A stretch of DNA of 64,000 nt from Flavobacteriales bacterium. Its GTDB lineage: Bacteria; Bacteroidota; Bacteroidia; UBA10329. The position numbers and the translations under genes are program-made. The notes below the pieces were generated by a model that saw only the letters and a program-made list of their open reading frames with translations, did not search any database and was not told where the DNA came from. Shown in pieces: positions 1 through 64,000 of the stretch. The stretch covers positions 27,824 to 91,823 of the forward strand of contig WGMW01000003.1 of assembly GCA_016124845.1 (NCBI GenBank), read 5' to 3'. Positions within the stretch are counted from its first letter, which is position 1. Every line of letters starts with the position of its first letter.

Positions 1-1291
1 ACACCTTCTCGCTCATCTCGTCCGTTATCTCGAACGTGGATTGCAGGTCGGCACCCGTTTTCTTCACCACCTCATCCATAATTGCCTTGTACAGCGAATT
101 CGTGCCTGGGTCGTTGAACTGACTGGCAATCGTTCCATAAACAGGAACATCCTCGTCCTTCATATCCCACAACTGGCGGTTGCGCTTGTACTGCTTCTTC
201 ACATCGCGAAGCGCATCCAACGCACCGCGCTTATCGAACTTGTTGATGGCCACCAGATCGGCAAAATCAAGCATGTCGATCTTCTCCAACTGCGTGGCCG
301 CTCCGAACTCAGGTGTCATCACATACAACGAAACATCGCTGTGATCCATGATCTCCGTATCGCTCTGGCCAATTCCCGAAGTTTCGAGAATGATCAGGTC
401 GTAATGCGCGGCCTTCAGGATATCCACCGCTTCCTGCACGTGCTTGCTCATCGCCAAATTGCTCTGGCGCGTGGCCAACGAACGCATAAAAACACGCGGG
501 TTTCTGATGGCGTTCATGCGGATACGGTCGCCCAAAAGCGCACCGCCCGTTTTCCGCTTCGTTGGATCCACCGAAACGATCGCGATCGTCTTCTCTGGGA
601 AATCGATCAAGTACCTGCGCACCAGCTCATCCACCAACGATGATTTTCCTGCACCGCCCGTACCCGTAATTCCCAAAACGGGTACCCCTCCTGACCTCCC
701 CGAGGGGGAGGAAATCTGCTTCGCCAGTTCATCCGCATACTTTGCGTGAAATCCCTCATTATCATTCTCCGCAATCGTAATAAGCCGCGCAATTGTGTTG
801 ACACTCGAAGGTTTCAACCTTCGAACTCCCTCCCCTTTGGGGAGGTCAGGAGGGGTCGTATCGCATTGCTCCACCATATCGTTGATCATGCCCTGCAGGC
901 CCATCTCGCGGCCATCGTCAGGGTGATAAATGCGCGAAATGCCGTACGCGTGCAGCTCTTGAATCTCTTCAGGCAGAATGGTTCCGCCACCGCCACCGAA
1001 AATCTTGATGTGCCCCGCGCCCTTCTCCTTCAGCAGGTCGTGCATGTACTTGAAATACTCCGTGTGGCCGCCCTGGTAACTCGTCATCGCAATGGCCTGC
1101 ACATCCTCCTGAATGGCGCAGTTCACCACTTCCTCCACGCTGCGGTCGTGCCCCAAATGGATCACCTCGCAGCCCGTGCTCTGTATGATCCTGCGCATAA
1201 TGTTGATGGCCGCATCGTGCCCGTCAAAAAGGCTGGCCGCGGTCACAATTCTGATCTTATTCTTCGGTCTGTATGGCGCTACTTCCTGCAT
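1..1291 (-). CDS. icmF: Fused isobutyryl-CoA mutase (IcmF-like), 5' part only. It has an N-terminal B12-binding domain and a MeaB/ArgK-type GTPase. The gene runs off the window start.
   Basis: My reverse-complement translation starts at an ATG at 1291..1289 and reads [30 protein letters not shown] (B12-binding DxHxx motif). A G-domain P-loop [12 protein letters not shown] and ETSGIGQSD follow. The ORF is absent from the track because it has no stop inside the window. The plus-strand ORFs 41..643 and 746..1324 are its antisense shadows. Confidence 0.8.
690..860. repeat. GC-rich palindromic element inserted in frame in the IcmF linker. It has inverted repeats of about 25 bp and internal hairpins.
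   Basis: CCCTCCTGACCTCCCCGAGGGGGAGG at 693-720 is nearly the reverse complement of CTCCCCTTTGGGGAGGTCAGGAGGGG at 832-858. Between them lies a second hairpin, TCGAAGGTTTCAACCTTCGA. The same GGGGAGGTCAG / CCCCTTTCAAGGGGAGG motifs recur at 42690-42835. Confidence 0.5.
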
Positions 1292-1339
1292 CGTCTCGTG
1301 TTATTCCGCGAATTTACGATTTAGCCTTTGGGGTTTATT

Positions 1340-2440
1340 GATTCTTGCCCATAGGTAGCCTGCGCTGATTTCTATGACACGACTAAATTATCCTGATACG
1401 GTTTTTGGTTTTTTATCACAGCAAAAGCCCTGTGCAGTATCTTGTTTCTTACTGCATTCAAAACGCTCATTTTGTTTTTGCCCTCGGCTACTTTTCTCAG
1501 ATAATAGGTTCTTAGTTCACCGTCCAAACGGATGGAACTCATTGCGGCCAGATGAAGAATTCCTTTCAGGTCTCTATCAGCATAGTGCGACACCCTACTT
1601 CTGCCTCTGACCGATGTTCCGGATGAGTGTTCAAAAGGTACAACGCCAGCGTAACAGGCCATTTTACGCGGGTCGGATATGGAGATGAACCCGTTGGTCT
1701 TGTAGAGCAGATTCCAACAAAGGACCTTGCCGATGCCTGTAACCGTCCGCAGAAGTTTGCTCTGCTGATTCAGACTTTCATCCTGCTTCACCAGTTCATC
1801 CAGAGCTGTCTCTACGATCTAACATGCTTATTGAGATCTTTGATCAGTCCTCGATTGTTCCCTGTCAATGCTTTTTTGGTGGGACCATTGTCCAAAAGGT
1901 CAAAGTCTTTCTGTGCGCAAAGCGTCTGAGTCTTCATTTTTTTCAATCGTCTGCGTTCAGAGATCAGAACACCCAAGGCGTCTATCACCTTTCTTTTCGG
2001 TTTCCAGGGAGTGAGTTCCGCGTGGTTCTTTCCGATGAAATTGCAGATACGCTTGGCATCTGTCCGGTCATCCTTGCCCCTTACCAGTCCAAGGCTCTTG
2101 CTGATGTGCAGTGGGTTGATGACAAAGACTTTGAAACAATGGTCGCTCAACACACTCAGTAACGGCCAGTTGTACCTTCCGGTGTTCTCCATACCGATAA
2201 TGAAAAAGCCTTCATTCAAATGTTTCTTGAAGAACTTTCGAATGCTGCCGGTGGTGTTATCAATACGATGGTCATCGTAATTGCCGTCCGACCCCAAGCT
2301 GATGTCCAAGGTCTTTTTACTGATGTCCACTCCCACAAATACTTCATGTTTATTCATGATTTTGATTTTAAGAGGTCTACTTAAGGAGAAGGAAGGATAC
2401 ACAGTGGAACTTAACTCCTATAATGGGTCGTGGGTCCGAA
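1340..2440 (-). mobile_element. IS110-family insertion sequence with a disrupted transposase. Boundaries are approximate.
   Basis: Two adjacent minus-strand ORFs cover the two halves of an IS110-type transposase. IS110 elements lack terminal inverted repeats, so the ends cannot be fixed by eye. Confidence 0.6.
1372..2402 (-). pseudogene. IS110-family transposase split into two ORFs by a frameshift or stop. The N-terminal DEDD domain is at 1812..2402 and the C-terminal domain at 1372..1791.
   Basis: The N-terminal ORF reads MNKHEVFVGVDISKKTLD...NTGRYNWPL, typical of the IS110 N-terminal catalytic domain. The C-terminal ORF reads CYAGVVPFEHSSGTSVRGRSRVSHYADRDLKGILHLAAMSSIR, typical of the C-terminal domain. 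The two are in different frames and separated by about 20 bp. Confidence 0.7.
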
Positions 2441-2695
2441 TTTCTATTTGAGTACTGGCTGTGGTAAGAAAGTGGAGGTCTGAATCAGCGCGTAAGCATC
2501 AAAGCTTGGAGCCTGCCGTAGTTCACCTCCTATTTCTTCTTTTCTACATCCTTTTAAAGACTGGTTTACACTTGCAAAATGTCAATGCAAGTCTAAAGGA
2601 GCCTGCCGAACTATCGAAGGATTGGCGTTCCCTTGCGTGTTCGTTCAGTTAACTATTTCATGGATTCAAAGGGGCTCATTATGACCCTGTCGAAT

Positions 2696-3199
2696 TCATT
2701 CATACAGATAAGGCTCCTGCGCGTACGCCATCTTCCGCACGTTCTCCAACACATGCCGCATGTAAATGCGCCAGAAGGTGTTGGCAAACAGCCAATTGAA
2801 CGGGTAGAGCAAAGGCGCGTTGGAATGTAGCGTGTACGTATAGGTGATGGCCGTGGTATCGGTATCTATTGCCGTGGTGCTCCATTCGCCCACAAAGCGG
2901 GTAAAGCCCAGCATCCACGAAGTGAAATTGCCCACTTCGATCTTCCAGTATTCATTTTCCACGCGTTCCAGCACCGTGTCGGTAGAGCCCACGCCTCCTT
3001 TCTGCGTCAGCGAGGGAGCCACATGGATCGCCTTGCTGGCACCCACTTTGCCCCAATCGGCATCATCGGTGGTGTGCGTCACCTTGGGCATCAGCCCGAA
3101 ACCCGTGTGCACCTTCGTCACATCGCAGAGCATGGGCGTTCGGAACGCTCGCTCCAGAGGACAATCAAAAACCGTACATACCGTTACTTTGAACTCCAT
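2696..3199 (-). CDS. Hypothetical protein of 167 aa, possibly SRPBCC/cyclase-like.
   Basis: A clean ORF that overlaps the downstream acyltransferase by 16 bp. I see no diagnostic motif. Confidence 0.4.
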   Translation of the reverse strand: MEFKVTVCTVFDCPLERAFRTPMLCDVTKVHTGFGLMPKVTHTTDDADWGKVGASKAIHVAPSLTQKGGVGSTDTVLERVENEYWKIEVGNFTSWMLGFTRFVGEWSTTAIDTDTTAITYTYTLHSNAPLLYPFNWLFANTFWRIYMRHVLENVRKMAYAQEPYLYE

Positions 3200-4242
3200 T
3201 TCATCAGAATAAGCCGTTTCATCCGCTTTTCAAACAGCAGGTAGCTCGCCACGCTGGTCAGGGTAAGGATGACAAAGTAGAGGTAGAACCGTCCATTGCC
3301 CAGGGCATCATCAGGTACTACTTGTTCAAATACAAGATATATGGGCCATTGAAGGATGTACAGCGCGTAGCTGGCGTTGCCCAGCAGCTCAAGCGGTTTG
3401 GCAGCAAGCAGGCGTGTAAAGGCCGAACGGTCTGCCGCCAACCCCAACAACACCATGAAGTAGATGGGAGAGAGCAGGCCGTTGTGCGTGTAAGGCCGAA
3501 CTGGGTTCTGCGTGGTAAGGATGCCAACGAAGAGAAGCGCTCCTACCACGTAAAGCACTTTGGAGAGCACTGGGCGAGGATTTTCCGTCAACTGCATCTC
3601 TTGAATGAACCGCGCACCCAGCATCCCGAAAACGAACGCGTTGAGATGCCATGGCGGAAAATAAAGGATGAACTGACCGATGGCAGGGTCATTCGGTCGG
3701 TACAGGTACTTGGAGGCAAGCACATGCAGCACACCGCTTATCGCCCATAGCGCAAGGGTGGCAACCGTAGCATTTGTAAGCGAAAGCCTGCGGAATGGTA
3801 CCACCAGCAACGGGAACATGAGATAGAGGAACATCTCCACCGAAATGGACCATCCCGGAAAGTTGATGGCCAGGCAACTGCCCGGGGCCCACGCATGTAG
3901 CGACAACGCCTGTAGAATGATGCTCAACCCACGCGGATAGGCGTTCTTGAAGACCATCATCAGCACCAGCGCGGCCACAAATGCCAGCAGGTACGTGGGA
4001 TAGATGCGGGCAATGCGTTTCAGCATAAAGGGGCCGAACCGTAGCGTTGTATCGTTCATGTAGCGGATGCCCAGCACCATGCCCGACAGGAAAAAAAAGA
4101 AGCTGACCGCAATGGAACCTTCATTTACCAGTTCCTTCAGCCCGCCTTGGTCGAATGGAAAGACATCCTTCCCAAAATGGAATACCACTACCAAAGCGGC
4201 CGCCAGAAAGCGCAGAAACGTGAACTGACCGATGTACCTCAT
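3184..4242 (-). CDS. Acyltransferase family 3 (membrane O-acyltransferase).
   Basis: About 10 predicted transmembrane segments. The N-terminus reads FLRFLAAALVVVFHFGKDVFPF, typical of Acyl_transf_3. Confidence 0.7.
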   Translation of the reverse strand: MRYIGQFTFLRFLAAALVVVFHFGKDVFPFDQGGLKELVNEGSIAVSFFFFLSGMVLGIRYMNDTTLRFGPFMLKRIARIYPTYLLAFVAALVLMMVFKNAYPRGLSIILQALSLHAWAPGSCLAINFPGWSISVEMFLYLMFPLLVVPFRRLSLTNATVATLALWAISGVLHVLASKYLYRPNDPAIGQFILYFPPWHLNAFVFGMLGARFIQEMQLTENPRPVLSKVLYVVGALLFVGILTTQNPVRPYTHNGLLSPIYFMVLLGLAADRSAFTRLLAAKPLELLGNASYALYILQWPIYLVFEQVVPDDALGNGRFYLYFVILTLTSVASYLLFEKRMKRLILMKWSSK

Positions 4243-4363
4243 CCGCCCCGAATGTAGGTTTTAATGAGTATCATTTCCATTGACCGAACCAGATCGACCA
4301 GAAATGTAAAAGAGTGTTAATGCCATACAACCGGTTCGTATTATCCTCACATTTGCTGACGCA

Positions 4364-5641
4364 ATGGGAGCAGACGAACACAATATTCCCACCATCGACC
4401 TGCCAAGGGTTGTGATCATCGGAGGCGGATTTGCCGGCCTCAAACTGGCAAAGGGTATCGACAGCCGCCTGTACCAAACGGTGCTCATCGACAAGAACAA
4501 CTATCACACCTTTCAGCCCTTGATGTATCAGGTGGCAAGCTCTGGCCTCGAACCCGATTCCATTGCTTACCCGCTTCGCAAGATCTTCAAAGGCAAAGAG
4601 CATTTCCATTTCCGCATGGCGGATGTCTCGAAGGTTGATGTTGAAAGTAAGGTGGTTGAAACGAGCATCGGCCCCATTCATTACGATAAATTGGTGGTGG
4701 CCACAGGAGCCGATAGCAATTTCTTCGGAATGGAAAATGTGGAGAAGCACAGCATGCCAATGAAAAATCTCGTGGAGTCATTGAACCTTCGAAGCCGTAT
4801 TCTCAAATGCTTTGAGAAGGCTCTCAATGCAACCGACATTGCCGAACAGGAAGCACTGATGAGTTTCGTCATAGTTGGTGGAGGTCCAACAGGTGTGGAG
4901 TTGGCAGGGGCGCTGGCCGAACTGAAGAAACAGATACTTCCTACCGATTATCCCGATCTGGACATCCGCAGAATGCAGGTGCATGTGGTAGAGGCTGCCG
5001 ACCGACTGTTGGCCAATATGAGTGACCATGCATCCACCGCAACACTCAAATTCCTCAAATCGATGGGCGTGAACGTCTGGCTCGGCCATCAGGTTAAGGA
5101 TTTTGACGGCAAAGAGGTGGTTACCGACAAGCATACGTTCCGCAGTCATACGCTTATCTGGGCGGCAGGTGTAAAAGGAATGCCCATTGGCGGGCTGGAT
5201 GCGAGCTTGACACGCGGCAACCGCCTGGAGACCAATGCCCAGCACGAGGTAAAGGGAATGAGCGACATTTATGCCGTGGGAGATGTTTCAGCTGTAAAAT
5301 CGGAAACCACACCGAACGGATATCCCATGCTGGCTTCCGTGGCAGGGCAGCAGGGCGCGCATCTGGCCAAGAACCTCAACGCCTTGGCCAAAGGCCGCAA
5401 GACCACCGATTTCAAATTCAACGACAAAGGAACCATGGCCACCATTGGCCGTAACCGTGCCGTGGTAGATCTTCCCAATGCCAAGTTCAGCGGGCTGTTC
5501 GCTTGGTTCACTTGGATGTTCGTTCACCTGATGCTGCTTGTCGATTTCCGGAGCCGCTTAGTGGTATTCATCAACTGGGCGTGGAGCTACATCAATTTCG
5601 ATAAGGGAACACGGCTCATCGTTCGTTCGGAGGACGATTGA
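4364..5641 (+). CDS. ndh: Type II NADH dehydrogenase (NDH-2), an FAD-dependent pyridine nucleotide-disulfide oxidoreductase.
   Basis: VVIIGGGFAGLKLAKG is the dinucleotide-binding motif. VIVGGGPTGVELAGALAE is the second GxGxxG. The C-terminus has a membrane-anchoring helix. Confidence 0.8.
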   Translation: MGADEHNIPTIDLPRVVIIGGGFAGLKLAKGIDSRLYQTVLIDKNNYHTFQPLMYQVASSGLEPDSIAYPLRKIFKGKEHFHFRMADVSKVDVESKVVETSIGPIHYDKLVVATGADSNFFGMENVEKHSMPMKNLVESLNLRSRILKCFEKALNATDIAEQEALMSFVIVGGGPTGVELAGALAELKKQILPTDYPDLDIRRMQVHVVEAADRLLANMSDHASTATLKFLKSMGVNVWLGHQVKDFDGKEVVTDKHTFRSHTLIWAAGVKGMPIGGLDASLTRGNRLETNAQHEVKGMSDIYAVGDVSAVKSETTPNGYPMLASVAGQQGAHLAKNLNALAKGRKTTDFKFNDKGTMATIGRNRAVVDLPNAKFSGLFAWFTWMFVHLMLLVDFRSRLVVFINWAWSYINFDKGTRLIVRSEDD

Positions 5642-6047
5642 GCTCTCGTTATATAAAGTTTTCTCTTGAAGGGTTTGGTCATGTCACCACGCATTCAACA
5701 ATGCGACATGATCTTTCAAATCTGATAAATTCTTCCGTGCCGAAAGTCTTAAGGCTTCCGCTGTTTTAAGGGTTTGGAAGGAGGTTCTATGAATTGGATT
5801 CAACAGAAAATCCCACAACTACAAATAAAGGACATTGAAAGTATGACCTTTTCAGCCCATCGGTTTTAGAAAGAACAAGGGGTATAAACATGGAAAATCC
5901 CAAGGATGGTCAGAGGGTTGGTCTCTATTCGGATTTGTTCGTTCGCTTCACGGTCTGGTTATGGAGTCCATGGAAAATCATCCTTTCGACCAGGAAAGAC
6001 GAGAGGATTGAACCTTGCGCCAAATGGATTGTTTACCTTCCACCATG

Positions 6048-6677
6048 AAGTATTCCATCGTTATAGTATCTATCATTCTCATCGGAGCGATGAGTATTTT
6101 CGGAACCACCAAAAACGAACAGAAAATGAGCAGCAGCGAGGCCGCATTGGAGAAAGCAACTTTCGGAGCAGGGTGTTTCTGGTGTGTGGAGGCCATGTTT
6201 CAGGACATCAAAGGCGTTACCAGCGTGGTGTCTGGCTACAGTGGCGGACACGTGAAAAATCCGTCTTACAAGGAGGTTTGCACGGGAAGAACGGGCCATG
6301 CGGAGGTCATTCAAGTGACCTACGACCCCGATATTGTCTCCTACGAAACGCTGCTGGAGGCCTTCTTCCTCTCGCACGACCCAACGCAACTCAACCGCCA
6401 AGGCGCGGATGTAGGTACGCAGTACCGCTCGGTGATCTTCTACCACACGGCTGTGCAACAGCAGTTGGCAGAGGAGAAAAAGGCGGCACTGAACAGGGAA
6501 GATGCCTTCGGTGCACCAGTGGTAACTGAGATCTCAGCGTTTGAAACGTTCTACCCAGCGGAAGATTACCATCAGGATTACTACGCCATCAACCCCAACC
6601 AGCCGTACTGCTCACGCGTGGTGGGCCCCAAACTGGACAAGTTCAGGAAGGTGTTTAAGGACAAACTCAAGCACTAA
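6048..6677 (+). CDS. msrA: Peptide methionine sulfoxide reductase MsrA with a signal peptide.
   Basis: GAGCFWCVEAMF is the catalytic GCFWC motif, followed by HAEVIQVTYDP. The ORF track starts at 6015. MKYSIVIVSIILIGAMS at 6048 is the more likely start. Confidence 0.85.
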   Translation, partial: KYSIVIVSIILIGAMSIFGTTKNEQKMSSSEAALEKATFGAGCFWCVEAMFQDIKGVTSVVSGYSGGHVKNPSYKEVCTGRTGHAEVIQVTYDPDIVSYETLLEAFFLSHDPTQLNRQGADVGTQYRSVIFYHTAVQQQLAEEKKAALNREDAFGAPVVTEISAFETFYPAEDYHQDYYAINPNQPYCSRVVGPKLDKFRKVFKDKLKH

Positions 6678-7081
6678 CCTCTCAGGTGCCGCCACCCTGA
6701 GCCTGCCCCGTTGCAGAACGGGGTTTCAGGGTCTAAACCAACTAATTCATCCGCCTCCGAGAAACCCAACCGGGCATTCGTCAAAGTCTCCTCATCAAAC
6801 CAATCAGCAGCAAGGTCATCCAAATTTGGATTGGCTTCGCTGATAAGATTGAACTTCCATTCACGGTGCCACCGTTTCAGTTGCTTTTCGCGGGAAATGG
6901 CCTGCGTCATATCGGGGAAATCCTCGTAATACAAAAGGTATTTACAGTTGTATTTCGAAGCGAATTCGGAACCCGTACCAACCTTATGTCTCAACATTCG
7001 CTTTTCCAGATTACCTGTTACACCGATATACAGCACGGTTCGTTCATAGTTGCTGATGATATAGAAGTACCCTTTGATCAT
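6674..7081 (-). CDS. GIY-YIG nuclease-family protein.
   Basis: YFYIISNYERTVLYIGVTGNLEKRMLRHK carries the GIY-YIG signature. Its end overlaps the msrA stop. It lies between msrA and a duplicated msrA 3' fragment. Confidence 0.7.
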   Translation of the reverse strand: MIKGYFYIISNYERTVLYIGVTGNLEKRMLRHKVGTGSEFASKYNCKYLLYYEDFPDMTQAISREKQLKRWHREWKFNLISEANPNLDDLAADWFDEETLTNARLGFSEADELVGLDPETPFCNGAGSGWRHLRG

Positions 7082-7132
7082 GGCCTATCAAAGTTAGTCT
7101 CCGTTTCAATCTTCTCAAACGTATCAGGTCGT

Positions 7133-7325
7133 GTCACCCTGAACTCGTTTCAGGGTCTGTGGTTACAAGGTTCTATGTGGATTCAGATGCTGAAACAAGT
7201 TCAGCATGACGCTTCGAGTTATCACACTGCATACGAGAGCGTGTCACCCTGAACTTGTTTCAGGGTCTATCCAATTTGGAACTATGGAATAGATGCTGAA
7301 TCCGCCTGAGGCGGACAGCATGACG
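7133..7325. repeat. Cluster of four hairpin repeats from the two-hairpin element family, in the GTCACCCTGAAC(T/A)(T/C)GTTTCAGGGTC and ATGCTGAAACAAGTTCAGCATGAC forms.
   Basis: Hairpins at 7133-7158, 7185-7211, 7241-7268 and 7291-7325. The last has an extra inner palindrome, CCGCCTGAGGCGG. Confidence 0.7.
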
Positions 7326-7346
7326 CTCCGATGGAGGTTAACAGAG

Positions 7347-7447
7347 GATTACTGCGCCATCAACCCCAACCAGCCGTACTGCTCACGCGTGGTAGGCCCC
7401 AAACCGGAGAAATTCAGAAAGGTGTTTAAGGATAGGTTGAAGAACTA
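7347..7447 (+). repeat. Duplicated 3'-terminal fragment of msrA of about 100 bp.
   Basis: GATTACTGCGCCATCAACCCCAACCAGCCGTACTGCTCACGCGTGGT...GGTGTTTAAGGA...TAA aligns to 6575-6677 at roughly 85% identity. Confidence 0.75.
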
Positions 7448-8503
7448 AGGGTTCAATTTGTAGTAGAGCAGGCATTTCTCTCCAATGACATCTCCATCTT
7501 CATTGAAGGTGTCGACAATAACTCCCAATCCAAGTACTTTCTTCTCGAACCTGAGGTTTTCGGGGTCGAAAAACCATTCTTCATCAAAGCGAAGTTTCTT
7601 GATTGTAGTCCAATCAGAAAGTTCATAACTGTGAGCTTGAATTTTGTTGTCCGTCATACCGGACAATAATGGGTCACTTGAATACCAATTGGATCTACCA
7701 TAAAAGAGGGTGGCTAGACCCGTATTGACGTATTCCGTTCTTTCAATGAGACTGTCAAACGGAAATTCACCCCAGAATGCTGGCAACGGAGTTACTGTAT
7801 CTCGAAGTGCATCAAACTTTAACGCACCAAAAAAACGTTCTCTTTTGGATGGCTCTAGGTAGTTGTGCCACCAGTTATAGTCGTTACACTCATTCTCTTG
7901 CGTTTTTGTAACGGGAACATCATAAATTATCCTACCAAGTGAGAATTTTTCTTGAAAAGAATTGATAGTGCTGTCATTGAGTGACGTGTAGTAATTACAG
8001 GTCATGCCAATGTTATGGGTGTATTTATCTTGAAAAAGAATGACTCCATTTACAACCTTTTTGAACACATTCGTTTTTTCATCATAGTGCCAGCTTTCTA
8101 AGAATGAAAGACTGTTTATCAGGTTTCTGTGTACCTGATTATCTCTTAACGCGTTTTTCCCCTTTTCACATTTGTACTGAATACTATCGTTCCATGAAAA
8201 ACGACCTTCGGCAAGTGCATGTCTCAACTTATTGAAAGGTTGAACCATATTTCCAACCTGATCGCCCCAATAATAGCTCGCTTGTAGTTTCCCATCTCGA
8301 ATTAAGTCGCACAGTTGATTTATGGCCTTGGTTTTTGATGAGTCGTCCAAAAACTCATAATAGTCACCAACCTTGCTCTTCTTTCCGTCAAATCTTACCG
8401 TGTAGATTATTCTATCAGTTATTTCTTCAAATGATTGTGCTCTTACATGGCCTCCATAAAGGCTGAGAAGTACTAGAAGCGAAAAGATGCGAAATGGATT
8501 CAT
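7445..8503 (-). CDS. Hypothetical secreted protein of 352 aa.
   Basis: Signal peptide MNPFRIFSLLVLLSLYGGHVRA. GC is lower than in neighbouring genes. No motif recognised. Confidence 0.5.
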   Translation of the reverse strand: MNPFRIFSLLVLLSLYGGHVRAQSFEEITDRIIYTVRFDGKKSKVGDYYEFLDDSSKTKAINQLCDLIRDGKLQASYYWGDQVGNMVQPFNKLRHALAEGRFSWNDSIQYKCEKGKNALRDNQVHRNLINSLSFLESWHYDEKTNVFKKVVNGVILFQDKYTHNIGMTCNYYTSLNDSTINSFQEKFSLGRIIYDVPVTKTQENECNDYNWWHNYLEPSKRERFFGALKFDALRDTVTPLPAFWGEFPFDSLIERTEYVNTGLATLFYGRSNWYSSDPLLSGMTDNKIQAHSYELSDWTTIKKLRFDEEWFFDPENLRFEKKVLGLGVIVDTFNEDGDVIGEKCLLYYKLNP

Positions 8504-8506
8504 TCC

Positions 8507-9976
8507 TTAGTTATGAAACTCAAAATCCCCATCCTTCACCTTCTTGGTAGCGCGCATGTAATTGAAAGTGAAATCGGGCCAAACGGAGGTGTTCTTGCCC
8601 GTTTTGGAGATGTACCAACTGTTGCAGCCGCCCACAGCCCACACGGTGGTGGCCAGTTTGCGCTGTATGTCCGCGTTGTAGGTTTGCTGCACTTCGGGCT
8701 TCACATCCAGCGCCTTAGCGTGGTGGCGTTGCAGCGCTTTCAGGCATTCGATGGTGTATTGTACTGCAGCCTCTATCATAATGATCATGCTGGTGTGGCC
8801 CAGTCCCGTGTTGGGGCCAATGAGCATGAACATGTTCGGGAAACCGCTCACCACCGTTCCGAGATACGCTTCGGGGCCGTCCTTCCAAACATCCAGCAGT
8901 TGCTGCCCGTCCTTGCCCGAAACCTTGAACCATGTGGGGAAATCGGCCGCCTCGAACCCTGTGGCGTAAATGATCACATCCACCTTGGTCTCGCGGCCAT
9001 CCTTGCCCAGTAGGCCGCTTTCGGTAATGCGCTCAATGCCTTCGGTGTGCAGTTGCACGTTCTCCTTGGCAATGGCAGGGTAGAACACGTTGGATGGCAG
9101 AATGCGCTTGCAACCGGGACTGTAGTTCGGGGTCAGTTTCTCGCGCAGTTCGGGGTCTTTGATGCCTTTTTTCAAATGACGTTTTCCGATGCCTGCAATG
9201 AGTTTCGTCCATTTCGGATTAAACACGATGAGGTTCACCGTGAATTCGTTCTGCCAATAGATGCGCCAACGGTACAGTTTCTGAACCAACGGAAGGTGTT
9301 TGAAAAGCCACTTTTCGAAGCCTTTCATTTCTCGGTCTGGTTTGGGGATGACCCACGCAGGTGTGCGCTGATAAAGGTGCAGTTCCGCAACGGTATCGAC
9401 TATGTTCGGTACAATTTGAACTGCGCTGGCACCCGTGCCCACCACGGCCACTTTCTTGCCTTTCAAGTCTACGTCATGCCGCCATTTCGAAGAATGGAAA
9501 TGCGGCCCTTTGAAATCATTGATTCCTTCCAAATTCGGGAACACGGGACGGTTGAGCGGCCCCATGCCGTTTATCCACTTGTTGCATTTAAAACTGGTGC
9601 CATCCGCCAAGTTGATAGTCCACTCGGAAGTGGCTGCATCATAATCGCCACCCAGCACCGATTTCCCGTAACGGATGTACGGCTCCAGCCCGTATTTCTG
9701 CACGCAATGCTTGGTGTAATCGTATATCTCTCTGTGATTGGCGAACATGCGGCTCCAGTTCGGATTGGGTTCAAACGAGTAGGAGTAGAGGTGCGAGTGC
9801 ACATCGCAGGCCGCACCCGGATAGGTGTTGTCGCGCCACGTGCCGCCCACATCGTCAGAACGTTCGAGAATCAGGAAATCCTTGAAGCCGTTTTCGAGCA
9901 GTTTGATGCCCATGCAAACGCCCGCAAATCCGGTTCCTACAACTACAATGTCAACTTTCGATGGAAGTTCGTTCAC
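8507..9976 (-). CDS. Baeyer-Villiger / flavin-containing monooxygenase (class B).
   Basis: VVGTGFAGV is the FAD GxGxxG. FKGPHFHSSKWRHD matches the BVMO fingerprint FxGxxxHxxxW. VAVVGTGASAVQ is the second, NADP-binding GxGxxG. Confidence 0.75.
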   Translation of the reverse strand: MNELPSKVDIVVVGTGFAGVCMGIKLLENGFKDFLILERSDDVGGTWRDNTYPGAACDVHSHLYSYSFEPNPNWSRMFANHREIYDYTKHCVQKYGLEPYIRYGKSVLGGDYDAATSEWTINLADGTSFKCNKWINGMGPLNRPVFPNLEGINDFKGPHFHSSKWRHDVDLKGKKVAVVGTGASAVQIVPNIVDTVAELHLYQRTPAWVIPKPDREMKGFEKWLFKHLPLVQKLYRWRIYWQNEFTVNLIVFNPKWTKLIAGIGKRHLKKGIKDPELREKLTPNYSPGCKRILPSNVFYPAIAKENVQLHTEGIERITESGLLGKDGRETKVDVIIYATGFEAADFPTWFKVSGKDGQQLLDVWKDGPEAYLGTVVSGFPNMFMLIGPNTGLGHTSMIIMIEAAVQYTIECLKALQRHHAKALDVKPEVQQTYNADIQRKLATTVWAVGGCNSWYISKTGKNTSVWPDFTFNYMRATKKVKDGDFEFHN

Positions 9977-10008
9977 GTTATTTATTGAACAGATGGGTAC
10001 ATGTGTTT

Positions 10009-10091
10009 AGCCACAGATGCACAGATTGACACTGATTTTCACAGAGAATATTTAATCCGTGTTTTCTGTGAAAATCTGTGCATCTGTGGCT
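10009..10091. repeat. Long palindromic intergenic element from the AGCCACAGA...TCTGTGGCT family.
   Basis: AGCCACAGATGCACAGATTGACAC...GTGAAAATCTGTGCATCTGTGGCT. The two arms are near-perfect reverse complements. Confidence 0.75.
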
Positions 10092-11793
10092 ATAAAATGT
10101 TCTGTTTCTTTTCGGCAGGAGTCAATTCCTGAATCCAAGAATTATCATACGGAACGAATATACCCGAATTGTCGGCTTCTTCTTTGGTGATTTTCGTATC
10201 CACGTAATGCGCCAATACCTTGAACGCAGTTGGTTTCATGTCTTTCAGTACCAGCAACGCGGTGTTCATGCCCGATTTAACGGCTATGGGAACGCCACCG
10301 CCAAGGTCTGCCCAATGGCCACCAAGCCAAAGGTTCTTCACGGGCGTTCTGTGCCCCGCAATTTTGGCCTGCATGTTTGCCTTTCCAGGGCGCGCACCCA
10401 TCAGCGAGCCATCGCGGTTTCCCGTGTAGCGCCAGTGCGTAATAGGCGTTGCGATGTCGCAATACTCAATGTGCGAACGGATGTCCTTGCCGAGTTTCTT
10501 CTCCACGCGGTCAATGAGCACATCTGCATATTCCTGCTTGAATTTCTTGTACGCCTCGCCACGTTTCAGATGACCGTGTTCATCGATTTCCGTCATCCAT
10601 TGCTCATTCTGATGGAACCGTGCGTAGCAGTAAATGGTCATGGTGCCTTTGCCTTTCGGTGCCAATGATGGGTCGCGGAACGAAGGAGCGAGAACGCTGA
10701 TGCCCGCTTTGTGCGGGTCGCCTGCGTTGTGCTCCGTGCGTTTCACATCATCACGCACAATGAAAAGCATGGCGTCATCCAGACCGAGTTCTTCCACAGG
10801 GCAATTCAGTGCTAAGTTGATGGTCACAGCCGAGCTGTAGAGTTCCGCGTCCTTCAGTTTCTTCTTGATGGTGGTTGGAACAGCCGTGTCGGGAAGCATC
10901 TTCTCATACAGCGTTTCCACATCGCAAGCGGCAATGATGTGCTTGGCTTTTACGGTGAATTTCTCGCCTTTTCTGTCGAGGGTGACGCCCTTGGCCTGCC
11001 CATTTTCCAGTTCAATTTTCTCAACCCGATATTGGAAATGAACGTCATTTCCGAGTTTCTCGGTCACGTATTGCAACCACTCAGGAAATACCTGACTTCC
11101 ACCTTTCGGTGGACTCTGATAATCGCTATAATACGCCCATCCGATAGGCACCAACGCAGAAAGCAATTCCTCTTCCGACCCAAAGATTTTCAGCATTTCA
11201 GGGTCTTTGAAGTAGCGCTGCAATCCTTTCACCGTTCCTTCGGGTCCTGTAAAACGGATGTGCTTCAGAAACGCCATTGCGAATTCCAACCGTTGCATGT
11301 TGAAGAAGAATTTCTCCAAGAAACCCATTGTTTCCAACGAACGCGAGAAAGCGGGCAGTCCGTCAAACGACTTTCCTATCTGCTTGGCATCCTTGAAAAA
11401 GCGTTCAATGCCGTCCTTCTCGTGCAGGAACTTGGCAATGAGCTCTGCTTTCAGTTCATCGGGATTGTTGGTGAGATGATAGCTGTACGTATCGCCCACA
11501 TATCGCTTGATGTTCGGCTGAATTTCTGCCACAGGATGGTCGTTTCCAATGAAATCGAAAACGCGGGTTACCAGACCTCGCGGTCCGCACTGGTTCAACC
11601 AATGAATGGCGCTATCAAAACGGAAATCCTTCCTGCGGAAACCTGCCAGATAACCCCCTGGCCGACTGTCCATTTCGAAAACGCCAACGGAAAGTCCAGC
11701 ACGGCTTAGCAGCGCAGCAGAGGTCAGTCCGCTAACGCCCGCACCGATGACAACCACATCGTAGGATGGTTTGATGGGTTGGTGACGCATCAA
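10090..11793 (-). CDS. FAD-dependent oxidoreductase of the phytoene-desaturase (CrtI) / amine-oxidase family.
   Basis: DVVVIGAGVSGLTSAALLSRAGLSVGVFE...PGG is the Rossmann FAD motif. Length 567 aa. Confidence 0.7.
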   Translation of the reverse strand: MMRHQPIKPSYDVVVIGAGVSGLTSAALLSRAGLSVGVFEMDSRPGGYLAGFRRKDFRFDSAIHWLNQCGPRGLVTRVFDFIGNDHPVAEIQPNIKRYVGDTYSYHLTNNPDELKAELIAKFLHEKDGIERFFKDAKQIGKSFDGLPAFSRSLETMGFLEKFFFNMQRLEFAMAFLKHIRFTGPEGTVKGLQRYFKDPEMLKIFGSEEELLSALVPIGWAYYSDYQSPPKGGSQVFPEWLQYVTEKLGNDVHFQYRVEKIELENGQAKGVTLDRKGEKFTVKAKHIIAACDVETLYEKMLPDTAVPTTIKKKLKDAELYSSAVTINLALNCPVEELGLDDAMLFIVRDDVKRTEHNAGDPHKAGISVLAPSFRDPSLAPKGKGTMTIYCYARFHQNEQWMTEIDEHGHLKRGEAYKKFKQEYADVLIDRVEKKLGKDIRSHIEYCDIATPITHWRYTGNRDGSLMGARPGKANMQAKIAGHRTPVKNLWLGGHWADLGGGVPIAVKSGMNTALLVLKDMKPTAFKVLAHYVDTKITKEEADNSGIFVPYDNSWIQELTPAEKKQNIL

Positions 11794-13037
11794 GCTTTGG
11801 CCTTGGCCATCTTTTCAATATCCACCACCTGAGCCAGCGTGCGGATGATGGTGTTGTGCTTGCTCACGAACGGATTTGTCTTGTCCCAAACATAGCCTGC
11901 AAGCACAGAAGTGAGTTGCTTTTTCATCAACGGGTTGATGTTCACGTGGAAGAAGATCTTCTGCAAATTGCCTGTGTACCATTCCTTCACATAGGTTCGG
12001 AAAACGTCAATACCGTATTCCAAAAACTCCACGTAATCTTTCTGCCAATCGACTTGTTCGCCTTTCAGTTGGCGGTCAACCAGCTTAGCAGCGGTAATTC
12101 CAGATTGCGTTGCGAACGCCACACCCGAAGAGAAAACAGGGTCGAGGAACTCGGTGGTGTTTCCTGTAAGCACGTAGCGGTCACCGAAGAAACGGTCGGA
12201 ATGACGCGTGTAATCGCCATGCACTTTCGGTTCGAACATGTAGGTCTTATCCTTGAAACGCTCTGCGAATTTCTTCGACCGCTTGAACATATTATTGAAG
12301 GCCGCATTCACATCGGCACCGTCCTGCGTAAACTCATCGAAGTATTTCTTGTTGCCCACAAAACCAAGCGAAGTAATGCCATTATTGAACGGAATCACCC
12401 ACAGCCAAAGGTCTGTTTCGAGGATGTCGAAAGAGATCTGCATCGGTGTTGGGAACGTGTCGCGCGTATCGTCCAGAAAGTGCGTGTAAGTGGCCATGTT
12501 ACTCGTTGGCGAAACATGTGTTGGAATTTCCAGCATCTTGGCCAGAACGCCACCGTAGCCGCTGCTATCTACCACAAATTGGGCTGTGTAATCCACAGTT
12601 CCAGTTGGTGTGTTGACGTTGAAGCGCACTACATCCTCATCAAAACTCAGGTCGCCAAGCGTGCTCTCATAAAGGATTTCAACGCCTTTCTTTTCGGTTT
12701 CATCTGCCAACGTTTTGTCAAATTCGCCTCGCGGGGCTTGCCAGGCGTAGGTCCAGCCAGGCGTGAAATTATCATCGAACGAAATACGGAATTCAATACC
12801 GTCTCGGATGAAAAGCGCTCCTTCCTTGATTTCGAATTGCTTCTCTTCCAAAGCGGGGAGAAGGCCTGTTTCCTCATAATGTTCCATCGAAATGGGAAGC
12901 AGACTCTCACCGATCACAAAGCGTGGAAACTTGGCGCGTTCCACAATCGTGACCTTGTAACCCTGATTGGCCAAATGCGAAGCGGCCACCGATCCAGATG
13001 GTCCTGCTCCTATGACTAAGACATCAATATTTTTCAT
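11790..13037 (-). CDS. Flavin-dependent halogenase of the tryptophan-halogenase family.
   Basis: VLVIGAGPSGSVAAS is the GxGxxG. TDLWLWVIPFNNG carries the WxWxIP motif diagnostic of flavin halogenases. Confidence 0.7.
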   Translation of the reverse strand: MKNIDVLVIGAGPSGSVAASHLANQGYKVTIVERAKFPRFVIGESLLPISMEHYEETGLLPALEEKQFEIKEGALFIRDGIEFRISFDDNFTPGWTYAWQAPRGEFDKTLADETEKKGVEILYESTLGDLSFDEDVVRFNVNTPTGTVDYTAQFVVDSSGYGGVLAKMLEIPTHVSPTSNMATYTHFLDDTRDTFPTPMQISFDILETDLWLWVIPFNNGITSLGFVGNKKYFDEFTQDGADVNAAFNNMFKRSKKFAERFKDKTYMFEPKVHGDYTRHSDRFFGDRYVLTGNTTEFLDPVFSSGVAFATQSGITAAKLVDRQLKGEQVDWQKDYVEFLEYGIDVFRTYVKEWYTGNLQKIFFHVNINPLMKKQLTSVLAGYVWDKTNPFVSKHNTIIRTLAQVVDIEKMAKAKA

Positions 13038-13049
13038 TTACATGGATTT

Positions 13050-13129
13050 GGCCACAGATGCTCAGATTTTCACTGATTCTGCACAGAAAATTGATCAGAG
13101 AAATCTGTGTAAATCCGTGAATCTGTGGC
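13050..13129. repeat. Long palindromic intergenic element from the AGCCACAGA...TCTGTGGCT family.
   Basis: GGCCACAGATGCTCAGATTTTCAC...GTGAATCTGTGGC. Confidence 0.7.
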
Positions 13130-13139
13130 GTTAAAGTGT

Positions 13140-14654
13140 TCACTCGGTGTCCTTAATTCGTTTTAATAATTGCTTCTTATCCAAAAATTGACTGCATGTG
13201 ACGATTGAACTGATGGTAACACCAAAGATGCCATGCAGGTTCAAATATTGTCCAGTCAACCAAAGGTTGGGGATTTTTGTTTGCGGAGAGATGAAATTCG
13301 TCAGCCCTCTGCGGAAATCTTTTTCGGTTCCGTACATGTTTCCATCATCATTGCCGATGTAATCGCGGAAAGTAAGCGGGGTTGAAGCATGCACACTTTG
13401 AATGCAGTTTCTGATCTCAGGGAAACGCTTTTCAACCGCATCCAATAACTGTTCGGTTTTCTGATGTTTCCAAGCTTCGTAATCGGATGGGCGTTCGTGC
13501 GGGGAAACAATCGTGTTCTGCGAATTCGCCCATTGTTCCACTTCATCAAACCGCATGTAGGTCATGATGGAAATGCCGTCTGCCCATTCATCCGACTTTG
13601 AAGTGGCGGGCGTGCAAAGCAGGTATTGCAACGGCCATTCAGCTTCCGTGTAATCAGGTTTGGCCCAAACATGATTGGAAGTGTGGTGATAAACATTGTA
13701 GTTCAGATACGGGAACGATTGTGGCTTGCAAACGATGTGCACCGAAAAGCTGGAAAGCGTGTGTAGAGCGCGCTGAAACCGATTGTAAAATGACGGTTTG
13801 AAATGCTCCTTTCCGATCATCTGCAACAGCACTTTCGGTTGAATGTTGGAGATGAAATTCTTGCCTTGGAAGGTTTCTCCGTCTTCGGTTTTCGCGGCCG
13901 TGAGTTGACCACTTTCCAGTTCAAAACCGACCACTTTCTTTCTTCGCAGCACTTCACCGCCTTTCTCGCGGATGCGCTTGGAAAGTTCCTTGGCCAATTG
14001 CGAACCGCCATCCACGCAACGGTATGCGCTCAACACATATCCATGCGTGACCAACGCATGAATATAGAGTGGACACTTCTCAGCAGAACCCGCGTAAAGC
14101 AAGTTTGAACCCGCCAGGACTGCCCGTAATTTCGGGTTGAGTGTAAGTCCATCGATCAACTCTTTGGCACCAAGACCCAATAGGCCGATGTCTGTATGGT
14201 CTTGCTCCGAGAATTCAAGTTGATCCAACGGGAACGTGGTCACGGTTTCCTGAATGGTTCGGCTGTAAAGTTGAATGGCTTTTTCTTCATCAGGAAACTC
14301 CTTGATCAATTCGTCTTCGAAAGCTTCCCAAGAACTGGTATGATGGAATTTCGAGCCGTCATCAAAACTTATTTGGTCGAAATGGTTGTCCATCTTCTTC
14401 CATTTCACACTTTCTGTAAGTCCGAAGTATTTGAAGTAGGAGTGAAGTGGTTGGCCTTCGTCCAGCGCGGGCAGATAATGCACGCCTGTATCGAAAACCG
14501 TTTTGTCCCTACTGAAAACCTGTAACGAGCCGCCCAACTGTTGGTTCTTTTCCAGCACACAGATACTGAAACCATGGTCAGCCAAGATGTAAGCACATTG
14601 CAAGCCACCCAGCCCACTACCAATGATCACGAAATCGTACACCTTCTCCGTCAT
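13140..14654 (-). CDS. FAD-dependent oxidoreductase, CrtI / retinol-saturase-like.
   Basis: MTEKVYDFVIIGSGLGGLQCAYILADHGFSICVLEKNQQLGGS. The track extends this to a TTG at 14672. The ATG at 14654 is the more likely start. Confidence 0.7.
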   Translation of the reverse strand: MTEKVYDFVIIGSGLGGLQCAYILADHGFSICVLEKNQQLGGSLQVFSRDKTVFDTGVHYLPALDEGQPLHSYFKYFGLTESVKWKKMDNHFDQISFDDGSKFHHTSSWEAFEDELIKEFPDEEKAIQLYSRTIQETVTTFPLDQLEFSEQDHTDIGLLGLGAKELIDGLTLNPKLRAVLAGSNLLYAGSAEKCPLYIHALVTHGYVLSAYRCVDGGSQLAKELSKRIREKGGEVLRRKKVVGFELESGQLTAAKTEDGETFQGKNFISNIQPKVLLQMIGKEHFKPSFYNRFQRALHTLSSFSVHIVCKPQSFPYLNYNVYHHTSNHVWAKPDYTEAEWPLQYLLCTPATSKSDEWADGISIMTYMRFDEVEQWANSQNTIVSPHERPSDYEAWKHQKTEQLLDAVEKRFPEIRNCIQSVHASTPLTFRDYIGNDDGNMYGTEKDFRRGLTNFISPQTKIPNLWLTGQYLNLHGIFGVTISSIVTCSQFLDKKQLLKRIKDTE

Positions 14655-14766
14655 TCGCTGCGAAGGTCGCAAACGCGCGGTTAATTGGATTACGGTGATT
14701 TACGGATGAGGAAATGAAAAACGTGAAACATGTAATTGAAGTTATCTTTTGAGTTAACTTTGCGGT

Positions 14767-15105
14767 GTGGTAAGGAAAATCATCTTCTTCGAAACGCACT
14801 TTATTGAGTTCTATCAGGAGCAGGACGCGAAGGTGAAAGCCAAGATCCAGTACGTGCTTGAACTGATAAAACAGGTTGACCGCGTGCCAGAGAAATTCCT
14901 GAAACACTTGGAGGGAACGGATGGTCTGTATGAGATACGGGTCGAGTTCCAATCGAACATTTACCGCATCTTCTGTTGTTTTGATGAAGGACGGTTGGTG
15001 ATACACTTCAACGGTTTTCAGAAGAAAACGCAGAAGACACCGAAGAACGAAATTGAAAAGGCGCAGCGTTTGATGCGGCAATATTTTGAACAGAAAAGCA
15101 ATTGA
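14767..15105 (+). CDS. Type II toxin of the RelE/ParE superfamily, Gp49/HigB-like.
   Basis: 112 aa. The FYQEQDAKVKAKIQYVLELIKQ...YEIRVEF...RIFC pattern is typical of the phage Gp49-like killer family. Its end overlaps the start of the downstream XRE gene by 4 bp, so the toxin comes first. Confidence 0.65.
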   Translation: MVRKIIFFETHFIEFYQEQDAKVKAKIQYVLELIKQVDRVPEKFLKHLEGTDGLYEIRVEFQSNIYRIFCCFDEGRLVIHFNGFQKKTQKTPKNEIEKAQRLMRQYFEQKSN

Positions 15106-15407
15106 AAATGGACAGATACGCGAACATCAAGGATTTTGACCAGCTTGTTGAACTCGAACATGGAAAGGTCGGTTCTGAAAGTAGAAACCGCTATGAGGAG
15201 AATGCACAGATGTTCATCATCTCTGAGATGTTGAAGGCTGCACGCAAGGAGGCCAATCTTACGCAAGAGCAATTAGCAGAAAAGACAGGCACCAAGAAGA
15301 GCTACATATCCAAATTGGAGAACGCCAAAGGGAACATTCAACTTTCCACGCTCATCCGCATTTTTGAGCAGGGGCTTAACAAGCGAATTGGGCTTACCTT
15401 TCTGTGA
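15102..15407 (+). CDS. HTH_XRE antitoxin, partner of the upstream toxin.
   Basis: LKAARKEANLTQEQLAEKTGTKKSYISKLENAKGN is a canonical XRE helix-turn-helix. Confidence 0.65.
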   Translation: MKMDRYANIKDFDQLVELEHGKVGSESRNRYEENAQMFIISEMLKAARKEANLTQEQLAEKTGTKKSYISKLENAKGNIQLSTLIRIFEQGLNKRIGLTFL

Positions 15408-15417
15408 TGGTTGGAAT

Positions 15418-15502
15418 AGATGCTGAAACAAGTTCAGCATGACGGCAACGGTTTACCATTAAACTTCTCAGAGTGCGTCAACCTGAACTTGTTTCAGGTT
15501 CT
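15418..15502. repeat. Two-hairpin element.
   Basis: AGATGCTGAAACAAGTTCAGCATGACGG at 15418-15445 and GTCAACCTGAACTTGTTTCAGGTTCT at 15477-15502. Confidence 0.7.
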
Positions 15503-15510
15503 GTTTTTCG

Positions 15511-15632
15511 AGATGTACGCACATTGCAGGCCGCCCAGCCCACTACCGATGATCACGAAATCGTACAGCTTCTCCGTCATTCGCTGCGAAGGTCGCAAAC
15601 GCGCGGTTAATTGGATTACGGTGATTTACTGA
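15511..15632. repeat. Duplicate of the 5' end and upstream region of the oxidoreductase gene at 14586-14705, of about 120 bp. It encodes a truncated MTEKLYDFVIIGSGLGGLQCAYIS peptide.
   Basis: It aligns to 14586-14705 with only a few mismatches. It includes the 36-bp motif AAACGCGCGGTTAATTGGATTACGGTGATTTAC. Confidence 0.75.
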
Positions 15633-15635
15633 CTG

Positions 15636-15968
15636 TCACTTCAACACGTCCGCAATGCTTTCATCCTTATCGAAAACGCTTTTCGCATAAGGACAAAGCG
15701 GCAGGATCTTCTTGTTCTCGCGCCTTGCCTTGGAAACTATGGCGTCCAAAAGTTTTCTCCCAACGCCTTGACCGCGGAACTTGTCTGAAACTTCGGTGTG
15801 ATCGATAATGATCAGATCATCTCCAGCGATGGAGTAGGTCATTGCCGCTTCAGGTTTGCTGAATTCGCCAATGTATGCAGCACCTTTGCTGCCTTGTTCT
15901 TTCAGTAGAATTTCCATGGATAGTTTGACAAGCTTGAAGGTAACACCCGAGTTTGTTTGATGGTTCAA
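15636..15968 (-). CDS. GNAT-family N-acetyltransferase (small, YjdJ-like).
   Basis: The FRGQGVGRKLLDAIV acetyl-CoA binding motif is present. Confidence 0.55.
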   Translation of the reverse strand: MNHQTNSGVTFKLVKLSMEILLKEQGSKGAAYIGEFSKPEAAMTYSIAGDDLIIIDHTEVSDKFRGQGVGRKLLDAIVSKARRENKKILPLCPYAKSVFDKDESIADVLK

Positions 15969-16042
15969 TTTTTCGGAAAGCTGGAAAAAGAAAGCGGCCC
16001 GATGGAATTTCCATCGGATCGCCTATTTCAGTGAGTTCAGAA

Positions 16043-16528
16043 TTACTTCTGTGGGCTCATTTTATTGAACATGTAGCGGGCAATTTTCCATTCGCCATTA
16101 ACTTTTTCGAACACGAAAAGCTCGCGGTTTTCTTCTGGAACGGTCTGTCCAAGTGCGTGTATCAGGGTTGTTCCTTTGGATGTAGTTGTGGCAAACGCAA
16201 AGTTGTTCTCTACGGTGATCTCCTCGATGAAGAATTCAATGTTCAGCTGAATTTGCGAGAACACGAATTCATATGCCTTTCTGATATTCTCCGTTCCGTT
16301 GGCAGATGGCGCTTCGGATGGCATGAACACGCCATCTTTCGCATAAAGGCTGGTTGAAAGTTCAGCGTTGGAGGTGTTCAGAGAGGTCTTGTACACTTCC
16401 AGAAGTTGTTCAATCTGTTGTTTGTCTTGTTTTTCCATTGTTGCTGTGTTTTGAGGATTTGACGTTTCGGTTTTTGAGTTACATGCGATGAGTGCCATCG
16501 CGATAATGATTGCTGAGAAATACTTCAT
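16043..16528 (-). CDS. Lipoprotein with an NTF2/SnoaL-like (DUF4440-like) fold.
   Basis: The lipobox ALIACNS is present. The ORF is 161 aa. Confidence 0.45.
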   Translation of the reverse strand: MKYFSAIIIAMALIACNSKTETSNPQNTATMEKQDKQQIEQLLEVYKTSLNTSNAELSTSLYAKDGVFMPSEAPSANGTENIRKAYEFVFSQIQLNIEFFIEEITVENNFAFATTTSKGTTLIHALGQTVPEENRELFVFEKVNGEWKIARYMFNKMSPQK

Positions 16529-16615
16529 GGCGTTTTGTTTTTGGTTCGATACAAAGGTGAACCATGCGAGGCAGCCCCACCCATAAGGTTGATTAAGAAA
16601 TGGTCTTAATGTAGA

Positions 16616-17209
16616 TTAAGATTTGCCATTGCCGAGCACGGTTTCCTTCCGGATCTTACTCAGAAACTCGGGCGTTACGCCAATGTAAGAGGCGATCTGA
16701 ACGTTGGAAATGCGGTTGAAAAGATGCGGATGGTTTTCGAGGAAATCGAGATACCGTTCTTCGGCTGACGAACTGATGTTCTGAAGCACACGCTTCTGAA
16801 GGGCCACAAACGCATCCTCGATCATCACGCGGAAGTTGCGGTCAAACTTGGGGTAGTTGACGTAGAAATGGAGCAGGTCGGGTCGCTCGATCTGAATGAC
16901 CACCGAATTCTCGATGGCTTCGATGTAAAGTTCGCTTGGCTTTTCGGTGTGGAAACTGCCAATGTCGCAGATCCACTCATTCTCAATGGCAAACTGAAGG
17001 TTGTGTTCCTTGCCCGTTCCGTCCACCTTGTACATGCGGAAACAGCCTTCCACCACAAACGTGTAGCGCGTGCAGATATCACCTTCCTGAAGAATGAACT
17101 GGCGTCTTTTTATCCGTCTTTCCGTAGCACGTTTTTCCAACTCCTCAATTTCCTGCTTTTCCAATGGCAGGTAATTAGACAACTGATCGATGACGGGTTG
17201 AAGGTTCAT
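16616..17209 (-). CDS. Crp/Fnr-family transcriptional regulator.
   Basis: An N-terminal cNMP-binding beta-roll and a C-terminal HTH (ASYIGVTPEFLSKIRK). The likely start is MNLQPV at 17209. The track starts at 17239. Confidence 0.7.
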   Translation of the reverse strand: MNLQPVIDQLSNYLPLEKQEIEELEKRATERRIKRRQFILQEGDICTRYTFVVEGCFRMYKVDGTGKEHNLQFAIENEWICDIGSFHTEKPSELYIEAIENSVVIQIERPDLLHFYVNYPKFDRNFRVMIEDAFVALQKRVLQNISSSAEERYLDFLENHPHLFNRISNVQIASYIGVTPEFLSKIRKETVLGNGKS

Positions 17210-17269
17210 TTCGCTTTCCTCAAAACGAAAGTAACACAAGTCAAATTTGGAAACGCGCGGTTAATTGGA

Positions 17270-17776
17270 TTACGGTGATTTACGGAGGGTTTGAGCAAAG
17301 TCAAAATATGTCAGTAGTAGCGTTAACAAAACTATACCCGTGATGAAGGCGAGATGATGAGTAATATTCCTTACCGTCAAACTCAAATGTTTTCTAACAG
17401 TTTTTCCAAAAACGAGAACGAGGAATATTGTGAAGAATAAACAAAGAATTGTAATATAGATTTCCCCATAAGAAATCAGGAAGTCAGCCAAATTTTGACT
17501 TGGCTGAGGATTAGTTTTGTTAAGAACAGAGATTGCCCTGTACAGGTAGAACACCTGAGGGTAAACTGATATCCAAAGTCCGATTTTAACTCTTCTCAGG
17601 ATAAGTGCTAAACCCAAAACCATGAGAAGAATTGGAAACAATTTCTCCAGAAACATAAAATCGGTTGCATCAAAATAACGCAGGTAATGTGTTGATAGAA
17701 TGAGGCTGTTCCCAATTGATACAATCAACCCTGAAATGGCTAAAGGAATTACCACTATGAAATTGGTCGCTCTCAT
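17270..17776 (-). CDS. Hypothetical integral membrane protein of 168 aa with about 5 transmembrane segments.
   Basis: Several hydrophobic helices. The TGTTACTTTCGTTTTG motif lies 12 bp upstream of the start. Confidence 0.5.
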   Translation of the reverse strand: MRATNFIVVIPLAISGLIVSIGNSLILSTHYLRYFDATDFMFLEKLFPILLMVLGLALILRRVKIGLWISVYPQVFYLYRAISVLNKTNPQPSQNLADFLISYGEIYITILCLFFTIFLVLVFGKTVRKHLSLTVRNITHHLAFITGIVLLTLLLTYFDFAQTLRKSP

Positions 17777-17815
17777 TTTTCCCTCCCCAAAACGAAAGTA
17801 ACACTCGAATTTGCT

Positions 17816-18223
17816 TTACGCAGCACTCTTATTCTCCATCAGATCATAGGGACGATTGAATGCCTCCTGCGCCATTTTAAAATGCCCGGCCAGTTTGCGG
17901 ATGCTCTCTTTTGAAAGTCCTTTCTGATAGTTCAGAATTTTGGAGATTGTTCCTTTGGAGAGTTCGAGAATATCAACAAGGTCTTTTGCCTTCAGTCCGT
18001 TTTCATGCATCAGCGCGGTAAGCAGTTCAATCGGGTCTTTCTCCTTGAATGAAGCATGTTCGGCATCCCACGTTCCGATCAGAAGCGTGAGCAGTTCAAT
18101 CTCATCCTGCACATCGGCATTCTGGCTGAAAACCAGTTCTTCCAACGTGTTGCAGTAATCGTTGTATTGCTTTTTGGTTTTGATAACGCTGTATTTCAAC
18201 TCTGCCATGGCTCTGAATTTCAT
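17816..18223 (-). CDS. higA: HigA-type antitoxin with a C-terminal XRE HTH.
   Basis: AKDLVDILELSKGTISKILNYQKGLS is the HTH. It overlaps the upstream toxin by 4 bp. Confidence 0.65.
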   Translation of the reverse strand: MKFRAMAELKYSVIKTKKQYNDYCNTLEELVFSQNADVQDEIELLTLLIGTWDAEHASFKEKDPIELLTALMHENGLKAKDLVDILELSKGTISKILNYQKGLSKESIRKLAGHFKMAQEAFNRPYDLMENKSAA

Positions 18224-18555
18224 TTGTACATATCCACCGAATATTGTTCACCCTTCTTGCAAAGCTTGTCGTATTCGGCATGTGTTCCCATCCATTTTAC
18301 AAAGAGATGCGCCTGGTGTTTCCCAAACATGTAAGCGCAGATCAACCTGTATTTGTTGCCGCCAATATTGAAAACCACTCGATTGGAGCCATTTCCAAGA
18401 ATGTCGGCCGTGTTGAAGGTCGCCACCATGTCAGCAGGTTCGTTCCAGTCGGCCTGACCGAGGATGGACAGCCACGTCTCAAATCCCGTTCTGCTTTGCG
18501 CGTTCTTTCCAATGAAGTCGAGAATGCTTTGCTTTTTGATCAGGTGAACTTTCAT
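18220..18555 (-). CDS. higB: HigB-type mRNA-interferase toxin.
   Basis: 111 aa. MKVHLIKKQSILDF...NRVVFNIGGNKYRLICAY...HLFVKWMGTHAEYDK is typical of the HigB toxin family. The toxin-first order matches HigBA. Confidence 0.65.
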   Translation of the reverse strand: MKVHLIKKQSILDFIGKNAQSRTGFETWLSILGQADWNEPADMVATFNTADILGNGSNRVVFNIGGNKYRLICAYMFGKHQAHLFVKWMGTHAEYDKLCKKGEQYSVDMYK

Positions 18556-18626
18556 TCAACACACTTACAAAGGTAATAAAGTTTCACTAAAGGAAACTTT
18601 TTGGAATTGAATTTTGGGTATTGCCA

Positions 18627-18709
18627 AGATGCTGAAATAAATTCAGCATGACGGCCGAGGTTTGCTGCAACCTTACAAATTCTGTCACCCTGAACTTGTT
18701 TCAGGGTCT
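18627..18709. repeat. Two-hairpin element. It overlaps the stop codon of the large fusion gene.
   Basis: AGATGCTGAAATAAATTCAGCATGACGG at 18627-18654 and GTCACCCTGAACTTGTTTCAGGGTCT at 18683-18709. Confidence 0.7.
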
Positions 18710-21700
18710 ACGCCTCAAAACGAAAGTAACATTCGAGCTTGCCTTGTTCTCCAAGCGTTCTACGCTCAGGTTGAACTGCTCGGCAAAGGAGAGAATGCGC
18801 GCTTCGGGTAGGAATTCCAGTTCGTGTTCGGTCTTGTTGAAACCGAAGAGTTTGGTGCTGAAAACCTCCGTCATTTTGGTCACGCCATGTTTCTGCTGCT
18901 CATCCTCAATACCATCGCGGATGATGATGATACCGCCATCGTTCAGCTTTTCGCCACAGCGTTGCAGCAGCGCTTCCTGTTCGGCCGCAGGGAAATAATG
19001 CAGCACATCTTTAATGATGATACAGTCGGCCGCTTCGGGCGTGAACTGCGTCAGATCCGCCTGCGCAAATGAGATGTTGCCACCGCTGTAATGCGTGTTG
19101 GCCGCCACTTGGATCTTCTCCTCATCGTAATCCAACCCGATCACCTGCCTATCGAACGACTGCATTGCAAGCAGATGCGAGAGATAACCGTATCCGCAAC
19201 CCAGATCGTAGGCTTTTCCTTCTCGCGGCACACGCGAAACAATTTCCTCAAAATTCTTTTCGAGCATCATTTTGATGCGCACGTACCATTCCAGCACAGG
19301 ACCTTTGTACGTGTACAGCCGCTGCACCTTATCCGCAAAGAAATCGGCCGTTTCCACCTCCAGACGCACTTTCTCAAACTCTGATTTGAAATGCCTTGAA
19401 ATAGCCTTGGTGCGTTCGCGGTAACCTGTTCCGTAGCTGGCATCATCGGCAGTAATGCGCGGCAGATATTTCATCGTCATCACGCTCTTCTGAACGGAGA
19501 AATCGCCCTTTCGCAACGCGTGATGAATGCCGTGCAGAATAACGGGTTGAATGTCCAACTGCATCTGCTCGGCCAAGTAGAACGCCCCTTTCTTGAAACG
19601 CCCAATGCGGCCGTCCAAACTGCGCGTTCCTTCAGGAAAAATGAGAATGGAATAACCCTCATCGATCTTCTTGCGGATGTTCTCCAGATCCCACGAGGTC
19701 TCATCCTTGGCGTGGATGAATTCCGCGTAACGGATAAACGCCCCGAAAAAGGGCGAATTCCACACCCAATCGTTCGTAACGAGTAGCAATTTGTTGCTGC
19801 TGCCGATCATCACCATTAGATCCACAAATGAAGCGTGGTTCGCAATGAGAATGGCGGGTTTGTCGAGCGGGTCTTTGTCGATCCAACGCTCCTTCACGTG
19901 CCACATCGTCTTGTAATCCGTCCAGATAAACCAGCTGATAAGCGACAACATCCAATGCTTCTTTTTCTGCGATTTGATGGGCAGCGGAAGCAGCGCGATG
20001 AGGATGACAGTGAGGATGATGCAGCCGATGAAGAACCAGCCGAATGCCAGCGCTGCGCGGAAGAAATCGCGGAGTTCGAGCGGGGAGAAGCCGCGTTTTT
20101 TGCGACTGTCGATGAGGATGTCGTAAAGCAGCGGTTGCAGTGTGAGCGATGCGATGACCACGCAGACCATTCCTGTGACCGAAAGCACCGCGATGGAATG
20201 CAACGCGGGATGCTGCGAGACGATGAGTACACCCGTTCCGATGATGGTGGTAATGGCCGAAAGGATGATGGAGCTGCGGTACGAACGCAGCTTGTCGATA
20301 CCGTATTTGTAGCGGCTCAGGATGCCGTCAGAAACGAAGATGGAATAGTCATCGCCCAGCCCGAAAATGAACGTGGTAACCACCACATTGATCATGTTGA
20401 ATTTGATGTGGAACAGGCCGCAAATGCCGAGGATCCAAACCCAACTGACGGCCATTGGTAGGAAGGTTACGAGCGCCAATTCCAAGCGGCCATAGGTGAG
20501 GAGGAGCACCACGAAAACCAGCCCCGATGTGATGAGCAGCATGAGGTTAAGGTCCTCGCTGACCGTATCCACCAAATTCTGAGCGAGCGAACTACGCGCA
20601 ACGGTTTCCAGTCCTTCCAATTGTTCGGTTTTCTCTGTGAATTCCGCTCGTTTGGCTTTCGGAAGATTGACCGTAGAAACCACATTGTAGCCGTCATCGC
20701 CTTTAAAAATGAACTCGCTGTAGATCGGGTCGTTCAGCAGGAAATCGCGGTAGAATTGCTCATCAGCGACTTCGTAGGTTCGAAACAGGTCTTGATAAAC
20801 AGATAGGAATTGAGGCTGAAAGCCGAGTTCTGTTCCTTGCTCAGAAAGATTGAATTCAATTTCCTCATCTAATTCCGAAACGTATTTGTTCCACGTTTCA
20901 ACGCTTGCTTGGATTTGACTTGGAGTGAGAACAACATCAGTCAGAACCGTAGAGCGGATGGAAGTGTCTTTCAAAGCATTTTGAACTCCAGCACTTTTAG
21001 CAACGGCACTTCCAAGGTTTTCATCAGCAGAAAGCACAAATAGACTTTCGCGGTTGCTGTCTCCGACAATAATGTCCTGAGCGCGCTGAAGATGCTCTGG
21101 GAAGTAGTTGATCTTGTTCAGGTCATTCTCAAATTCGACCTCATCCGCGAAATTCCAAAGGAAGACCGTAGCTCCGATAAGACTGAAAAACAGCAACGCT
21201 TTCCACTTGAAAGCCATGGGTTGCTTTTCCTTCGGTTCGGCCATCGGTTTGAACTTGGCTAACGTGGCAAGATGTGGCAGTCCGAGCAATGCGAAGAAGG
21301 CTGTTCCGATAAGGCTCAAACCTGCAAATGTTCCAAAATCGGCAAGCACTTCGGAATGCAGGAAGTTTAGGCAGAAGAAGGCTGCAACAGTTGTGGCGCA
21401 ACCCAGCAACATGGGCGAACTCACGTCTTTCAGCGTTTCCGAAATGGATCCCGTTTCGCGGTAATGATTGAAGAAGTGGAAGCTGTAATCGATGGCAATT
21501 CCCAGCACAATCGTACCCACTGCAACCGCAATGGCCGAAATAGAACCTTGCCAGAGCGTGATCATCGCCAAGGCGAAAACCAATCCGAAAATGGCAGGGA
21601 TGAAGAATAGAATCGGTAAAAAGAGTTTGCGGAAATAGCCAATGAGCAGCAACAGAATGATCACACCCGCCAGAATACCCACCAGGTTCGTATCCTTCTT

Positions 21701-22492
21701 AATACGTGTGGCATTCCCAACGGCAATCACAGGCCCACCAAAGAGCAGGATTTCCTCTTCGCTCAATTCAGCAGAAACCGTATCAACCGCAGCTTGCAAG
21801 CCTTCCACCAATCTTGTGTTTTCGATGGTTTCCGAAGGTGGATGCGTGGGCTTCACGATCATCAGCAGATACTCGCCATCGGCCGTAAATGTGTAGCCAT
21901 CCACAATTTTGAACGTGCTGCCTTCTTCGAGTTTGCTCAATCGTTTCAGAATGGGCGAACCGAGCTGCAGTGGGTCTTTCATTAGGAACTTCTTGGTTCC
22001 CAAGCTTTCATAGCTGCGAAGACGGTTCAGGGTGGAAGTGAGGCGTGTTTCGATGCCATCTCCCGAAAGGTCTTTGAAAAGCGTATCGATCTCATCCGCG
22101 GTCAGAAAATACGGCAGATCACGTAGGTAATTCCCGTAAGCCTGTTCCAACTTCGCGGCATCCGAACTGAACTGAATGTCCTTGAACAATCCTGTGTCCA
22201 ACTGGTTGAATTGCTCCAAAAGGTTCTCACCGATGGAAACAAGTTCATCACTTGACGATTTCGACAACGGCCCGATCGCTACAACAATGTTTCCAGATAT
22301 AGACGAATTGCGGTATAGATTGTCGTACTTCTTGAACTCCTCAGTCCTCGGAAACGTTTTGGTAATGTCTTCCTCAATGTGGAGCTGGCTCGCTTTCCAG
22401 CCCATCATGACGAAAATCACGGCAAACCCAAACAGCCATAACCATTTGAATTTTAGCGTTTTAAGATAAATAGACTGAAGTATCCGACCCAT
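18701..22492 (-). CDS. Tri-domain fusion: an MMPL/RND-type exporter, a lysophospholipid acyltransferase (PlsC-like) and a SAM-dependent methyltransferase. This architecture is a hallmark of flexirubin/aryl-polyene clusters.
   Basis: About 12 transmembrane segments of MMPL type. NHASFVDLMVMI is the HxxxxD acyltransferase motif and FPEGTRS the second motif. The methyltransferase motif I is LGCGYGYLSHLL. The likely start is MGRILQSIYL at 22492. The track extends to 22633. Confidence 0.7.
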   Translation of the reverse strand: MGRILQSIYLKTLKFKWLWLFGFAVIFVMMGWKASQLHIEEDITKTFPRTEEFKKYDNLYRNSSISGNIVVAIGPLSKSSSDELVSIGENLLEQFNQLDTGLFKDIQFSSDAAKLEQAYGNYLRDLPYFLTADEIDTLFKDLSGDGIETRLTSTLNRLRSYESLGTKKFLMKDPLQLGSPILKRLSKLEEGSTFKIVDGYTFTADGEYLLMIVKPTHPPSETIENTRLVEGLQAAVDTVSAELSEEEILLFGGPVIAVGNATRIKKDTNLVGILAGVIILLLLIGYFRKLFLPILFFIPAIFGLVFALAMITLWQGSISAIAVAVGTIVLGIAIDYSFHFFNHYRETGSISETLKDVSSPMLLGCATTVAAFFCLNFLHSEVLADFGTFAGLSLIGTAFFALLGLPHLATLAKFKPMAEPKEKQPMAFKWKALLFFSLIGATVFLWNFADEVEFENDLNKINYFPEHLQRAQDIIVGDSNRESLFVLSADENLGSAVAKSAGVQNALKDTSIRSTVLTDVVLTPSQIQASVETWNKYVSELDEEIEFNLSEQGTELGFQPQFLSVYQDLFRTYEVADEQFYRDFLLNDPIYSEFIFKGDDGYNVVSTVNLPKAKRAEFTEKTEQLEGLETVARSSLAQNLVDTVSEDLNLMLLITSGLVFVVLLLTYGRLELALVTFLPMAVSWVWILGICGLFHIKFNMINVVVTTFIFGLGDDYSIFVSDGILSRYKYGIDKLRSYRSSIILSAITTIIGTGVLIVSQHPALHSIAVLSVTGMVCVVIASLTLQPLLYDILIDSRKKRGFSPLELRDFFRAALAFGWFFIGCIILTVILIALLPLPIKSQKKKHWMLSLISWFIWTDYKTMWHVKERWIDKDPLDKPAILIANHASFVDLMVMIGSSNKLLLVTNDWVWNSPFFGAFIRYAEFIHAKDETSWDLENIRKKIDEGYSILIFPEGTRSLDGRIGRFKKGAFYLAEQMQLDIQPVILHGIHHALRKGDFSVQKSVMTMKYLPRITADDASYGTGYRERTKAISRHFKSEFEKVRLEVETADFFADKVQRLYTYKGPVLEWYVRIKMMLEKNFEEIVSRVPREGKAYDLGCGYGYLSHLLAMQSFDRQVIGLDYDEEKIQVAANTHYSGGNISFAQADLTQFTPEAADCIIIKDVLHYFPAAEQEALLQRCGEKLNDGGIIIIRDGIEDEQQKHGVTKMTEVFSTKLFGFNKTEHELEFLPEARILSFAEQFNLSVERLENKASSNVTFVLRRRP

Positions 22493-22642
22493 CAGAAAAG
22501 ATTGGCAGTCAATGATAGGGAACAAAATTGATTTAACGTTAAATTTGCGCCCCCTGAGAACGGGCTCACCCAAAACTCGCACGTCATAGGACCAACACTT
22601 ACACTCGATCAGTTTTTCCGCGTTGTTGTACAAGGAGAAAAA

Positions 22643-24127
22643 GTGCGATTGTCAGCGCAGCAGCGAGCCGTTGTTGACGAGAGTTTTCAGTTCCTGACCG
22701 AGTTCTCCAAAGACAAGATCATTTACGGCATCAACACGGGTTTCGGCCCAATGGCGCAATACCGCATTGAGAATGAGGAGTTGGAGCAATTGCAGTACAA
22801 CTTGGTGCGCAGCCATTCTTCAGGTCTTGGAGCAGGATTGCCAGATCAGTACGTGCGTGCCGTAATGCTGAACCGACTGAACACTCTTGCGCTGGGTGGT
22901 TCGGGCATTAGCGAAGGTGTCATCGATCAGTTGGTGGCATATCTCGACAAAGGCATTTACCCGTACATCCCTGAGCACGGAAGTGTAGGGGCGAGTGGCG
23001 ACCTGGTGCAATTGGCGCACTTGGCGTTGGGATTGATCGGAGAAGGAGAGGCCAGCTACAAAGGCGAGGTTCGACCTGTGGCCGACATCCTCAAGGAATT
23101 GAAAATGGAACCTTTGATGTTGCAGCTGCGCGATGGATTGGGATTGATGAACGGAACTTCGTGCATGAGCGGCATCGGGTTACTGAATGTCATCTATGCC
23201 AAGCGATTGCTGCGTTGGGCAACATTGATCGGAGCCGTGATCAACGAGGTGGTCCGTTCGTATGACGATAGTTATTCGGAGTTCCTGAACCGTGCGAAGA
23301 AGCACGAAGGTCAGCAGCGAGTGGCGGCCGCTATGCGCAGATGTTTGGAAACGAGCCAGTTGGTGCGCAAGCGCGAAGACCGACTGTTCAAGGATATTCA
23401 CAAGGTGGGCAACGGCAAGCCGATCAAGGAAAAGGTGCAGGAATACTATTCGTTCCGTTGCATTCCGCAGATCATTGGGCCCATTTTGGAGACCGTTCAG
23501 AACGCAGAGGAAATTCTGTTGGATGAGGTCAACTCAACCAACGACAACCCTGTTGTTGACCTCGAAAACAAGCACGTGTATCACGGTGGCAACTTCCACG
23601 GAGATTATGTGGCATTGGAGATGGACAAGATGAAAATTGCCATTACCAAGTTGAGCATGTTGTGCGAGAGGCAGTTGAATTACCTCGTTAACGAGAAGCT
23701 GAACGACATCTTCCCACCGTTCATGAACTTGGGGAAACTCGGTTACAATTTCGGGGTGCAGGGAATGCAGTTCACGGCCACATCAACCACGGCTGAAAAC
23801 CAGACGCTTTCCTTCCCGATGTACGTGCATTCCATTCCGAACAACAACGATAATCAGGACATCGTGAGCATGGGAACCAACGCTGCGTTGATGACCAAAA
23901 AGGTGATCGACAATTCGTTCCAGGTCATGGCCATTGAAGCCGTTGCCATTGCGCAAGGTGTCGATAGTCTAGGCGTCAAGTCGAAGATGTCAGTAGCTGG
24001 GCAGAAGTTCTACGATACGGTGCGCAAGCATTTGGCAACCTTCGAAGATGACAAGCCGCGTTCAGCACAGTTGGCAGAACTGGCCAATTACCTGCATGAG
24101 AATGATCCACCGATTGAGATTTTTTGA
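22643..24127 (+). CDS. Aromatic amino acid ammonia-lyase (HAL/TAL family), probably a tyrosine ammonia-lyase supplying the pigment starter unit.
   Basis: GSVGASGDLV contains the ASG triad that forms the MIO cofactor. It is divergently oriented to the exporter fusion. Confidence 0.75.
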   Translation: MRLSAQQRAVVDESFQFLTEFSKDKIIYGINTGFGPMAQYRIENEELEQLQYNLVRSHSSGLGAGLPDQYVRAVMLNRLNTLALGGSGISEGVIDQLVAYLDKGIYPYIPEHGSVGASGDLVQLAHLALGLIGEGEASYKGEVRPVADILKELKMEPLMLQLRDGLGLMNGTSCMSGIGLLNVIYAKRLLRWATLIGAVINEVVRSYDDSYSEFLNRAKKHEGQQRVAAAMRRCLETSQLVRKREDRLFKDIHKVGNGKPIKEKVQEYYSFRCIPQIIGPILETVQNAEEILLDEVNSTNDNPVVDLENKHVYHGGNFHGDYVALEMDKMKIAITKLSMLCERQLNYLVNEKLNDIFPPFMNLGKLGYNFGVQGMQFTATSTTAENQTLSFPMYVHSIPNNNDNQDIVSMGTNAALMTKKVIDNSFQVMAIEAVAIAQGVDSLGVKSKMSVAGQKFYDTVRKHLATFEDDKPRSAQLAELANYLHENDPPIEIF

Positions 24128-24182
24128 GGTTGATTGAGTTGACAAAGAGATAAGTTGACAAGAGATAGAGTTTACATGTTAA

Positions 24183-24254
24183 TGCCACAGATGCTTAGAT
24201 TTTCACAGATTTCTCAGATGAATTATTGTCTCTGTGTCTCTGTATCTCTGCGTG
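24183..24254. repeat. Palindromic family element with a degenerate right arm.
   Basis: AATGCCACAGATGCTTAGATTTTCACAGATTTCTCAG...TCTCTGTGTCTCTGTATCTCTGCGTG. Confidence 0.5.
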
Positions 24255-24270
24255 AAAAACAACAAAACTC

Positions 24271-25011
24271 ATGAGCGACCGAAGAATAGCATTGGTAACA
24301 GGTGGTTCACGTGGATTGGGACGCGCCATTTCGGTGCGTTTGGCCAAAGACCACGGACTGCATGTGCTGGTCAATTACGCTTCTAACTCAGCTGCTGCGG
24401 ATGAAACCGTGAAGCTGATTGAAGAAGCAGGCGGCACGGCCGAAGCCATTGGTTTCAATGTGGCCGATAGAGAAGAGACAGATGCGGCTCTGACCAAATG
24501 GTTGGAAGCCAACGAAGGCGAACACATCTCCGTGATCGTGAACAACGCAGGAATTACCAAAGACGGACTTTACATGGTGATGCCTAACGAGGATTGGGAT
24601 AACGTGCTTGGCGTGTCGTTAGGTGGTTTCTACAACGTTACCCGCAAGTTGGTTGACCGCATGATCCGCAAGCGTTGGGGAAGAATTGTCAACGTGGTTT
24701 CCGTATCTGGAATGATGGGCAACGCAGGGCAGGTCAATTACTCAGCTGCAAAAGGTGGAGTAATTGCTGGAACCAAAGCATTAGCAAAAGAGATCGCGAA
24801 GCGAAACGTAACCGTAAATGCCGTTGCACCAGGTTTCATCGAAACAGATATGACAGCCGATTTCGACCAGAAAGAGATGTCAAGGATGATACCGATGGGG
24901 CGTTTCGGAAAGCCGGAAGAAGTAGCCGCAGCCGTTTCGTTCTTGGTGTCTGACGATGCATCGTACATCACAGGAAATGTGATTAATATCAATGGTGGAT
25001 TATATTGTTGA
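24271..25011 (+). CDS. fabG: 3-oxoacyl-ACP reductase (SDR, FabG-like).
   Basis: TGGSRGLGRAIS is the glycine-rich motif. NNAG and the YSAAK catalytic Tyr/Lys are present. Confidence 0.8.
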   Translation: MSDRRIALVTGGSRGLGRAISVRLAKDHGLHVLVNYASNSAAADETVKLIEEAGGTAEAIGFNVADREETDAALTKWLEANEGEHISVIVNNAGITKDGLYMVMPNEDWDNVLGVSLGGFYNVTRKLVDRMIRKRWGRIVNVVSVSGMMGNAGQVNYSAAKGGVIAGTKALAKEIAKRNVTVNAVAPGFIETDMTADFDQKEMSRMIPMGRFGKPEEVAAAVSFLVSDDASYITGNVININGGLYC

Positions 25012-25141
25012 TGAAGTTTACAGAGTTTATAAAGTTGATTAAGAGATAAGATTTGCAGAACGCGGTTCCCCCTTTACAAAGGGGGTGTCGAGAAACGAGA
25101 CGGGGGATTTAATTAGTTGAAAAAGAGTGAATACATTTTAT

Positions 25142-25520
25142 AGCCACAGAAACACAGATTTACACAGAAAGACACAGAGAACATTCTCTGTGAAAACCTC
25201 TGTGCTTTCTGCGCCTCTGTGGCTAAACGATTTTCTCGGTGCATCTCCATTTCTCAGATTTTCTCTGTGCAATAATCCTCTTTGCATCTCTGCGTCTCTG
25301 CGTGAGATAAAAAGAACAGACATGTTAAAGCCACAGAAACACAACTTGTCCCGACACTTCGGGAGATTTACACAGAATGAAAAAGGAGTTTTTTCTGTGA
25401 AAACCTCTGTGCCTTCTGCGCCTCTGTGGCTAAACGATTTTCTCGGTGCATCTCCATTTCTCAGATTTTCTCTGTGCAATAATCCTCTTCGCGCCTTTGC
25501 GCCTTTGCGAGAGGTAAATT
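25142..25520. repeat. Tandem duplication of about 2 x 190 bp of the palindromic element plus its 3' extension.
   Basis: 25142-25223 and 25331-25433 both read AGCCACAGAAACACA...TTCTGTGAAAACCTCTGTGC(C/T)TTCTGCGCCTCTGTGGCT. Each is followed by AAACGATTTTCTCGGTGCATCTCCATTTCTCAGATTTTCTCTGTGCAATAATCCTCTT. The ORFs 25127..25558 (+) and 25138..25479 (-) are translations of this repeat. Confidence 0.75.
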
Positions 25521-25554
25521 GGTCTCTGCGTGAAACAAAAAATATTTCTCAAGC

Positions 25555-26781
25555 ATGAATAACCGAGTGGTGATAACTGGTCTGGGAATTCATTCTTGCC
25601 TTGGCCAAAATGCCGAGGAAGTGACGGCTTCGCTCCGGGACGGAAAATCAGGTATCATCTTCGACCCTGTGCGCAAGGAAATGGGTTTCCGTTCTGCGCT
25701 GGTCGGTGATGTGCCCATGCCCGAATTGAAAGCAGAACTCGGTCGTAAAGACCGCAAGAACATGCCAGAGGAAGCGCTCTACGCCTTCGTTTCTACAAAA
25801 CAGGCGTTGGAAATGGCAGGCATGACCCAAGAGTTCATCGACCAGAACGAGGTCGGTATTCTCTTCGGAAACGATAGTACCGCAGGTGCGGTCATAGAAG
25901 GCGTGGATCTGCTTCGCGAGAAGAAGGACACCACACTTATCGGTTCAGGAAACATCTTCCAGAGCATGAACTGCACCGTAACCATGAACCTCAGCACCAT
26001 CTTCCGCCTCAAAGGCGTCAACTTTACGGTGAGTGCGGCATGCGCCAGCGGTTCGCATTCCATCGGTATGGGCTTCCTGCTCATTAAAATGGGATTGCAG
26101 AAACAGATCATCTGCGGAGGCGCGCAAGAGGTCAACCCGTATGCATTCGGAAGTTTCGATGGCATCGGAACCTTCTCCACCTATGAGGACACCCCAACCG
26201 AAGCCTCACGTCCTTTTGATAAGACACGCAACGGACTGGTACCAAGTGGTGGCGCAGCAACCGTCATTCTCGAAAGTTTGGAAAGCGCACAGGCACGTGG
26301 AGCCAACATCTTGGCCGAAGTGGTCGGTTACGGCTTCAGTTCCAACGGAGAGCACATCTCCAACCCCAATGAAGAAGGGCAGGTGCGCGCGCTCAAAATG
26401 GCCATGGAAATGGGCGGAGTAAAACCCGAAGAGGTCGATTACATCAACGCCCACGCCACCAGTACACCCGTTGGCGATGCGTTCGAAGCACAGGCCATCC
26501 ACAGCGTATTCGGAGACAACGGCCCATTGGTAAGCAGCACCAAAAGCATGACGGGCCACGAGTGCTGGATGGCAGGCGCCTCAGAGGTCGTCTATTCGCT
26601 ACTTATGATGCAGAACGGTTTCGTGGCACCCAACATCAACTTCTCAGAGCCAGATGAAGCCTCGGCCAAGCTCAACATCCCATCAAAAAGTGTGGATAAG
26701 GAATTGAACACGATCCTCTCAAATTCGTTTGGGTTCGGAGGAACAAACTCAACGTTGATAATTCGTAAGTTCGCGCCCTGA
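25555..26781 (+). CDS. Beta-ketoacyl-ACP synthase (KAS I/II-like).
   Basis: VSAACASGSHSIG is the active-site Cys. NAHATSTPVGD and TGHECWMAGASE carry the His/His residues. GFGGTNS is at the C-terminus. Confidence 0.8.
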   Translation: MNNRVVITGLGIHSCLGQNAEEVTASLRDGKSGIIFDPVRKEMGFRSALVGDVPMPELKAELGRKDRKNMPEEALYAFVSTKQALEMAGMTQEFIDQNEVGILFGNDSTAGAVIEGVDLLREKKDTTLIGSGNIFQSMNCTVTMNLSTIFRLKGVNFTVSAACASGSHSIGMGFLLIKMGLQKQIICGGAQEVNPYAFGSFDGIGTFSTYEDTPTEASRPFDKTRNGLVPSGGAATVILESLESAQARGANILAEVVGYGFSSNGEHISNPNEEGQVRALKMAMEMGGVKPEEVDYINAHATSTPVGDAFEAQAIHSVFGDNGPLVSSTKSMTGHECWMAGASEVVYSLLMMQNGFVAPNINFSEPDEASAKLNIPSKSVDKELNTILSNSFGFGGTNSTLIIRKFAP

Positions 26782-26783
26782 AA

Positions 26784-27026
26784 ATGGACAAGCAGCAGAT
26801 CATCGATACCGTAAATGAGTTCCTGATAGAGGAATTCGAGGCAGATGCGGCCGACCTTGTGGCCGATGCCAACATGCACGAAACACTCGACCTCGACAGT
26901 CTCGATTATGTGGACCTCGTGGTGCTTATCGATGAGAATTTCGGTTTCAAAACCACAGCCGAAGACTTCCAGACCATCAAGTCGTTTGACGACTTCTACA
27001 ACTTTATTGCCTCTAAGGTGAGTTGA
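26784..27026 (+). CDS. Acyl carrier protein.
   Basis: 80 aa. LDLDSLDYVDLVVLIDE contains the phosphopantetheine attachment Ser in DSL. Confidence 0.75.
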   Translation: MDKQQIIDTVNEFLIEEFEADAADLVADANMHETLDLDSLDYVDLVVLIDENFGFKTTAEDFQTIKSFDDFYNFIASKVS

Positions 27027-27089
27027 TCAGTTGACTGGGTTGACCAGTTGATCAGTTCGGATTTCCCTGAGTTTATTGTACACGTTTGC

Positions 27090-27151
27090 TGTCACCCTGA
27101 ACTTGTTTCAAGGTCTAATTCAATAGATGCTGAAACAAGTTCAGCATGACG
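27090..27151. repeat. Two-hairpin element at the left edge of the island.
   Basis: GTCACCCTGAACTTGTTTCAAGGTCT, then AATTCAATAG, then ATGCTGAAACAAGTTCAGCATGACG. This is the reverse complement of the copy at 45585-45644. Confidence 0.75.
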
Positions 27152-27305
27152 AGCGGCATGTGCGTTTGGGTAGGCTGAGCGGAGCCGAAGTCTACAGAGG
27201 TAGGCTTGGCTGTACCCTTCGATTGCCCTCAGGGTACGGCTGCTCGCACCACGTTTTACCTTTGTTGATTTTGCGGAAGACGCGTTTGCAAAATGCTGAG
27301 TGGGG

Positions 27306-27454
27306 GTTGCATGCCACTCTATGGTGATTGCATGCCAGCCGTTCGGTGAGGCATACCACCGAGACGCTGAGGCATCCCAGAAAGACGCGGAGGCATACTG
27401 GAAAGACGGGATTGCATACCGCAAAGACGGGGAGGCATGCCAGCTATTGGTGGA
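27306..27454 (+). repeat. Seven degenerate direct repeats of 21 bp, iteron-like.
   Basis: GGTTGCATGCCACTCTATGGT, GATTGCATGCCAGCCGTTCGGT, GAGGCATACCACCGAGACGCT, GAGGCATCCCAGAAAGACGCG, GAGGCATACTGGAAAGACGGG, ATTGCATACCGCAAAGACGGG, GAGGCATGCCAGCTATTGGTGG. Confidence 0.6.
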
Positions 27455-27547
27455 TGAAAACCGCTTTTTGACAGTTGAGAATGGGTTTTCTTTCAGATTA
27501 TTGTTAAGTGCAAGAAATAATTTGGTAAGCCCGTTAAGAAACTAGAT

Positions 27548-30500
27548 GTGAGCTTTCAGAAGGAGGATATGACCTTTTGGAAAGAGGGTATGGGGTTTTG
27601 GAAGGTGCATATTAATTCATCTTATGTTCACTTTTCCCATAATAGTTTGCATATTGTCAAACCATTGATCTACAATACTTCACCGGCAATGAAAACCACA
27701 CTATTTCATATTCCGCCCATACGACTCACAGCGGCAGTGCTTGAAAAGAAATTGAAAGAAGAGATTGAAACAGAAAACAAGTTTCAAAATGGGGTTTGGT
27801 CAGTGCAAACGAAAGAACATGGATTGCTTGTGGACCTTTCCCAGTTACGTTGGGTTGAGTTCGGGGCTGCTGCTCAATTGTTGTTGTTAATTGAAAGTGC
27901 CTTAAAGCAAGATGTGTCTGTGGATATTGCAATGCCTCTGGATCAACCTTCTTCCGGTGAGAATAAGAAAATGTTAGAAATCCAAATTTCCAATCCAAGG
28001 GTTCATCGACAGATGCAAAATGTGGTTGGCCAACGTAGAGTTGCAAGGAACTTTCTGTATCACATACAGTTTGAACGAGCGGCTATGTGTTACCATGTTG
28101 AAACTGGGGATGTACGAATAATTCGAAAATGCGATTTCCGTTCTGGAAAACCACTGATTTATGATGAGCAAAACGTTCTTGAGCGCGCCAATGTTACGGA
28201 ATCTGATTTCGAATCGAAAAAGACTGATGAAATAAGCTATAAGGCAATTGTACCATTGACTTGGGTTCAAGAGTTGGAAGATAGTCTTGAGGTGAAGAAT
28301 CTAAAAGAGTTTTTGCACGACATTATCGGCAATGAGGAGAAAGGGTTGGCCAAAATTGATGCGCGCTCGATTACAGGTGTTGTGCTAAATGAGTTGGTGA
28401 AAAATTTGAAAGAGCATGCCAACCCATTAGGTGAGAGTTCAACTACCCATGCATTACTTGGGGTAATTCTATTGCCGAACTCAGTGATTGATGAGAACTC
28501 AGTTGGAAACAATGAAAGTTTTTTTAGCTGGCTAAAAGAGGGATATGACCATCATCTCGAGATTTATTTCGGAGATACTGGTCAAGGAGTTGTCAATTCT
28601 CTTAAGAAACAATTTGCCTTATCTGAACAGTCATCGACAATGACTGATGATAATATAGTTCTTTGGGCGTTTGATAAATGGTATAGTAGGAAATCAGAAA
28701 GATTTAGAGGGACTAAAGGATTGTACCGTATTCAGCGAATCGTGAATAAGTACGATGGGTTAATGTCGATTCGCTCTGCTAGGGTTGAAGCCGGTTATCA
28801 AAAAGGTGGATACGATGGCCCTGCGAGGAAGTTTTCCGCAAATGAGTTAGGGTACATGCCGGGTTCTTTCATCAAAATGACCATGGTGCCTTATAGGGAA
28901 CTCGCTAAGGTCAATCCGCCTTTAACAACACCTACAGGAAAAACGCCAGGAGTGATAGTTGAGCGTGTTGAGATCACTGCCAATGATTTACGAGTAGATA
29001 ACTTTTTTGAAAAGCAACACATCGAGCTTGAAGATAGATTCAAGAGCATTAAGGATAGAACTGCGACCGTCTTTATTTTTTTGGATTTCAAACTTGAATC
29101 TATTCAACCAATTTCTGAGAAACTGGTGGAGGATATTCTCAATTCATTAACTCAGTTAAGGCATCCGAATCCATTGGTTGTTTATGGTTTTCCTGAGCAA
29201 TATGGATATGAGAAACTAGAAGGATGCACCGATTCCGTGAATGAGTACTTACGAAGAACATTGGTGGAAAGCGGTCTAAATTTCAACGAGGAAGATTCTA
29301 CAATTCAAGATCCTGAATCTTTCGATAGCGAATTCGAGAATATTGCAGATCCGATTCTGGTTTTAACCAAGGAGGGAGAGCATTCGTGGTGCGGCATCTA
29401 CCAAGATGAAATCATGGAACTTCTTAAGGTCCTTTCTTCCGAAGGAAAGGTGGAAGCTACGTCATACCTCTCTAATAAAGGGGGTAATGAAATTCTTGAA
29501 ATAAAGAAGTTTGTGAATAATGACCCGCTAGTTCATCAATATGCAAATGTGGATGGGAAGCTAATATGGGAACTGCTTTATGGTCTTAACGGTTTGATTA
29601 GATACTATGGAGACAAGTTGATTCAGGAACTTGAGAAACAAGTTTCAGAACAAAAAAAGGGCTATTGCGATATTAGTCCAAATCTGAGTTGGGTTAAGCG
29701 ATGGGTTAATATGGAAACCTTACTTGAATTTGAAGAAGATGGTTTCGGTATTGCTTTGACCTTGTTGTTCAAAAGTAGGCATGGAAATGCGCGTATAGAC
29801 TTGAAATCAATTAAAATTCTCGTTGATAATGAAGAGGCTAGAAAAATAGCGAAACCGTTCTGCAAATGGATGGGGATAGATGTTGATAAGATTGTTGTTC
29901 TAAGTGATGAAGTTGATAGAAGAATACCTCGAAGATCCCCCATTTTCAGCAGAGGGGATCAAGTGTTGATCTTAACAACTCTAATCTCCTCTTTTGAAAC
30001 GGTCAATCGCTTGGCGAAGACGGTGTACAGGGGACTTGCCCATCCGATTGCAATCCTCGGTTTAGTACAGCCCAAAACCCAAGGTTCAGTGAATATATGG
30101 GGACATGATGAACTTGAGATTCTGTCTTTGGCTGAATACGATTTATCTGTTACTCCAATGATGGAATCAATTAAGAGTGGAGTCAAGTTCATTGAGCCGT
30201 ATAGTTATGAATCGATAATAGCGAAGACAAAAGAGGCCTTGATATCAACGGACTTAGGGCATCGCAATCAAGATCTTGATGAGGTACTTGAAATGGTGGA
30301 GAAGGGAAGTGCATTGCATTTTAGTCATGTTGGTAAGAATGCAGGAAGACATTTCACTTTTTACCTAAGTGCAATTGATTTTCTAGCAAAAAATGATGAA
30401 GTCATTATGCAGCGTTACTATGATGAGATTGACAGTTGGGCCGAAAGTCAAGGGATAGAAGACTTTGAAATTTGGACACCAACACCGGTACTCAAGGTTA

Positions 30501-32701
30501 ATCACCTAGAACAAATCTCAAAGCACTTGGAGGAAAGATATCACAAGTATAGTGCTGAATTGGCGGTTTGTGTTGCAAGAAAAGTTATCAAGAGAAACAA
30601 CGTACTTGGGAACTGGGTGTTTTATAACGAGAAAATGCACCGTGGAAGTAAATCCGACAATGTCTTGATAATTGATTGGGGTAGTTTGAATGGAACCACG
30701 GTTCAGCAAATGGTCAATTTTGCTGCTTCGGAGGCAAAGACCAACATTAAGGTTTGCATCCTGTTCTCTCAATTATGGAAGCCTGAGCAAGAGATGCTTG
30801 AGAAAATTGTTCAGGTAAAGCGCAATCCTAGGGTTGAAAATATTCCAGTTGACATATTTACAAATAGCGTCAAAGTTGCTGAGTCGGAGTCGGTGGAAGA
30901 CCTTTCGTCAACCGTGTCGGTTAAATTCCTTTACAGGCTGCCATTGCGTTATTTTGAAATGGAGGAATGCCCGGTATGTGCCCAAATTGAAGCTTTAAAG
31001 CAGTTTGAGGTTCCCAATAAATTGATCAATGATTTTAATGTTTCCCGAAAGGAACGACTTCAAATACGAGATAGGACAACAGAGGTCAATCATAGACCAA
31101 GGGATTTTTACGGTGAGCAACTAACGGGGTCAATCATCTCTGAGATGATGAAGTTCAAGGTTTTGCTTGATGAAGCCTTGTTGTCAACAGAAAAGCGATT
31201 CTTGGTTGTGGAGCATCTAAGGAAACTGGAAGAAGGTTTCCAAGTGGGAAAAATTCAAGGCAATACGGTCGTCCAAGCCGTCATTTATTTTTTGTCGGTT
31301 GAAAAGATATGGATGCACCGCCCACCTTTGGAGTTTCGAATTGCGCGCGATTTAATTGCTCAAATCAGCTTAAAGATTGCTTTAGCTGAGTCTACTCCAA
31401 TGCAACAGCAACTAAAGACTCGATCAAATGTCGTCCGAATAAAGTTTGCTGCGGTAACCGTACTGCGTTCTGCGGATAAAGTTCTGTTTATTGAGAACTT
31501 GGGAGGTATTTTTAGAAGTGCTTTTATTGAAGAAAAGTTTTCCGAAGCAATCGTTCAGAATCTGTTTTATCACTTGCATTCTTTCATTACGCGAGATTAT
31601 CATTCCAGTCAAGAATACTATGATACAATCATCCAAGAGTTGAATGACATAAGGCTGATAGAGGGTATTTCAGATTCTATGCAAGATGCAACTCAATTTT
31701 TAGAACTTATAACCGAAAAACGAAAAACTGGACTTAGAATTCCTTTTGATTCTAAACTGGCGGTAGTTAAAAGTTTAATGGTGCAGAGAAAAAGGAACTT
31801 TGACAGAAAGTACAACCATTATGACATAATTGAACGCTACCGCGCACTTAGCCCAGCATATAGGGGGAAAATTGAGAATTTTATTCAAGGAGTAAACAAT
31901 GATCAGTCGTTTGTGACAACAGATTACTTCCAAAGTTGGTGTCAGAAATTGATGACCGACTGGAAATATGTTGCACAATACCTGAATGATGTGATCTTCG
32001 GTCACCTGGAAAAAATCAAAGACCTCTTTGATAGTAAGAGTTTTAATGTCTATTACATGTTTAGGAGGGATTTGGAAGAGGCAATGCGGCCTGGAGTTGT
32101 TATTGGAAGTAATGATGACTTTACAATTTTGGTCAAACTTATTCAGGATGAACCCAGTGTTTTATTAGAAAAAAATGTATTTGAAAAATACATTGGTCTC
32201 TTAGAAAGCATGTATGTAAATTATTTGAGGTTTGACAAGCGTCAGTTGGAGAACAACTCAGTCTTAAATACTATTTTGTCTCAATTGAATGTTGATTTGG
32301 TTGATAATGTCAATCACGCATTGGAATCATTCAAGGCAATATGTAAGACTGGGCTCGACTACAGTTTTAGTAGGGATGAAGCAACTATTTATCAGGCGTT
32401 TATTTTTGAACCCCTTCTAAAGAATCTGCTTCAACACATTTTCGAAGATAATATTCACGAAAAGGATGAAGATGAACAGTCGCAAACCCCACTTAGTGTT
32501 CAGGTTTCGCTTAAACAGATTGATAATTCATTTGAACTTCTGATTGAGAACTCGGTATCAGATCCAGAACAAAAGAACAACCTGATGGGTGGACTGTCTA
32601 AGTGGCGAGAACAAATATTGGATTTTGATGGAGAGTTGAAGTGGGGTTTTAATAAAGATAGGACCAAATTTTATCGACAGATTATTTTATTGAAATTTTA
32701 A
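27548..32701 (+). CDS. Giant multidomain protein of 1717 aa (1670 aa from the ATG at 27689). It has an N-terminal GHKL/histidine-kinase-like ATPase domain, two PRTase-like Rossmann domains and a long alpha-helical C-terminal region. No family assignment.
   Basis: GHKL N-box GVVLNELVKNLKEHANP, G1 box EIYFGDTGQGVV and G2 box GTKGLYRIQRIV, with canonical spacing. PRTase-like cores: GDQVLILTTLISSFETVNRLAKTV...IAILGLV, and SDNVLIIDWGSLNGTTVQQMVNFAASEAKTNIKVCILFS. The second aligns residue-for-residue with the HGPRT core [21 protein letters not shown]...VKVASLL. A single CPVC motif is present. GC is about 38%, against 50-55% in the flanks. Confidence 0.7.
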   Translation: MSFQKEDMTFWKEGMGFWKVHINSSYVHFSHNSLHIVKPLIYNTSPAMKTTLFHIPPIRLTAAVLEKKLKEEIETENKFQNGVWSVQTKEHGLLVDLSQLRWVEFGAAAQLLLLIESALKQDVSVDIAMPLDQPSSGENKKMLEIQISNPRVHRQMQNVVGQRRVARNFLYHIQFERAAMCYHVETGDVRIIRKCDFRSGKPLIYDEQNVLERANVTESDFESKKTDEISYKAIVPLTWVQELEDSLEVKNLKEFLHDIIGNEEKGLAKIDARSITGVVLNELVKNLKEHANPLGESSTTHALLGVILLPNSVIDENSVGNNESFFSWLKEGYDHHLEIYFGDTGQGVVNSLKKQFALSEQSSTMTDDNIVLWAFDKWYSRKSERFRGTKGLYRIQRIVNKYDGLMSIRSARVEAGYQKGGYDGPARKFSANELGYMPGSFIKMTMVPYRELAKVNPPLTTPTGKTPGVIVERVEITANDLRVDNFFEKQHIELEDRFKSIKDRTATVFIFLDFKLESIQPISEKLVEDILNSLTQLRHPNPLVVYGFPEQYGYEKLEGCTDSVNEYLRRTLVESGLNFNEEDSTIQDPESFDSEFENIADPILVLTKEGEHSWCGIYQDEIMELLKVLSSEGKVEATSYLSNKGGNEILEIKKFVNNDPLVHQYANVDGKLIWELLYGLNGLIRYYGDKLIQELEKQVSEQKKGYCDISPNLSWVKRWVNMETLLEFEEDGFGIALTLLFKSRHGNARIDLKSIKILVDNEEARKIAKPFCKWMGIDVDKIVVLSDEVDRRIPRRSPIFSRGDQVLILTTLISSFETVNRLAKTVYRGLAHPIAILGLVQPKTQGSVNIWGHDELEILSLAEYDLSVTPMMESIKSGVKFIEPYSYESIIAKTKEALISTDLGHRNQDLDEVLEMVEKGSALHFSHVGKNAGRHFTFYLSAIDFLAKNDEVIMQRYYDEIDSWAESQGIEDFEIWTPTPVLKVNHLEQISKHLEERYHKYSAELAVCVARKVIKRNNVLGNWVFYNEKMHRGSKSDNVLIIDWGSLNGTTVQQMVNFAASEAKTNIKVCILFSQLWKPEQEMLEKIVQVKRNPRVENIPVDIFTNSVKVAESESVEDLSSTVSVKFLYRLPLRYFEMEECPVCAQIEALKQFEVPNKLINDFNVSRKERLQIRDRTTEVNHRPRDFYGEQLTGSIISEMMKFKVLLDEALLSTEKRFLVVEHLRKLEEGFQVGKIQGNTVVQAVIYFLSVEKIWMHRPPLEFRIARDLIAQISLKIALAESTPMQQQLKTRSNVVRIKFAAVTVLRSADKVLFIENLGGIFRSAFIEEKFSEAIVQNLFYHLHSFITRDYHSSQEYYDTIIQELNDIRLIEGISDSMQDATQFLELITEKRKTGLRIPFDSKLAVVKSLMVQRKRNFDRKYNHYDIIERYRALSPAYRGKIENFIQGVNNDQSFVTTDYFQSWCQKLMTDWKYVAQYLNDVIFGHLEKIKDLFDSKSFNVYYMFRRDLEEAMRPGVVIGSNDDFTILVKLIQDEPSVLLEKNVFEKYIGLLESMYVNYLRFDKRQLENNSVLNTILSQLNVDLVDNVNHALESFKAICKTGLDYSFSRDEATIYQAFIFEPLLKNLLQHIFEDNIHEKDEDEQSQTPLSVQVSLKQIDNSFELLIENSVSDPEQKNNLMGGLSKWREQILDFDGELKWGFNKDRTKFYRQIILLKF
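27635..27655 (+). promoter_or_regulatory. Candidate Bacteroidetes-type -7 promoter element upstream of the giant ORF.
   Basis: ATAATAGTTTGCATATTG is about 35 bp upstream of the ATG at 27689 and loosely resembles the TAnnTTTG -7 consensus. This is weak evidence. Confidence 0.2.
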
Positions 32702-32705
32702 GTCC

Positions 32706-34355
32706 ATGGATTCATTTGCAATATATTTTTTTGACGATGTAAAGGCTGATCAAAGGCTCATCAAGGATTATATAGAACCATTGTTTGATGGTTTTTCTCC
32801 CTCGAGAACTGTTAGTCCAAAGATAGAGGCGGATATTGAGAAGTTTGAATCAGCATTGTTGGAAGCCCAGAGGATTGACTTGGTCATATTGGATATTATA
32901 GAGAAGCAGGTGGATGCCAAAGGCGATGTAAAACTTGAAAAAGCTGGATTGAAACTCCTAAACAAGCCATTGATAACGGAGAAACTTCGAAGCTTAAATA
33001 CACCTGTTCTAATTTATTCATCAGATGATGATAGTATTCTCGCAGCAAGACAAATAGCTCAAGACCAAGGGATTAAAGTTGGTGAACTTCGCAAGGAATT
33101 TAGTGCAAAAACAGGAGCATTTCAAACTGTAAGAAAGGCAATTGAGGGTATAGTAGATTTTGGTGAACTGTTAGGCAGGTATAAAATAATTTTGACTCCC
33201 AACTTAAGGACACTATCATTGAATGATAGCGTTGGAGAGTCAGTGATTTCAAGTATTCTGGCGAAGTATTCAAGTTTTAGTTCGACCATTCCTGAAAATG
33301 GAAGTATAACTATTAAAGCTCTTACCCCAGGTTGGTCTGGTGCTTATATCTTCTTGGCAGATTTTGGGGCATCAAAACATGTTCTGTTCAAATTGTCGAA
33401 CGATTTACAGGAACTTGGAAAAGAGTTTAAGAATGTTGAGGACTATTATGAACCTCTTAGGTCAAAAACAACGGTCAAAGTTGGCAAAGTATCTCCGAGT
33501 AAACTTCAGTACAAAGGTTGGTCTGCTCTTTCATTTGAATTTGCCTCCGAAACAAATTCCTGTTTTAATTGGTTACAGACCAATCCTACTGATACTAAGG
33601 TTAAGAAAAACCTTAGGACGATTTTTTCTGACACCTGTTTAATGGGACTTTATAAAGTTACTGGAGAGTCAGAGTTGGATTGTAAAAGTACCTTGGATTT
33701 AGTACTGCTAGGACTTTCAAGAAACAAGAAGTTGCAAGTCAAAGCAAGCATAGAAGAGTTACATGGGGTTTTGCTTAACTATAACGCAGATTACGAAAAT
33801 TCATTGCTGCCGCTTGTTTCAATCATCAAGGAAAATGGGTCTTTTGACATGTTGGCTAATGAGCATATGGATCCAGGATTTAAAGCTCAAATATGCCACG
33901 GTGACCTTCATGCTAACAATTTATTGATAGATGCTAATGATGATCCGATTCTTATCGATGCGGGAAGCATAGGTTACGGTCATTCAACCTCAGATGTATG
34001 TCTTTTGATGGTTGATTTATTAATTAGGGGTATTGATCATGGTAAATTGGCGTATTTTGACCTAACGGCTATAGGAGAACATTTTAAATTGTTGGAAAAA
34101 GTTATTGACCAGAAAAAAATCGATTCAAACACAGATTCCAATAAAGGAATCTGTAGAGCGATAAATTACCTAAACCTGAACGTCAATAACTTGGTGGAAA
34201 TTCCCTTTGAACCTTGGGAGTTTTCATTGAACTTGGCGGTTGAATTTGCGAAAGCGGCATGTCGGAACACTTTTCCACCAAGTAAAAGAGTTGTGGCGCT
34301 TTTGGCAGCTGCAAGGGCAATTGAGGAGGCAAATAGTCGATTTAAATCACCTTAG
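32706..34355 (+). CDS. Receiver (REC)-like domain fused to an APH/protein-kinase-like kinase.
   Basis: N-terminal AIYFFDDVKAD...IDLVILDII...TPVLIYSSDDD...ELRK shows the acidic pocket, phospho-acceptor Asp, Ser/Thr and Lys in the order expected for CheY-like receivers. The C-terminal half has a Gly-rich loop LTPGWSGAYIFLADFG and VLFKL Lys. The Brenner catalytic motif is ICHGDLHANNLLID. ILIDAGSIGYG is the DFG equivalent. Confidence 0.65.
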   Translation: MDSFAIYFFDDVKADQRLIKDYIEPLFDGFSPSRTVSPKIEADIEKFESALLEAQRIDLVILDIIEKQVDAKGDVKLEKAGLKLLNKPLITEKLRSLNTPVLIYSSDDDSILAARQIAQDQGIKVGELRKEFSAKTGAFQTVRKAIEGIVDFGELLGRYKIILTPNLRTLSLNDSVGESVISSILAKYSSFSSTIPENGSITIKALTPGWSGAYIFLADFGASKHVLFKLSNDLQELGKEFKNVEDYYEPLRSKTTVKVGKVSPSKLQYKGWSALSFEFASETNSCFNWLQTNPTDTKVKKNLRTIFSDTCLMGLYKVTGESELDCKSTLDLVLLGLSRNKKLQVKASIEELHGVLLNYNADYENSLLPLVSIIKENGSFDMLANEHMDPGFKAQICHGDLHANNLLIDANDDPILIDAGSIGYGHSTSDVCLLMVDLLIRGIDHGKLAYFDLTAIGEHFKLLEKVIDQKKIDSNTDSNKGICRAINYLNLNVNNLVEIPFEPWEFSLNLAVEFAKAACRNTFPPSKRVVALLAAARAIEEANSRFKSP

Positions 34356-34391
34356 CAATAAGGCGTTTGGTAAATAAATGAGAGAAAAAAT

Positions 34392-35321
34392 ATGATGGAA
34401 AATTTTGCTGACCGACTAATACGTTCAGTTGAACGTAAAGCTACTCCGTGTATAGTTGGGCTGGACCCCCGTTTAGAACTCATTCCAGATTTTATTCTTA
34501 CAAATGCTCAGAAAGGGTCGCTGAATGAGGCTATAGCTTCAGCAATCACCACATTTCATACAATCATATTAGACTCAATCCAAGACCTTGTTCCTTGTGT
34601 AAAACCTCAAATTGCCTTCTATGAGCAATATGGCCTACCGGGGATGATTGCATTTGAGAACACAGTTAAGGCTGCAAAGGAGCGAGGACTTCTTGTGATT
34701 GTGGATGCCAAAAGAAATGACATTGGTTCAACCGCAACTGCTTATGCAAATGCGTTTCTTGGTGCCTCGGTTGTGTTTGGAGAGCGTAAACCAATGTTTG
34801 ATGTTGATGCTGTGACGGTAAATGGATACATGGGTGAGGAAACTTTGGTGCCGTTTGTAAATGTTTGCAAGGATTATGGAAAGGGAATTTTTGTCCTTGT
34901 CAAAACATCAAACCCTGGTTCAGGTGATGTTCAGGACCAAATCTTGGAGGAGTCGAAGCTTCCGCTTTATGTAAAGATGGCACGAACGGTTAATAGGTTA
35001 GGAATGGATATGGTCGGTAAAAACGGTTACAGTTCGGTAGGAGCGGTCGTAGGGGCAACTTATTCGGAAGCAGCAAAAGAATTGCGCGCTGAAATGTACA
35101 ACAACGTTTTTTTAGTGCCAGGCTATGGAGCACAAGGAGCCTCTGGAAAGGATGTCGTACATAATTTCAATTCAGATGGTCTGGGAGCCTTAATAAATGC
35201 ATCTCGAAGTATCACTTTTGCTGGTTATGATAAGGATGTTTCGATGATAGAATTTGAAAGTATTATTCGCCAGAATACGGAGGATATGGTGGTAGATGTT
35301 CGAAATAGTTTGAATAGTTAG
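34392..35321 (+). CDS. Orotidine-5'-phosphate decarboxylase, type 2 (PyrF family-2 architecture).
   Basis: PCIVGLDP. VIVDAKRNDIGSTA matches the DxKxxDIxxT signature. VTVNGYMG, VLVKTSNPGSGDVQ, GAVVGAT and LVPGYGAQG are all type-2 OMPDC hallmarks. Confidence 0.7.
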   Translation: MMENFADRLIRSVERKATPCIVGLDPRLELIPDFILTNAQKGSLNEAIASAITTFHTIILDSIQDLVPCVKPQIAFYEQYGLPGMIAFENTVKAAKERGLLVIVDAKRNDIGSTATAYANAFLGASVVFGERKPMFDVDAVTVNGYMGEETLVPFVNVCKDYGKGIFVLVKTSNPGSGDVQDQILEESKLPLYVKMARTVNRLGMDMVGKNGYSSVGAVVGATYSEAAKELRAEMYNNVFLVPGYGAQGASGKDVVHNFNSDGLGALINASRSITFAGYDKDVSMIEFESIIRQNTEDMVVDVRNSLNS

Positions 35322-35327
35322 TCTGAG

Positions 35328-35981
35328 ATGTCGATTAGGTCGATTGTTCCGAAGACAAGGATTGTTTTAGCGTTAGACTGTGAAACTGAGGAGGAATGTG
35401 TTCGAGTTTTAAACAGTTGCTACGAACAAATAGATTTAATCAAAGTTAATTACCCTCTTATTTTATCTGAAGGTCTCCCAATTATTGGCAGGCTTAAGAA
35501 AGTATTTGGCAAGCCAATTATTGCAGATTTCAAAGTTGCTGATGCACCAGTAACGAATAATCGAATCGTGAAATTGGTCAAAGATGCTGGTGCTGATTCA
35601 ATAATGGTTCATGCTATAGTAGGTACTGATGCGATTTATGAAATAAAGCAAATTGGAGGTGGCGAATTGGAAATAATAGTGGTAACGGAATTAACTCATC
35701 CTGGAGGTCTGGAGTTTACAAGAAAGTACGCAGAGGAGGCGGCAAAACTTGCATTGGAGATGGGGTGTTTGGGAATTCAAGCTCCTGGTACTCGGCCGGA
35801 ACAAATTGAAAAACTCAGGCAAATTGTAGGTCAGGACATGATTATCGTGGCTTGTGGTGTAGGAGCGCAGGGGGGACAGTATTCCGAAGTTATTAAAGCT
35901 GGAGCTGATTACGCTATCATTGGAAGGGCGATTTATGAATCAAGTAATCCGTCCTTAGCCATTGAATCTATTATTACTTGA
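35328..35981 (+). CDS. OMP-decarboxylase-superfamily TIM-barrel protein, HPS/KGPDC/type-1-OMPDC-like.
   Basis: RIVLALDCETEEE is the ALD start. PIIADFKVADAPVT matches DxKxxD. SIMVHAIVG. IIGRAIYES is the GR-I phosphate loop. Confidence 0.6.
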   Translation: MSIRSIVPKTRIVLALDCETEEECVRVLNSCYEQIDLIKVNYPLILSEGLPIIGRLKKVFGKPIIADFKVADAPVTNNRIVKLVKDAGADSIMVHAIVGTDAIYEIKQIGGGELEIIVVTELTHPGGLEFTRKYAEEAAKLALEMGCLGIQAPGTRPEQIEKLRQIVGQDMIIVACGVGAQGGQYSEVIKAGADYAIIGRAIYESSNPSLAIESIIT

Positions 35982-36139
35982 GTTTGAAGGTGGTTGCCCA
36001 AGGTCTGGTATTTCCTTAAAGTACCATAAGTTTCTGAGGGTCTTTGGCTTTTGAAGAGGCTTCCCGGCTCGCGCGAGTGTTCCGAAGGGTCACTCGTGTG
36101 GAGGTAAATACAATCAGTTTCCAAACTGATCTTCAAAGA

Positions 36140-36380
36140 TTAAATAAGATCGCCACTGCCTCCGCTTCCCGTTAGCGTTTGCAACGCGTGCTTTCTTACC
36201 TGAAAACCGCCATCAGTCCTAACCGTCTGATAACCAGCGTTCTCAGTCCACTCCCGATCTATCTCCGTCTTCTCCCGATCATTCTCGGTCGAGTCCCGAT
36301 CATTCTCGGTCGAGTCCCGATCTATCTCGGTCAAGCCCCGATCTATCTCGGTCAAGCCCACGATCTATCTCAGTCTTGCC
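36140..36380. repeat. Left copy of a large inverted repeat. It has about 110 bp of unique sequence plus an array of six 21-bp tandem repeats (CCCGATCWWTCTCGGTCRAGY).
   Basis: Six tandem units at 36253-36380. 36205-36252 is homologous in reverse complement to 53997-54040. ORFs 36140..36361 (-) and 36179..36481 (+) are 7-aa-periodic translations of the array. Confidence 0.7.
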
Positions 36381-36589
36381 CCAAAAATCTACCCTTAAAG
36401 CACCGATCAACCTCTGTTCAGTCCCGGGTATTCACCAAAGGGCAACAACTCATATCAGTTTTAATTAAAAGATGCCAGTAGAACCGCGGCCTTCCCTCTT
36501 GGCTGGTCAGCCTATCATAATCTGAGCCCCCAAAAGAACACGCAAATCCACGTATCCCCGAACTTCCGAACCTTACTAAATTCGCGCCC

Positions 36590-37456
36590 ATGAGCGAATG
36601 GAGCGGAAAGAGTAGAGGAAACGCCTTAGGTTACTGGTTCTTCATCTTCTTTATGAAGCATCTGGGCCTTGGGTTCACCTACGGTTTCCTGCATTTTGTG
36701 GTGCTGTATTTCTTCCTGTTCTCGTGGAGCAGCAGCAAATGGATCTACCGCTACTACCGCGATGGCCTGCGCTATGGCGTACTGAAAAGCATTGCGGGCA
36801 TTTACCGCACCTACTACGTGTTCGGGCAGGTAATTATAGACAAGGTGGCCATGGCATCGGGCATCAAAGACCGCTTTAACCTAACGCACAACGGGGCCGA
36901 GCACATCCGCAACATGGTAGAGAACCAGACGGGCGGCATTCTTATTTCGGGCCACATGGGCAATTGGGAAATAGCCAGCCACCTGATGCGCGGCTATGGC
37001 GGCAAGGTGAACGTGGTGATGTACGATGAGGAGCACCAGCAGATAAAGAAGCAGATGGACGGCACCACGGGCGGCCGCAAGTTCAACGTAATACCCATTA
37101 AGGACGATATTTCGCACGTATTCCTCATCAGTAAAGCCCTGCTGAACAAGGAATTGGTGTGCATACACGGAGACCGCTTCCGCGAAGGCATGCGTACTCT
37201 CAAAGAGGATTTTCTGGGCAAGGAAGCGCAGTTTCCTTACGGTCCGTTTGCCATTGCCGCCAAGTTCGATGTGCCCAAGGTTTTCGTGTACGGCTTTAAG
37301 ACCGGAACGTACGATTACAGCTTCTACTGCACGCAACCCATAGAGGGCAAATTGAAGCCCGAACTTTTACTCACAAAGTATGTTGATGAAATGGCCCACA
37401 TGGTGCGGAAATACCCGAACCAGTGGTTCAATTTTTACGACTTTTGGAAGCCTTAA
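36590..37456 (+). CDS. Lysophospholipid / lipid A-type acyltransferase (LpxL/HtrB-like).
   Basis: N-terminal transmembrane helix. The HxxxxD-type motif GHMGNWE is present. A typical pigment-cluster acyltransferase. Confidence 0.65.
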   Translation: MSEWSGKSRGNALGYWFFIFFMKHLGLGFTYGFLHFVVLYFFLFSWSSSKWIYRYYRDGLRYGVLKSIAGIYRTYYVFGQVIIDKVAMASGIKDRFNLTHNGAEHIRNMVENQTGGILISGHMGNWEIASHLMRGYGGKVNVVMYDEEHQQIKKQMDGTTGGRKFNVIPIKDDISHVFLISKALLNKELVCIHGDRFREGMRTLKEDFLGKEAQFPYGPFAIAAKFDVPKVFVYGFKTGTYDYSFYCTQPIEGKLKPELLLTKYVDEMAHMVRKYPNQWFNFYDFWKP

Positions 37457-37464
37457 CATGAGTT

Positions 37465-37568
37465 AGCCACAGATTCACGGATTAGCACTGATTTTTCACA
37501 GAATATATTCGCAAAGCGAAAAGAAAACAATCTGTGTTTTTTCTGTGAAAATCTGAGCATCTGTGGCT
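37465..37568. repeat. Palindromic family element.
   Basis: AGCCACAGATTCACGGATTAGCAC...GTGAAAATCTGAGCATCTGTGGCT. Confidence 0.7.
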
Positions 37569-37584
37569 CTTACATGTTTTTTGA

Positions 37585-38004
37585 ATGAAAGAATTAACCA
37601 ACAGCACAACTTTCCGAGTACGGTTCAGCGAAGTGGACAGCCTGCGCATAGTATGGCATGGCAATTTTCTGAAGTATTTTGAAGATGGGAGAGACGCTTG
37701 GGCCAAGCAGTACGATTTCGATTTTACCGATGTGTACGAGCAGCACGGGCTGCTGATGCCATTGGCGTCATCGCACATGGATTACAAGTATCCGTTGCGG
37801 TACAACGAGATCGGGCTGGTGGAAACAACCTTTGTCAATTCGCCTGCGGCCAAGATGATCTTCCGCTTTAAGGTGTACAACGAGGATAGAACGCAGCTGA
37901 AGGCAACAGGCGAAACGGTGCAGGTTTTCATGGACACGGACCACGTGTTGCAACTGAACACACCACCGTTCTTCGAAGAGTGGAAACAAAGGCATGGTTT
38001 GTAA
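37585..38004 (+). CDS. Hotdog-fold acyl-CoA/ACP thioesterase (4HBT/YbgC-like).
   Basis: RVRFSEVDSLRIVWHGNFLKYFEDGRDAW is the hotdog thioesterase N-terminal signature. Confidence 0.7.
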   Translation: MKELTNSTTFRVRFSEVDSLRIVWHGNFLKYFEDGRDAWAKQYDFDFTDVYEQHGLLMPLASSHMDYKYPLRYNEIGLVETTFVNSPAAKMIFRFKVYNEDRTQLKATGETVQVFMDTDHVLQLNTPPFFEEWKQRHGL

Positions 38005-38135
38005 ATGAATTGGACAGAAAATACACAGCTATTTCGCTTCTTTTTCGAGGCTCAGAACCTGCGTATAGCAGAGTTAAACAAAGGTTATAGAACGAAGAAA
38101 AAGGACGAAAGAGCGAGTAGGGATTTTCAATTTGT

Positions 38136-39287
38136 TTGCGAACAATGCCTAAAGTACGGACTGGTTTGAGCGAGGTTTACGTAGGCGCAAAATCTGTTAT
38201 CTGCCCCTTGGGCGATACACCCGCCAAGGTGTATGATGCCATGCTACGTGGCGAAACAGGTTTGCAGCAGGTGGAGCAGCCGTTCGGGGTGGAAACCACC
38301 AGCCACGTGGGGCTGATACCCAACAGTTTCATCATAGAGGAACATATAGACAGCACCAAGCTGGAGAATATGCTGGCCAAGTGCTACGAGCATTCGGTAA
38401 GCAAGCTGCGCTTCGACCCCTTTCAGGACGAGGACGGCCTGGTGATCATCTGCACGACCAAGGGCAACATTGATAAGATAGATAGGGACAACGACCCGCG
38501 CTTGCCGCTTACGCGATTGAGCAAGTTCATGCGGCAGTCGTTCGATCTGGCCAATGAACCGATAATCATCAGCAATGCCTGTATTTCGGGCGTGTTGAGC
38601 ATCATTACCGCAGCGCGTTTGATACGTGCTGGCAAGTACGAACACGTATTGGTGTTGGGTGGCGATGTGGTTTCGGAATTCACCCTTTCGGGATTTGCTG
38701 CTCTGCACGCCTTGACGGAAGGTGTGTGCAAGCCATACGATAAGAACAGAACGGGCATCAACCTGGGCGAAGCAGCCGCAGGTCTGGTGCTTTCGAATGA
38801 CGATACGCTATTTAAAGGAAGATGCGATGAGTACGTGTCGGGCGCCAGTGCCAACGATGCGAACCATATTTCGGGTCCATCCCGAACGGGAGAAGGGCTG
38901 CACCGCAGCATAGAACGGACGTTGAACCCTGCTTCGGTCAGTGCCACGCAGATAGGTTATCTGTCGGCCCACGGAACGGGCACTTCCTTTAATGATGAGA
39001 TGGAAAGCATAGCGTTTGAGCGCAGCGGACTGTCTGATGTTCCCATCAACAGCATGAAAGGCTATTTCGGCCACACGCTGGGCGCGGCAGGTGTGATAGA
39101 AACCCTCCTCGGATTGGAAGCCATGAAGCGCAAGGAACTTGTTGCTTCGCTTGGTTATGAGGAACAAGGCGTTTCTCGACTCATGAACATCATCACAGCA
39201 ACCACTCAGCCCACCTCGGGTTATTTCCTCAAGACCGCATCAGGTTTTGGCGGATGCAATGCGGCAGCTTTATTCAAGACGAGATGA
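38136..39287 (+). CDS. Beta-ketoacyl synthase.
   Basis: ISNACISGVLSI is the active Cys. SAHGTGTSFND and GHTLGAAG follow. GFGGCNAA is at the C-terminus. Confidence 0.75.
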   Translation: MRTMPKVRTGLSEVYVGAKSVICPLGDTPAKVYDAMLRGETGLQQVEQPFGVETTSHVGLIPNSFIIEEHIDSTKLENMLAKCYEHSVSKLRFDPFQDEDGLVIICTTKGNIDKIDRDNDPRLPLTRLSKFMRQSFDLANEPIIISNACISGVLSIITAARLIRAGKYEHVLVLGGDVVSEFTLSGFAALHALTEGVCKPYDKNRTGINLGEAAAGLVLSNDDTLFKGRCDEYVSGASANDANHISGPSRTGEGLHRSIERTLNPASVSATQIGYLSAHGTGTSFNDEMESIAFERSGLSDVPINSMKGYFGHTLGAAGVIETLLGLEAMKRKELVASLGYEEQGVSRLMNIITATTQPTSGYFLKTASGFGGCNAAALFKTR

Positions 39288-39312
39288 AATTGAGTACCTT
39301 GGAGGCTGAAAA

Positions 39313-39534
39313 ATGTTGGTCATGAGCACGAAAGAACTGATTTCGAAAATAGACGCGCTTCCTCCTGAATTCCGAAGGGAAGTGGAAGATTTCATTGACT
39401 TTCTGAAGCAGAAATTGGAACGTGAGGAAACGAAGAAACCTCTTGAAAAACGACAGTTCGGCTATGCCAAGGGCTTTTTCAAAATGTCTGACGATTTCGA
39501 TGAACCATTGGAGGATTTCAAAGATTATATGTGA
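39313..39534 (+). CDS. Antitoxin (DUF2281-like) paired with the downstream PIN toxin.
   Basis: 73 aa. Its end overlaps the start of the downstream PIN gene by 4 bp. Confidence 0.5.
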   Translation: MLVMSTKELISKIDALPPEFRREVEDFIDFLKQKLEREETKKPLEKRQFGYAKGFFKMSDDFDEPLEDFKDYM

Positions 39535-39917
39535 TGAATATTCTCCTTGATACGCACGCGTTTGTTTGGTTCATGAACGCGGATGGTAAGTTTCCTAAGC
39601 ATCTTATCAAGGACATTGAGAATTTTGAGAACACCTGCTATTTGAGTGTTGCCAGCCTTTGGGAAATGGCCATCAAGGTAAATCTTGGTAAACTTGAACT
39701 GGTTGATGATTTCGAGAACATTCTGGAATTCTGTTCTTCCAACAGGATTATTCTTCTGCCCATTGAATTCGAAGACACACGGTCGGTAATTGGTCTTCCA
39801 GACCATCATCGCGACCCTTTCGATAGAATGTTAGTGGTTCAGGCCAATCGGCAAGAGGCAATTCTCCTTACCAAAGACCGCATGTTTGACCGCTATGAAG
39901 TTCAGACCCGTTGGTAA
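39531..39917 (+). CDS. vapC: PIN-domain ribonuclease toxin (VapC).
   Basis: ILLDTHAFVWF carries the first acidic residue, SLWEMAIK the second, and the later DPFDRMLVVQA the third. Confidence 0.65.
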   Translation: MMNILLDTHAFVWFMNADGKFPKHLIKDIENFENTCYLSVASLWEMAIKVNLGKLELVDDFENILEFCSSNRIILLPIEFEDTRSVIGLPDHHRDPFDRMLVVQANRQEAILLTKDRMFDRYEVQTRW

Positions 39918-39955
39918 GTGTCATCTCTTGAAAACCCCTTTCTTCGCGAACTGAT

Positions 39956-40558
39956 TTGAGTTTGAGCCTGAAAACATATTGCCGCATCAAGGACAACGAG
40001 GTTCACATCAATGGCGAACTCTTCTGTCAGCACATGGACGAGGAACCATTCCTACGGTCGGTTTACAAGCACATCGGGCTCAGTTACCCGAAGTTCTTCA
40101 AGATGGATGCGCTTTCGCAACTTGGTTTCCTTGGTGCCGAAATGACGCTGATGCGTTCCGAATTGGAAACGTATGCCGATGATGAAGTGGCGGTGGTGTA
40201 TTCCAACCGTTCCTCCAGTTTGGAAACAGACCATGCGTACTACAACTCGCTGAAGGAAAGCGGCATTGCCAGTCCTGCGCTGTTCGTGTACACGCTTCCG
40301 AACATTGAAGTGGGCGAGATATGCATCCGCCACAAGTTGTATGGCGAGAACAACTTCCTAATCACCGAGCGGTTTGATGCTGCGCAACTCTTGGAGCAAT
40401 GCGAGGCGCTGTTCGCGGATAATGCCGCCAAGGCCGTGCTCATTGGCTGGACCGAAGTGAATGGAGAGGAACACGATGGTTTCTTCGCGTTCATCACCAA
40501 CTCAGGAGTTGACGAATTGACAGCGGAACATTTGACAGATTTGTATTTAGACAGATGA
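39956..40558 (+). CDS. KAS-related protein lacking the catalytic Cys, chain-length-factor-like.
   Basis: ALFVYTLPNIEVGEICIRHKLYGENNFL resembles the region around the KAS active site, but has no Cys. Confidence 0.45.
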   Translation: MSLSLKTYCRIKDNEVHINGELFCQHMDEEPFLRSVYKHIGLSYPKFFKMDALSQLGFLGAEMTLMRSELETYADDEVAVVYSNRSSSLETDHAYYNSLKESGIASPALFVYTLPNIEVGEICIRHKLYGENNFLITERFDAAQLLEQCEALFADNAAKAVLIGWTEVNGEEHDGFFAFITNSGVDELTAEHLTDLYLDR

Positions 40559-40567
40559 ACATGATAA

Positions 40568-40649
40568 AGCCACAGAAACACAGATTTACACAGAATGAAA
40601 AAGGAATTTTTTCTGTGAAAACCTCAGTGTCTTCAGTGCCTCTGTGGCT
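40568..40649. repeat. Palindromic family element.
   Basis: AGCCACAGAAACACAGATTTACACAGAA...TTCTGTGAAAACCTCAGTGTCTTCAGTGCCTCTGTGGCT. Confidence 0.75.
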
Positions 40650-40664
40650 AACTTATGTGAATGA

Positions 40665-41858
40665 ATGATGGAGATTGCTGTCACAGGCATAGGAGCGATT
40701 TCGGCCATCGGCAACGATGTGCAGGAAAACTTGGCTTCGCTTTTAGCGAAGAAAACAGGCGTTGGTAAAACCGAACTGCTCAGATCCAAGCTCACAGAAA
40801 CACATCTTTTAGGAGAAGTGAAGTTGAGCAACGACCAACTGAAAGCAGGCCTGAACTGGAAAGGCGATGCTGTTTCCAGAACCACGCTTCTGAGTTCTTG
40901 GGCCATGAAAGAGGCCATCGAGCAATCGGGTTTTGAGATGGACAACCATGTTGGGTTGGTGTCATCGACCTCGGTAGGCGGCATGGACAGAAGCGAGGGC
41001 TTCTTCGAGCCTTACTACCTCGAACAGGACTTTTCGAATGTGTTCCTACTCGGAACGCACGATTGCGGCACCTGTACCAAACAGGCCGCAGCGCATTTCG
41101 GCATTACAGGATATGCAACAACCATAAGCACGGCCTGTTCTTCTGCCGCCAATGCCATTGCAATGGGCGCACGCTTGCTACGTCAAGGCAAGTTGAAGCG
41201 CGTCATCGTGGGCGGAACAGATGCCTTGTGCCGATTTACGGCCAATGGCTTCAACTCGTTGATGATCTTGGACACGGAATGGTGCAAGCCGTTCTCTGCC
41301 AATCGCGCTGGATTGAACTTGGGAGAAGCTGCGGCTTATCTCGTGCTGGAAAGCAAGGAAGAGGCGGAAGCACGTGGCGCGAAGATCCACGGTCTGGTAA
41401 CAGGTTGGGCCAATACGAACGATGCGTACCATCAAACGGCTTCATCACCTGATGGAAATGGGGCGTTCATGGCCATGTCGCAAGCGTTGGAGAAAGCAGG
41501 TTTGAAGTCGACAGACATCGGCTACATCAACGCCCACGGTACTGGCACACAGAATAACGACCAGTCGGAAAGTATTGCCATCCACCGAGTTTTTGGGGCG
41601 CAGAAACCGCCTATCAGTTCTACCAAAGCTTATACAGGTCATACGTTGGCTGCGGCTGGAGCCATTGAGGCGGTGTATTCGCTATTGGCGTTGAAGGAGC
41701 AAAAGTTCCTTCCCAATTTGAACTATCAGGACCCGATTGAGGACAACGATTGGAAACCGCAGTTGGAAGTGGAGAGTGGTGAGATTAATCATGTGCTTTC
41801 CAACTCATTCGGGTTTGGCGGTAATAATTCAACGGTGATTTTTAGTAGGTACAGTTGA
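40665..41858 (+). CDS. Beta-ketoacyl-ACP synthase II-like.
   Basis: ISTACSSAANAI is the active Cys. NAHGTGTQNND and TGHTLAAAGAIE follow. GFGGNNS is at the C-terminus. Confidence 0.8.
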   Translation: MMEIAVTGIGAISAIGNDVQENLASLLAKKTGVGKTELLRSKLTETHLLGEVKLSNDQLKAGLNWKGDAVSRTTLLSSWAMKEAIEQSGFEMDNHVGLVSSTSVGGMDRSEGFFEPYYLEQDFSNVFLLGTHDCGTCTKQAAAHFGITGYATTISTACSSAANAIAMGARLLRQGKLKRVIVGGTDALCRFTANGFNSLMILDTEWCKPFSANRAGLNLGEAAAYLVLESKEEAEARGAKIHGLVTGWANTNDAYHQTASSPDGNGAFMAMSQALEKAGLKSTDIGYINAHGTGTQNNDQSESIAIHRVFGAQKPPISSTKAYTGHTLAAAGAIEAVYSLLALKEQKFLPNLNYQDPIEDNDWKPQLEVESGEINHVLSNSFGFGGNNSTVIFSRYS

Positions 41859-41875
41859 CATGATTGAGCCACAGA

Positions 41876-41958
41876 TGCACAGATTTACACAGAAATTTCA
41901 CAGAGATTTATTTTCTCCGTGTATCTCAAATACTCCAGTTTTCTCTGTGCAATCACCA
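41876..41958. repeat. Palindromic family element with a degenerate right arm.
   Basis: AGCCACAGATGCACAGATTTACACAGAAATTTCACAGAG...TTTTCTCTGTGCAATCACC. Confidence 0.6.
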
Positions 41959-42044
41959 TGCGTTAAGGTAGGTTCGCATATTATTTCACTTCGTTCAATG
42001 AGAACGCTTCGCTTAGTTCGTACTCCATTCGTAATTAGTAACCC

Positions 42045-43031
42045 GTGTATTTAGGAGCCGCCAGTTGCATAACGTATCAGGACACGTTTGGAGGTGAAAA
42101 ACCTTGGAGCGCGTTGGTGGAAGCAAATGTGGAAAGCCAACTCATTCAGCCTGACTACAAGGAATTTGTAAGCCCTGCGATGCTGCGTAGAATGAGCAGC
42201 GCGCTGAAAATGGGCGTGGCAGGAGGGAAGTCGTGCTTGCAGAAATCAGGTTTGGAAACCTGTGATGCCATTACGGTAGGTACAGGACTTGGCTGTGTGA
42301 GAGACACCCTGCGCTTTATGAAAGTGATGTACGAGGAAGCTGAGACAGGACTTTCCCCGACCTCGTTCATTCAGTCAACACACAATTCTATTGCTGGGCA
42401 GATTGCGTTGCTGCTGGGAAATCATGGTTACAACATGACGCATGTGCAAGGCGGGTTGTCGTTGGGCTATGCGCTCTCCGATGCTGAACTGCTTATTGGA
42501 GAAGGTGATGCCGAAACGGTGCTTGTCGGTGCGGTGGATGAGAAAACAGATGAGTTGGTTGAACTGCTTACCAAGCTTGCTGCCACCTCCAACTACGAGT
42601 TGCCAGCCATTGGAGAAGGTGGAGCATTCTTCTTGGCATCCAAAGAGAAGTTGGGTTCTTCCGTTGCGAAAGTGGTGGAGTTGAGTTTGGTAAATGACCC
42701 CTCCGTCCGCCTGAGGCGGACACCTCCCCTTTCAAGGGGAGGAACTGGCGCGCTGATCCAAGGTCAGAGCGAAGAGCAACTCCCCTCCTTGGAAGGAGGG
42801 GGTGGGGGAGGTCAGATTGACCTCCTCCTTTCAAACACAGGCGAAGGCTTTAATTACGTGAAGTATTCTGGAGAGCATTTCACTTCTGCTGGTTTTGGGT
42901 TGTTTATGGCATTGAAAGCATTTGAAGCTGGTACAGTAAACTTTAATGGCTCTTCCGTTGAACCAAAAAGCATTCTTGTCCGCCACAGTCTGTTCGGACA
43001 GGAGTTCAGTATTCTATTAGAGAAGGTTTGA
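42045..43031 (+). CDS. KAS-like protein without the catalytic Cys, carrying an in-frame repeat-element insertion.
   Basis: KAS-like N-terminal region (TSFIQSTHNSIAGQIALLLGNHGYNMT). An odd Gly/Pro/Arg-rich insert reads VNDPSVRLRRTPPLSRGGTGALIQGQSEEQLPSLEGGGGGGQIDL. Confidence 0.55.
   Translation: MYLGAASCITYQDTFGGEKPWSALVEANVESQLIQPDYKEFVSPAMLRRMSSALKMGVAGGKSCLQKSGLETCDAITVGTGLGCVRDTLRFMKVMYEEAETGLSPTSFIQSTHNSIAGQIALLLGNHGYNMTHVQGGLSLGYALSDAELLIGEGDAETVLVGAVDEKTDELVELLTKLAATSNYELPAIGEGGAFFLASKEKLGSSVAKVVELSLVNDPSVRLRRTPPLSRGGTGALIQGQSEEQLPSLEGGGGGGQIDLLLSNTGEGFNYVKYSGEHFTSAGFGLFMALKAFEAGTVNFNGSSVEPKSILVRHSLFGQEFSILLEKV
42690..42835. repeat. GC-rich palindromic element inserted in frame. It belongs to the same family as 690-860.
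   Basis: Shares the hairpin TCCGCCTGAGGCGGAC with the 7291-7325 repeat. CCTCCCCTTTCAAGGGGAGG and GGGGGAGGTCAGATTGACCTCCTCC match the IcmF insert. Confidence 0.55.
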
Positions 43032-43657
43032 AGGACGCAGACATTATCGAGTTTGATTATCAGGAACGATTAAATGCCGTTCTCGATCAATCTTGGAAAA
43101 TATTCAAGTCGCAGTTCATTCATGGAAGGCATGAAATAAACAAGGAAGCACCTTTTCAGCACCATTTTGCTCAGATCATCAGAAGTGTTGGGAATCTCTA
43201 TTCTCTTGGAGAAAAAGATCTTTTCAAAGTTGACCTCGAAGCCAAATGTTCTGATGTAAAAGGAAAATCAAAGTATTTGGATATTACCTGTGAGTTTGTC
43301 GATCACATTAGCTGTGCGATTGAACTGAAATTCAAAACAGCAAAGCAAGGAGCTCAAGATTATGGAAGAATTGACGCTTACGTTGATATTGAGGCACTTG
43401 AATTAGTGACGGCTTCTCAGTACGATAGTGGAAAATTCTACATGATTACTGATAGCAGAGCTTATGTGAATGCTTCTGAAAAAGGCGTTGGAACTGAGTT
43501 TGCCATGCATAGTGGAAACAAAACTGAGGCTGGAACATACTTCAACTATCCGAAGTGTAAGGGTAGAGAAGATGTGCGTGTGTTTTTGAATAAATCTTAT
43601 CTCTTTGAATGGGAGAAGATCGGTAACTGGTATTTCTTAGAATTGACCGTCCATTGA
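43028..43657 (+). CDS. Hypothetical protein of 209 aa, possibly a PD-(D/E)xK nuclease. GC is low.
   Basis: YLDITCEFVDHISCAIELKFK gives D...E...ELK spacing compatible with PD-(D/E)xK. GC is about 38%. It overlaps its neighbours by 4 bp on each side. Confidence 0.35.
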   Translation: MKDADIIEFDYQERLNAVLDQSWKIFKSQFIHGRHEINKEAPFQHHFAQIIRSVGNLYSLGEKDLFKVDLEAKCSDVKGKSKYLDITCEFVDHISCAIELKFKTAKQGAQDYGRIDAYVDIEALELVTASQYDSGKFYMITDSRAYVNASEKGVGTEFAMHSGNKTEAGTYFNYPKCKGREDVRVFLNKSYLFEWEKIGNWYFLELTVH

Positions 43658-44412
43658 ATTTCCTGCGACTGAATATCCTTGCCATCGGGTTGGTGTTGGT
43701 CTTGTTGCCTGCCATCACGTTGGGATTTGTTCCGTGGTGGTCGCTGCTCATTCTGTTAGCGGTTTATTCGGTCATTCTCGGCTGGGGCGTGTTCGATATC
43801 GGCTCACAGTTCTTTATGAAAACATATTGGAAAGGCGAGCCTGGGAAAATCGCCATCACGTTTGATGATGGTCCGCACCCCGAACATACGCCACGAATTT
43901 TAGATGTTCTGAGGCAGGAAAATGTAAAGGCCACCTTTTTCTGCATTGGCAGGAATGCCGAGAAAAATCCATTATTGCTGAAGGAAATGTTCGAAGATGG
44001 ACACACCATCGGAAATCACACGTACAACCACGCATATGTGTTTTCTAAGTCGGCTGCGGAGCGGCAAGTGACAGAAGGACAGGAAGCAATTCAGAATATC
44101 ATTGGCAAAAAGACGATGTATTTCCGTCCGCCATTTGGCGTGATGACGCCTGAAATTGCCCGTGCGGTGAAGAAGGAAAACTGTGTGGTCATTGGCTGGG
44201 ATTTGCGTTCGCGGGACGGAACAACCAAATCGAAAGACCTTATTCTAAAACGCGTGAAAAAGCTTTTGAACGGCTCGTCCATTCTTCTTTTTCACGACAC
44301 GAACCCCGTTACGTCCGAGGCTCTGCGAGAAGTTATTCATCTTTGCCGTGAGAATGGCATGAAGATCGTTTCGTTGCCCGAACTCGTTGGCGTTGAACCT
44401 TATCATGCGTAG
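43654..44412 (+). CDS. Polysaccharide deacetylase (NodB homology domain).
   Basis: ITFDDGPHPEHT contains the DD of the TFDDG motif. GHTIGNHTYNH is the His-His metal-binding motif. Confidence 0.8.
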   Translation: MNFLRLNILAIGLVLVLLPAITLGFVPWWSLLILLAVYSVILGWGVFDIGSQFFMKTYWKGEPGKIAITFDDGPHPEHTPRILDVLRQENVKATFFCIGRNAEKNPLLLKEMFEDGHTIGNHTYNHAYVFSKSAAERQVTEGQEAIQNIIGKKTMYFRPPFGVMTPEIARAVKKENCVVIGWDLRSRDGTTKSKDLILKRVKKLLNGSSILLFHDTNPVTSEALREVIHLCRENGMKIVSLPELVGVEPYHA

Positions 44413-45031
44413 AACTCTTACGATTTTCCTTTGTCTCGTTTTCCCATTTTTCCTCTCAGCACAGGATTGGAAAAGCTTGGACGCTAACGACCCGATGCTA
44501 AAAGGACTCAAATCGACCTTGGATGGCATGACGAGCATCAAAGGCGATATTCAGCAGGAGAAGTCGTTCGCTTTTCTCACAGAGAAACTCATCTCCAAAG
44601 GCGTTTTCATCTACCAGAAGGAGAGTAAACTGCGCTGGCAGTTCAATGAGCCTATTGAGTACATCATTCTCATCAACGAGAATTCGATGCGCCTGAAGGA
44701 AGATGGCGAGGAGAAGAAGTACAAGGGGATGAACCAGATCCTGCGGCAGGTGAAGGAGATCATTCTCGGCTGCATTGATGGTTCTATCATGAGCAACGCG
44801 AATTACAAGACGGTATTTTCGACCAACGGAACTAACATCCGAATTCAGCTACAACCGAAGGAGAAGAACCTGAAGGAGTTCATTCAACAGATAGAGGTGC
44901 AGTTTGCCAAGGAAGGCTCGGTATTGAAAAAGGTAACTTTGACCGACCCTTCGGGCGATATGACCGATATTTTCTTCTCCAACGTGAAAACAAACCAACT
45001 GAACGATGCGCGCGTTTTTGCTGATTTTTAG
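44387..45031 (+). CDS. LolA-like outer-membrane lipoprotein carrier.
   Basis: Signal peptide. Its size and position in a pigment cluster fit a LolA-like protein. The motif-level call is moderate. Confidence 0.5.
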   Translation: MALNLIMRRTLTIFLCLVFPFFLSAQDWKSLDANDPMLKGLKSTLDGMTSIKGDIQQEKSFAFLTEKLISKGVFIYQKESKLRWQFNEPIEYIILINENSMRLKEDGEEKKYKGMNQILRQVKEIILGCIDGSIMSNANYKTVFSTNGTNIRIQLQPKEKNLKEFIQQIEVQFAKEGSVLKKVTLTDPSGDMTDIFFSNVKTNQLNDARVFADF

Positions 45032-45563
45032 TCTGTTGGTTTCTTCCGCAGCTGTTGCGGGGCAAGGTATAGAGATACTTCCGCGCGGCAAGGAGGCTAT
45101 CTACAAAGCGGAGATCAAAGTGACGGGAACGACCATTACGGGTTTTCTTGCGGTACAGCATAAGCGCAACGATGTACTTCACGTAGAATTTACTTCGCCT
45201 ATGGGCAATAACCTTTTGGAGATGGAGTGGAAGAAAGGTCGCTGGAAGAAGATCTATGCGACCAAGAAATTGAGCGGTCGGGTCATATTTGACATGATGG
45301 CGGAGGATATTCTGCTTCTATTTGCGCACTATCAGTACGACAAGGATTTTGTGGATCTTGGCGATGAATGGACGTGGGACAAAAAGAAACTGCTTCCCGT
45401 TTTTGAAGATGGAAAGCTGACTTCTGTAAAGGTGGTCACACGCAGACATCATCCAACCAGAACTGTGAAATACGAGCATGGTGCGGAGTGCATTGAGAAG
45501 TTGAATATTGATCATCAGGGATTTCCGTTTGGAATCGTGCTTGAACCATTGAAGAAAAAGTAA
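45006..45563 (+). CDS. Hypothetical secreted protein associated with the pigment cluster.
   Basis: Signal peptide MRAFLLIFSLLVSSAAVAG. Confidence 0.45.
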   Translation: MRAFLLIFSLLVSSAAVAGQGIEILPRGKEAIYKAEIKVTGTTITGFLAVQHKRNDVLHVEFTSPMGNNLLEMEWKKGRWKKIYATKKLSGRVIFDMMAEDILLLFAHYQYDKDFVDLGDEWTWDKKKLLPVFEDGKLTSVKVVTRRHHPTRTVKYEHGAECIEKLNIDHQGFPFGIVLEPLKKK

Positions 45564-45584
45564 TCGAGTTTTAACACCTTTGCG

Positions 45585-45644
45585 GTCATGCTGAACTCGT
45601 TTCAGCATCTAATCAATAGACCCTGAAACAAGTTCAGGGTGACG
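45585..45644. repeat. Two-hairpin element in inverted orientation relative to 27090-27151.
   Basis: GGTCATGCTGAACTCGTTTCAGCATCTAATCAATAGACCCTGAAACAAGTTCAGGGTGACG. Confidence 0.75.
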
Positions 45645-45655
45645 AATCGGAAAGA

Positions 45656-46018
45656 ATGGCAACACTAACTGGATTTTACGAACGAACCTCCGAAGAGAAG
45701 ACAGAAAGCGGCTTCATTGTCAACGTGGATTTGAACGCTGGTCATGAGGTTTACGAAGGTCATTTTGTAGGAAAACCTGTTGCGCCTGGTGCGGCTTTGA
45801 CGCAAATGGTGTTGGATGAGGCCATTCGATTGACCGATGGTAAGAAGAAAGTGACCGAGTTCCGCCAGATCAAGTTCCTTTCGGTTATCGATCCGACCAA
45901 GGTTAACCAACTGGTATTGGAATACGACTTCAAAGAGCGGAATGGTGTTGATATGTTCACTTGCACAGGCCGTTCTGGCGAAACCAATTACTTCAAGCTG
46001 AATGGCATCTTCGGCTGA
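45656..46018 (+). CDS. Hotdog-fold dehydratase (FabZ/FabA-like).
   Basis: 120 aa. HEVYEGHFVGKPVAPGAALTQMV matches the FabZ catalytic His region. Confidence 0.65.
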   Translation: MATLTGFYERTSEEKTESGFIVNVDLNAGHEVYEGHFVGKPVAPGAALTQMVLDEAIRLTDGKKKVTEFRQIKFLSVIDPTKVNQLVLEYDFKERNGVDMFTCTGRSGETNYFKLNGIFG

Positions 46019-47198
46019 ATTTGAGCATTATCGGCAGGAAATGAAGCGCATGGGAATATGCGTGATCGTTCCTACCTACAACAATCATAGGACCATTGCC
46101 CGCGTCATTGAAGGTGTGCTGGAATACACCGATGACCTGATCGTGGTGAATGATGGCGCCACAGACGAAACGCCAAGGATTCTGGACGGTTTTGGTGACA
46201 AAATCGTTCGCGTGAGTTATGCTCCTAACAAGGGGAAAGGCTATGCGCTGCGAATGGGTTTTCAAAAGGCAACCGAACTCGGCTATCACTATGCCATTAC
46301 ACTTGATAGTGACGGACAGCATTTTCCAAACGACATTCCGAAGTTCATTGAAGTACACAAATCGCATCCGAATGCGGTGATAATGGGTGCTCGAAACTTG
46401 GAAGCCGATGGAATGCCTGCCAAGAACAGTTTCGCCAATCGTTTTTCGAATTTCTGGTTCCGATTGCAGACGGGAATTTTCATGCCTGATACGCAGACGG
46501 GCTTCCGTTTATATCCGCTTCAGAAGATCAAGAACATCAACTTCTTCACCACGCGTTTTGAGTTTGAGATTGAAGTTATTGTGAAGTTGGCGTGGCGCGA
46601 TGTTCCGTTTGTTTCAGTTCCGATTCAAGTGAAGTACGACCCGAATGAGCGCGTGTCACATTTCCGTCCTGGACCAGATTTTACACGCATCAGTTTCCTG
46701 AATGCGTGGTTTACGATTCTTACGGCTGCATATCATCTTCCAAGAAGACTGCTGCTGAAAGGAAAACTTTTCCGATTGATCAAAGAGGAAGCCATCAAAC
46801 CAGAGGAAACCAATCTGAGAAAAGCTGCCAGTATCGGTTTCGGATTCTTCTTCGGAATCATACCGATCTGGGGATTTCAGTTACTCATAGGTATTCCGAT
46901 AGCGGTGCTCTTGAGAATGAATAAAGTGCTGTTCATTGCTGCGGCCAACATCAGTATTCCCCCGATGATTCCATTCATCATCTTTTTCAGCTACTTGATG
47001 GGGCAACCGTTCTCCGATGCGGAACCAATTCCATTTGAGAAGCTGTCTACACTTACGCTTGAGAACATTCACGACAACTTCATTCAGTATGTTATCGGAG
47101 CAATTATCCTCTCAATCGCGGTTGGACTTGCCGGTTTCTTGGTGAGTTGGGCAGCCCTTTCTGCTTTGCGGAAGAACCCAGAACTGATTGAAAGCTAG
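46002..47198 (+). CDS. Family-2 glycosyltransferase with a C-terminal membrane domain.
   Basis: CVIVPTYNNHRTIARVIEGV, then VVNDGATDET, then a DSD at TLDSDGQ. The C-terminal 150 aa has transmembrane helices. The start may instead be MKRMG at 46041. Confidence 0.75.
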   Translation: MASSAEFEHYRQEMKRMGICVIVPTYNNHRTIARVIEGVLEYTDDLIVVNDGATDETPRILDGFGDKIVRVSYAPNKGKGYALRMGFQKATELGYHYAITLDSDGQHFPNDIPKFIEVHKSHPNAVIMGARNLEADGMPAKNSFANRFSNFWFRLQTGIFMPDTQTGFRLYPLQKIKNINFFTTRFEFEIEVIVKLAWRDVPFVSVPIQVKYDPNERVSHFRPGPDFTRISFLNAWFTILTAAYHLPRRLLLKGKLFRLIKEEAIKPEETNLRKAASIGFGFFFGIIPIWGFQLLIGIPIAVLLRMNKVLFIAAANISIPPMIPFIIFFSYLMGQPFSDAEPIPFEKLSTLTLENIHDNFIQYVIGAIILSIAVGLAGFLVSWAALSALRKNPELIES

Positions 47199-47218
47199 TT
47201 TTATTTTTCCTTCCAACC

Positions 47219-47587
47219 TTAGTGAATTCTGTTTTGAGATACGATTTGATATTCATCTTCGTATAGTATCATTCCAGGTTTGTCCGTCCTCAATACGCGA
47301 ACCTGATATCCATTTTCTTTCAAGATTGCTGTAAGGTCTCTCATCTTGTCTATAAAGTTGTTCGCATCGTCTTTAAACCATGAAATTGCATCAACTGACC
47401 AGTTTTTCTTCGAGTAGGGTGGTACTGGTAAATTCTCGTTAAAGTATTCGAATACCTCTTTGATAATATCTACTTGATACGGTTGAAGTTTCCCCTCAGA
47501 TTTCAGGTGTTCAATTTCAGTAAACAAGCCATTTTGTATTCTTGGAGAATCTGATTCAGAACCAACAACAAATCTTATGTAGTTCAT
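47219..47587 (-). CDS. Hypothetical protein of 122 aa.
   Basis: Clean ORF with no recognisable motif. Confidence 0.4.
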   Translation of the reverse strand: MNYIRFVVGSESDSPRIQNGLFTEIEHLKSEGKLQPYQVDIIKEVFEYFNENLPVPPYSKKNWSVDAISWFKDDANNFIDKMRDLTAILKENGYQVRVLRTDKPGMILYEDEYQIVSQNRIH

Positions 47588-47620
47588 GTCTGGGGTTCTT
47601 TGTCCATTAATTCCCGATTG

Positions 47621-48193
47621 CTATAGGCTTTTCACCTCCTCATGCCGAAAGCAATCCATTGTGTGATCGTTCACCATGCCTGTGGCTTGCATGTGTGCGT
47701 AAACAACCGTTGGTCCAACGAATTTGAACCCACGTTTCTTGAGGTCTTTGCTGATGGCTTCGGCCAATTCTGTTTTAGCGGGAATATCTTTCAGTGATCT
47801 CAGGTCAGGCTGCAACGGTTTTCCATCCACAAAATCCCAGATGTATTTACGGAACGAACCGAAATCTTTCTGAACTTGAATGAATGCCTGTGCGTTGGAA
47901 ACCGCAGCACGGATCTTTGCGCCATTGCGGATAATGCCAGCGTCTTCCATCAGTAAGGCGATCTTCGCTTCATCAAAAGCCGCCACTTTCTCCACATCAA
48001 AGCCTTCAAAAGCTCTTCGGAAGTTCTCGCGCTTGCGCAACACGGTGATCCAACTCAAACCTGCTTGGAACGTTTCCAGAATCAGGAATTCGAACAATTT
48101 CTGCTCGTCATAGAGCGGAACGCCCCATTCCTCATCATGATATTGGATGTAAAGCGGGTCGTCAGAAACCCAGCCGCAACGCACTTTTTCCAT
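47621..48193 (-). CDS. tag: DNA-3-methyladenine glycosylase I.
   Basis: RCGWVSDDPLYIQYHDEEWGVP and ETFQAGLSWITVLRKRENFRRAF are highly characteristic of Tag. Confidence 0.85.
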   Translation of the reverse strand: MEKVRCGWVSDDPLYIQYHDEEWGVPLYDEQKLFEFLILETFQAGLSWITVLRKRENFRRAFEGFDVEKVAAFDEAKIALLMEDAGIIRNGAKIRAAVSNAQAFIQVQKDFGSFRKYIWDFVDGKPLQPDLRSLKDIPAKTELAEAISKDLKKRGFKFVGPTVVYAHMQATGMVNDHTMDCFRHEEVKSL

Positions 48194-48222
48194 TGCGCAA
48201 GTATGTAAAAGGGTAGAAGTGG

Positions 48223-48441
48223 TTACTTCTTCTTCACCACCTTCGGGTCGTTGATGAACTTCCCGTTTACCGATTCGCCCAGAATCACAACTTCCTTCGA
48301 CTTCTCGTAATCCTTCACCGCCAGCATCATCTCATCTTCCGTATCTCTTCTGATCTTAATGCCCGAGGTTGCACCCGTGTTCCGCACTTCAATGTAGTAG
48401 CCGTCTTTCAGCTTCTTCGGTCTTGTAGGAGGTCTTCCCAT
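48223..48441 (-). CDS. Small hypothetical protein of 72 aa.
   Basis: ORF with a plausible start and a Lys-rich C-terminus. Confidence 0.35.
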   Translation of the reverse strand: MGRPPTRPKKLKDGYYIEVRNTGATSGIKIRRDTEDEMMLAVKDYEKSKEVVILGESVNGKFINDPKVVKKK

Positions 48442-48743
48442 ATCGTCTTTAACTCTTTTGCTACGCCAGTTTATCGAACATTCGTGTTTGGCGTTTCATT
48501 CTTGTCTTGGTGGGGAAATATAGGTAATTGAACCATACTCGAACCAATTATATGTTAATTAGTCTTAACCACCTGTTGTTCATTGCGTTTTCAATGTATG
48601 GCCGTAGGATTATTTGGGCGTTCCCACGCACATAATGCGAGGCAGTTATGTGCGCGGTCAGGCTGTCCGCTATATTCCCGCAAATGCGGGAGATGCCGCT
48701 TCCATCCTTAACGCGCGCCATCTGCCAGCCGCATCAAAAAACA

Positions 48744-48780
48744 GAAACGGTGGCCGAATTCAACTATCGGCCACCGTTTT
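48744..48780. terminator. Rho-independent-like hairpin downstream of the minus-strand lipoprotein gene.
   Basis: AAACGGTGGCCGA, then ATTCAACTATC, then GGCCACCGTTTT. The stem is 10-12 bp and is followed by a T-run. Confidence 0.5.
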
Positions 48781-48802
48781 CAGTTTCGATCAACATGCTT
48801 CA

Positions 48803-49195
48803 TCACATCGGATGCACATGAAATGATTCGGTGTCGGTCGTCATCGCATCATCATGGTCAGTCGCAGTGGCCGTTATCACGAAATTCGAAGGTTCCGCAG
48901 TTGTGAAAACCGTGTCCATATTCAGCGAATAGGTGGCCGCATCAGGATGCGCATGCATGTGAAAAACCGTCAGGCTGTCCACTTCACGGACGATCTCAAC
49001 CGACAGTTCATGCAGCTGATCATCATCTGTGAACTCAATATGCAGATTGACCGTGCTATCGCTCATGTACACGCCACCAGCGGCAGTTGGACTTATGATG
49101 GTTACGGTTGGAGGCTCATTTTTCACCGTTTTGGTGCAGGATGAAACAGCCACGACAATTGCTGCCGCGAGCATCATCAAAAGGGTCTTTTTCAT
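48803..49195 (-). CDS. His-rich secreted lipoprotein.
   Basis: Lipobox VAVSSC. FHMHAHPD and HVHPM motifs suggest metal binding. Confidence 0.45.
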   Translation of the reverse strand: MKKTLLMMLAAAIVVAVSSCTKTVKNEPPTVTIISPTAAGGVYMSDSTVNLHIEFTDDDQLHELSVEIVREVDSLTVFHMHAHPDAATYSLNMDTVFTTAEPSNFVITATATDHDDAMTTDTESFHVHPM

Positions 49196-49202
49196 TGAAT
49201 AA

Positions 49203-50117
49203 TTATATCGTTATCAGAATCGACAAATTCACTTGATGCTTTGGCGTGGTTTCTCCTTGGCTCAGGTTGAAAAACATCGGTTGAGAATAACTCACCGAAC
49301 CGATCAACCGCTTGAAACTCACTTGCAGGCCGCCTGTGGCCGAAACCTGATAACCGCCTGAATGCGTCTGCAACCGTTTTCCGTCAATGTCTTGGAATGC
49401 ATAATCCAAGTTGACTCCCACTTGCGGCATGAAGGTCACGTTTCTGTAAACCGTCCAATAAAATACTCCGACCATCGAAGTGATTCGATCGCCATATTTA
49501 TAATGGTCGCGATTCGTTGTGTTCAAACGGTAATTGGCCGCAGCACTTACGCCCCAACGCTTTATGCGCGCCAAGTAACGCAGGCTCATGTCCACATCCC
49601 AACTTCCTGTTCCTGGCTGAAGATTCCGATGCAGCAGTTCGCCATTTGACTTCAGATCGGTTTTTCCCGTGGGAGTTTTCAATCCTGTGCCCACAAACAC
49701 ATGGTGGCGCACCTTCTTTGTTAAGCTATCTGGCGAAGCGAAAACGGTGTAATTGGCACCAAGCCAAACGTCCCCCAGTCCATAACTCGTAGAGGAACCT
49801 TCGGTGTCTGAGATCTGCGAGCGATACACCAACGGCACCGCTGCCAGCAACTGCACCCGTTTGTGTGGGTAGTAGCTTCCGCGCAGTTCCATCGTGTGGA
49901 AGTATTCACGGCTTCGCGCAGTTTTTGCCGACACATCCAGCAAACTGGTGTGTCGGGTTTCAAATTGCTGGAACTGATACCTCAGGCCGACATAATGACG
50001 ACCGAACTGGGGTACAATTCCCATATATCCGCTTGAGGCACAGCCGCATTGGTCGCAGGCTTGCGCGCCCAAACTTGACATGGCCAACAGGCCAAGCCCA
50101 AGTATGAATTGTCTCAT
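49203..50117 (-). CDS. Outer-membrane beta-barrel protein.
   Basis: Signal peptide. Alternating amphipathic beta-strands and a C-terminal aromatic residue. CDQCGC lies just after the signal peptide. Confidence 0.5.
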   Translation of the reverse strand: MRQFILGLGLLAMSSLGAQACDQCGCASSGYMGIVPQFGRHYVGLRYQFQQFETRHTSLLDVSAKTARSREYFHTMELRGSYYPHKRVQLLAAVPLVYRSQISDTEGSSTSYGLGDVWLGANYTVFASPDSLTKKVRHHVFVGTGLKTPTGKTDLKSNGELLHRNLQPGTGSWDVDMSLRYLARIKRWGVSAAANYRLNTTNRDHYKYGDRITSMVGVFYWTVYRNVTFMPQVGVNLDYAFQDIDGKRLQTHSGGYQVSATGGLQVSFKRLIGSVSYSQPMFFNLSQGETTPKHQVNLSILITI

Positions 50118-50170
50118 TAAAAATGTGTGTGAGTTGAAAATCGCGGCTTGGAGGCCGCAGTAACGTCAAT

Positions 50171-50545
50171 TCACACTACGGGCGGTGGATGGAAAATGGA
50201 ACTTGGGATATCCGCTCCGTGTAGATTGGAAATGTTTGGAACGAGGCGTGTCTCGTTCTCAAATTGCCTCAACTCAAAATCTGAGGTCTGCGTAAAGAAC
50301 AGCAGCACTTCTTCCAATTGCGATGGAAGCGCGGGCATTTTTTTCGAGCCTTCTTCTGATTTCTTCAACTGCTTGGCCAAATGACATTTCCCGTTGCAGG
50401 TGTTCATTTTTGTGTCTTTCTGCACGCAGATGGTCTGGCTAATTAATTGCTGATGGATCTTGAAATCCAAGAACACGAAACTCTTCAGAAAAACATTGCT
50501 GAAAAGCAGTCCGATCAATCCTATGGCGGCTATGGCGCGAAGCAT
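50171..50545 (-). CDS. Hypothetical small membrane protein. The gene call is uncertain.
   Basis: The track ORF 50171..50653 would overlap the glycosyltransferase start. The internal Met at 50545 avoids the overlap. Confidence 0.25.
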   Translation of the reverse strand: MLRAIAAIGLIGLLFSNVFLKSFVFLDFKIHQQLISQTICVQKDTKMNTCNGKCHLAKQLKKSEEGSKKMPALPSQLEEVLLFFTQTSDFELRQFENETRLVPNISNLHGADIPSSIFHPPPVV

Positions 50546-50635
50546 CACGGCAAATATACCAAGCGATTCAACTGCAAATATGATTTTCGGCACTCTCGGT
50601 TCATTTATACGGTATCCTATTTTTGCAACTACAGC

Positions 50636-51718
50636 ATGAGCTCGCAGCCGCAACGCATTCTCTTCTTGGTTCCCTACCCATTGGGAATTGCGCCCAGCCA
50701 GCGTTTCCGCTTCGAGCAGTACTTCGATAAGCTGACGGAAGCAGGTTTTGAGTTTGATGTAAAGCCGTTCTTGGACGAACGCGCCATGATCTACCTCTAC
50801 GAACCTGGCAACTTTTTCCGCAAGGTTTGGAAGGTGAAGCTCGGTTTGTTGAAGCGATTCCTCCAGCTATTTTCTATTGCGAAGTACGATTACGTTTTCA
50901 TTCATCGCGAAGCCGCAGCCATCGGTCCGCCCGTTTTTGAATGGATCATCACGAAGGTTTTTAGGAAGAAGGTCATCTTTGATTTTGATGACGCCATTTG
51001 GCTGAAGAACACGTCAAGCACCAATTCGGTTATTGCGTTCTTTAAGCGGTATCGCAACGCTAACGATACCTGCAAATGGGCGTGGAAGGTTAGTTGTGGG
51101 AACGATTACTTGGCCGATCATGCGCGGCAATTCAATCAGAACGTTTTTGTCAATCCGACCACGATTGATACGGAGCATCATCACAATCAGGTGAAGAAGT
51201 TCTCGGGTGAGAAGATCACCATTGGTTGGACAGGTACGCATTCCACCATCAAATACTTGGATGCGCTTATTCCGATCTTGAAGAAGCTGGAAGGTGAGTT
51301 CGATTTCAACTTTGTGGTAATCGCTGACCGCAAGCCCGATTTCGACCTGAAAGGACTTCAGTTCGTTCCATGGAACAAGCAATCGGAGATCGATGACCTG
51401 CTGAAAATGGATGTGGGCGTGATGCCGCTGGAGAACGACAAATGGGCGAAAGGCAAGTGCGGCTTCAAGGCGTTGCAGTACATGGCGCTGGGCATTCCCG
51501 CCATTGTTTCGCCTGTTGGGGTGAATACGAAGATCGTTGACCACGAGGTGAACGGTTGGATATGTGACACACCCGAGGAATGGGAGCAGACGCTTCGTTC
51601 CATCTTGGAGAAGAAGGTAGATCTGAAGGATTTTTCTACCGCTGCCCGAACCAAGATCGAGGAGCATTATTCGGTCAAGTCCAACACCCGCGATTTTCTA
51701 CTTTTGTTCGCCAATTAA
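50636..51718 (+). CDS. GT-B fold glycosyltransferase (GT1/GT4-like).
   Basis: The C-terminal ALQYMALGIPAIVSPVGVNTKIVDHEVNGWIC is typical of GT4 nucleotide-sugar binding. The likely start is MSSQPQRILFLV at 50636. Confidence 0.65.
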   Translation: MSSQPQRILFLVPYPLGIAPSQRFRFEQYFDKLTEAGFEFDVKPFLDERAMIYLYEPGNFFRKVWKVKLGLLKRFLQLFSIAKYDYVFIHREAAAIGPPVFEWIITKVFRKKVIFDFDDAIWLKNTSSTNSVIAFFKRYRNANDTCKWAWKVSCGNDYLADHARQFNQNVFVNPTTIDTEHHHNQVKKFSGEKITIGWTGTHSTIKYLDALIPILKKLEGEFDFNFVVIADRKPDFDLKGLQFVPWNKQSEIDDLLKMDVGVMPLENDKWAKGKCGFKALQYMALGIPAIVSPVGVNTKIVDHEVNGWICDTPEEWEQTLRSILEKKVDLKDFSTAARTKIEEHYSVKSNTRDFLLLFAN

Positions 51719-51731
51719 AACGACATTTTAT

Positions 51732-51810
51732 AGCCACAGAAACACAGATTTCCACTGAATAAATGAAATCCTTCAGCGAAAACCTCTGTGCCTTCTGTGT
51801 TTCTGTGGCT
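51732..51810. repeat. Palindromic family element.
   Basis: AGCCACAGAAACACAGATTTCCACTG...AAACCTCTGTGCCTTCTGTGTTTCTGTGGCT. Confidence 0.75.
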
Positions 51811-51853
51811 ATCTAATTTGAATACATTCACTCCGATAAATAACTCTATCTCC

Positions 51854-52963
51854 ATGTCTGATACTACTGAACTTACCGAGCTGAAAAGCACCGCGCTGAC
51901 CGCGAAACACATTGAATTGGGAGCCAAAATGGTTCCGTTTGCAGGCTACAACATGCCATTGCAGTACGAAGGACTGCTGGTTGAACATGACACGGTTCGC
52001 AATGCGATGGGCGTGTTCGATGTGTCGCACATGGGTGAGTTCATCGTGCGTGGTGAGGGCGCGTTCGAGTTGGTTCAGAAGGTGACTTCGAATGACGTTT
52101 CTGCCTTGGTGGACGGAAAGGTGCAGTACTCGTGCCTTCCGAACGAGACGGGCGGTATTGTGGATGACCTTTTGGTTTACCGCATTGATGAGAAGACGTA
52201 CATGTTGGTGGTGAACGCTTCCAATATCGACAAGGATTGGGCGCATATCAGCAAGTACAACACGGCTGGGGTGGAGATGATCAACATTTCGGATAAGACC
52301 ACGCTTTTGGCGGTTCAAGGCCCGAAGGCTGCGGAGGCTTTGCAGAAGTTGACGGACATCAACCTTTCGGAGATGACCTACTATACGTTTAAGAAGGGTG
52401 TTTTTGCGGGTGTGGAGAATGTGCTGGTGAGTGCTACGGGCTACACAGGTGCAGGTGGTTTCGAGATCTACTTTGAGAACAAGGATGCCGACAAGATCTG
52501 GAATGCCGTTTTTGAAGCGGGTGCTGAATATGGCATCAAGCCGATAGGCTTGGGCGCGCGTGACACGCTGCGTTTGGAAATGGGTTTCTGTCTGTACGGA
52601 AATGATATTGACGATACGACTTCTCCGCTGGAAGCGGGATTGGGTTGGATTACCAAGTTCAACGGTGAGTTTACCAATTCGGCTGCGTTGCTGAAGCAGA
52701 AGGAGGAAGGCGTTTCCAAGAAATTGGTAGGGTTTGAGATGATCGACCGTGGTATTCCGCGCCATGATTATGTGATTGTGGATGCGGATGGCAAGGAGAT
52801 CGGGAAGGTTACTTCGGGCACGCAGTCGCCAAGTTTGAAGAAGGCCATCGGTCTTGGGTATGTGAACACGGAGTTTTCGAAAGTGGGCACGGAGATCTAC
52901 ATCAGCATCCGCGATAAGAAGATAAAGGCGGTTGTGGTAAGGCCACCGTTTTATAAGGGGTGA
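51854..52963 (+). CDS. gcvT: Glycine cleavage system aminomethyltransferase (T protein).
   Basis: [36 protein letters not shown] is the canonical GcvT N-terminus. Confidence 0.9.
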
Positions 52964-53003
52964 TTGAGTTTATAAAGTTTATAAAGTTGACAGGTTCAGC
53001 TGA

Positions 53004-53771
53004 TTGAGTTCAATCGCAAATCGTCAATTGCAAATTGTCAATCGCAGATCATTGAACTCAGTAGAAGTCTGTTTCTCTCCACCGTTGTTCGACCTTTTCG
53101 CGAGGAAGGGAAGCATTGTGGTGGTGGTTGACATCTTCCGTGCGACCTCGGCCATGGTCACGGCTTTCCATCATGGGGCGGCCAGCATCATTCCGGTTTC
53201 AACCATTAAAGAGGCGAAGGACTACAAGGACAAAGGTTTCTTGGCAGGAGGTGAGCGGAACGGGGAAGTGGTGAAGGGATTTGAGTTCGGGAACAGTCCG
53301 TTCTCGTATATGAACGAAGGCATCAAGGGCCGTGAGATTGCGCTGACGACCACCAACGGCACCCGCGCCATCAACATTGCCAAGAAGGGAGCCGATACGG
53401 TTCTCATTGGTTCATTTCTGAATCTTCAAGCGTTAGCTGATCACATTCAAACCCAAGGCAAGGATGTGGTGATCTTCTGCGCGGGTTGGAAGGACCGTTT
53501 CAATATGGAGGATAGCCTTTTTGCGGGTGCACTCACCAATTTGCTACTTACCAGCGGCAAGTTCTATTCGGATTGCGACAGCGCGAATGCCAGCAGTCTG
53601 GTTTACCGCACGGGCCGCAAAAATCTGATGACCTTTTTGAAGAGTTGTTCTCATCGGAAGCGTTTGGCGCATCTTCACCTTGAGAAGGATGTGGAATACT
53701 GTCTTCAGCGGGATGTAACAGACGTGATCCCTGTGCTGCGAGATGGGAAGTTGGTGCGATTGACCGACTAA
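53004..53771 (+). CDS. comB: 2-phosphosulfolactate phosphatase (ComB family).
   Basis: VVVVDIFRATSAMVTAF and TTTNGTRAI are present. The start codon choice is uncertain. Confidence 0.7.
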   Translation: MSSIANRQLQIVNRRSLNSVEVCFSPPLFDLFARKGSIVVVVDIFRATSAMVTAFHHGAASIIPVSTIKEAKDYKDKGFLAGGERNGEVVKGFEFGNSPFSYMNEGIKGREIALTTTNGTRAINIAKKGADTVLIGSFLNLQALADHIQTQGKDVVIFCAGWKDRFNMEDSLFAGALTNLLLTSGKFYSDCDSANASSLVYRTGRKNLMTFLKSCSHRKRLAHLHLEKDVEYCLQRDVTDVIPVLRDGKLVRLTD

Positions 53772-53912
53772 GCTGTAAGACTGCGGTTCCGCGAGTTTGT
53801 CTTTCTATTTACCGAAATGATTTGTTGCTTTTTTGAGAAAGGCCGTTGCTTGACCGTGGATGTGTGTGCTCGGACCGATGGTGATCGATGCTTGTCTGGT
53901 AGATTTTTGTGG

Positions 53913-54040
53913 TAAGACCGAGAATGATCGGGGCTTGACCGAGATAGATCGGGAGAAGACGGAGATAGATCGGGACTCGACCGAGAATGATCGGGAATGG
54001 ACTGATGATGTTGGTTATCAGGTGGTTACGGTTTGTGTCG
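53913..54040. repeat. Right copy of the large inverted repeat. It has four inverted copies of the 21-bp unit plus about 45 bp of adjoining sequence.
   Basis: GACCGAGAATGATCGGG and GACCGAGATAGATCGGG are reverse complements of the 36253-36380 units. 53997-54040 matches the reverse complement of 36205-36252. Confidence 0.7.
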
Positions 54041-54078
54041 GGTTTTAGGTCGGTCATTGGCCGATCATACGTATTTCG

Positions 54079-54423
54079 GTGCAAGATGTACTTCACAGAT
54101 CCTGCGAGTGCGTGGGGAGACCATTCATTAGGAAGATGCCATGTACCTTCGTGCCAATGAGTGAATTGAACGAAGAGCAGTACCGATTGGCGCAGCAATT
54201 GGCCGAGAACACCATTAGGGCGTATCAACTGGCTGCCACTGCGGAGGTACGACAGAAACTGGATGAACTGATGGCCGACATTGGGCCTCAGCAGGTGCAG
54301 TTGCGCGAAACACTCCGCCAAAGGCCACTTACTGAGGAGGAAATGACACAGCTGAACAACTTGAACGAGGCGACCCTCTACATTCTGGAAATGTTGGATT
54401 ACGCAGGAAAGCAGGAGGAATAG
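54079..54423 (+). CDS. Hypothetical coiled-coil protein.
   Basis: The likely true start is MSELNEEQYRLAQQ, further downstream. Confidence 0.35.
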   Translation: MQDVLHRSCECVGRPFIRKMPCTFVPMSELNEEQYRLAQQLAENTIRAYQLAATAEVRQKLDELMADIGPQQVQLRETLRQRPLTEEEMTQLNNLNEATLYILEMLDYAGKQEE

Positions 54424-54511
54424 TAGAGGCGTTATCCCGCTTTGCGCGTGCCTCAAATGGACATCCGATTTGACATCGTGCCTTTGGACACCTACCTTTA
54501 AAGGAAAAAAC

Positions 54512-55126
54512 ATGAAAAAAATCTACACTATCCTTTTCGTTTTTATCGCTTTTTCGGTCAACTCGGTATTTGCTACCAGTTACACCATCAACATCAGCGG
54601 ATTGACCTACACGCCAGCTACTTTGAATGCGGTTGTGGGAGATGAGATCACCATTCAGGCCACAGGAAACCACCCGTTGGTCCAGGTGAGCCAGACCACA
54701 TGGGATGCCGATGGCACAACACAACTTTCGGGTGGTTTTGGGCCAGAAACTTCGGATTACACATTCACCATCACCAGCACGGATGACATTTACTACGTCT
54801 GCATGAACCATGTTTCTTTGGGCATGAAAGGAAAGATCATTGTTTCGGCCGCAACTGGAATTGTGGATGCTGCACGTGGCGTTTCGCTGCAGGTGTTCCC
54901 GAATCCTGTGGTGAAGGGCGACTTTATGGTCAGAGGCAACGGCCAGACCTTGGACAATACCAAGTTGGAGATCTATAACATTAGCGGTCAGTTGGTAAGG
55001 TCGTTGAACCTGAAAGGCGAGGAAGCAAAACTGCATGCAACGCTGGCAGATGGCGTTTACTCGGTGATCATCAGCAAAGATGACAAGGCCATTCTGCGCG
55101 AGCGACTGGTCTTTCTTTCTGAATGA
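54512..55126 (+). CDS. Secreted cupredoxin-like protein with a type IX secretion (Por) C-terminal sorting domain.
   Basis: Signal peptide MKKIYTILFVFIAFSVNSVFA. YYVCMNHVSLGMKGKIIV is a plastocyanin-like Cys/His/Met copper site. The C-terminal EIYNISGQLV...GVYSVII matches the T9SS CTD. Confidence 0.65.
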   Translation: MKKIYTILFVFIAFSVNSVFATSYTINISGLTYTPATLNAVVGDEITIQATGNHPLVQVSQTTWDADGTTQLSGGFGPETSDYTFTITSTDDIYYVCMNHVSLGMKGKIIVSAATGIVDAARGVSLQVFPNPVVKGDFMVRGNGQTLDNTKLEIYNISGQLVRSLNLKGEEAKLHATLADGVYSVIISKDDKAILRERLVFLSE

Positions 55127-55207
55127 TCGAGCAGACGCTCTAAGGTTTATTGGAACCCTCATAGATCAATTCTGTGAGGGTTTCTTTTTGATGATCGGTA
55201 CATTGCG

Positions 55208-55918
55208 GTGATGCTCAAGAATGTTCTGTTATGGTACTTGGCCGTGCTGTTGTTCGGAAGCCTGCAAGCGCAGGAGAAGGGAGCGCTTGTCTACGCCAAT
55301 TCGTTTACGCAACGCGATTCGTTGAACGATTGGGTGATGGAAGGCGCGGGCGTGGTTGCGACAGACAGCAGCGGAATGACCATGTATTCGCCTGATGAGG
55401 CGGGGCATCATGTGTTCTGGTGTCCGCAGGAATTGCCAGCGCGTTTTGTGGCCGAGTGGGACGTAAGAAACCTCCATCCCGAAGCAGGGCTCTGCATCGT
55501 TTTCTTTGCGGCCAAAGGGCGCCATGGCGAAGACATCTTCGACCCGCAACTGACCAAGCGAACGGGCATTTTCAGGCAGTACACCAAAGGTGATATTGAC
55601 AATTACCACATCTCGTACTACGCCAACACGCCTACGCAAAAGGACCGTCCGCACAGCCACTTGCGTAAGAACCACGGTTTCAAGAAGGTGCAGGCAGGAG
55701 AGTTGGGCATTCCGCCCGATTCGGAGGAGGTGCACCACATCCGATTGGTGAAAGACCAGGGTCACATTACCATGTCGGTGGATGGCCGCATGATCATCGA
55801 TTGGACGGATGATGGAAAGACCTTTGGCGAAGTGCTGGGTTCAGGAAAACTCGGTTTCCGCCAGATGAAATGGACGCGGATGGTCTATCGGAACTTGCGT
55901 GTTTGGGAGTTGCTCTGA
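55208..55918 (+). CDS. DUF1080-family (3-keto-disaccharide hydrolase-like) secreted protein.
   Basis: Signal peptide. The concanavalin-like pattern YTKGDIDNYHISYYANTPT fits DUF1080. Confidence 0.5.
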   Translation: MMLKNVLLWYLAVLLFGSLQAQEKGALVYANSFTQRDSLNDWVMEGAGVVATDSSGMTMYSPDEAGHHVFWCPQELPARFVAEWDVRNLHPEAGLCIVFFAAKGRHGEDIFDPQLTKRTGIFRQYTKGDIDNYHISYYANTPTQKDRPHSHLRKNHGFKKVQAGELGIPPDSEEVHHIRLVKDQGHITMSVDGRMIIDWTDDGKTFGEVLGSGKLGFRQMKWTRMVYRNLRVWELL

Positions 55919-56113
55919 CATAGATCGGTATTCGGTAGCGATAAATTTATAGCAGACCGGGAGTGTTGGTTGAATGGTTTGGCTGGCGGCTTTAGATCAG
56001 TTACAACTTAGCGCAGCGTTCTCTCTGCATTTGGCAGAAAACTGGTCGTGTCTATTTCCACACAAGTGATTCTTTGGAAGACTGGCGCGGCCATGGGGCG
56101 TTTGGATATTGGA

Positions 56114-56386
56114 TTAGTGGTAGTGCTTAAAGTCAAGTAAGAACCAATTAATCAATAGAAAAAGAGTGCCAACGACAACATCAATGATTATCAATTTGAC
56201 TCTTTTGTCGAGTAGAAAGTATCGATACATAACTGCTGTTGCGGTGAGCAATAGGATTGCTGGAATACTTAGATAATGAAGAATTATGAAATCTACGAAT
56301 TCAAAGTACTCTTGGAATAGCATTCTCCAAGCAAGAATTATCAATGAACCGAATATGAGTAGTACTGTGGGAAGGTATGTAGGCAT
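56114..56386 (-). CDS. Small membrane protein of 90 aa with 3 transmembrane segments.
   Basis: Hydrophobic ORF. Confidence 0.35.
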   Translation of the reverse strand: MPTYLPTVLLIFGSLIILAWRMLFQEYFEFVDFIILHYLSIPAILLLTATAVMYRYFLLDKRVKLIIIDVVVGTLFLLINWFLLDFKHYH

Positions 56387-56493
56387 GAATGCTCGATAAG
56401 TAAATTTAGACGAAATTATTCAGATTCATGATCACCCTAAATTCACATCCCCGCAACCTTCCACAAACCCCTAATCCGTAATTTGGCGGCAAT

Positions 56494-57489
56494 ATGCTGA
56501 GGCGCATTCTTCTACGTACGGTGCTGGTGGTGTTGCTGATGGTTCCGTTCAGCAGTAACATGCTTTTCTCGTGGGGGTTCTTTGCGCATAAGCGCATCAA
56601 CCGTTTGGCGGCCTTTACGCTTCCGCCTGAGATGATCGGGTTCTACAAACGCAACCTCAACTACATCACGGAGCATGCGGTGGACCCTGACAAGAGGCGC
56701 TACATTGCCAAGGATGAGGCGCCACGGCATTACATTGACATCGACCATTTCGGCCCTGGCATGGAGTGCTTTGAGGCCATGCCGCGCCAATGGAACGAGG
56801 CGGTGCAGAAGTACACGGAAGACACGCTACAGGCGTACGGCATTGTGCCGTGGCACATTGATGTGATGGTGTTCCGTTTGACGAAGGCCTTTCAGGAAGG
56901 CAACTTGGACCGCATTCTGCGGAATTCGGCCGAGATAGGCCATTACATTGCCGATGCGCATGTGCCGCTGCACACCAGCGAGAACTACAATGGCGACATG
57001 ACGAACCAGCATGGCATCCATGGTTTCTGGGAAAGCCGTCTGCCCGAGCTCTTCTCCGATCAGTATGATTTTTTGGTGGGGCGCGCCCAGTATATTGACG
57101 ACCCGTTGGATTTTGCGTGGAACGTGGTGGAGGACAGTCATGCCGCGCTGGACAGCGTGCTGCTGTTTGAGGCCGAGCTGAATGCCGAATGGCCCAGCGA
57201 CCGCAAATACACCATGGAGAACCGTGGGCAGGTGCTGCTGAAAGTGTATTCGCAGGAATATTCGGAGGAGTACCACAACCGCCTGAACGGCATGGTGGAA
57301 AGACGCATGCGCGGAGCCATTTACAGCATCGGCTGCATCTGGTACACGTGCTGGGTGAATGCGGGGCAGCCCGACCTTTCGAAGCTGTATGACGAGAAGC
57401 TTTCGCCTGAGGAAGAGGAGGAGATGATCGAGTTGGAACTGAAGGTGAAGGGCTCGGACGGCATCAAGGGGCGGTCGCATGAGAATTGA
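56494..57489 (+). CDS. S1/P1 nuclease / zinc-dependent PLC-like protein.
   Basis: The WGFFAHKRINRLAA N-terminus follows the signal peptide. His and Asp-rich metal ligands HYIDIDHF and HVPLHTSEN are present. Confidence 0.55.
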   Translation: MLRRILLRTVLVVLLMVPFSSNMLFSWGFFAHKRINRLAAFTLPPEMIGFYKRNLNYITEHAVDPDKRRYIAKDEAPRHYIDIDHFGPGMECFEAMPRQWNEAVQKYTEDTLQAYGIVPWHIDVMVFRLTKAFQEGNLDRILRNSAEIGHYIADAHVPLHTSENYNGDMTNQHGIHGFWESRLPELFSDQYDFLVGRAQYIDDPLDFAWNVVEDSHAALDSVLLFEAELNAEWPSDRKYTMENRGQVLLKVYSQEYSEEYHNRLNGMVERRMRGAIYSIGCIWYTCWVNAGQPDLSKLYDEKLSPEEEEEMIELELKVKGSDGIKGRSHEN

Positions 57490-57563
57490 TTGTTGTTTTG
57501 TCATGCTGACGAAGGAAGCATCTCATTCAGATTGAGAGATTCCTCGTTCCTCGGAATGACAAA

Positions 57564-58634
57564 TTGGAAATGAACGACAAACCACTATCAGGACTGAAAG
57601 TATTGGAGTTGGCATCCGTGTTGGCGGGGCCAGCGGTGGGCATGTTCTTGGCGGAGCTTGGTGCGGAGGTGATCAAGATTGAGAATCCGAAAACAGGCGG
57701 AGATGTAACGCGGAGTTGGAAGCTGACCACCGAAGACCCGAACGCGGACATCAGCGCGTATTTCGCGTCTGTGAACTATGGAAAGCAGCACCGATTTCTT
57801 GATCTGAAGAACGCTTCTGAATTGGCGGAAGTGCAGCAATTGGCTGCGAAAGCCGACATCATCATTGCCAATTACCGAACAGGACAGGCCGAAGCTTTCC
57901 AGTTGGATTTTGATGCCATCAACAAACACAATCCGAAGGTCATTTATGGAAACATCACGGGGTTTGGGGCGGAGGAAGGTCGCCCTGCGTTCGATGTGGT
58001 GTTGCAGGCCGAAACGGGCTATATGTTCATGAACGGTCAGCCGGAAAGCGAACCGACCAAGATGCCCGTGGCGCTGATCGATGTGCTGGCTGCGCATCAA
58101 TTGAAGGAAGCCATTCTGTTAGCGCTGCTCCAGCGCGAAAAGACAGGAAACGGTGCGTTTGTGGAAGTTTCGCTGTTCGATGCGGCTGTTTCCGCATTGA
58201 CGAATCAGGCCAGCAATTGGCTGATGAACAGTCACATTCCGCAGCGCATGGGTTCGTTGCATCCGAATATTGCGCCTTATGGCGAGATATTGAACACGCA
58301 GGACGGCAAGCAGATCGTGCTGGCCATTGGTTCCAATGCGCAGTTCGAAGCACTCTGTGGAGTATTGGGTTTGGAGGAATTGCCAGCGGATGAACGGTTT
58401 GAGACCAATCAGCACCGCGTGGAAAACCGAACCGAGTTGCAACAGCAACTTCAGCAAAAGGCCAGTTCGATGAACTGTGATATTTTGATGGATTCGTTCT
58501 TGGAAAGGAACATTCCCGCAGGGGTTATCCGAAACTTGAAGGAGGTTTTTGCCACGGAAGCAGCCCAAGCTTTGGTACGAAAGGAAGGGGAAACCGAACG
58601 TGTTTCGCAAATTGCGTTCAAAATGCGCTCATGA
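57564..58634 (+). CDS. Family III CoA-transferase (CaiB/BaiF).
   Basis: LSGLKVLELASVLAGPAVGMFLAELGAEVIKIE matches the N-terminal signature. Confidence 0.8.
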   Translation: MEMNDKPLSGLKVLELASVLAGPAVGMFLAELGAEVIKIENPKTGGDVTRSWKLTTEDPNADISAYFASVNYGKQHRFLDLKNASELAEVQQLAAKADIIIANYRTGQAEAFQLDFDAINKHNPKVIYGNITGFGAEEGRPAFDVVLQAETGYMFMNGQPESEPTKMPVALIDVLAAHQLKEAILLALLQREKTGNGAFVEVSLFDAAVSALTNQASNWLMNSHIPQRMGSLHPNIAPYGEILNTQDGKQIVLAIGSNAQFEALCGVLGLEELPADERFETNQHRVENRTELQQQLQQKASSMNCDILMDSFLERNIPAGVIRNLKEVFATEAAQALVRKEGETERVSQIAFKMRS

Positions 58635-59107
58635 GTCTGCGTTGGGAATGGAAACGGTTCGATGACCTTACGGCCGATGAGGTTTACACGATCCTGTGCG
58701 TGCGGCAGCAGGTGTTTGTGCTTGAGCAGGAATGTCTGTACTTGGATGCCGATGGCAAAGACCGTCAGTCGTTCCATTTGATGGGTTTTGATGGGGATGA
58801 GCTGGTGGCCTACGCACGTATTCTGGATGCGGGTGTGAGCTACGAGGAGGTTTCGATGGGACGCATTCTCACCACCGAAAAGGTGCGTGGAAAAGGTGCT
58901 GGAATGGAACTGATGGAAGTAGGCTTGAAGAAGATCACGGAACACTACGGGAACGTTCCTGTCCGCATTTCAGCACAAACGTACCTACTTGATTTCTATG
59001 AGAAGTTCGGTTTCCGTTCCACGGGAAAGGAATACTTGGAAGATGAGATCCCGCATACGGAGATGCTAAGAAACCCCCTCGATCCCCCAAAGGGGGAAGC
59101 TGACTGA
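58631..59107 (+). CDS. GNAT N-acetyltransferase (ElaA-like).
   Basis: FHLMGFDGDELVAYARIL...RGKGAG. The C-terminus ends in a CCCCCAAAGGGGG hairpin. Confidence 0.65.
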   Translation: MSLRWEWKRFDDLTADEVYTILCVRQQVFVLEQECLYLDADGKDRQSFHLMGFDGDELVAYARILDAGVSYEEVSMGRILTTEKVRGKGAGMELMEVGLKKITEHYGNVPVRISAQTYLLDFYEKFGFRSTGKEYLEDEIPHTEMLRNPLDPPKGEAD

Positions 59108-59208
59108 AAGATCACCGGTCAGAAGGTTGATGTTTCAAAGGTGCTTCGATCTGGCGGCCACCTTCTCTGTGTAACTCCTCAACTCAGACGCTCTCTGTGC
59201 AAGTTCAA

Positions 59209-59628
59209 TTAGAAGGCATTGAATTTGACCACTTTCATGGCTTCGGTCTTGCCGTCTATCAGCAGTTGGCAGACCAATGGTTTGCGCAGATTTCCTTCGG
59301 CCGCGTAGCTGAATTCGTACTGACCTTCTTTCAATTCGCCTTTGTGCAGCGTGGCCAATTCCTGTCCGTTCATATCGGTCACTTTCACTTCGGCATCGTG
59401 TGCCTTTTTCATGCTCACTTCCATCTTGGCGGTCTGAAGCGAAGTGAGTGTGCGCACGCGCATGTAAAAATCATTGCTCACGGCCTTTGCCCGATGTTCC
59501 TCGCGGGCCTTGCGTGCCGCATTGAGCGCTTCCTTGCGTTCGTCCTTGAACACGTACAGTTCGGTGGATTGCGCCAAGGCAGATGTTACCCATCCCGACA
59601 GGAGTAGAATAAAGATTGCTGATCTCAT
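59209..59628 (-). CDS. Hypothetical secreted protein.
   Basis: Signal peptide MRSAIFILLLSGWVTSALA. Confidence 0.45.
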   Translation of the reverse strand: MRSAIFILLLSGWVTSALAQSTELYVFKDERKEALNAARKAREEHRAKAVSNDFYMRVRTLTSLQTAKMEVSMKKAHDAEVKVTDMNGQELATLHKGELKEGQYEFSYAAEGNLRKPLVCQLLIDGKTEAMKVVKFNAF

Positions 59629-59737
59629 ACTTTCTGGTTTCGGTGTCTTTTACCGGACATTGCACGTTGGTGTTATGGTCGTTGGTAGATGAAATCGGTT
59701 GTTTGCCGATAAACCAGCGGTGCTACCTTTGCCGCGC

Positions 59738-60772
59738 ATGTACAAATACATTTTCCGACCGCTCTTTTTTATCCTCGATCCTGAATCTGCACATCACTTC
59801 GTCACGGATCTTTTTACGCTTCTGATGAAGATTCCCGGTGTGAAACAGATCACCGAAAGCATGTATAAGGTGGAGGACAAACGTCTTGAACGGGAACTGT
59901 TCGGGTTGAAATTCCCGAATCCGGTCGGGTTGGCCGCAGGGTTTGATAAGCAGGCTTCGTTTTACAAGGAATTCAGCTCGTTGGGGTTCGGTTTCATTGA
60001 GGTGGGGACCATCACGCCCCAGCCTCAGAACGGGAATCCGCAGCCGCGTATGTTCCGCCTGCCAAAAGATCAAGGGTTGATCAACCGCATGGGGTTCAAC
60101 AATGGCGGGTTGGACATGGCCCGCAAGAACCTCGAAGGCCGTGATCGCAGTTTCATTATCGGGGGCAACATCGGTAAGAACAAGGTAACGCCCAACGAGA
60201 ACGCGGTGGATGATTACATCCTCTGTTTTCAAGGCCTGCACGATCTGGTAGACTATTTCGTGGTGAACGTGTCCTCACCGAACACGCCCGGTCTGCGCGA
60301 GTTGCAGGACAAGGAACCCTTGCTTCGAATTCTGAACGCGCTGAAGGAGGAGAACACGAAGATCCCTGTGCCACGGCCGATCCTTCTGAAAATTGCGCCA
60401 GATCTTACCGATTCGCAGTTGGACGACATTGTGGAAATTGTGGCCGAATCGAAGATCGATGGAGTAATTGCCACCAACACCACCATTTCCCGCGAGGGCT
60501 TGAAGTCTTCTGAATCCATTACAAAGGAAGTTGGAGGTTTGAGTGGGAAACCGGTCCGTGAGCGAAGCACGGAAGTGATACGCTACCTTCATCAGAAAAG
60601 CAATGGTTCGTTCCCGATCATTGGTGTGGGTGGAATCCATTCTGCCGAGGATGCGATAGAAAAGTTGAATGCGGGCGCGAGTCTGGTGCAGGTTTATACG
60701 GGGTTCATTTATGAGGGGCCGGGATTGGTGAAGCGGATAAATAAAGCGTTGGTAAAGTTGACGAAGAGATAG
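59738..60772 (+). CDS. pyrD: Dihydroorotate dehydrogenase (quinone), class 2.
   Basis: [21 protein letters not shown]-terminus. [42 protein letters not shown]. Confidence 0.9.
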
Positions 60773-60920
60773 AGTTGACGAGGAGATAGAGTTGACGGAG
60801 AGATAGAGTTGACGAAGAGATAGAGTTGATGGAGAGATAGAGTTGACGGAGAGATAGAGTTGACGAAGAGATAAAGTTTACAAAGAGATAAAGTTGACGG
60901 AGAGATAAAGTTGACGGAGT
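60755..60920. repeat. Tandem repeat of about 9.5 copies of a 17-bp unit, (A/G)AGAGATAGAGTTGACG.
   Basis: Starts inside the last codons of pyrD. The units are nearly identical. ORF 60705..60992 (-) is its 51-bp-periodic translation. Confidence 0.8.
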
Positions 60921-60982
60921 TGATTGAGACCGAACTCTCGGTGTCGCTCTGTGTTTCTCAACTGAACTGTGTGAAATAACGA

Positions 60983-61837
60983 ATGAAAGCAATCCAACTC
61001 ATAGAATGTCCGCGCGATGCCATGCAAGGCATCCATGAGTTTATTCCAACGGATAAGAAAGTGGCGTACATCAACGCATTGCTGCAATGTGGTTTCCATA
61101 CGTTGGATTGCGGCAGTTTCGTATCGCCAAAGGCCATTCCGCAGATGGCAGATACTTCCGCAGTGCTGGACAGACTGAGTGAGGAGCACTCCACGAAACT
61201 CTCAGTTATTGTGGCCAATAAACGCGGAGCGCTGGATGCGGCCAATCATCCTCGCGTGGATATTCTGGGTTTTCCATTCTCTGTTTCGGATGAGTTTCAG
61301 AAGCGCAATACCAACGCTTCGCGCGAAGAGGCTTTGGACCGCGTGAAGGAAGTAAAGGAACTCGCCACCAAGCACGACAAGGAACTGCTCATTTATCTTA
61401 GCATGGCGTTCGGAAATCCGTATGGCGAGGTTTGGGATGCAGAAATTGTAGCGGAGTGGACAGCTAAGCTCGCTGCGCTGGATATTCAGCTTTTCATGCC
61501 ATCCGACACCATCGGTTCGTCCACCAAAGAGTCCATTTCTGCGGTTTACAAATTGCTCAATCAGGAATTCCCAAAACTGGACATCGGGGCACATTTGCAC
61601 ACCACGCCCGACACGTGGAAAGAGAAGTTGGATGCTGCTTGGGACAATGGTTGTCGCAGGTTCGACTCTGCTTTGAAAGGTTTCGGTGGCTGTCCCATGG
61701 CCAAGGACGACCTGACGGGAAACATGCCCACCGAGCGTGTGCTTCAGTTCTTGGAGGAAAAAAAGGTCGATACGGGCATCGATGAAAATGCGTGGATGGA
61801 AGCGATGAAACTTTCCAGCCAGACATTCCCAGTATGA
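60983..61837 (+). CDS. Hydroxymethylglutaryl-CoA lyase.
   Basis: IECPRDAMQGIHEFIPTDKKVAYINALLQCGFHTLDCGSFVSPKAIPQM matches the HMGL-like N-terminus. Confidence 0.8.
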   Translation: MKAIQLIECPRDAMQGIHEFIPTDKKVAYINALLQCGFHTLDCGSFVSPKAIPQMADTSAVLDRLSEEHSTKLSVIVANKRGALDAANHPRVDILGFPFSVSDEFQKRNTNASREEALDRVKEVKELATKHDKELLIYLSMAFGNPYGEVWDAEIVAEWTAKLAALDIQLFMPSDTIGSSTKESISAVYKLLNQEFPKLDIGAHLHTTPDTWKEKLDAAWDNGCRRFDSALKGFGGCPMAKDDLTGNMPTERVLQFLEEKKVDTGIDENAWMEAMKLSSQTFPV

Positions 61838-63090
61838 ATATGAGAAATCGCAAAGCCTCGCTGGCGTTCATTTTCGGTACAGTTGCGGTCGATATGATCG
61901 GTATCGGCATCATCATTCCTGTGATTCCTCAGTTGATCGGAAATGTGGCGCAGGTGTCGCTTTCTGAAGCGGCTGCCATCGGAGGTATGATGATGATGGT
62001 CTATTCGGGCATGCAGTTCTTTTTTGCCCCTGTGATGGGTGAGCTGAGTGACCGATTTGGCAGACGTCCGCTTCTGCTCACAACCCTGCTCGTACTTTCC
62101 ATCGACTATCTTTTTCATGCATTTGCCCCTTCTGTGGCTTGGCTTTTTGTGGGAAGAATACTGGCAGGGATCTCTGGGGCGAGTTATACCGTTGCCAATG
62201 CTTACATAGCCGATATTTCGAAGGCGGAAGACCGAGCGAAGAACTTTGGGTTGGTGGGTGCAGCGTTCGGTCTTGGGTTCATTCTCGGACCGGTAATAGG
62301 TGGTGTGTGTGGCGAATATTGGGGCTTCCGTGCGCCCTTCTTTCTGGCGGCCGCCTTGGGTTTTCTGAACTTCCTTTTCGGAATGTTCTTCGTTCCCGAA
62401 TCGTTGGAAGAGGAGAAGAGGCGGCCTATCGAATTCAGTAAGATGATCCCGGGCGCAAGCCTGTTGAATCTTACCAAATACCGATCGGTAGGAGGATTTA
62501 TCGTTGCGTTTTTCTTTGCGTTTCTGGCAGGGCAGGCCATGCCATCAACATGGACCTTCTTCGTCATCGAGAAATTGAACTGGTCGGAACTGGACATTGG
62601 GATAAGTTTGGGTTTTGTGGGGATACTCATCTCCTTTGTGCAGGCGGTATTTGTGGGTTGGAGTACCAGAAAGTTCGGCACAGAGCGGGTCATTGTCGGT
62701 GGTTATTTTTTGGCCGCGCTCGGCATGGGACTCCTTTCTCAGGCGGAGGTCGGTTGGCAAGTGTATGCTTTTACCATTCCATATTGCTTGGGAGGCGTGG
62801 CCACGCCCACGCTGCAAGGATTGCTTTCCAATCATGTTTCGTCAAGCGAGCAGGGCAAATTGCAGGGAGCCATTACAAGTCTCATCAGTATTTCGGCCAT
62901 TCTGGGGCCGTTGATCCACACGCGTTTGTTCGAACTGTTCACAGGGAAGGATGCCATCACTTATTTCCCAGGGATGCCGTTTGCAACAGCAGCCGTCATG
63001 CTTCTCATCTCGTTCACATTGGCCATCGTTACCATAGCAAGAACGAATAGGAAGGGCGCAGATGCCGAGACCGTGTCAACCGCTGGTTGA
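61834..63090 (+). CDS. MFS transporter, Tet/TCR-like drug:H+ antiporter type.
   Basis: About 12 transmembrane segments. ELSDRFGRRP is motif A. The start overlaps the lyase stop. Confidence 0.75.
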   Translation: MNMRNRKASLAFIFGTVAVDMIGIGIIIPVIPQLIGNVAQVSLSEAAAIGGMMMMVYSGMQFFFAPVMGELSDRFGRRPLLLTTLLVLSIDYLFHAFAPSVAWLFVGRILAGISGASYTVANAYIADISKAEDRAKNFGLVGAAFGLGFILGPVIGGVCGEYWGFRAPFFLAAALGFLNFLFGMFFVPESLEEEKRRPIEFSKMIPGASLLNLTKYRSVGGFIVAFFFAFLAGQAMPSTWTFFVIEKLNWSELDIGISLGFVGILISFVQAVFVGWSTRKFGTERVIVGGYFLAALGMGLLSQAEVGWQVYAFTIPYCLGGVATPTLQGLLSNHVSSSEQGKLQGAITSLISISAILGPLIHTRLFELFTGKDAITYFPGMPFATAAVMLLISFTLAIVTIARTNRKGADAETVSTAG

Positions 63091-63131
63091 AGCGTTGATC
63101 GGAATCTCATTGTTTGCTGAGGGAAAGATTC

Positions 63132-64000
63132 CTACTTCGAAACGAAAACAGGGCCGTATGTATTACGGATGGATTCGTCAAGCGAGTTCAGAAAGCGATT
63201 GTCGCTGTTGGAAAGCTGACCTGATGAAGCTACTTCCTGAATGACAATTCTCCCTTTTACAAGCGCATACGTGCGGTGAAAGGTCGTCTGTGGGTTCTCA
63301 CTCTTCAATTTGCGGATCAACACGGGTTCATCGAGATTCGCATCAATGGTTTCGGTATTGTCGGAAGTGATTGTCGTTCCGTACGCAGTACCTCTCTGTG
63401 CCTCTTCACGATTGACGAATGTGATGAACTGCATGTAGCTGACGTCTGATTCCAATTTCACCACCTTCTCCGAATAGGCAGTTTCGCCACTTCTCAGGCT
63501 GTAATCCGTTTCATGGCGATGAGTGGTCACGATCGGAGCTCCCGGCCATGAGGTGATCAACGAAGTTCCCGGAATGGAAGTATGGGTTTTGGTAGCAGTC
63601 GGTTGCGTTCCGGCTGCATCGGCCTGATAGCAGAGGTTTCCCTCCTTTGTATCGTAAACCGAGTACGAACTGGCAAAGAAATGCCCCGGAACCGAGAGCT
63701 CTCGATGGTCGGAGTAGAGGAAGATGGTGATGACATCCTCGGTGGCTATTGCGTCCACATGAAAGTCGGCATAACCTCCGGTTGAATTTCCGGAAAGGGT
63801 CAGGTTGCCATTCTCCGTTTGCACGGCATCCCATTTCAGGTCACCCAATGGAAGTCCATACACCTTTTCCAACTCTGCCGAAAACTCTTCCGTGCGGCAT
63901 TGAATGTCGTACGGGTCCGGGTTTTCCATTTTCACGGCCAGATACAGTTCATCATTGTTCGCGGCAGCCGCCATGTAGCCATAGGCGAGGGTGGTTGTCA
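63132..64000 (-). CDS. Hypothetical protein, C-terminal part only. The gene continues past the window end.
   Basis: Open on the minus strand up to the window edge. Confidence 0.35.
   Translation of the reverse strand, partial: TTTLAYGYMAAAANNDELYLAVKMENPDPYDIQCRTEEFSAELEKVYGLPLGDLKWDAVQTENGNLTLSGNSTGGYADFHVDAIATEDVITIFLYSDHRELSVPGHFFASSYSVYDTKEGNLCYQADAAGTQPTATKTHTSIPGTSLITSWPGAPIVTTHRHETDYSLRSGETAYSEKVVKLESDVSYMQFITFVNREEAQRGTAYGTTITSDNTETIDANLDEPVLIRKLKSENPQTTFHRTYALVKGRIVIQEVASSGQLSNSDNRFLNSLDESIRNTYGPVFVSK

Follow-up and report, generated by a model that had tools for sequence, protein, structure and literature searches.

The locus analyzed here has its closest described counterparts among several kinds of systems. 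The partner-switching pairs SpoIIAA-SpoIIAB and RsbV-RsbW and the fused M. tuberculosis protein Rv1364c are among them, as are the sensor histidine kinases HK853, VanS and ThkA, the mitochondrial kinases PDK and BCKDK, and orotate phosphoribosyltransferase/UMP synthase (PyrE-PyrF). In defence, effectors with PRTase domains act by PRPP binding or depletion and are toxic, as described for ShosT (PMC12961424) and retron-Eco11 (PMC12746101). ShosT of the ShosTA system and the effector of retron-Eco11 (type III-A3) have in common with the giant protein described below a type-I PRTase fold and a place in a mobile defence-island system, but no similarity to them was detectable by PADLOC. The acidic pair essential in ShosT (D331/D332) is incomplete in the two tandem predicted PRTase-fold domains of the giant protein, which lie between two Bergerat domains, and its partner is a receiver-kinase, in contrast to the DprA-like ShosA of ShosTA and the reverse transcriptase with msDNA of retron-Eco11.

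The window, i.e., the whole 64-kb stretch of DNA analyzed, contains an uninterrupted open reading frame on the + strand at positions 27548-32701, counting 1,717 codons from a GTG. Translation very probably begins 141 nt downstream of this listed start, at the ATG at 27689, because the database protein P0001 (100% identity) is 1,670 aa long, the N-termini of homologues line up with the Met encoded there, and the first 47 codons of the longer frame overlap a 21-nt tandem array. The gene is thus placed at 27689..32701 (GC 0.392; 1,670 aa), and residues were numbered from this ATG. All features described below lie on the + strand.

The giant protein is a real, conserved gene product. Interruption of the frame in related genomes, which the sequence-only reading had named as a sign of a pseudogene, was found in none of 29 full-length homologues (1,577-1,731 aa, 20-33% identity). 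Residues E235, N239, H243, D296, G298, G300, G344, G998, Q1028, C1094 and C1097 were invariant in all 29, and almost so across 136 wider-family representatives; at identities of only 20-33%, the motifs are therefore not chance matches.

The AF2 models were confident and multi-domain, and the predicted order is STAS, GHKL ATPase, alpha/beta region, two PRTase-like domains, CPxC motif, helical region and C-terminal histidine-kinase-like core. The headline claim of the sequence-only reading, that a GHKL ATPase and two PRTase-like domains are fused in a combination it did not recognise, was borne out by structure prediction and fold searches, and no Walker A motif occurs in the protein, in line with its remark that a P-loop is missing.

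The N-terminal STAS-like domain (aa ~10-135; 27716..28093, with the DLSQLRWVEFGAAAQ motif at 27833-27877) had been overlooked. The phosphorylatable Ser of the STAS 'DS(S/T)G' motif was not found in the window protein, nor was a conserved one found across the family; the equivalent position reads V-E-F-G-A-A in the window protein and a hydrophobic residue followed by G, S or N across the family. This position was set by eye against the SpoIIAA/RsbV motifs. The giant protein thus differs from SpoIIAA and RsbV, since its STAS domain has no conserved Ser/Thr at the aligned phospho-serine position.

The STAS domain is followed by a GHKL (Bergerat) ATPase/kinase domain of SpoIIAB/RsbW type (aa ~186-400; 28244..28888), predicted as a Bergerat alpha/beta sandwich. 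The N box LNELVKNLKEHA (aa 233-244; 28385-28420), the G1 box FGDTGQG (aa 294-300; 28568-28588) and the G2 box GTKGLYRIQRIV (aa 341-352; 28709-28744) are all present and intact in canonical order and spacing, as had been claimed, and E235/N239/H243, D296-x-G298-x-G300 and G341-T-K-G344 are invariant in the 29 homologues. Judged from these residues, the N-terminal ATP site is intact. The suggested search with a Pfam HATPase_c-type model gave no match in the window protein and sub-threshold matches in 2 of 29 members and P0210.

The STAS partner characteristic of SpoIIAB/RsbW kinases is here fused to the GHKL domain. Unlike SpoIIAA-SpoIIAB, RsbV-RsbW and Rv1364c, STAS and GHKL are joined in that order at the N-terminus of a protein of 1,670 aa, and no sigma factor or PP2C phosphatase was found among the conserved neighbours, the receiver-kinase gene being the only conserved one; in SpoIIAB/RsbW systems such factors are part of the system.

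The middle of the protein begins with an alpha/beta region of two sub-domains (aa ~420-690; 28946..29758), for which a scan returned no model above cut-off; no fold was assigned to it or to aa 1100-1445, about 600 aa in all. It is followed by two predicted type-I PRTase-fold domains nearest to orotate PRTases. The first, PRT-1 (aa ~690-860; 29756..30268), is degenerate; its model shows the PRTase core fold, its top structural neighbours were orotate PRTases and UMP synthase, and the regulators PurR (1o57_A) and PyrR (1w30_A) were also matched. The second, PRT-2 (aa ~870-1090; 30296..30964), is a probable PRTase-fold domain and includes Q1028 and an invariant hairpin H880..R887-H888-x-T890 (30326-30364). 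An invariant C-P-x-C motif stands directly after PRT-2 (30968..30979), with its cysteines present in 135/136 and 134/136 representatives.

A canonical PRPP loop consists of four hydrophobic residues, an acidic pair and xxTTGxT. The equivalent in PRT-1, VLILTTLISSFET (= VLILTTLISSFETVNRL, aa 759-775; 29963-30013), departs from this pattern, reading VLIL-TT-LI-SSFET in the window protein and ..T-D-II-SSGET in the family consensus, with one Asp in 70 of 136 representatives. The earlier suggestion of a second, more degenerate PRTase copy was thus upheld, the acidic pair being replaced by TT. In PRT-2, the loop NVLIIDWGSLNGTT (= NVLIIDWGSLNGTTVQQM, aa 991-1008; 30659-30712) retains the phosphoribosyl pattern D-x-G-x-x-T-G-x-T with almost invariant D, G, TG and T. 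It reads D996-W-G-x-x-(T/N)-G-x-T, where the first Asp occurs in 131/136, G and TG..T are conserved, and the second acidic residue has become W or F.

The position-for-position match to the type I PRTase core that had been proposed therefore goes too far, the acidic pair being D-W in this copy. The proposed check on retention of catalytic residues had a divided outcome: the first Asp and TG..T of PRT-2 are kept, and the acidic pair is TT in PRT-1 and D-W in PRT-2. Because PRT-1 lacks this pair and PRT-2 has only half of it, PRTase catalysis is uncertain, and both domains may only bind ligands.

Compared with PyrE-PyrF, the PRTase-like domains show only 9-13% sequence identity, their catalytic acidic pair is incomplete, and Pfam Pribosyltran stays below threshold, matching PRT-2 weakly and in register (E 0.0013-0.18); moreover, the domains belong to a giant signalling protein whose gene lies on a mobile island. 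Alignment by hhalign paired the PRPP loops of PRT-1 and PRT-2, and likewise the G2 boxes of the N-terminal GHKL and C-terminal domains. Neither alignment was significant, so an internal duplication is not demonstrable from sequence.

The C-terminal 600 aa had been described as helical and devoid of recognisable motifs. A helical region is indeed predicted at aa ~1100-1445 (30986..32023; AF2 secondary structure, pLDDT mostly >80) and holds the near-invariant H1295 and H1377, but it is followed by a second Bergerat domain within a histidine-kinase-like core of DHp-like helices and a CA domain (32036..32698; CA aa ~1535-1670). The CA fold was recovered in the models of this core. The N-box Asn and the G2 'GGL' are kept; the ATP site is not intact, as the adenine-binding Asp is missing and no member retains the G1 DxGxG, in place of which ENSVS, NKGTK or YDSTD is seen (IENSVSD in the window protein, 32537-32563).

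In sensor histidine kinases, the H-box His is carried on a DHp helix and precedes the N box by ~110 aa. A search of the C-terminal half for a phospho-acceptor His (H box), a check that the sequence-only reading had suggested upstream of the ATPase, revealed no conserved His at the DHp-like position. The only conserved His residues of this half precede the C-terminal N box by about 300 aa (H1295) and 215 aa (H1377), and H1377 sits in a low-confidence AF2 loop. HK853, VanS, ThkA, PDK and BCKDK are the closest known proteins to this core, which differs from them in having neither the H-box His nor the G1 box, and for this reason it is most likely a pseudo-kinase serving as a docking or regulatory module.

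A partner gene (32706..34355; 549 aa) starts 4 nt after the stop of the giant gene. Wherever a related locus extends for >=2 kb beyond the giant gene, the partner is the very next gene (27 distinct loci), and the two genes are closely spaced or overlapping. Neither this gene nor the linked OMP decarboxylases had been noticed in the sequence-only reading. Since a word-based homologue search with the partner recovered only the partner itself, its homologues were taken from the loci of the giant protein.

The partner combines an N-terminal receiver (REC) domain with a kinase similar to APH and methylthioribose (MTR) kinases. In the REC domain (aa 1-~135), D10-D11, D63, the S/T after the beta-4 strand and the Lys are conserved in 7-12 partners; the partner profile matched solved REC domains (best 6ont, E 9.6e-7), and Pfam Response_reg reached 26.6 against a cut-off of 30.2 in one partner. 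The kinase region (aa ~200-549) has invariant G209-x-S-G-A, K229, E240, H398-G-D400-L-H402-x-x-N405 and I-D418-x-G; the profile matched MTR kinase 2olc (E 2.3e-5), and Pfam APH scored above its cut-off (29.1 vs 23.2). The GxSGA loop, Lys, Glu, HGDxHxxN and IDxGG are shared with the APH/methylthioribose-kinase-like (ELK) kinases, from which the partner differs in its fusion to a receiver domain. PADLOC-DB v2 gave only a chance-level SduA match for the partner (E 0.021).

Pfam TCAD9 ('Ternary complex associated domain 9') is part of vWA-MoxR ternary conflict systems. The partner scored below its 40-bit cut-off (31.0 in the window, 34.4 in the best partner), and no vWA-MoxR components were present among the neighbours examined.

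Two accessory genes follow the partner in the window. The first encodes a type 2 OMP decarboxylase of 309 aa (34392..35321; TIGR02127 276 bits vs 110.6) with the catalytic motif VDAKRNDIG, a clade-specific accessory whose closest homologues (62-67% identity) lie on contigs of giant-protein homologues. The second encodes a type 1 enzyme of 217 aa (35328..35981; NF010386 210.6 bits vs 208; Pfam OMPdecase 2.6e-42) with the motif ADFKVAD. In locus L028, which has the four genes in the same layout, the fourth gene is 68% identical to it. On the strength of curated models above cut-off and the D-x-K-x-x-D motif, both are assigned as genuine OMP decarboxylases.

In the clade of the window, the giant-partner pair is followed by one or two OMP decarboxylases; other loci instead carry GTP cyclohydrolase II, OMP decarboxylase and an SDR. 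Three arrangements were observed, namely downstream genes (window, L010, L027, L028), a GCH-II::ODC fusion (L029) and upstream genes (L051/L052). About three quarters of loci are without an OMP decarboxylase, and most consist of the two core genes only. The accessory genes did not correlate with a particular PRT-loop variant.

The family comprised 317, 200 and 111 clusters at E<=1e-3, 1e-10 and 1e-30, respectively, in a set of 1.84e9 representative proteins, i.e., an estimated size of about 200-300 clusters among 1.84 billion. In full-length members (~1,550-1,750 aa) the module occupies the same position, and shorter matches are probably fragments. With 16 loci in 185,579 species genomes, the family is very rare, and it is patchy across phyla. 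Scans of the whole giant protein with Pfam, NCBIfam and PADLOC gave nothing above cut-off, PADLOC-DB v2 included. Neither the whole-family profile nor that of the PRT module gave a significant match in searches against the PDB; the only weak in-register matches were a PRTase-related protein, the MlaB STAS domain and a histidine kinase CA domain. A scan of viral contigs detected no relatives, hence no sign of the family being phage-borne. In the literature, no description was found of a PRTase, STAS and kinase combination or of OMP decarboxylase and GTP cyclohydrolase in defence.

The four genes of the window form a low-GC island (0.38-0.42 vs 0.48-0.53 in the flanks) embedded in a pigment cluster of flexirubin type. 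Tandem arrays of 21 nt lie on either side of the island; that they mark its borders was considered and rejected, because the same repeat family recurs at 53915-53996 in the window.

Elsewhere, the pair is carried by integrative or conjugative elements and has restriction-modification, Shedu, Gabija, Lamassu-like and GmrSD genes as neighbours. Neighbours across loci included integrases, relaxase/MobC/T4CP, PIN TA, Mrr and Dam-type MTase genes. Also present were a Lamassu-like LmuB_C locus, Shedu SduA_C, type ISP RM, GmrSD and Fic, and further neighbours were GajA, type I/IIG RM, PDC-S06/S23, AbiEii-type AAA_21 and AriA-like proteins. Several loci have ordinary housekeeping neighbours.

The constant partner gene, the mobile elements and the adjacent anti-phage genes together suggest that this is probably a new immune or conflict system, a defence role being suggested by neighbourhood and mobility. 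We estimate a probability of about 0.5 that the giant protein, a multi-domain signalling enzyme, forms the large subunit of a mobile conflict module of two genes, with anti-phage defence or abortive infection as its most likely role. The best reading of its function is that the system would act through nucleotide or PRPP chemistry.

In such a conflict module, the fused STAS-GHKL unit would work as an ATP/ADP-dependent partner switch resembling SpoIIAA-SpoIIAB and RsbV-RsbW, and the two PRTase-fold domains would form an intramolecular pseudo-dimer with PRPP or a pyrimidine nucleotide, e.g., orotate/OMP, as its ligand or substrate. The pseudo-histidine-kinase core would dock the receiver domain of the partner and thereby control the partner kinase. 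The trigger could be, for example, a phage-induced disturbance of nucleotide or energy pools, upon which the system would consume PRPP or alter pyrimidine nucleotides, and the partner kinase would phosphorylate a sugar/nucleotide or protein target, so that growth of the infected cell stops. Linked OMP decarboxylases might drive a reversible reaction of the OPRT type towards its product or determine how much of the sensed ligand is present.

A more specific proposal is put forward only tentatively: an undescribed type of immune system in which STAS-GHKL and the PRTase pseudo-dimer read the nucleotide/energy state, the pseudo-histidine kinase signals to a receiver-gated small-molecule kinase, OMP decarboxylase or GTP cyclohydrolase II is optional, and a pyrimidine-type nucleotide that is made or destroyed serves as the immune signal or abortive-infection toxin.

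The structural proximity of PRT-1 to orotate PRTases and UMP synthase, the genuine OMP decarboxylases linked in several loci and the existence of PRTase-fold regulators such as PurR and PyrR would also fit a non-defensive pyrimidine/PRPP regulator or enzyme, in which an OPRT-like pair with OMP decarboxylase provides UMP-synthase-like salvage tuned to the energy state by the kinase domains. This is unlikely, however, for a family so rare and patchy, set in low-GC islands and mobile elements, with three quarters of its loci without OMP decarboxylase and the canonical acidic pair missing; a 1,670-aa two-kinase architecture would also be disproportionate for a salvage enzyme.

Biosynthesis of a nucleotide-derived small molecule (signal, toxin or cofactor) was judged improbable to a similar degree. 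Here, GCH-II, SDR and OMP decarboxylases would handle intermediates and the PRT pair and partner kinase would carry out ribosyl-phosphate chemistry, consistent with the recurrence of the three enzymes together and the fusion in L029, the nearness of the partner to small-molecule kinases (MTR kinase, APH) and the pigment biosynthetic cluster around the window island. However, the two core genes stand by themselves in most loci, the GC content of the island is unlike that of the pigment cluster, and homologues were not found in such clusters. If the product were an immune signal or toxin, this explanation would overlap with the conflict module.

An ordinary large two-component system, with the giant protein as a cytoplasmic sensor histidine kinase that phosphorylates the adjacent REC domain and a kinase as output, is quite doubtful. 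The gene next to the histidine-kinase-like core does encode a canonical receiver with a fully conserved set of pocket residues, but the DHp position has no conserved His, H1295 and H1377 being too distant from the N box at ~300/215 aa, the G1 box of the CA domain is lost in all members, and the one intact Bergerat domain is of the Ser-kinase/anti-sigma type of SpoIIAB/RsbW, without a DHp. That the frame is a chance ORF, pseudogene or decaying remnant with chance motif matches, as the empty Pfam, NCBIfam and PADLOC results and the repeat DNA at its beginning might suggest, is refuted by full-length conservation with invariant motif residues in dozens of genomes of several phyla, the confident models, the conserved operon partner and the cluster counts.

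If the conflict module is defensive, its architecture of two Bergerat domains, a tandem PRTase pair, a receiver-gated kinase and optional pyrimidine-pathway enzymes would be seen nowhere else, and partner-switching and two-component logic would be joined to nucleotide-directed immunity. Only recently was PRTase-effector toxicity through PRPP depletion shown, for ShosT and retron-Eco11, and the cassette offers a concrete, testable case for the recruitment of OMP decarboxylase and GTP cyclohydrolase II by immune loci. Even if the role is non-defensive, a family of ~200-300 clusters without a Pfam, NCBIfam or PADLOC model now has its domains mapped and its candidate residues for mutagenesis listed.

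The giant gene and the gene that follows it (the partner) are best read as a mobile two-gene conflict system, the function of which we infer. At 27548-32701 (+), the window contains an uninterrupted ORF of 1,717 codons counted from GTG. Translation almost certainly begins at the ATG at 27689, since a Flavobacteriales MAG in the database encodes a 100%-identical protein of 1,670 aa, 28 homologues have N-termini that align to this Met, and the 47 codons upstream overlap a 21-nt tandem array. All motifs cited in the sequence-only reading were found in the giant protein (aa 233-244, 294-300, 341-352, 759-775, and 991-1008; residues are numbered from the ATG throughout), and no Walker A motif was present, in agreement with the absence of a P-loop stated there. 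In 29 full-length homologues, residues E235, N239, H243, D296, G298, G300, G344, G998, Q1028, C1094, and C1097 were invariant, and the same set was nearly invariant in the wider family, as sampled by 136 full-length representatives. Because identity among the 29 homologues is only 20-33%, this conservation indicates that the motifs are not chance matches.

The giant protein was modelled as two overlapping halves with an alignment input of 28 homologues, yielding pLDDT 74.8 and pTM 0.62 for aa 1-860, and 81.7 and 0.78, respectively, for aa 700-1670. The resulting anatomy is well supported: a STAS domain (aa ~10-135), a GHKL domain of SpoIIAB/RsbW type (~186-400), an alpha/beta region (~420-690, for which a Pfam scan gave no hint), two PRTase-like domains, PRT-1 (~690-860) and PRT-2 (~870-1090), an invariant CPxC (1094-1097), a helical region (~1100-1445), and an HK-like core (~1450-1670). 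The C-terminus had previously been described as helical and motif-free; in the predicted structure it ends in a helical-bundle-plus-CA core. No match above cut-off was obtained against Pfam, NCBIfam, or PADLOC, and the family profile gave no significant match to PDB sequences. A member-by-member scan yielded sub-threshold hints only, for STAS (5/29), HATPase_c, HATPase_c_5, and PRTase_2 (2/29 each).

The N-terminal GHKL domain keeps every ATP-binding box and is predicted to bind ATP. At the STAS site aligned with the canonical phospho-serine, the window protein has F-G, and no conserved Ser/Thr was found across homologues at the site matched to it by eye. In PRT-1, the acidic pair is gone from the PRPP loop, with TT in the window clade and T-D then SSGET in about half of the wider family; a weak profile match to the PRTase-related protein 1vch, from the PDB sequences, aligns in register at this loop. 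D996-[W/F]-G-x-x-T-G-x-T is retained in PRT-2 (Asp in 131 of 136 members), together with an invariant hairpin (H880...R887-H888-x-T890) and Q1028. Its strand and helix order is canonical in the predicted structure, Pfam Pribosyltran matches are weak but in register, and the domain is taken, on indirect grounds, as a putative PRTase fold. In the defence PRTase ShosT, the D331/D332 pair is essential (PMC12961424), whereas neither PRT-1 nor PRT-2 contains a full equivalent of it.

The partner gene (32706-34355, +) starts 4 nt past the stop codon of the giant gene. Among 27 distinct related loci, it lies directly 3' of the giant gene wherever at least 2 kb of downstream sequence exists, often overlapping the stop. 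Its N-terminus is a receiver domain with a complete phospho-acceptor pocket (D10-D11, D63, a conserved S/T, and Lys), and a profile from 12 partners matched solved receiver domains (E 9.6e-7). The C-terminus is an APH/MTR-kinase-like kinase (profile match to MTR kinase, E 2.3e-5), with an invariant Gly-rich loop and no variation at K229, E240, H398-G-D400-x-H402-x-x-N405, or D418; in Pfam, APH scored above and TCAD9 below threshold.

In the window, four genes (giant, partner, and two OMP decarboxylases) show a GC content of 0.38-0.42 versus 0.48-0.53 in the flanks, and this island splits a flexirubin-type pigment cluster (aromatic amino-acid lyase, KS, ACP, thioesterase, acyltransferase). The family is rare, with 16 loci among 185,579 species (one genome per species), mostly in Bacteroidota and also in Ignavibacteria, Chlorobium, Balneola, Cloacimonadales, Acidobacteriota, and Gemmatimonadaceae; IMG/VR viral contigs yielded none. 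The PRT-PRT module profile matched 317, 200, and 111 clusters at E<=1e-3, 1e-10, and 1e-30, respectively, out of 1.84 billion representatives. Full-length matches measure ~1,550-1,750 aa and carry the module in the same place; the shorter matches probably represent fragments. It therefore seems that the tandem module occurs in no other architecture.

The neighbours of the first ten loci were rich in mobile-element and defence genes: relaxase, MobC, T4CP, tyrosine integrases, and VapE-type primase; PIN toxin-antitoxin, Mrr, RelA/SpoT, and Dam-type MTase; and a Lamassu-like LmuB_C locus, Shedu SduA_C, type ISP RM, GmrSD, and Fic. In 17 further loci, 117 neighbouring ORFs included three integrases, AbiEii-type ATPases, N6-MTase/Eco57I, GajA (5e-260), type I and IIG RM, PDC-S06/S23, AriA-like proteins, and MADS components. 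Certain loci had housekeeping neighbours only. Two candidate conflict loci were noted beside giant homologues: a CHAT protease with a 912-aa TPR protein in Dyadobacter arcticus (L003, 1285-6657) and a Lamassu-like CTD7/MC3/LmuB_C cluster (L008, 3711-7990).

Several other features of the window were recorded. On the left edge of the island, just 3' of the ACP gene, a 27-nt inverted repeat (27091-27150, 81% complementary, 6-nt loop) resembles a terminator. Short-period tandem arrays occupy intergenic DNA at 27348-27438, 27545-27592, 36241-36375, and 53915-53996, with more at 24132-24176, 53010-53050, and 60756-60916 (17-nt, 9.5 copies). The 21-nt arrays at 36241-36375 and 53915-53996 form one family (CCCGATCT[A/T]TCTCGGTC) and run in opposite orientations; further 21-nt arrays lie just 5' of the giant gene and over the GTG at which it is annotated to begin. 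The arrays flank the island yet occur elsewhere too, and were rejected as its borders. Between the FabG-like and KS genes, a 128-nt direct repeat (25184-25311 and 25391-25518, 92% identity) composes a 143-aa 'ORF' (25127-25558) that is probably not a gene. Within the pigment cluster, a PIN-domain (VapC-like) gene at 39531-39917 (+; Pfam PIN 5.5e-13) may be a second small mobile insertion. The cluster also includes a 1,310-aa fusion of MMPL transporter, acyltransferase, and SAM-methyltransferase domains (18701-22633, -), divergent from the aromatic amino-acid lyase gene.

Both OMP decarboxylases of the window are genuine (type 2, TIGR02127, 276 bits; type 1, NF010386, 210.6 bits) and keep the catalytic D-x-K-x-x-D motif. 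Their linkage to the giant gene is not coincidental, because the 309-aa type-2 enzyme has its nearest database relatives (62-67% identity) on contigs of giant-protein homologues. Locus L028 repeats the four-gene layout (OMP decarboxylases 67% and 68% identical), and L027 has the type-2 enzyme only. GTP cyclohydrolase II, OMP decarboxylase, and SDR are separate genes in L010 (14597-16876), and the trio lies upstream of the giant gene in L051 (5716-7900) and L052. In L029 (8001-9614), a GCH-II::OMP decarboxylase fusion (P0143, 537 aa) followed by SDR adjoins a distant giant/partner pair (giant homologue 24% identical). Accessory genes of these kinds are present in about a quarter of loci. A regulator of pyrimidine metabolism is an unlikely alternative reading of the system, and a biosynthetic module for a nucleotide-derived molecule is improbable to the same degree.

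A plain two-component system is less probable still, as the H box and G1 box are missing. The C-terminal CA domain retains the N-box Asn and the G2 'GGL' and has lost G1 DxGxG; no conserved His was found at a DHp-like position in the homologues. Near-invariant His residues in the C-terminal half are limited to two, H1295 and H1377, the latter in a low-confidence loop of the model ~215 aa before the N box. From these motifs the core is read as a pseudo-kinase. A non-functional ORF was refuted.

No description of this combination of domains turned up in literature searches. The component folds are all known, and PRTase-based and kinase-based defence systems already exist; it is doubtful that the system operates in a manner worth calling a new type.

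As for the two-gene conflict system, PRTase effectors are established to kill via PRPP binding or depletion in ShosTA and retron-Eco11 (PMC12961424, PMC12746101). The STAS-GHKL pair resembles a fused partner switch, and Rv1364c is a precedent for such fusion of partner-switch parts. PRT-1 and PRT-2 would plausibly form an intramolecular counterpart of the obligate PRTase dimer with PRPP or a pyrimidine nucleotide as the possible ligand or substrate. The partner's receiver domain would naturally dock on the pseudo-HK core and may in turn gate the partner kinase. Because the OPRT reaction is reversible, OMP decarboxylase would let it drain PRPP effectively; another possibility is that the accessory enzymes set the level of the sensed ligand.

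Follow-up and report, generated by a model that had tools for sequence, protein, structure and literature searches.

A receiver–APH-fold kinase fusion and its giant partner protein as a candidate bacterial defence module

Detocs is a defensive two-component system consisting of the sensor kinase DtcA, the receiver DtcB, and the receiver-PNP effector DtcC, and phosphotransfer from the kinase to the receiver Asp can gate its defence effector (Rousset et al., 10.1101/2023.01.24.525353). By analogy, Detocs may be regarded as the nearest precedent for a two-gene module found in the window, the whole 64,000-nucleotide stretch of Flavobacteriales DNA analysed here, in which a gene for a giant protein is followed by one for a receiver domain fused to a predicted kinase; all genes and domains described below lie on the plus strand. 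Both systems would pair an ATPase/kinase-type sensor with a receiver that gates a C-terminal enzyme, not a DNA-binding domain, and they are alike in their operon organisation on defence islands and their modular effector domain. The acceptor Asp, which is essential in Detocs, is conserved in the module. Unlike Detocs, the module matches none of the PADLOC models for DtcA, DtcB, or DtcC, lacks the three-gene architecture, and has no buffer receiver gene corresponding to DtcB; a stand-alone receiver gene was not found to be conserved among the neighbours. Its partner protein, of 1,670 aa, has neither a recognisable HisKA/DHp domain nor a TPR sensor, its effector is an APH/TCAD9-type kinase as opposed to the PNP ATP nucleosidase of Detocs, and it occurs mainly in the FCB group and Acidobacteriota. 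PADLOC returned no matching system for the locus, with no match for the giant protein and a stray SduA match for the kinase (E 0.021). A HATPase/REC example from DefensePredictor has a purine-phosphorylase as its effector and is thus Detocs-like.

Active APH-superfamily kinases and receiver domains have been noted among the effectors of conflict systems (PMC7159879). TCAD9 is an APH-superfamily kinase domain linked to the vWA-MoxR-VMAP ternary conflict systems (Kaur et al. 2020, PMC7159879), and its authors proposed that the kinase acts on low-molecular-weight substrates in these systems (PMC7159879). It is the closest family match for the receiver-kinase clade, and both are catalytically intact as judged by their residues. 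Unlike TCAD9, the kinase of the module shares its polypeptide with a receiver, and its giant partner is a different one; the vWA, MoxR, and VMAP families are absent from the 25 most frequent neighbour families listed for the module (106 proteins, 16 loci).

Among small-molecule kinases, MtnK (5-methylthioribose kinase), NahK, PsiK, APH(2'')/(3')/(9), fructosamine-3-kinase, and the lanthipeptide kinase LxmK were compared with the receiver-kinase, with which they share 8–14% sequence identity. Common to these enzymes are the Gly loop, the beta3 Lys with the alphaC Glu, the Brenner HxDxxxxN motif, and the Mg-binding Asp. However, they carry no receiver and have no obligate giant partner, and the helical substrate lobe of the receiver-kinase (W488, K527, R528) is specific to its family.

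Response regulators with enzymatic outputs include the CheB methylesterase, the GGDEF proteins PleD and WspR, the HD-GYP protein RpfG, and RsbU-type PP2C phosphatases. As in these proteins, the receiver-kinase combines an N-terminal receiver bearing the full active-site set with a C-terminal enzyme in one polypeptide. The module also resembles a classical two-component pair in the CA-type boxes (N, G1, and G2) of the partner and in the adjacency and co-inheritance of its two genes; it departs from such a pair in that the partner could not be recognised as a canonical HisKA-HATPase sensor kinase. The searched literature yielded neither an account of such an architecture or system nor a response regulator with an APH/choline-kinase-fold output.

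The receiver-kinase protein

The receiver-kinase gene (32706–34355) starts with ATG, encodes 549 aa, and is predicted to be a true response-regulator-type protein, with a phosphorylatable receiver fused to a catalytically competent kinase. An exhaustive HMMER search collected 263 homologue clusters of the same length, and a word-indexed search retrieved only the protein itself, both from the single sequence and from a 16-member alignment. Because they are conserved across 129 full-length homologues, its motifs are more than chance resemblances. Promoter and terminator scans gave chance-level results, the promoter model being inapplicable to Bacteroidota.

The receiver (CheY-like REC) domain occupies about aa 1–150 (32706–33155) and contains the acidic pair D10-D11 (32733–32738), D63 (32892–32894) within 'VILDI' ('LVILDI') at the C-terminal end of beta3, S105 (33018–33020), and K130 (33093–33095). 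Of the 129 full-length homologues, 127 have D or E at position 10, 111 have D and 13 have Asn at position 11, 126 (98%) retain D63, and 125 (97%) have S or T at position 105. Nearly all of them also end beta5 with a Lys, the family column being Lys or Arg in 123/129. By a crude count, all five residues occur together in at least 108 of the 129, and about 16% lack one. K130 was assigned as the canonical Lys because it lines up without gaps with that of the closest relatives (QGIKVGELRKEF vs DNIKFEIIRKQW) and because of the beta5 strand of the structural model (residues 125–129). K135, a competing candidate for this residue, proved to be an artefact of one large MAFFT alignment.

The AlphaFold model built with the family alignment as input (pLDDT 93.6, pTM 0.88) has the (beta-alpha)5 flavodoxin-like fold in the receiver and a two-lobed kinase fold whose substrate lobe is helical; a model from the single sequence alone (pLDDT 40) was useless. 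The protein of the window has no match to Pfam Response_reg (PF00072) even at E <= 10. This profile matches 16 of 89 family members (best 1.3e-10), and the family profile matches dozens of solved receivers at E 1e-8 to 1e-4. It is thus the family, and not the protein of the window by itself, that establishes the homology to receivers.

The APH/choline-kinase-fold domain covers about aa 160–549 (33183–34352). It comprises the glycine loop 'PGWSGA' with G209 and also S211, 'VLFK' with K229 (33390–33392), the alphaC Glu E240, the Brenner motif 'HGDLHANNLLID' with H398, D400, and N405 (33897–33920), and 'IDAG' with D418 (33957–33959). G209, K229, E240, D400, N405, and D418 are invariant in 129/129 homologues, and W488, K527, and R528 in the substrate lobe (C-lobe) are conserved in 90% or more of the family. 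TCAD9 (Pfam PF19974) is the best-matching kinase family, with 80 of 89 members at E <= 0.01 (best 1.8e-14); the protein of the window reaches 31 bits over the 50 residues of the catalytic loop only, under the gathering score of 40. Pfam APH (PF01636) matches 79 of the 89 members. In structure, the kinase comes closest to metabolic or resistance enzymes and not to known toxins.

These results bear out the first-pass annotation, made from the sequence of the window, which had described a receiver fused to an APH-type kinase. Every motif it named was found at the expected position when the codons were checked, and the two points on which it had made the receiver depend, conservation of the acceptor Asp across homologues and a flavodoxin-like fold, both came out in its favour. 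The C-terminal half that it had called a kinase is an intact APH/choline-kinase-fold enzyme by its complete catalytic set.

The giant partner protein

The partner gene (27689–32701) encodes 1,670 aa from an ATG at 27689, which fits both the NCBI start and the N-terminus of the family; the mechanical open reading frame begins earlier, at a GTG at 27548. Its TAA stop (32699–32701) is separated by the four bases gtcc from the ATG of the receiver-kinase gene at 32706. The translational coupling suggested earlier for the pair gains support, as the 4-nt gap here is replaced by overlaps of 8–14 nt in most other loci. All homologues (about 1,650 aa) are named 'hypothetical protein' and have no precomputed Pfam domain, and the family consists mostly of unassigned sequence with many invariant residues.

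A histidine-kinase-type GHKL ATPase module (28301–28933) is formed by the N box E235/N239/H243 (28391–28417), the G1 box D296-G298-G300 (28574–28588), and the G2 box G341-T-K-G344 (28709–28720), all invariant in 29–37 homologues. When the GHKL segments of 23 members were compared with Pfam, HATPase_c_5 matched eight and HATPase_c five (best E 1.7e-5), and the CheA P4 domains were the best structured matches in the PDB (E 0.27–0.5); the copy in the window itself has no Pfam match. The upstream GHKL protein of the first-pass annotation was thus rightly recognised, given the invariant boxes and a HATPase_c or HATPase_c_5 match in 13 of 23 segments.

Every other domain call in the giant protein is below significance, and full-length profiles gave only non-significant matches in the PDB. 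An N-terminal segment (27689–28063) with a conserved 'IDLSQVRWV' motif is tentatively STAS-like: Pfam STAS matched 5/29 members (best E 0.018), and the profile comparison with the STAS protein MlaB gave E about 1.6–2, none of which is statistically significant. Two PRTase-like segments (29786–30988), also tentative, are suggested by weak but positionally consistent Pfam, PDB, and hhalign matches. Segment 1 (about aa 700–860) contains 'VIILTTxISSSET' and lacks the acidic PRPP-loop pair, and segment 2 (about aa 960–1100) contains 'IDFGxLTGxT' with D996, G998, and G1002. Pfam PRTase_2 matched 2/29 members (best 1e-3) and Pribosyltran 1/29, the PDB match to 1vch has E 2.1, and hhalign to APRT at the PRPP loop gave P 1.4e-3 and 7e-3, with controls at P >= 0.018. 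Because these matches are weak or non-significant, neither the STAS-like nor the PRTase-like assignment is claimed as established. An invariant 'HxGxxNxRHFTF' motif (H880, H888) lies between the two PRTase-like segments, a tentative CPxC motif (C1094, C1097) follows them, and the protein also contains a helical region.

Realigned C-termini point to a degenerate Bergerat-fold (HATPase-like) domain at the end of the giant protein (32366–32698), which has the N-box Asn and a G2-like 'GGL...FGG', with the G1 DxGxG replaced by Y[DN][SG]T. Its profile matched the DesK/YocF CA domain at E 0.22 and VanS at E 1.3, and hhalign aligned it with a DesK fragment over 70 columns (probability 55%, P 1.2e-4). 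The DesK fragment was taken from the PDB-profile match; with it and single sequences of SpoIIAB, SpoIIAA, APRT, and CheY as references, local hhalign produced weak matches that were nevertheless in the right places. No HisKA, DHp, or HPt domain was recognisable in the giant protein by Pfam, NCBIfam, and PDB profile searches, and no invariant His could be recognised beside its ATPase domains or within the 200 residues that precede the GHKL module. In other parts of the protein, H880, H888, and H1377 are candidates.

Gene linkage and the acquired island

The giant gene lies directly upstream of the receiver-kinase gene in 16/16 loci that have upstream DNA. The linked pair was found across Bacteroidota, Chlorobium, Cloacimonadota, Balneola, and Acidobacteriota, and a protein match alone places a giant homologue in Ignavibacteriaceae as well. 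Pairwise similarities of the giant protein and the receiver-kinase correlate at r=0.94. Related loci were collected from the 16-member alignment subset, giving 33 loci, of which 18 (L024–L041) were discarded as encoding unrelated APH-type kinases that have only the HGDLH motif in common with the family.

Across the loci, integrases adjoin the pair in five and relaxase/NikA/MobC in four, and the defence-type neighbours include pAgo with SIR2-APAZ, GmrSD, type I R-M, MADS, HEC-06, AbiEii, and BrnA. These are raw counts; the apparent link to defence comes from about 16 loci, in which 106 neighbour proteins were scanned. The collections of sequenced plasmids and phages that were searched contained no homologues. 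Judged from gene content and conservation, the pair is an obligate, co-evolving, and horizontally mobile two-gene module near defence and mobilisation genes, which probably moves on integrative or mobilisable islands that also carry defence systems.

In the window, the pair and two downstream genes form a low-GC island inserted in a pigment-biosynthesis cluster, with a foreign composition (GC3 0.31–0.38 vs 0.51–0.71 in the flanks). No integrase or defence neighbour of the island was found within the window. Tandem repeats of 21 nt at both island borders were considered as insertion scars and dropped, since the same repeat family occurs at 53915–53996.

The two downstream genes are predicted to encode OMP decarboxylases, both apparently active. 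The first (34392–35321; 309 aa) is of type 2 (NCBIfam TIGR02127, 276 bits, cut-off 110.6; Pfam OMPdecase 1.3e-29), with its catalytic DAKRND motif from 34704 (aa 105) and a GC3 of 0.34, as in the core genes. The second (35328–35981; 217 aa) is of the short type (NCBIfam PRK13813, 210.6 bits, cut-off 208; Pfam OMPdecase 2.6e-42), with its DFKVAD motif from 35526 (aa 67) and a GC3 of 0.31. Among the related loci, only L002/L003 and L007 have them after the pair as well; they are absent from 13/16 loci and are therefore accessory. The second is 68% identical to its copies in L002 and L007, and the decarboxylases overall are 60–68% identical between loci, compared with 27–36% for the core genes, which thus diverge fast. 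It was considered whether the two genes are the native pyrF of the host beside an insertion, and this was dropped in view of the island GC3 and the arrangement conserved in L002 and L007; they belong to the same acquired island as the pair. The first-pass annotation had missed this island, the PRTase-like segments of the partner, and the character of the pair as an obligate, co-evolving, and mobile module.

Proposed function and alternative readings

According to the explanation proposed here, which has about an even chance of being correct, the receiver-kinase and the giant protein form a mobile module in which giant-driven phosphorylation of D63 activates the kinase against an invader. The giant protein would serve as a sensor and ATP-dependent transmitter, and upon a trigger, probably a phage or other invader, it would cause the phosphorylation of D63, so that the charged receiver releases or activates the kinase domain. 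The kinase may phosphorylate a hydroxyl on a sugar- or nucleotide-like small molecule, or on a peptide or protein target, which would block the invader or arrest the cell. In the subclade of the window, the added OMP decarboxylases would point to pyrimidine-nucleotide chemistry. The explanation draws on the conserved receiver and kinase residues, the linkage and co-diversification of the two genes, the ATPase boxes of the partner, the mobile and defence-rich neighbourhoods, and the precedents of Detocs and the conflict-system kinases. Weighing against it are the lack of a recognisable HisKA, DHp, or HPt domain and the degenerate C-terminal ATPase-like domain in the giant protein, the island of the window with neither integrase nor defence neighbour, the absence of PADLOC, plasmid, and phage matches, and the likeness of the kinase to metabolic or resistance enzymes. 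With its receiver-kinase, its constant giant partner, and its place on mobile islands rich in anti-phage genes, the module is a good candidate to be a new defence system of bacteria.

A more specific form of this explanation is tentative and rather doubtful: that the pair represents a previously undescribed anti-invader family of the FCB group and Acidobacteriota, in which an aspartyl-phosphate switch turns on a metabolite-modifying small-molecule kinase. A nucleotide- or sugar-type metabolite would then be modified, resulting in chemical defence or metabolite depletion, and the two-decarboxylase subclade would connect it with the chemistry of pyrimidine nucleotides. With no canonical histidine phosphotransfer domain in the transmitter, the receiver would have to be phosphorylated by a non-canonical route.

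The same decarboxylases could instead belong to a metabolic module for making or salvaging a metabolite derived from a nucleotide or sugar, with no role in conflict with invaders, a reading judged unlikely. The PRTase-like domains of the giant protein would attach phosphoribose to a base-like acid, the decarboxylases would act on the products following UMP-synthase logic, and the APH-fold enzyme would be a sugar or nucleoside hydroxyl kinase tuned by the receiver. The co-inheritance of the pair with two apparently active decarboxylases (DxKxxD, scores above cut-off) in one subclade is consistent with such a pathway, as are the two PRTase-like segments and the family-conserved K527, R528, and W488 in the substrate lobe. 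However, the decarboxylase pair is accessory and missing from most loci, neither PRTase-like segment is significant, and the first is without the acidic pair of the PRPP loop. The fast divergence of the core genes relative to the decarboxylases and the mobile elements with defence genes are atypical for a biosynthetic pathway, and a protein of 1,670 aa with STAS-like and GHKL signalling modules would be unusual for a simple pathway enzyme.

It is also unlikely that the receiver is regulatory without obtaining its phosphate from the giant protein. It would then be charged by an orphan histidine kinase or by a small phosphodonor, for example acetyl phosphate, or it would be a functional pseudo-receiver for docking or dimerisation, whose contact couples the kinase to the giant ATPase; in the latter case the GHKL module would be a conformational ATPase or a SpoIIAB/RsbW-like Ser/Thr kinase. 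The partner has no recognisable DHp or HPt domain, the second acidic position is Asn in some homologues, part of the family lacks one of the five receiver residues, and a separate GHKL protein lies near the pair in three loci, all of which would suit this reading. The order of the STAS-like and GHKL segments and the 'ExxxNxxxH' N box resemble partner-switching Ser kinases by eye, but hhalign against a SpoIIAB sequence was not significant. The near-universal active-site set of the receiver argues for real phosphoryl chemistry, strict adjacency and co-diversification are hallmarks of cognate kinase-regulator pairs, and the neighbourhood contains no further conserved kinase gene.

An ordinary antibiotic-resistance or housekeeping phosphotransferase of the aminoglycoside, macrolide, or choline kinase type with a regulatory receiver, as the NCBI name 'phosphotransferase', the Pfam APH score above the gathering score (29.1 vs 23.2 bits, residues 386–435 only), and weak NCBIfam APH(3') matches might imply, is very improbable, given that no APH resembles the protein in sequence outside the 50-residue catalytic loop, that the NCBIfam scores are far under their cut-offs (18.6 vs 205), that the best family is TCAD9, a conflict-system kinase clade, that an obligate giant partner and a receiver have no parallel among resistance kinases, and that sequenced plasmids yielded no homologues.

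The receiver-kinase family is small and environmental, and its practical impact is uncertain; the linkage to two OMP decarboxylases provides a concrete biochemical lead. If the proposed mechanism holds, the question would arise of how an ATPase-bearing partner without a recognisable histidine phosphotransfer domain charges a receiver. The module would also be a second example, after Detocs and unrelated to it, of two-component logic recruited against invaders, with an effector that adds a phosphate to its target rather than degrading one, and the APH-fold kinase would constitute a new output class for response regulators.

Receiver and kinase halves of the REC-kinase

The REC-kinase gene (32706-34355, +) has an ATG start and a product of 549 aa. 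Only four bases (gtcc) separate this ATG from the TAA stop codon (32699-32701) of the giant upstream ORF (27689-32701, +), as the first-pass annotation had reported. That annotation read the protein as a receiver fused to an APH-type kinase, and this interpretation is correct, with residues, family profiles and structure model in agreement. All the motifs it named were verified at the codon level, including D10-D11, D63 in 'VILDI', S105, and K130 of the receiver, and the glycine loop 'PGWSGA', K229 in 'VLFK', the Brenner motif 'HGDLHANNLLID' (H398, D400, and N405), and 'IDAG' (D418) of the kinase.

Taken as a single sequence, the protein is poorly recognisable. Pfam matches were confined to ~50 residues around the catalytic loop, where APH exceeded its cut-off (29.1 bits) and TCAD9 did not (31 bits, cut-off 40), and the first 158 residues gave no Pfam match even at E <= 10. 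A PDB sequence search reached an E-value of only ~0.1, and a word-indexed protein search returned no relative beyond the REC-kinase itself, under the database name 'phosphotransferase'. Exhaustive HMMER searching of 1.84 billion representatives recovered a family of 263 clusters at E <= 1e-3, including 156 at E <= 1e-10, and nearly all are 520-580 aa long, indicating that the homologues share the two-domain length. The family profile matched dozens of solved receivers over positions 1-150 (E 1e-8 to 1e-4), including NtrC1, ArlR, CpxR, PhoP, Sln1, and CheY; its kinase core matched spectinomycin phosphotransferase (E 2.7e-6). When 89 members were scanned individually, Pfam Response_reg was detected in 16 (best 1.3e-10), TCAD9 in 80 (best 1.8e-14), and APH in 79.

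The two weaknesses the first-pass annotation had allowed for, loss of the receiver aspartate in homologues and lack of a flavodoxin-like fold, were not found. In the alignment of 129 full-length homologues, D63 is retained in 126, position 10 is D/E in 127, position 11 is D in 111, position 105 is S/T in 125, and a Lys (or Arg) stands at the end of beta5 in 123. In the window protein this residue is K130, since the model places beta5 at 125-129; the ungapped alignment of 'QGIKVGELRKEF' from the window with 'DNIKFEIIRKQW' from its closest relative also supports K130, and K135, suggested by one MAFFT run, was a gap artefact. The kinase residues G209, K229, E240, D400, H402, N405, D418, and D430 are invariant (129/129), and the active sites of both halves are intact. 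AlphaFold2 with the family alignment gave a mean pLDDT of 93.6 and a pTM of 0.88, against a pLDDT of only 40 from the single sequence. In the model, residues 3-149 adopt a (beta-alpha)5 arrangement in which a small hairpin (66-78) is inserted following beta3, and the receiver half passes every structural and residue test for a REC domain. For the kinase half, Foldseek against the PDB agrees with the kinase fold; its closest structural relatives are kinases acting on sugar or metabolite hydroxyls. APH-like kinases that carry a nucleotidyltransferase annotation or fusion are among the best viral structural matches (BFVD) to the kinase domain, for instance Bacillus phage G gp311, a Tenacibaculum phage PTm1 'guanylyltransferase', and an NTP transferase from Myoviridae; they are enzymes of sugar activation, and none carries a receiver domain.

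The giant partner protein

Linkage was examined on contigs carrying homologues and on 15 genuine loci from named genomes, using a simple ORF caller and phmmer. All 16 loci with upstream DNA have a giant homologue of ~1,600-1,700 aa directly before the REC-kinase in the same orientation, and its gene usually overlaps the REC-kinase start by 8-14 nt. The pair occurs in Bacteroidota (e.g., Mucilaginibacter galii and Dyadobacter arcticus), Chlorobium ferrooxidans, Cloacimonadales, Balneola, and Acidobacteriota, and a giant homologue was also recovered from Ignavibacteriaceae. Pairwise similarities of the two proteins correlate closely (r=0.94, 13 loci), showing that they are inherited together and diversify together. 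No universally conserved third gene was found among the loci compared, and the two genes form an obligate two-gene module. In one Flavobacteriaceae MAG (L011, 5279-10014) three successive ORFs (335, 688, and 494 aa) upstream of an intact REC-kinase take the place of a single giant gene, which is explained either by decay of this copy or by frameshifts in the assembly.

For the window protein, the ATG at 27689 chosen by NCBI (1,670 aa) agrees with the family N-terminus and coincides with a drop in GC; the mechanical GTG start at 27548 probably extends the ORF too far, across a 21-nt repeat (27545-27592). Its homologues are all named 'hypothetical protein' and have no precomputed Pfam domains. 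Invariant or near-invariant columns from 29-37 homologues outline a Bergerat-fold ATPase module, with an N box (E235/N239/H243), a G1 box (D296-G298-G300), and a G2 box (G341-T-K-G344). The excised segment matched Pfam HATPase_c_5 in 8/23 and HATPase_c in 5/23 members (best 1.7e-5), and the best structured PDB matches of its profile were CheA P4 ATP-binding domains (E ~0.3). We accept this segment as a GHKL module of histidine-kinase type.

Three further assignments are tentative leads. An N-terminal segment is STAS-like (Pfam STAS in 5/29 members, best 0.018; MlaB E ~2). Two segments are possibly PRTase-like (PRTase_2 in 2/29 members, best 1e-3; PDB 1vch E 2.1), and hhalign placed both on the APRT PRPP loop (P 1.4e-3 and 7e-3; controls P >= 0.018); an invariant 'HxGxxNxRHFTF' lies between them and a CPxC motif follows them. 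The C-terminal domain may be Bergerat-like (DesK E 0.22; hhalign probability 55%, P 1.2e-4), retaining an N-box Asn together with a motif resembling G2, but with Y[DN][SG]T in place of the G1 DxGxG.

Genomic setting

The giant gene, the REC-kinase, and two OMP decarboxylase (OMPDC) genes form a low-GC island (27689-35981) with a GC3 of 0.31-0.38, against 0.51-0.71 in flanking genes, and its composition is foreign. The island splits an apparent flexirubin/aryl-polyene-type lipid-pigment cluster (18701-47198). Upstream lie an MMPL-acyltransferase-methyltransferase (18701-22633, -), an aromatic amino-acid ammonia-lyase (22643-24127), FabG, KAS, and an ACP gene (26784-27026); downstream lie an LpxL-like acyltransferase (36590-37456), a 4HBT thioesterase, and a further two KAS genes. 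An inverted repeat just after the ACP gene (27091-27150; 27-nt arms, 81% complementary, 6-nt loop) is likely the terminator of the upstream pigment operon, and, if so, the island needs its own promoter. Arrays of a 21-nt tandem repeat lie at both island borders in opposite orientation (27348-27438 and 36241-36375). They were rejected as island scars because they are dispersed intergenic repeats of the genome, with a third array 18 kb away (53915-53996); the mechanical ORFs at 27300-27545 and 36179-36481 result from reading these repeats as heptapeptides. A separate 16/17-nt family (GATAGAGTTGAC[A/G]AAGA) occupies intergenic sites at 24132-24176 and 60756-60916.

Among 106 neighbour proteins at 16 loci other than the window (raw counts), tyrosine integrases were found at five loci and a relaxase with NikA/MobC at four. 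Defence neighbours include short pAgo with SIR2-APAZ partners, GmrSD, type I R-M, MADS, HEC-06, an AbiEii-type ATPase, BrnA, and DNA methylases. These neighbours are suggestive of a conflict role. Plasmid and phage collections yielded no homologue, and no PADLOC model matches. The metagenomic locus L004 (832-3680, -, and 12768-18720) is a compact defence/mobilisation island, in which the pair adjoins a short pAgo and its partner gene (PADLOC pAgo_I, 3.4e-174), with relaxase-like, ArdC-like, RadC, and GmrSD genes beyond. At L010 (153-2360, -), L021 (14219-16048, -), and L023 (1562-2443, -), an unrelated GHKL protein is encoded nearby at varying distance and strand; that of L010 has 734 aa, with HATPase_c_3 N-terminal and HATPase_c C-terminal. 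Such a gene might act in defence on its own or serve as an alternative signalling partner.

Proposed mechanism and relation to known systems

We give roughly even odds to the best-supported reading, that of a two-component-like conflict module in which the giant protein would act as sensor and ATP-dependent transmitter, D63 of the receiver would serve as the switch, and the APH/TCAD9-type kinase would be the effector. The giant partner may be the phosphodonor of the receiver, phosphorylation may turn the kinase on, and the outcome may be defence. Low-molecular-weight substrates have been proposed for related conflict-system APH kinases (Kaur et al., PMC7159879), and a small molecule may be the substrate here.

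The OMPDC pair comprises two different types, both with an intact DxKxxD motif, and equals in number the PRTase-like segments of the giant protein; together these hint, speculatively, at pyrimidine and phosphoribosyl chemistry. The pair recurs downstream of the REC-kinase only in the window's subclade (window, 34392-35981; L002/L003, 4876-6472 in L002; L007, 3187-4778), where OMPDC genes are 60-68% identical between loci and the core genes just 27-36%. Searches of the giant protein detected no HisKA, DHp, or HPt, nor an invariant His adjoining either ATPase-like domain; H880, H888, and H1377 are candidate His residues. A phosphorelay from the giant protein to the receiver is plausible.

A module of nucleotide or sugar metabolism is rather unlikely. 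Similarly doubtful is a receiver that the partner does not charge, or one whose role is docking within a partner-switch-like complex. An ordinary resistance kinase is very improbable.

For the two-component-like conflict module, the closest functional precedent is Detocs, in which defence depends on both the sensor-kinase histidine and the effector protein's receiver Asp (10.1101/2023.01.24.525353). The window pair failed all tests for Detocs membership: no model matches, DtcB is missing, and both sensor and effector differ. The REC-kinase clade borders on TCAD9, but the window protein itself falls below threshold and the vWA-MoxR-VMAP context of TCAD9 is not seen among the neighbours. No description of the receiver-APH architecture or of the pair was found in the literature searched, although absence there is not proof. 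The giant partner is essentially unexplored, and the module is best described as belonging among receiver-gated enzymatic effectors and two-component-like conflict systems.

Follow-up and report, generated by a model that had tools for sequence, protein, structure and literature searches.

Two arrays of a 21-bp tandem repeat face each other in inverted orientation across a block of pigment and other genes, which raises the question of what such a pair is and whether it acts on the block that it brackets. A reading of the sequence alone had proposed that the repeats could mediate inversion or could delimit a composite mobile region. The window, i.e., the whole stretch of 64 kb that was analyzed, was compared with DNA of relatives, given here as L numbers. 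Each array was found to lie within a non-coding module of ∼310 bp, here named E, in which 3 to 6 units of 21 bp stand between a 5' and a 3' flank. The two copies are termed E_L (left) and E_R (right), and the features of the locus are as follows.

27031..36568: strain-specific insert of 9.54 kb between the ACP and acyltransferase genes (BLAST against L132)
27348..27438: another 21-bp array, 4.3 copies of the unit GAGGCATACCGGAAAGACGCG, at the ACP-side edge of the 9.54-kb insert
36140..36361, minus strand: reading frame over the E_L array, public as the 71-aa hypothetical protein MBI1286133.1 (GC178_01000) and judged spurious
36195..36252, plus strand: E_L 5' flank, towards the low-GC island cargo, homologous to the reverse complement of 53997-54057
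36253..36375, plus strand: E_L array, six 21-bp units with the core CCCGATC-NN-TCTCGGTC
36376..36505, plus strand: E_L 3' flank, towards the acyltransferase gene
36569..53771, plus strand: block S, 17.2 kb, acyltransferase to comB (Pfam, and synteny in L122/L138, L130/L131, L126, and L132)
53765..53915, minus strand: E_R 3' flank, beginning at the comB stop codon (53769-53771)
53916..53996, minus strand: E_R array, four 21-bp units with the spacers GAGT, TTCT, AAGC, and TTAC
53997..54057, minus strand: E_R 5' flank, towards the variable cargo on the right
54058..56465: variable cargo of the right slot, between E_R and a conserved S1/P1-nuclease-like gene (Pfam)

Two copies of a non-coding module

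Tandem Repeats Finder, a 17-mer search, and an inverted-repeat search agreed on the presence of both reported arrays. The left array (36241-36375, plus strand) had a period of 21 with 6.4 copies and 85% matches, and the right array (53915-53996, minus strand) had the same period with 3.9 copies and 77% matches. The 17-mer CCCGATCWWTCTCGGTC, with up to two mismatches allowed, occurred 10 times in the window, six times on the plus strand (36253-36375) and four times on the minus strand (53916-53995), against 0.07 matches expected in shuffled sequence; no shuffle reached 10. The units followed the pattern CCCGATC-NN-TCTCGGTC-NNNN and numbered 6 in the left array (plus strand), 4 in the right array (minus strand), 4 in L126, and 3 in L128, with degenerate units at both ends of the arrays. 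Within the arrays, the spacing of the motif CGRTC alternated between 10 and 11 nt, the exception being two units with a CCGTC variant. The internal dyad of the unit was weak, being limited to CCGA-N6-TCGG.

The inverted-repeat arms (36198-36332 and 53916-54050) were 76% identical over 135 nt, with best in-register stretches of 72 nt at 90% and 90 nt at 87%, and a second arm on the opposite side of the arrays (36358-36417 and 53874-53933) was 77% identical over 60 nt. Relaxed BLAST and MAFFT extended the homology to approximately 36195-36505 against 54057-53765. The sequence-only reading had assigned about 45 bp of unique sequence to each copy; such homologous DNA does exist, but it lies on both sides of the array and the module measures ∼310 bp. 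Since the homology reaches 53765, the right copy extends to the comB stop codon and takes in the terminator-like hairpin of comB. The description as reverse-complement copies was correct with respect to homology but not closeness, as the flanks were 65 to 67% identical and the longest exact tract common to both copies was 35 nt (36294-36328). The E_L 5' flank was 66.7% identical to its counterpart over 63 aligned nt, and the 3' flank was 64.7% identical to the right copy and 65.9 to 67.5% identical to those of L126 and L128. The two repeats are thus very probably paralogous copies of a lineage-restricted non-coding module, a judgment that covers the structural and evolutionary parts jointly.

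The E_L spacers read, in order, TTCT, GAGT, GAGT, AAGC, AAGC, and TTGC, and the last unit was degenerate and shifted by one inserted base. The E_L 3' flank contained a conserved A-tract unit (TTGCCCCAAAAATCTACC) and a single degenerate unit (GCACCGATCA...). It also had, in decayed form (GCCAGTAGAACCGCGGCCTT), the post-comB hairpin of the right copies. In E_R this terminator-like hairpin with its T-run was seen by eye and was not flagged by an automatic terminator scan. In both copies the 3' flank points towards the conserved block and the 5' flank towards low-GC or variable cargo, a placement that results in the inverted geometry.

The left array had been taken to carry no gene. A gene, GC178_01000, is in fact annotated over it, but the judgment that the array is non-coding stands: the encoded protein matched only itself among 5.8 billion protein clusters, and in L126 the same frame hits a stop directly past the array (read by eye). 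Protein coding was therefore rejected, the frame having no relatives and not being conserved in the other copies.

Conservation and probable exchange of array units

The right copy was found at the same site in L126 (GCA_020635495.1) and L128, with strand and distance from comB as in the window, so that it is inherited in place behind comB in at least two related genomes. Among the 17 units of the four arrays in these three genomes, 15 core positions were the same apart from three single-unit variants, whereas the flanks were 47 to 67% identical between copies from different genomes or sites. Positions 8 and 9 were TA or AT in the window and AG, AC, or GC in L126 and L128. Spacers of the types TTCT, GAGT, and TTAC likewise recurred across genomes. 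By our rough estimate, the probability that 15 neutral positions would all be fixed at ∼62% identity is ∼0.001. The array core thus appears conserved, as if under constraint, an argument that draws on few independent lineages because E is carried by three genomes only.

The left and right arrays of the window shared three unit types that were identical at 21/21 positions, one of them with the derived variant TCTCCGTC. In-register identity was 78/90 in the arrays and 129/196 in the flanks (Fisher P = 2e-4). As these unit types are alike despite flanks of ∼65% identity, the data point to an exchange of units between the two arrays, probably by gene conversion, provided that the flank alignments reflect true age.

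A functionless minisatellite is a rival reading of these arrays, which we consider unlikely. On this account, replication slippage creates the arrays and alters their length in dispensable intergenic DNA beside inserted cargo, a single old segmental duplication gave rise to both copies, and their inverted orientation is without consequence. The variable unit number, the passage of the array ends into degenerate units on both sides, and the failure to find promoter, RNA, or coding signals would all fit, and the decayed post-comB hairpin of the left copy looks like the passive duplication of an intergenic stretch. Further arrays of 17 to 21 bp, unrelated to E, were also present at variable junctions in the window (27348-27438 and 60756-60916) and in L132 (9340-9601), and they suggest that this DNA may tend to form arrays in general, possibly with neutral effect. 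One of their units, GAGGCATACCGGAAAGACGCG, matched the E unit at 10/21 positions, which was not significant (P = 0.63). Slippage, however, homogenizes units within one array and cannot keep the same sequence across genomes, whereas the core and spacer types are the same in four arrays of three genomes beside such divergent neighbors, with change confined to positions 8 and 9.

The bracketed block and its variable edges

The gene content listed earlier for the bracketed segment was borne out by Pfam. Block S comprises flexirubin/aryl-polyene-type genes, a PIN toxin pair, tag, glycosyltransferases, gcvT, and comB, while the genes previously described as outer-membrane proteins are conserved genes without family matches. 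It was present as a syntenic block in every relative examined. L122/L138 (∼91% nucleotide identity) and L130/L131 (∼73%) lack both copies of E and have genomic flank A, the block, and genomic flank B in the order and orientation of the window, with ACP, a gap of 5 to 6 nt where the window has its insert (L122 and L130), acyltransferase through comB, and flank B. As judged from this synteny, block S is ancestral core and stands in its ancestral orientation in the window.

Because these two E-less relatives share the order and orientation of the block, the suggestion of a composite mobile region was not borne out. Further points against it were the nature of the arms (∼300 bp, non-coding, and 65 to 90% identical), the location of between-strain variation outside the block, and the position of the left repeat itself within a variable insert. 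No transposase or recombinase was found in or beside either arm, and E does not form a mobile-element end.

Both copies are instead situated in strain-variable DNA, one at each edge of the block. BLAST identity between the window and L132 was 97.4% up to 27030 and 98.4% from 36569, with only one 26-nt hairpin common in between; L132 has a different insert of 7.2 kb between ACP and acyltransferase. The insert in the window has host-like non-coding edges with a GC content of 0.48 to 0.51 and four cargo genes with a GC content of 0.39, and E_L takes up its final ∼370 bp. E_R directly follows the comB stop codon at the head of the right slot, whose cargo comprises a small helical open reading frame (ORF), a cupredoxin with a T9SS sorting tail, and DUF1961. 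Apart from a match of ∼118 nt to the element, similarity to L126 returned only at ∼56466, where all similarity to L131 resumed as well. Between comB and the S1/P1-like gene, four genomes had four different contents.

Recombination between the inverted arrays could in principle flip the 17.2-kb block and, for example, uncouple the pigment genes lying downstream from the part of the cluster that lies upstream. Part of this earlier proposal held up: the inverted geometry is correct, the arrays show evidence of exchange and share the exact 35-nt tract, and in one species (L129, equivalent to L133-L135) comB is joined to an inverted ACP, the adjacency that an inversion breaking at the two repeat positions would create. 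This joining marks both junctions as sites of rearrangement breakage in the clade, and the block in L123 has yet another left neighbor. However, the comB-ACP junction in L129 is 52 nt long and has no array, and its other junction leads to unrelated genes rather than flank B, so that this rearrangement did not come about as a plain flip between the two repeats. In the window the orientation is the ancestral one, and the island already parts the two cluster halves. There is no invertase or integrase near, the sole transposase-like ORF being an IS110-family fragment 34 kb off, and the divergence of the arms is too great for efficient homologous crossover. By reasoning, a crossover within the arrays would leave the 3' flanks on the block ends, so that short-read contigs would look alike either way. 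An inversion switch is accordingly improbable.

We likewise give little credence to two independent insertions of a non-autonomous element of the MITE or BOX type or of a multi-site transposon end of the Tn7 or Mu kind. The modular flank-(unit)n-flank build resembles pneumococcal BOX, both copies lie in intergenic, variable DNA, and short-read contigs of the same organism end in or near E. Against these points, terminal inverted repeats and a target-site duplication were not found by eye, the insert has no transposase, and ∼222 kb of the relatives' DNA yielded only the right-site orthologues in L126 and L128. No arrays of the family were found in the JGI metagenome, IMG/VR, PLSDB, or INPHARED collections, and the spurious ORF over the array had no sibling protein. 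With flanks of 65% identity the copies are old, and a recent burst has not occurred. E was found twice in the window and once in each of L126 and L128, and was absent from the remaining ∼180 kb of relatives' DNA that was scanned. Indirect evidence speaks for a low copy number genome-wide.

A putative protein-binding array

E had no match in Rfam even at an E value of ≤1, its four-copy consensus folded at -6 kcal/mol without covariation (covariation term, +0.3), and neither a sigma-70-type nor a TAnnTTTG promoter motif was found in it. That E works as RNA, either as a small RNA or as a 5' leader whose repeated CCGA-N6-UCGG hairpins titrate an RNA-binding protein, is highly improbable: the variable dinucleotide could be the center of a 6-nt loop on a 4-bp hairpin in each unit and, for the left copy, folding of the minus strand was stronger than in shuffled sequence (z = -3.0), but the plus strand gave z = -0.6, the 3'-flank hairpin that causes the minus-strand signal is not conserved across the four copies, the stems have just 4 bp, promoter motif and Rfam match are both absent, and E_L and E_R stand in opposite relation to their neighboring genes.

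The best explanation overall, to which we assign about an even chance, is an old paralogous module carrying helically phased putative protein-binding sites. The more specific claim, that the arrays are recognition sites for a sequence-specific DNA-binding protein, is tentative and falls slightly short of even. In each unit, CCCGATC and TCTCGGTC would serve as conserved half-sites spaced by about one helical turn, with a free dinucleotide between them and a 4-nt spacer after. The 21-bp period corresponds to two helical turns, so that all sites would lie on one face of the helix, where proteins could bind cooperatively side by side as at plasmid iterons, partition centromeres, and multi-operator arrays. 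The bound complex may regulate or silence the cargo, form a boundary between the core operon and foreign DNA, or act as a rearrangement-prone obstacle to replication forks, and homology between the arrays might permit an occasional crossover inverting block S. No DNA-binding gene was found as a constant neighbor of E, and the search gave no candidate for the binding protein.

Among known systems, iterons include the 17-mers of the RK2 oriV at ∼22-bp spacing, the 22-bp iterons of R6K and pPS10, and the 12-mers of Vibrio cholerae chromosome 2, each of which contains GATC. Like E, iterons have a conserved core of ∼17 bp, a short variable spacer, direct arrays of 3 to 7 units with a two-turn period, two blocks in each unit that are separated by one helical turn, a second inverted array elsewhere, and GATC in every unit. 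Unlike iterons, E showed no initiator (rep) gene, AT-rich unwinding region, or DnaA box beside either copy and no match in 72,556 plasmid and 50,697 phage records. In three genomes its right copy is a stable part of the chromosome, located after a housekeeping-type gene. In partition centromere-like arrays, such as the 11-bp repeats of R1 parC, the 20-bp repeats of pSK41, and the heptad arrays of inc18, helically phased short repeats would similarly put many protein copies on one DNA face, but E is chromosomal, with no parA-, parM-, or parR-type genes near.

The BOX elements of Streptococcus pneumoniae, boxA-(boxB)n-boxC, are high-copy elements with 45-nt units and strong hairpins. Together with mycobacterial MIRU/VNTR, they share with E a modular, non-coding, intergenic build with conserved ends, a number of internal tandem units that varies by locus and strain, and a position abutting or overlapping gene ends. 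E differs from BOX in its 21-nt units, few copies, and lack of a convincing fold. Chromosomal inversions occur between inverted insertion sequence copies, between rRNA operons, and in Bacteroides shufflons. As in those cases, an inverted pair surrounds a multigene segment and a related species has the opposite linkage to one flank, but the arms of E are short, non-coding, and 65 to 90% identical, a recombinase is absent nearby, and the rearranged relative has no repeats.

Conserved integration hotspots, in which variable and often defense-related islands lie between core genes, resemble the sites of E as slots where close relatives hold differing low-GC cargo. To our knowledge, they have not been reported to be marked by 21-bp tandem arrays, whereas here three unrelated 21-bp arrays edge variable slots, in non-coding DNA of host-like GC content. 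PADLOC gave no match on the cargo of the window itself; in the slots of close relatives, one cargo gene was SIR2/ThsA-like and another was a DEDDh exonuclease-TPR gene.

Extent, sequence, and probable constraint of the repeat module

Both 21-bp arrays reported in the sequence-only reading were recovered with Tandem Repeats Finder, and the homology around them proved to extend further than first described. The 17-mer given in that reading, searched with ≤2 mismatches, had six plus-strand matches at 36253-36375 and four minus-strand matches at 53916-53995, with none elsewhere in the 64 kb, for which shuffled sequence gave a chance expectation of 0.07. A four-sequence profile together with relaxed BLAST extended the homology to approximately 36195-36505 versus 54057-53765. 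This delimits a module of ∼310 bp, termed E (left copy E_L, right copy E_R), in which a 5′ flank is followed by the array and then by a 3′ flank that contains a hairpin region besides two units, one a conserved A-tract unit and the other degenerate. In-register stretches of the inverted arms reached up to 90% identity over 72 nt. The two copies are mutually inverted because in both the 3′ flank points toward the bracketed segment (block S) and the 5′ flank toward variable cargo.

Repeat features of the two E copies in the window
36241-36375: array of E_L, period 21, 6.4 copies, 85% matches (Tandem Repeats Finder)
53915-53996: array of E_R, period 21, 3.9 copies, 77% matches (Tandem Repeats Finder)
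36198-36332 / 53916-54050: inverted arms, 135 nt, 76% identity (repeat finder)
36358-36417 / 53874-53933: second inverted arm on the far side of the arrays, 77%

The 17 units of four arrays, two from the window and one each from the relatives L126 (GCA_020635495.1) and L128, were found to share the core C-C-C-G-A-T-C-n-n-T-C-T-C-G-G-T-C, followed by a four-base spacer drawn from a small set (TTCT, GAGT, AAGC, and TTAC/TTGC). Written as a pattern, the unit is CCCGATCNNTCTCGGTC, with the half-sites CCCGATC and TCTCGGTC on either side of a free dinucleotide. Only three of the 17 units departed from the core: position 14 was C in two of them, and the third, which closes the left array and is decayed, had A at both position 2 and position 14. 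The free dinucleotide at positions 8 and 9 was TA or AT in 10/10 window units and AG, AC, or GC in 7/7 units of L126 and L128. The repeat core was unchanged between genomes while its surroundings had diverged by 35 to 50%.

Flank identity between E copies
Left versus right copy, window: 65-67%
Right copy versus L126/L128: 55-61%
Left copy versus L126/L128: 47-67%

By our rough estimate, the probability that 15 neutral positions would all stay fixed at ∼62% identity is near 0.001, from which we infer that purifying selection acts on the two half-sites of the unit. The motif CGRTC was spaced alternately at 10 and 11 nt along the arrays and, since the 21-bp period corresponds to two helical turns, every site falls on one face of the helix. 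Helically phased repeats are typical of iterons, partition centromeres, and multi-operator arrays. By analogy with these, the E array is most likely a protein-binding array.

The arrays had been judged to be non-coding, and this was borne out: all reading frames across them are open, yet none has real homologues. In the public annotation, the left array is covered by a gene for a hypothetical protein of 71 aa (MBI1286133.1, GC178_01000). This minus-strand frame matched itself alone among 5.8 billion protein clusters, and in L126 it was seen by eye to reach a stop directly past the array; the annotated gene is probably spurious. The plus-strand frame, compared with 1.8 billion representatives, gave nothing but weak matches to xPxxLGx heptad repeats of mixed origin, one of them from a sponge; these repeats are unrelated and were rejected as homologues. 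A protein-coding heptad repeat therefore finds no conserved open frame with homologues on either strand.

Neither did E resemble a promoter or a structured RNA. No Rfam family matched E at the gathering score or at E ≤ 1, and no tRNA was found in it. Folding of the left copy gave z = −0.6 for the plus strand and z = −3.0 for the minus strand; the minus-strand fold was not conserved, and the four-copy consensus reached −6 kcal/mol without covariation, so that an RNA reading was rejected. Promoter motifs of the sigma-70 type and the Bacteroidetes TAnnTTTG type were absent from every E copy. In a terminator scan, a single hairpin was flagged, immediately upstream of the left copy; the hairpin following comB, which was read by eye, went unflagged.

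Block S and the slots at its edges

The segment between the arms had been suggested as a possible composite mobile region, an idea refuted by comparison with relatives (L numbers denote DNA fetched from them). Flank A, block S, and flank B were found on single contigs, in the order and orientation of the window, in two relatives, L122/L138 (∼91% nucleotide identity) and L130/L131 (∼73%). Both are without any E, and in both the gap from the ACP gene to the acyltransferase gene is only 5 to 6 nt. As the order is kept in relatives that have no arms, block S is not cargo delivered by the repeats but part of the core, and its orientation in the window is ancestral.

Segments compared among genomes
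Flank A, upstream half of the pigment cluster: MMPL-acyltransferase-methyltransferase fusion, tyrosine ammonia-lyase-type lyase, ketoreductase, ketosynthase, ACP
Block S, 36569-53771, 17.2 kb: the bracketed segment, acyltransferase to comB
Flank B, downstream: S1/P1-nuclease-like gene, CoA-transferase, acetyltransferase, dihydroorotate dehydrogenase, and onward

No transposase was found in the arms, which are ∼300 bp long and whose sole ORFs are the repeat-derived frames without homologues; the adjoining genes are OMP-decarboxylase-like, acyltransferase, comB, and a small ORF. Near identity of the arms was likewise not observed, with 76% over 135 nt, 65 to 67% in the flanks, and 35 nt as the longest exact tract common to both. 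What had looked like a mobile or invertible cassette of 17.5 kb proved to be conserved core, with a variable-cargo slot on each side, and both slots are edged by the same old non-coding repeat module. Pfam searches of the window identified a Por_Secre_tail sorting domain and a gene set of the flexirubin/aryl-polyene type, markers indicative of Bacteroidota, and exact protein matches led to the MAG of an uncultured “Flavobacteriales bacterium” with a 100,736-bp contig. Identity around the ACP-acyltransferase junction was a mosaic: against L122 the window was 96.6% identical in the ketosynthase/ACP region and 83.6% in the acyltransferase, and against L132 (GCA_020635475.1) 97 to 98% in the flanks and ∼90% in a ketosynthase inside block S.

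At the left edge, identity between L132 and the window was 97.4% as far as 27030 and 98.4% from 36569 onward. The window insert therefore spans 27031-36568, with E_L as its last part. Between the same ACP and acyltransferase genes, L132 carries a different insert of 7.2 kb (L132 2736-9979).

Inserts at the ACP-acyltransferase junction
Window, island cargo, 27548-35981: 1717-aa protein, 549-aa protein, two OMP-decarboxylase-family proteins
L132 insert: ParE-type toxin pair, CarboxypepD_reg protein, two unknown proteins, SIR2/ThsA-like protein

In the window insert, the four cargo genes had a GC content of 0.39, against ∼0.49 in their surroundings, and the non-coding edges, including E, were host-like at 0.48 to 0.51. 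The 1717-aa protein had no match in Pfam or PADLOC, the 549-aa protein gave weak matches of the TCAD9/APH kinase-like kind, and the cargo was not recognized as a known defense system. The junction was empty in two genomes, occupied by different low-GC islands in two, and rearranged in two. It is a recurrent point of insertion and rearrangement in one clade, inside the pigment operon. The backgrounds of the two island-bearing genomes are near-identical.

In a Logan short-read assembly of the same organism, the island formed a separate contig (window 27124-36099). The start of this contig coincides with a hairpin repeat (GTCACCCTGAACTTGTTTCA... / GCTGAAACAAGTTCAGCATGAC) at 27095-27151, just downstream of the ACP gene, of which 26 nt recur in inverted orientation, at 96% identity, in L132 (2815-2840). 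A further Logan contig starts inside the left array (36299) and ends at ∼51806 in another repeat family, the “CACAGA”-rich dispersed repeats (AGCCACAGAnnCACAGATTT...). These lie at 37453-37577, 40556-40662, 41855-41917, and 51723-51823, often as inverted pairs, and fill intergenic gaps of block S where the same genes abut or overlap in L122. In L132 and L123, 32-bp repeats of related sequence follow shortly after the acyltransferase gene.

At the right edge, the window and L126 were dissimilar beyond E as far as the S1/P1-like gene, where similarity returned. Four genomes had four different contents between comB and this gene.

Contents of the right slot
Window: E, small ORF, cupredoxin with a T9SS tail, DUF1961
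L126: E, DEDDh exonuclease-TPR protein
L131: a 417-aa protein
L138: hydrolase and TetR regulator

In L126, whose comB is 91% identical, E has four units, and in the metagenome contig L128 it has three; both lie on the same strand as in the window, directly after comB, and the right copy is therefore an inherited one. Contig L127 ends 11 nt past the comB stop (5494-5505) and L128 ∼110 nt beyond E (3756-4132), both with the comB protein of L126. Therefore, E or the adjoining variable cargo breaks assemblies in other samples too.

Two copies of E lie in the 64-kb window and one at the orthologous site in relatives, and the profile found no other in ∼222 kb of relatives. Searched as two-unit patterns, E arrays were absent from 241 million JGI metagenome records and IMG/VR, the one match, inside a high-GC glycosidase gene, being rejected as chance. 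Distant BLAST of the left copy gave no match in plasmid and phage collections. The bare 17-mer is too short a pattern and returned at least 120 single chance matches in unrelated taxa of the genome collection, none tandem among the matches listed. E is a non-coding module, restricted to one lineage and apparently low in copy number.

Probable exchange between the copies and the question of inversion

Three unit types were identical at 21/21 positions between the left and right window arrays, one of them bearing the derived core variant TCTCCGTC with a TTCT spacer. When units were matched by spacer, the central dinucleotide of each type was the same in both window copies and different in L126 and L128. 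Identity was 78/90 for the arrays in register versus 129/196 for the flanks (Fisher P = 2e-4), and the flanks of the window copies were as distant from each other as from those of copies in other genomes. Identical array units between flanks so far apart make gene conversion of the arrays, following an old duplication or import, the simplest reading. Judged by their units, the two E copies in one genome appear to evolve together. The left copy looks secondary, because it holds a decayed form of the hairpin that follows comB, closer to the version in L126 than to the window's own; this decayed hairpin has no obvious use at its present site.

The sequence-only reading had also suggested that the repeats could mediate inversion, and here the evidence divided. 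Inverted repeats do stand at both ends of block S, their arrays have seemingly exchanged sequence, and comB adjoins ACP elsewhere. In one rearranged species (L129 and L133-L135, mutually identical and ∼80% identical to the window), comB leads, across a 52-nt gap, into inverted ACP, ketosynthase, ketoreductase, and lyase genes, and this comB-ACP adjacency is the product expected of an inversion between the two repeat positions. However, E is absent from the comB-ACP junction of that species, and its other junction leads elsewhere than to flank B, with an unrelated block of M61 peptidase type upstream of the acyltransferase gene. A simple inversion in this species was rejected, since the 417-aa genes that seemed to link the left flank to flank B are unrelated; the rearrangement was therefore more complex than one flip. 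In L123, trmD/rplS lie upstream of the acyltransferase gene. From these rearranged neighbors it follows that both edges of block S are recurrent breakpoints in the clade.

No recombinase was found in or beside the segment by Pfam on the window ORFs, a few short ones excepted, or in the gene tables. The sole related match lies at 34 kb distance, on the minus strand at 1812-2402, where a 196-aa ORF resembles the N-terminal DEDD domain of IS110-family transposases (E = 2.8e-20); it is apparently fragmentary or was called too short. A crossover within the arrays would keep each 3′ flank at its end of block S, so that short-read contigs, which for the source samples break within or close to the arrays, would look alike for both orientations. 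Overall, inversion by the repeats is unlikely as an active mechanism, and an active inversion switch seems to us improbable.

Class of the element and other arrays

Comparison with known systems placed E among the bacterial intergenic tandem-repeat and iteron-like elements, a broad class to which it belongs. With regard to MITE or BOX elements, inspection of the alignments revealed no terminal inverted repeats or target-site duplication at the homology boundaries, and no stable hairpin fold of that kind was present (z = −0.6 on the plus strand, with no conserved structure). The iteron-type trait is present, in that 17-bp core direct repeats are arranged in tandem at a 21-bp period with half-sites every 10/11 nt. 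No Rep-like family that might supply an initiator occurred among the neighboring genes, and neither an AT-rich unwinding element nor DnaA boxes were noticed on reading the sequence. E is thus built in the manner of iterons, partition centromeres, and multi-operator arrays, but a partner protein, a rep or par gene, and an origin feature were not found. Most likely, E works like these systems without qualifying as a member of any.

Tandem arrays of 17 to 21 bp, unrelated in sequence, recurred at variable junctions, and the commonest period among arrays scoring ≥50 was 21 bp.

Other tandem arrays
27348-27438: different 21-bp array, at the ACP-side edge of the window insert
27545-27592: further 21-bp array, at the start of the 1717-aa ORF
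L132 9340-9601: 21-bp array of ∼12 units, at the acyltransferase-side edge of the L132 insert
60756-60916: 17-bp array AGTTGACGAAGAGATAG, 9.5 copies, 90% matches

Homology among the 21-bp arrays (window 27348, E, and L132) was rejected, with best rotations of 10 to 11/21, no better than shuffles. The recurrence of such arrays either weakens the case for a specific function of E, should DNA of this kind tend to form arrays in general, or hints at a class of binding arrays associated with junctions. If a binding protein exists, the arrays would offer a handle on how uncultured Flavobacteriales organize or regulate acquired DNA; if none exists, E is an ordinary minisatellite.

The most far-reaching reading, to which we give very little credence, is that the arrays are protein-bound, phased boundary elements at rearrangement-prone hotspots of cargo swapping, with the inverted pair occasionally flipping block S as a heritable on/off state of the pigment. 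The pair would trade sequence and rarely cross over; on crossing over, the 17-kb block would flip with respect to flank A of the flexirubin-type cluster. The unrelated 17- to 21-bp arrays elsewhere would then be the same device with other specificities.

The 17-bp array at 60756-60916 is another tandem array at a junction of structural variation. It begins at the end of the dihydroorotate dehydrogenase gene and takes up the gap of 226 nt that precedes the HMGL-like gene. These two genes lie 3.3 kb apart in L138, with genes for a U32 peptidase and a ferredoxin and two more genes in between, and a similar set occurs in L131.

A cyclic-nucleotide-binding (Crp/Fnr-like) protein is encoded on the minus strand at 16616-17239, in a stretch that is flanked by the MMPL fusion gene and by the FAD oxidoreductases and differs from the matching region of L122 and L130. 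Speculatively, it is a candidate DNA-binding partner of the dyad-like sites. In the whole window minus the two elements, CTAG was nearly absent (14 observed versus 245 expected, ratio 0.06) and CCGG was depleted (0.24), with GATC as expected (0.94); the CTAG and CCGG depletion may stem from restriction-modification pressure.
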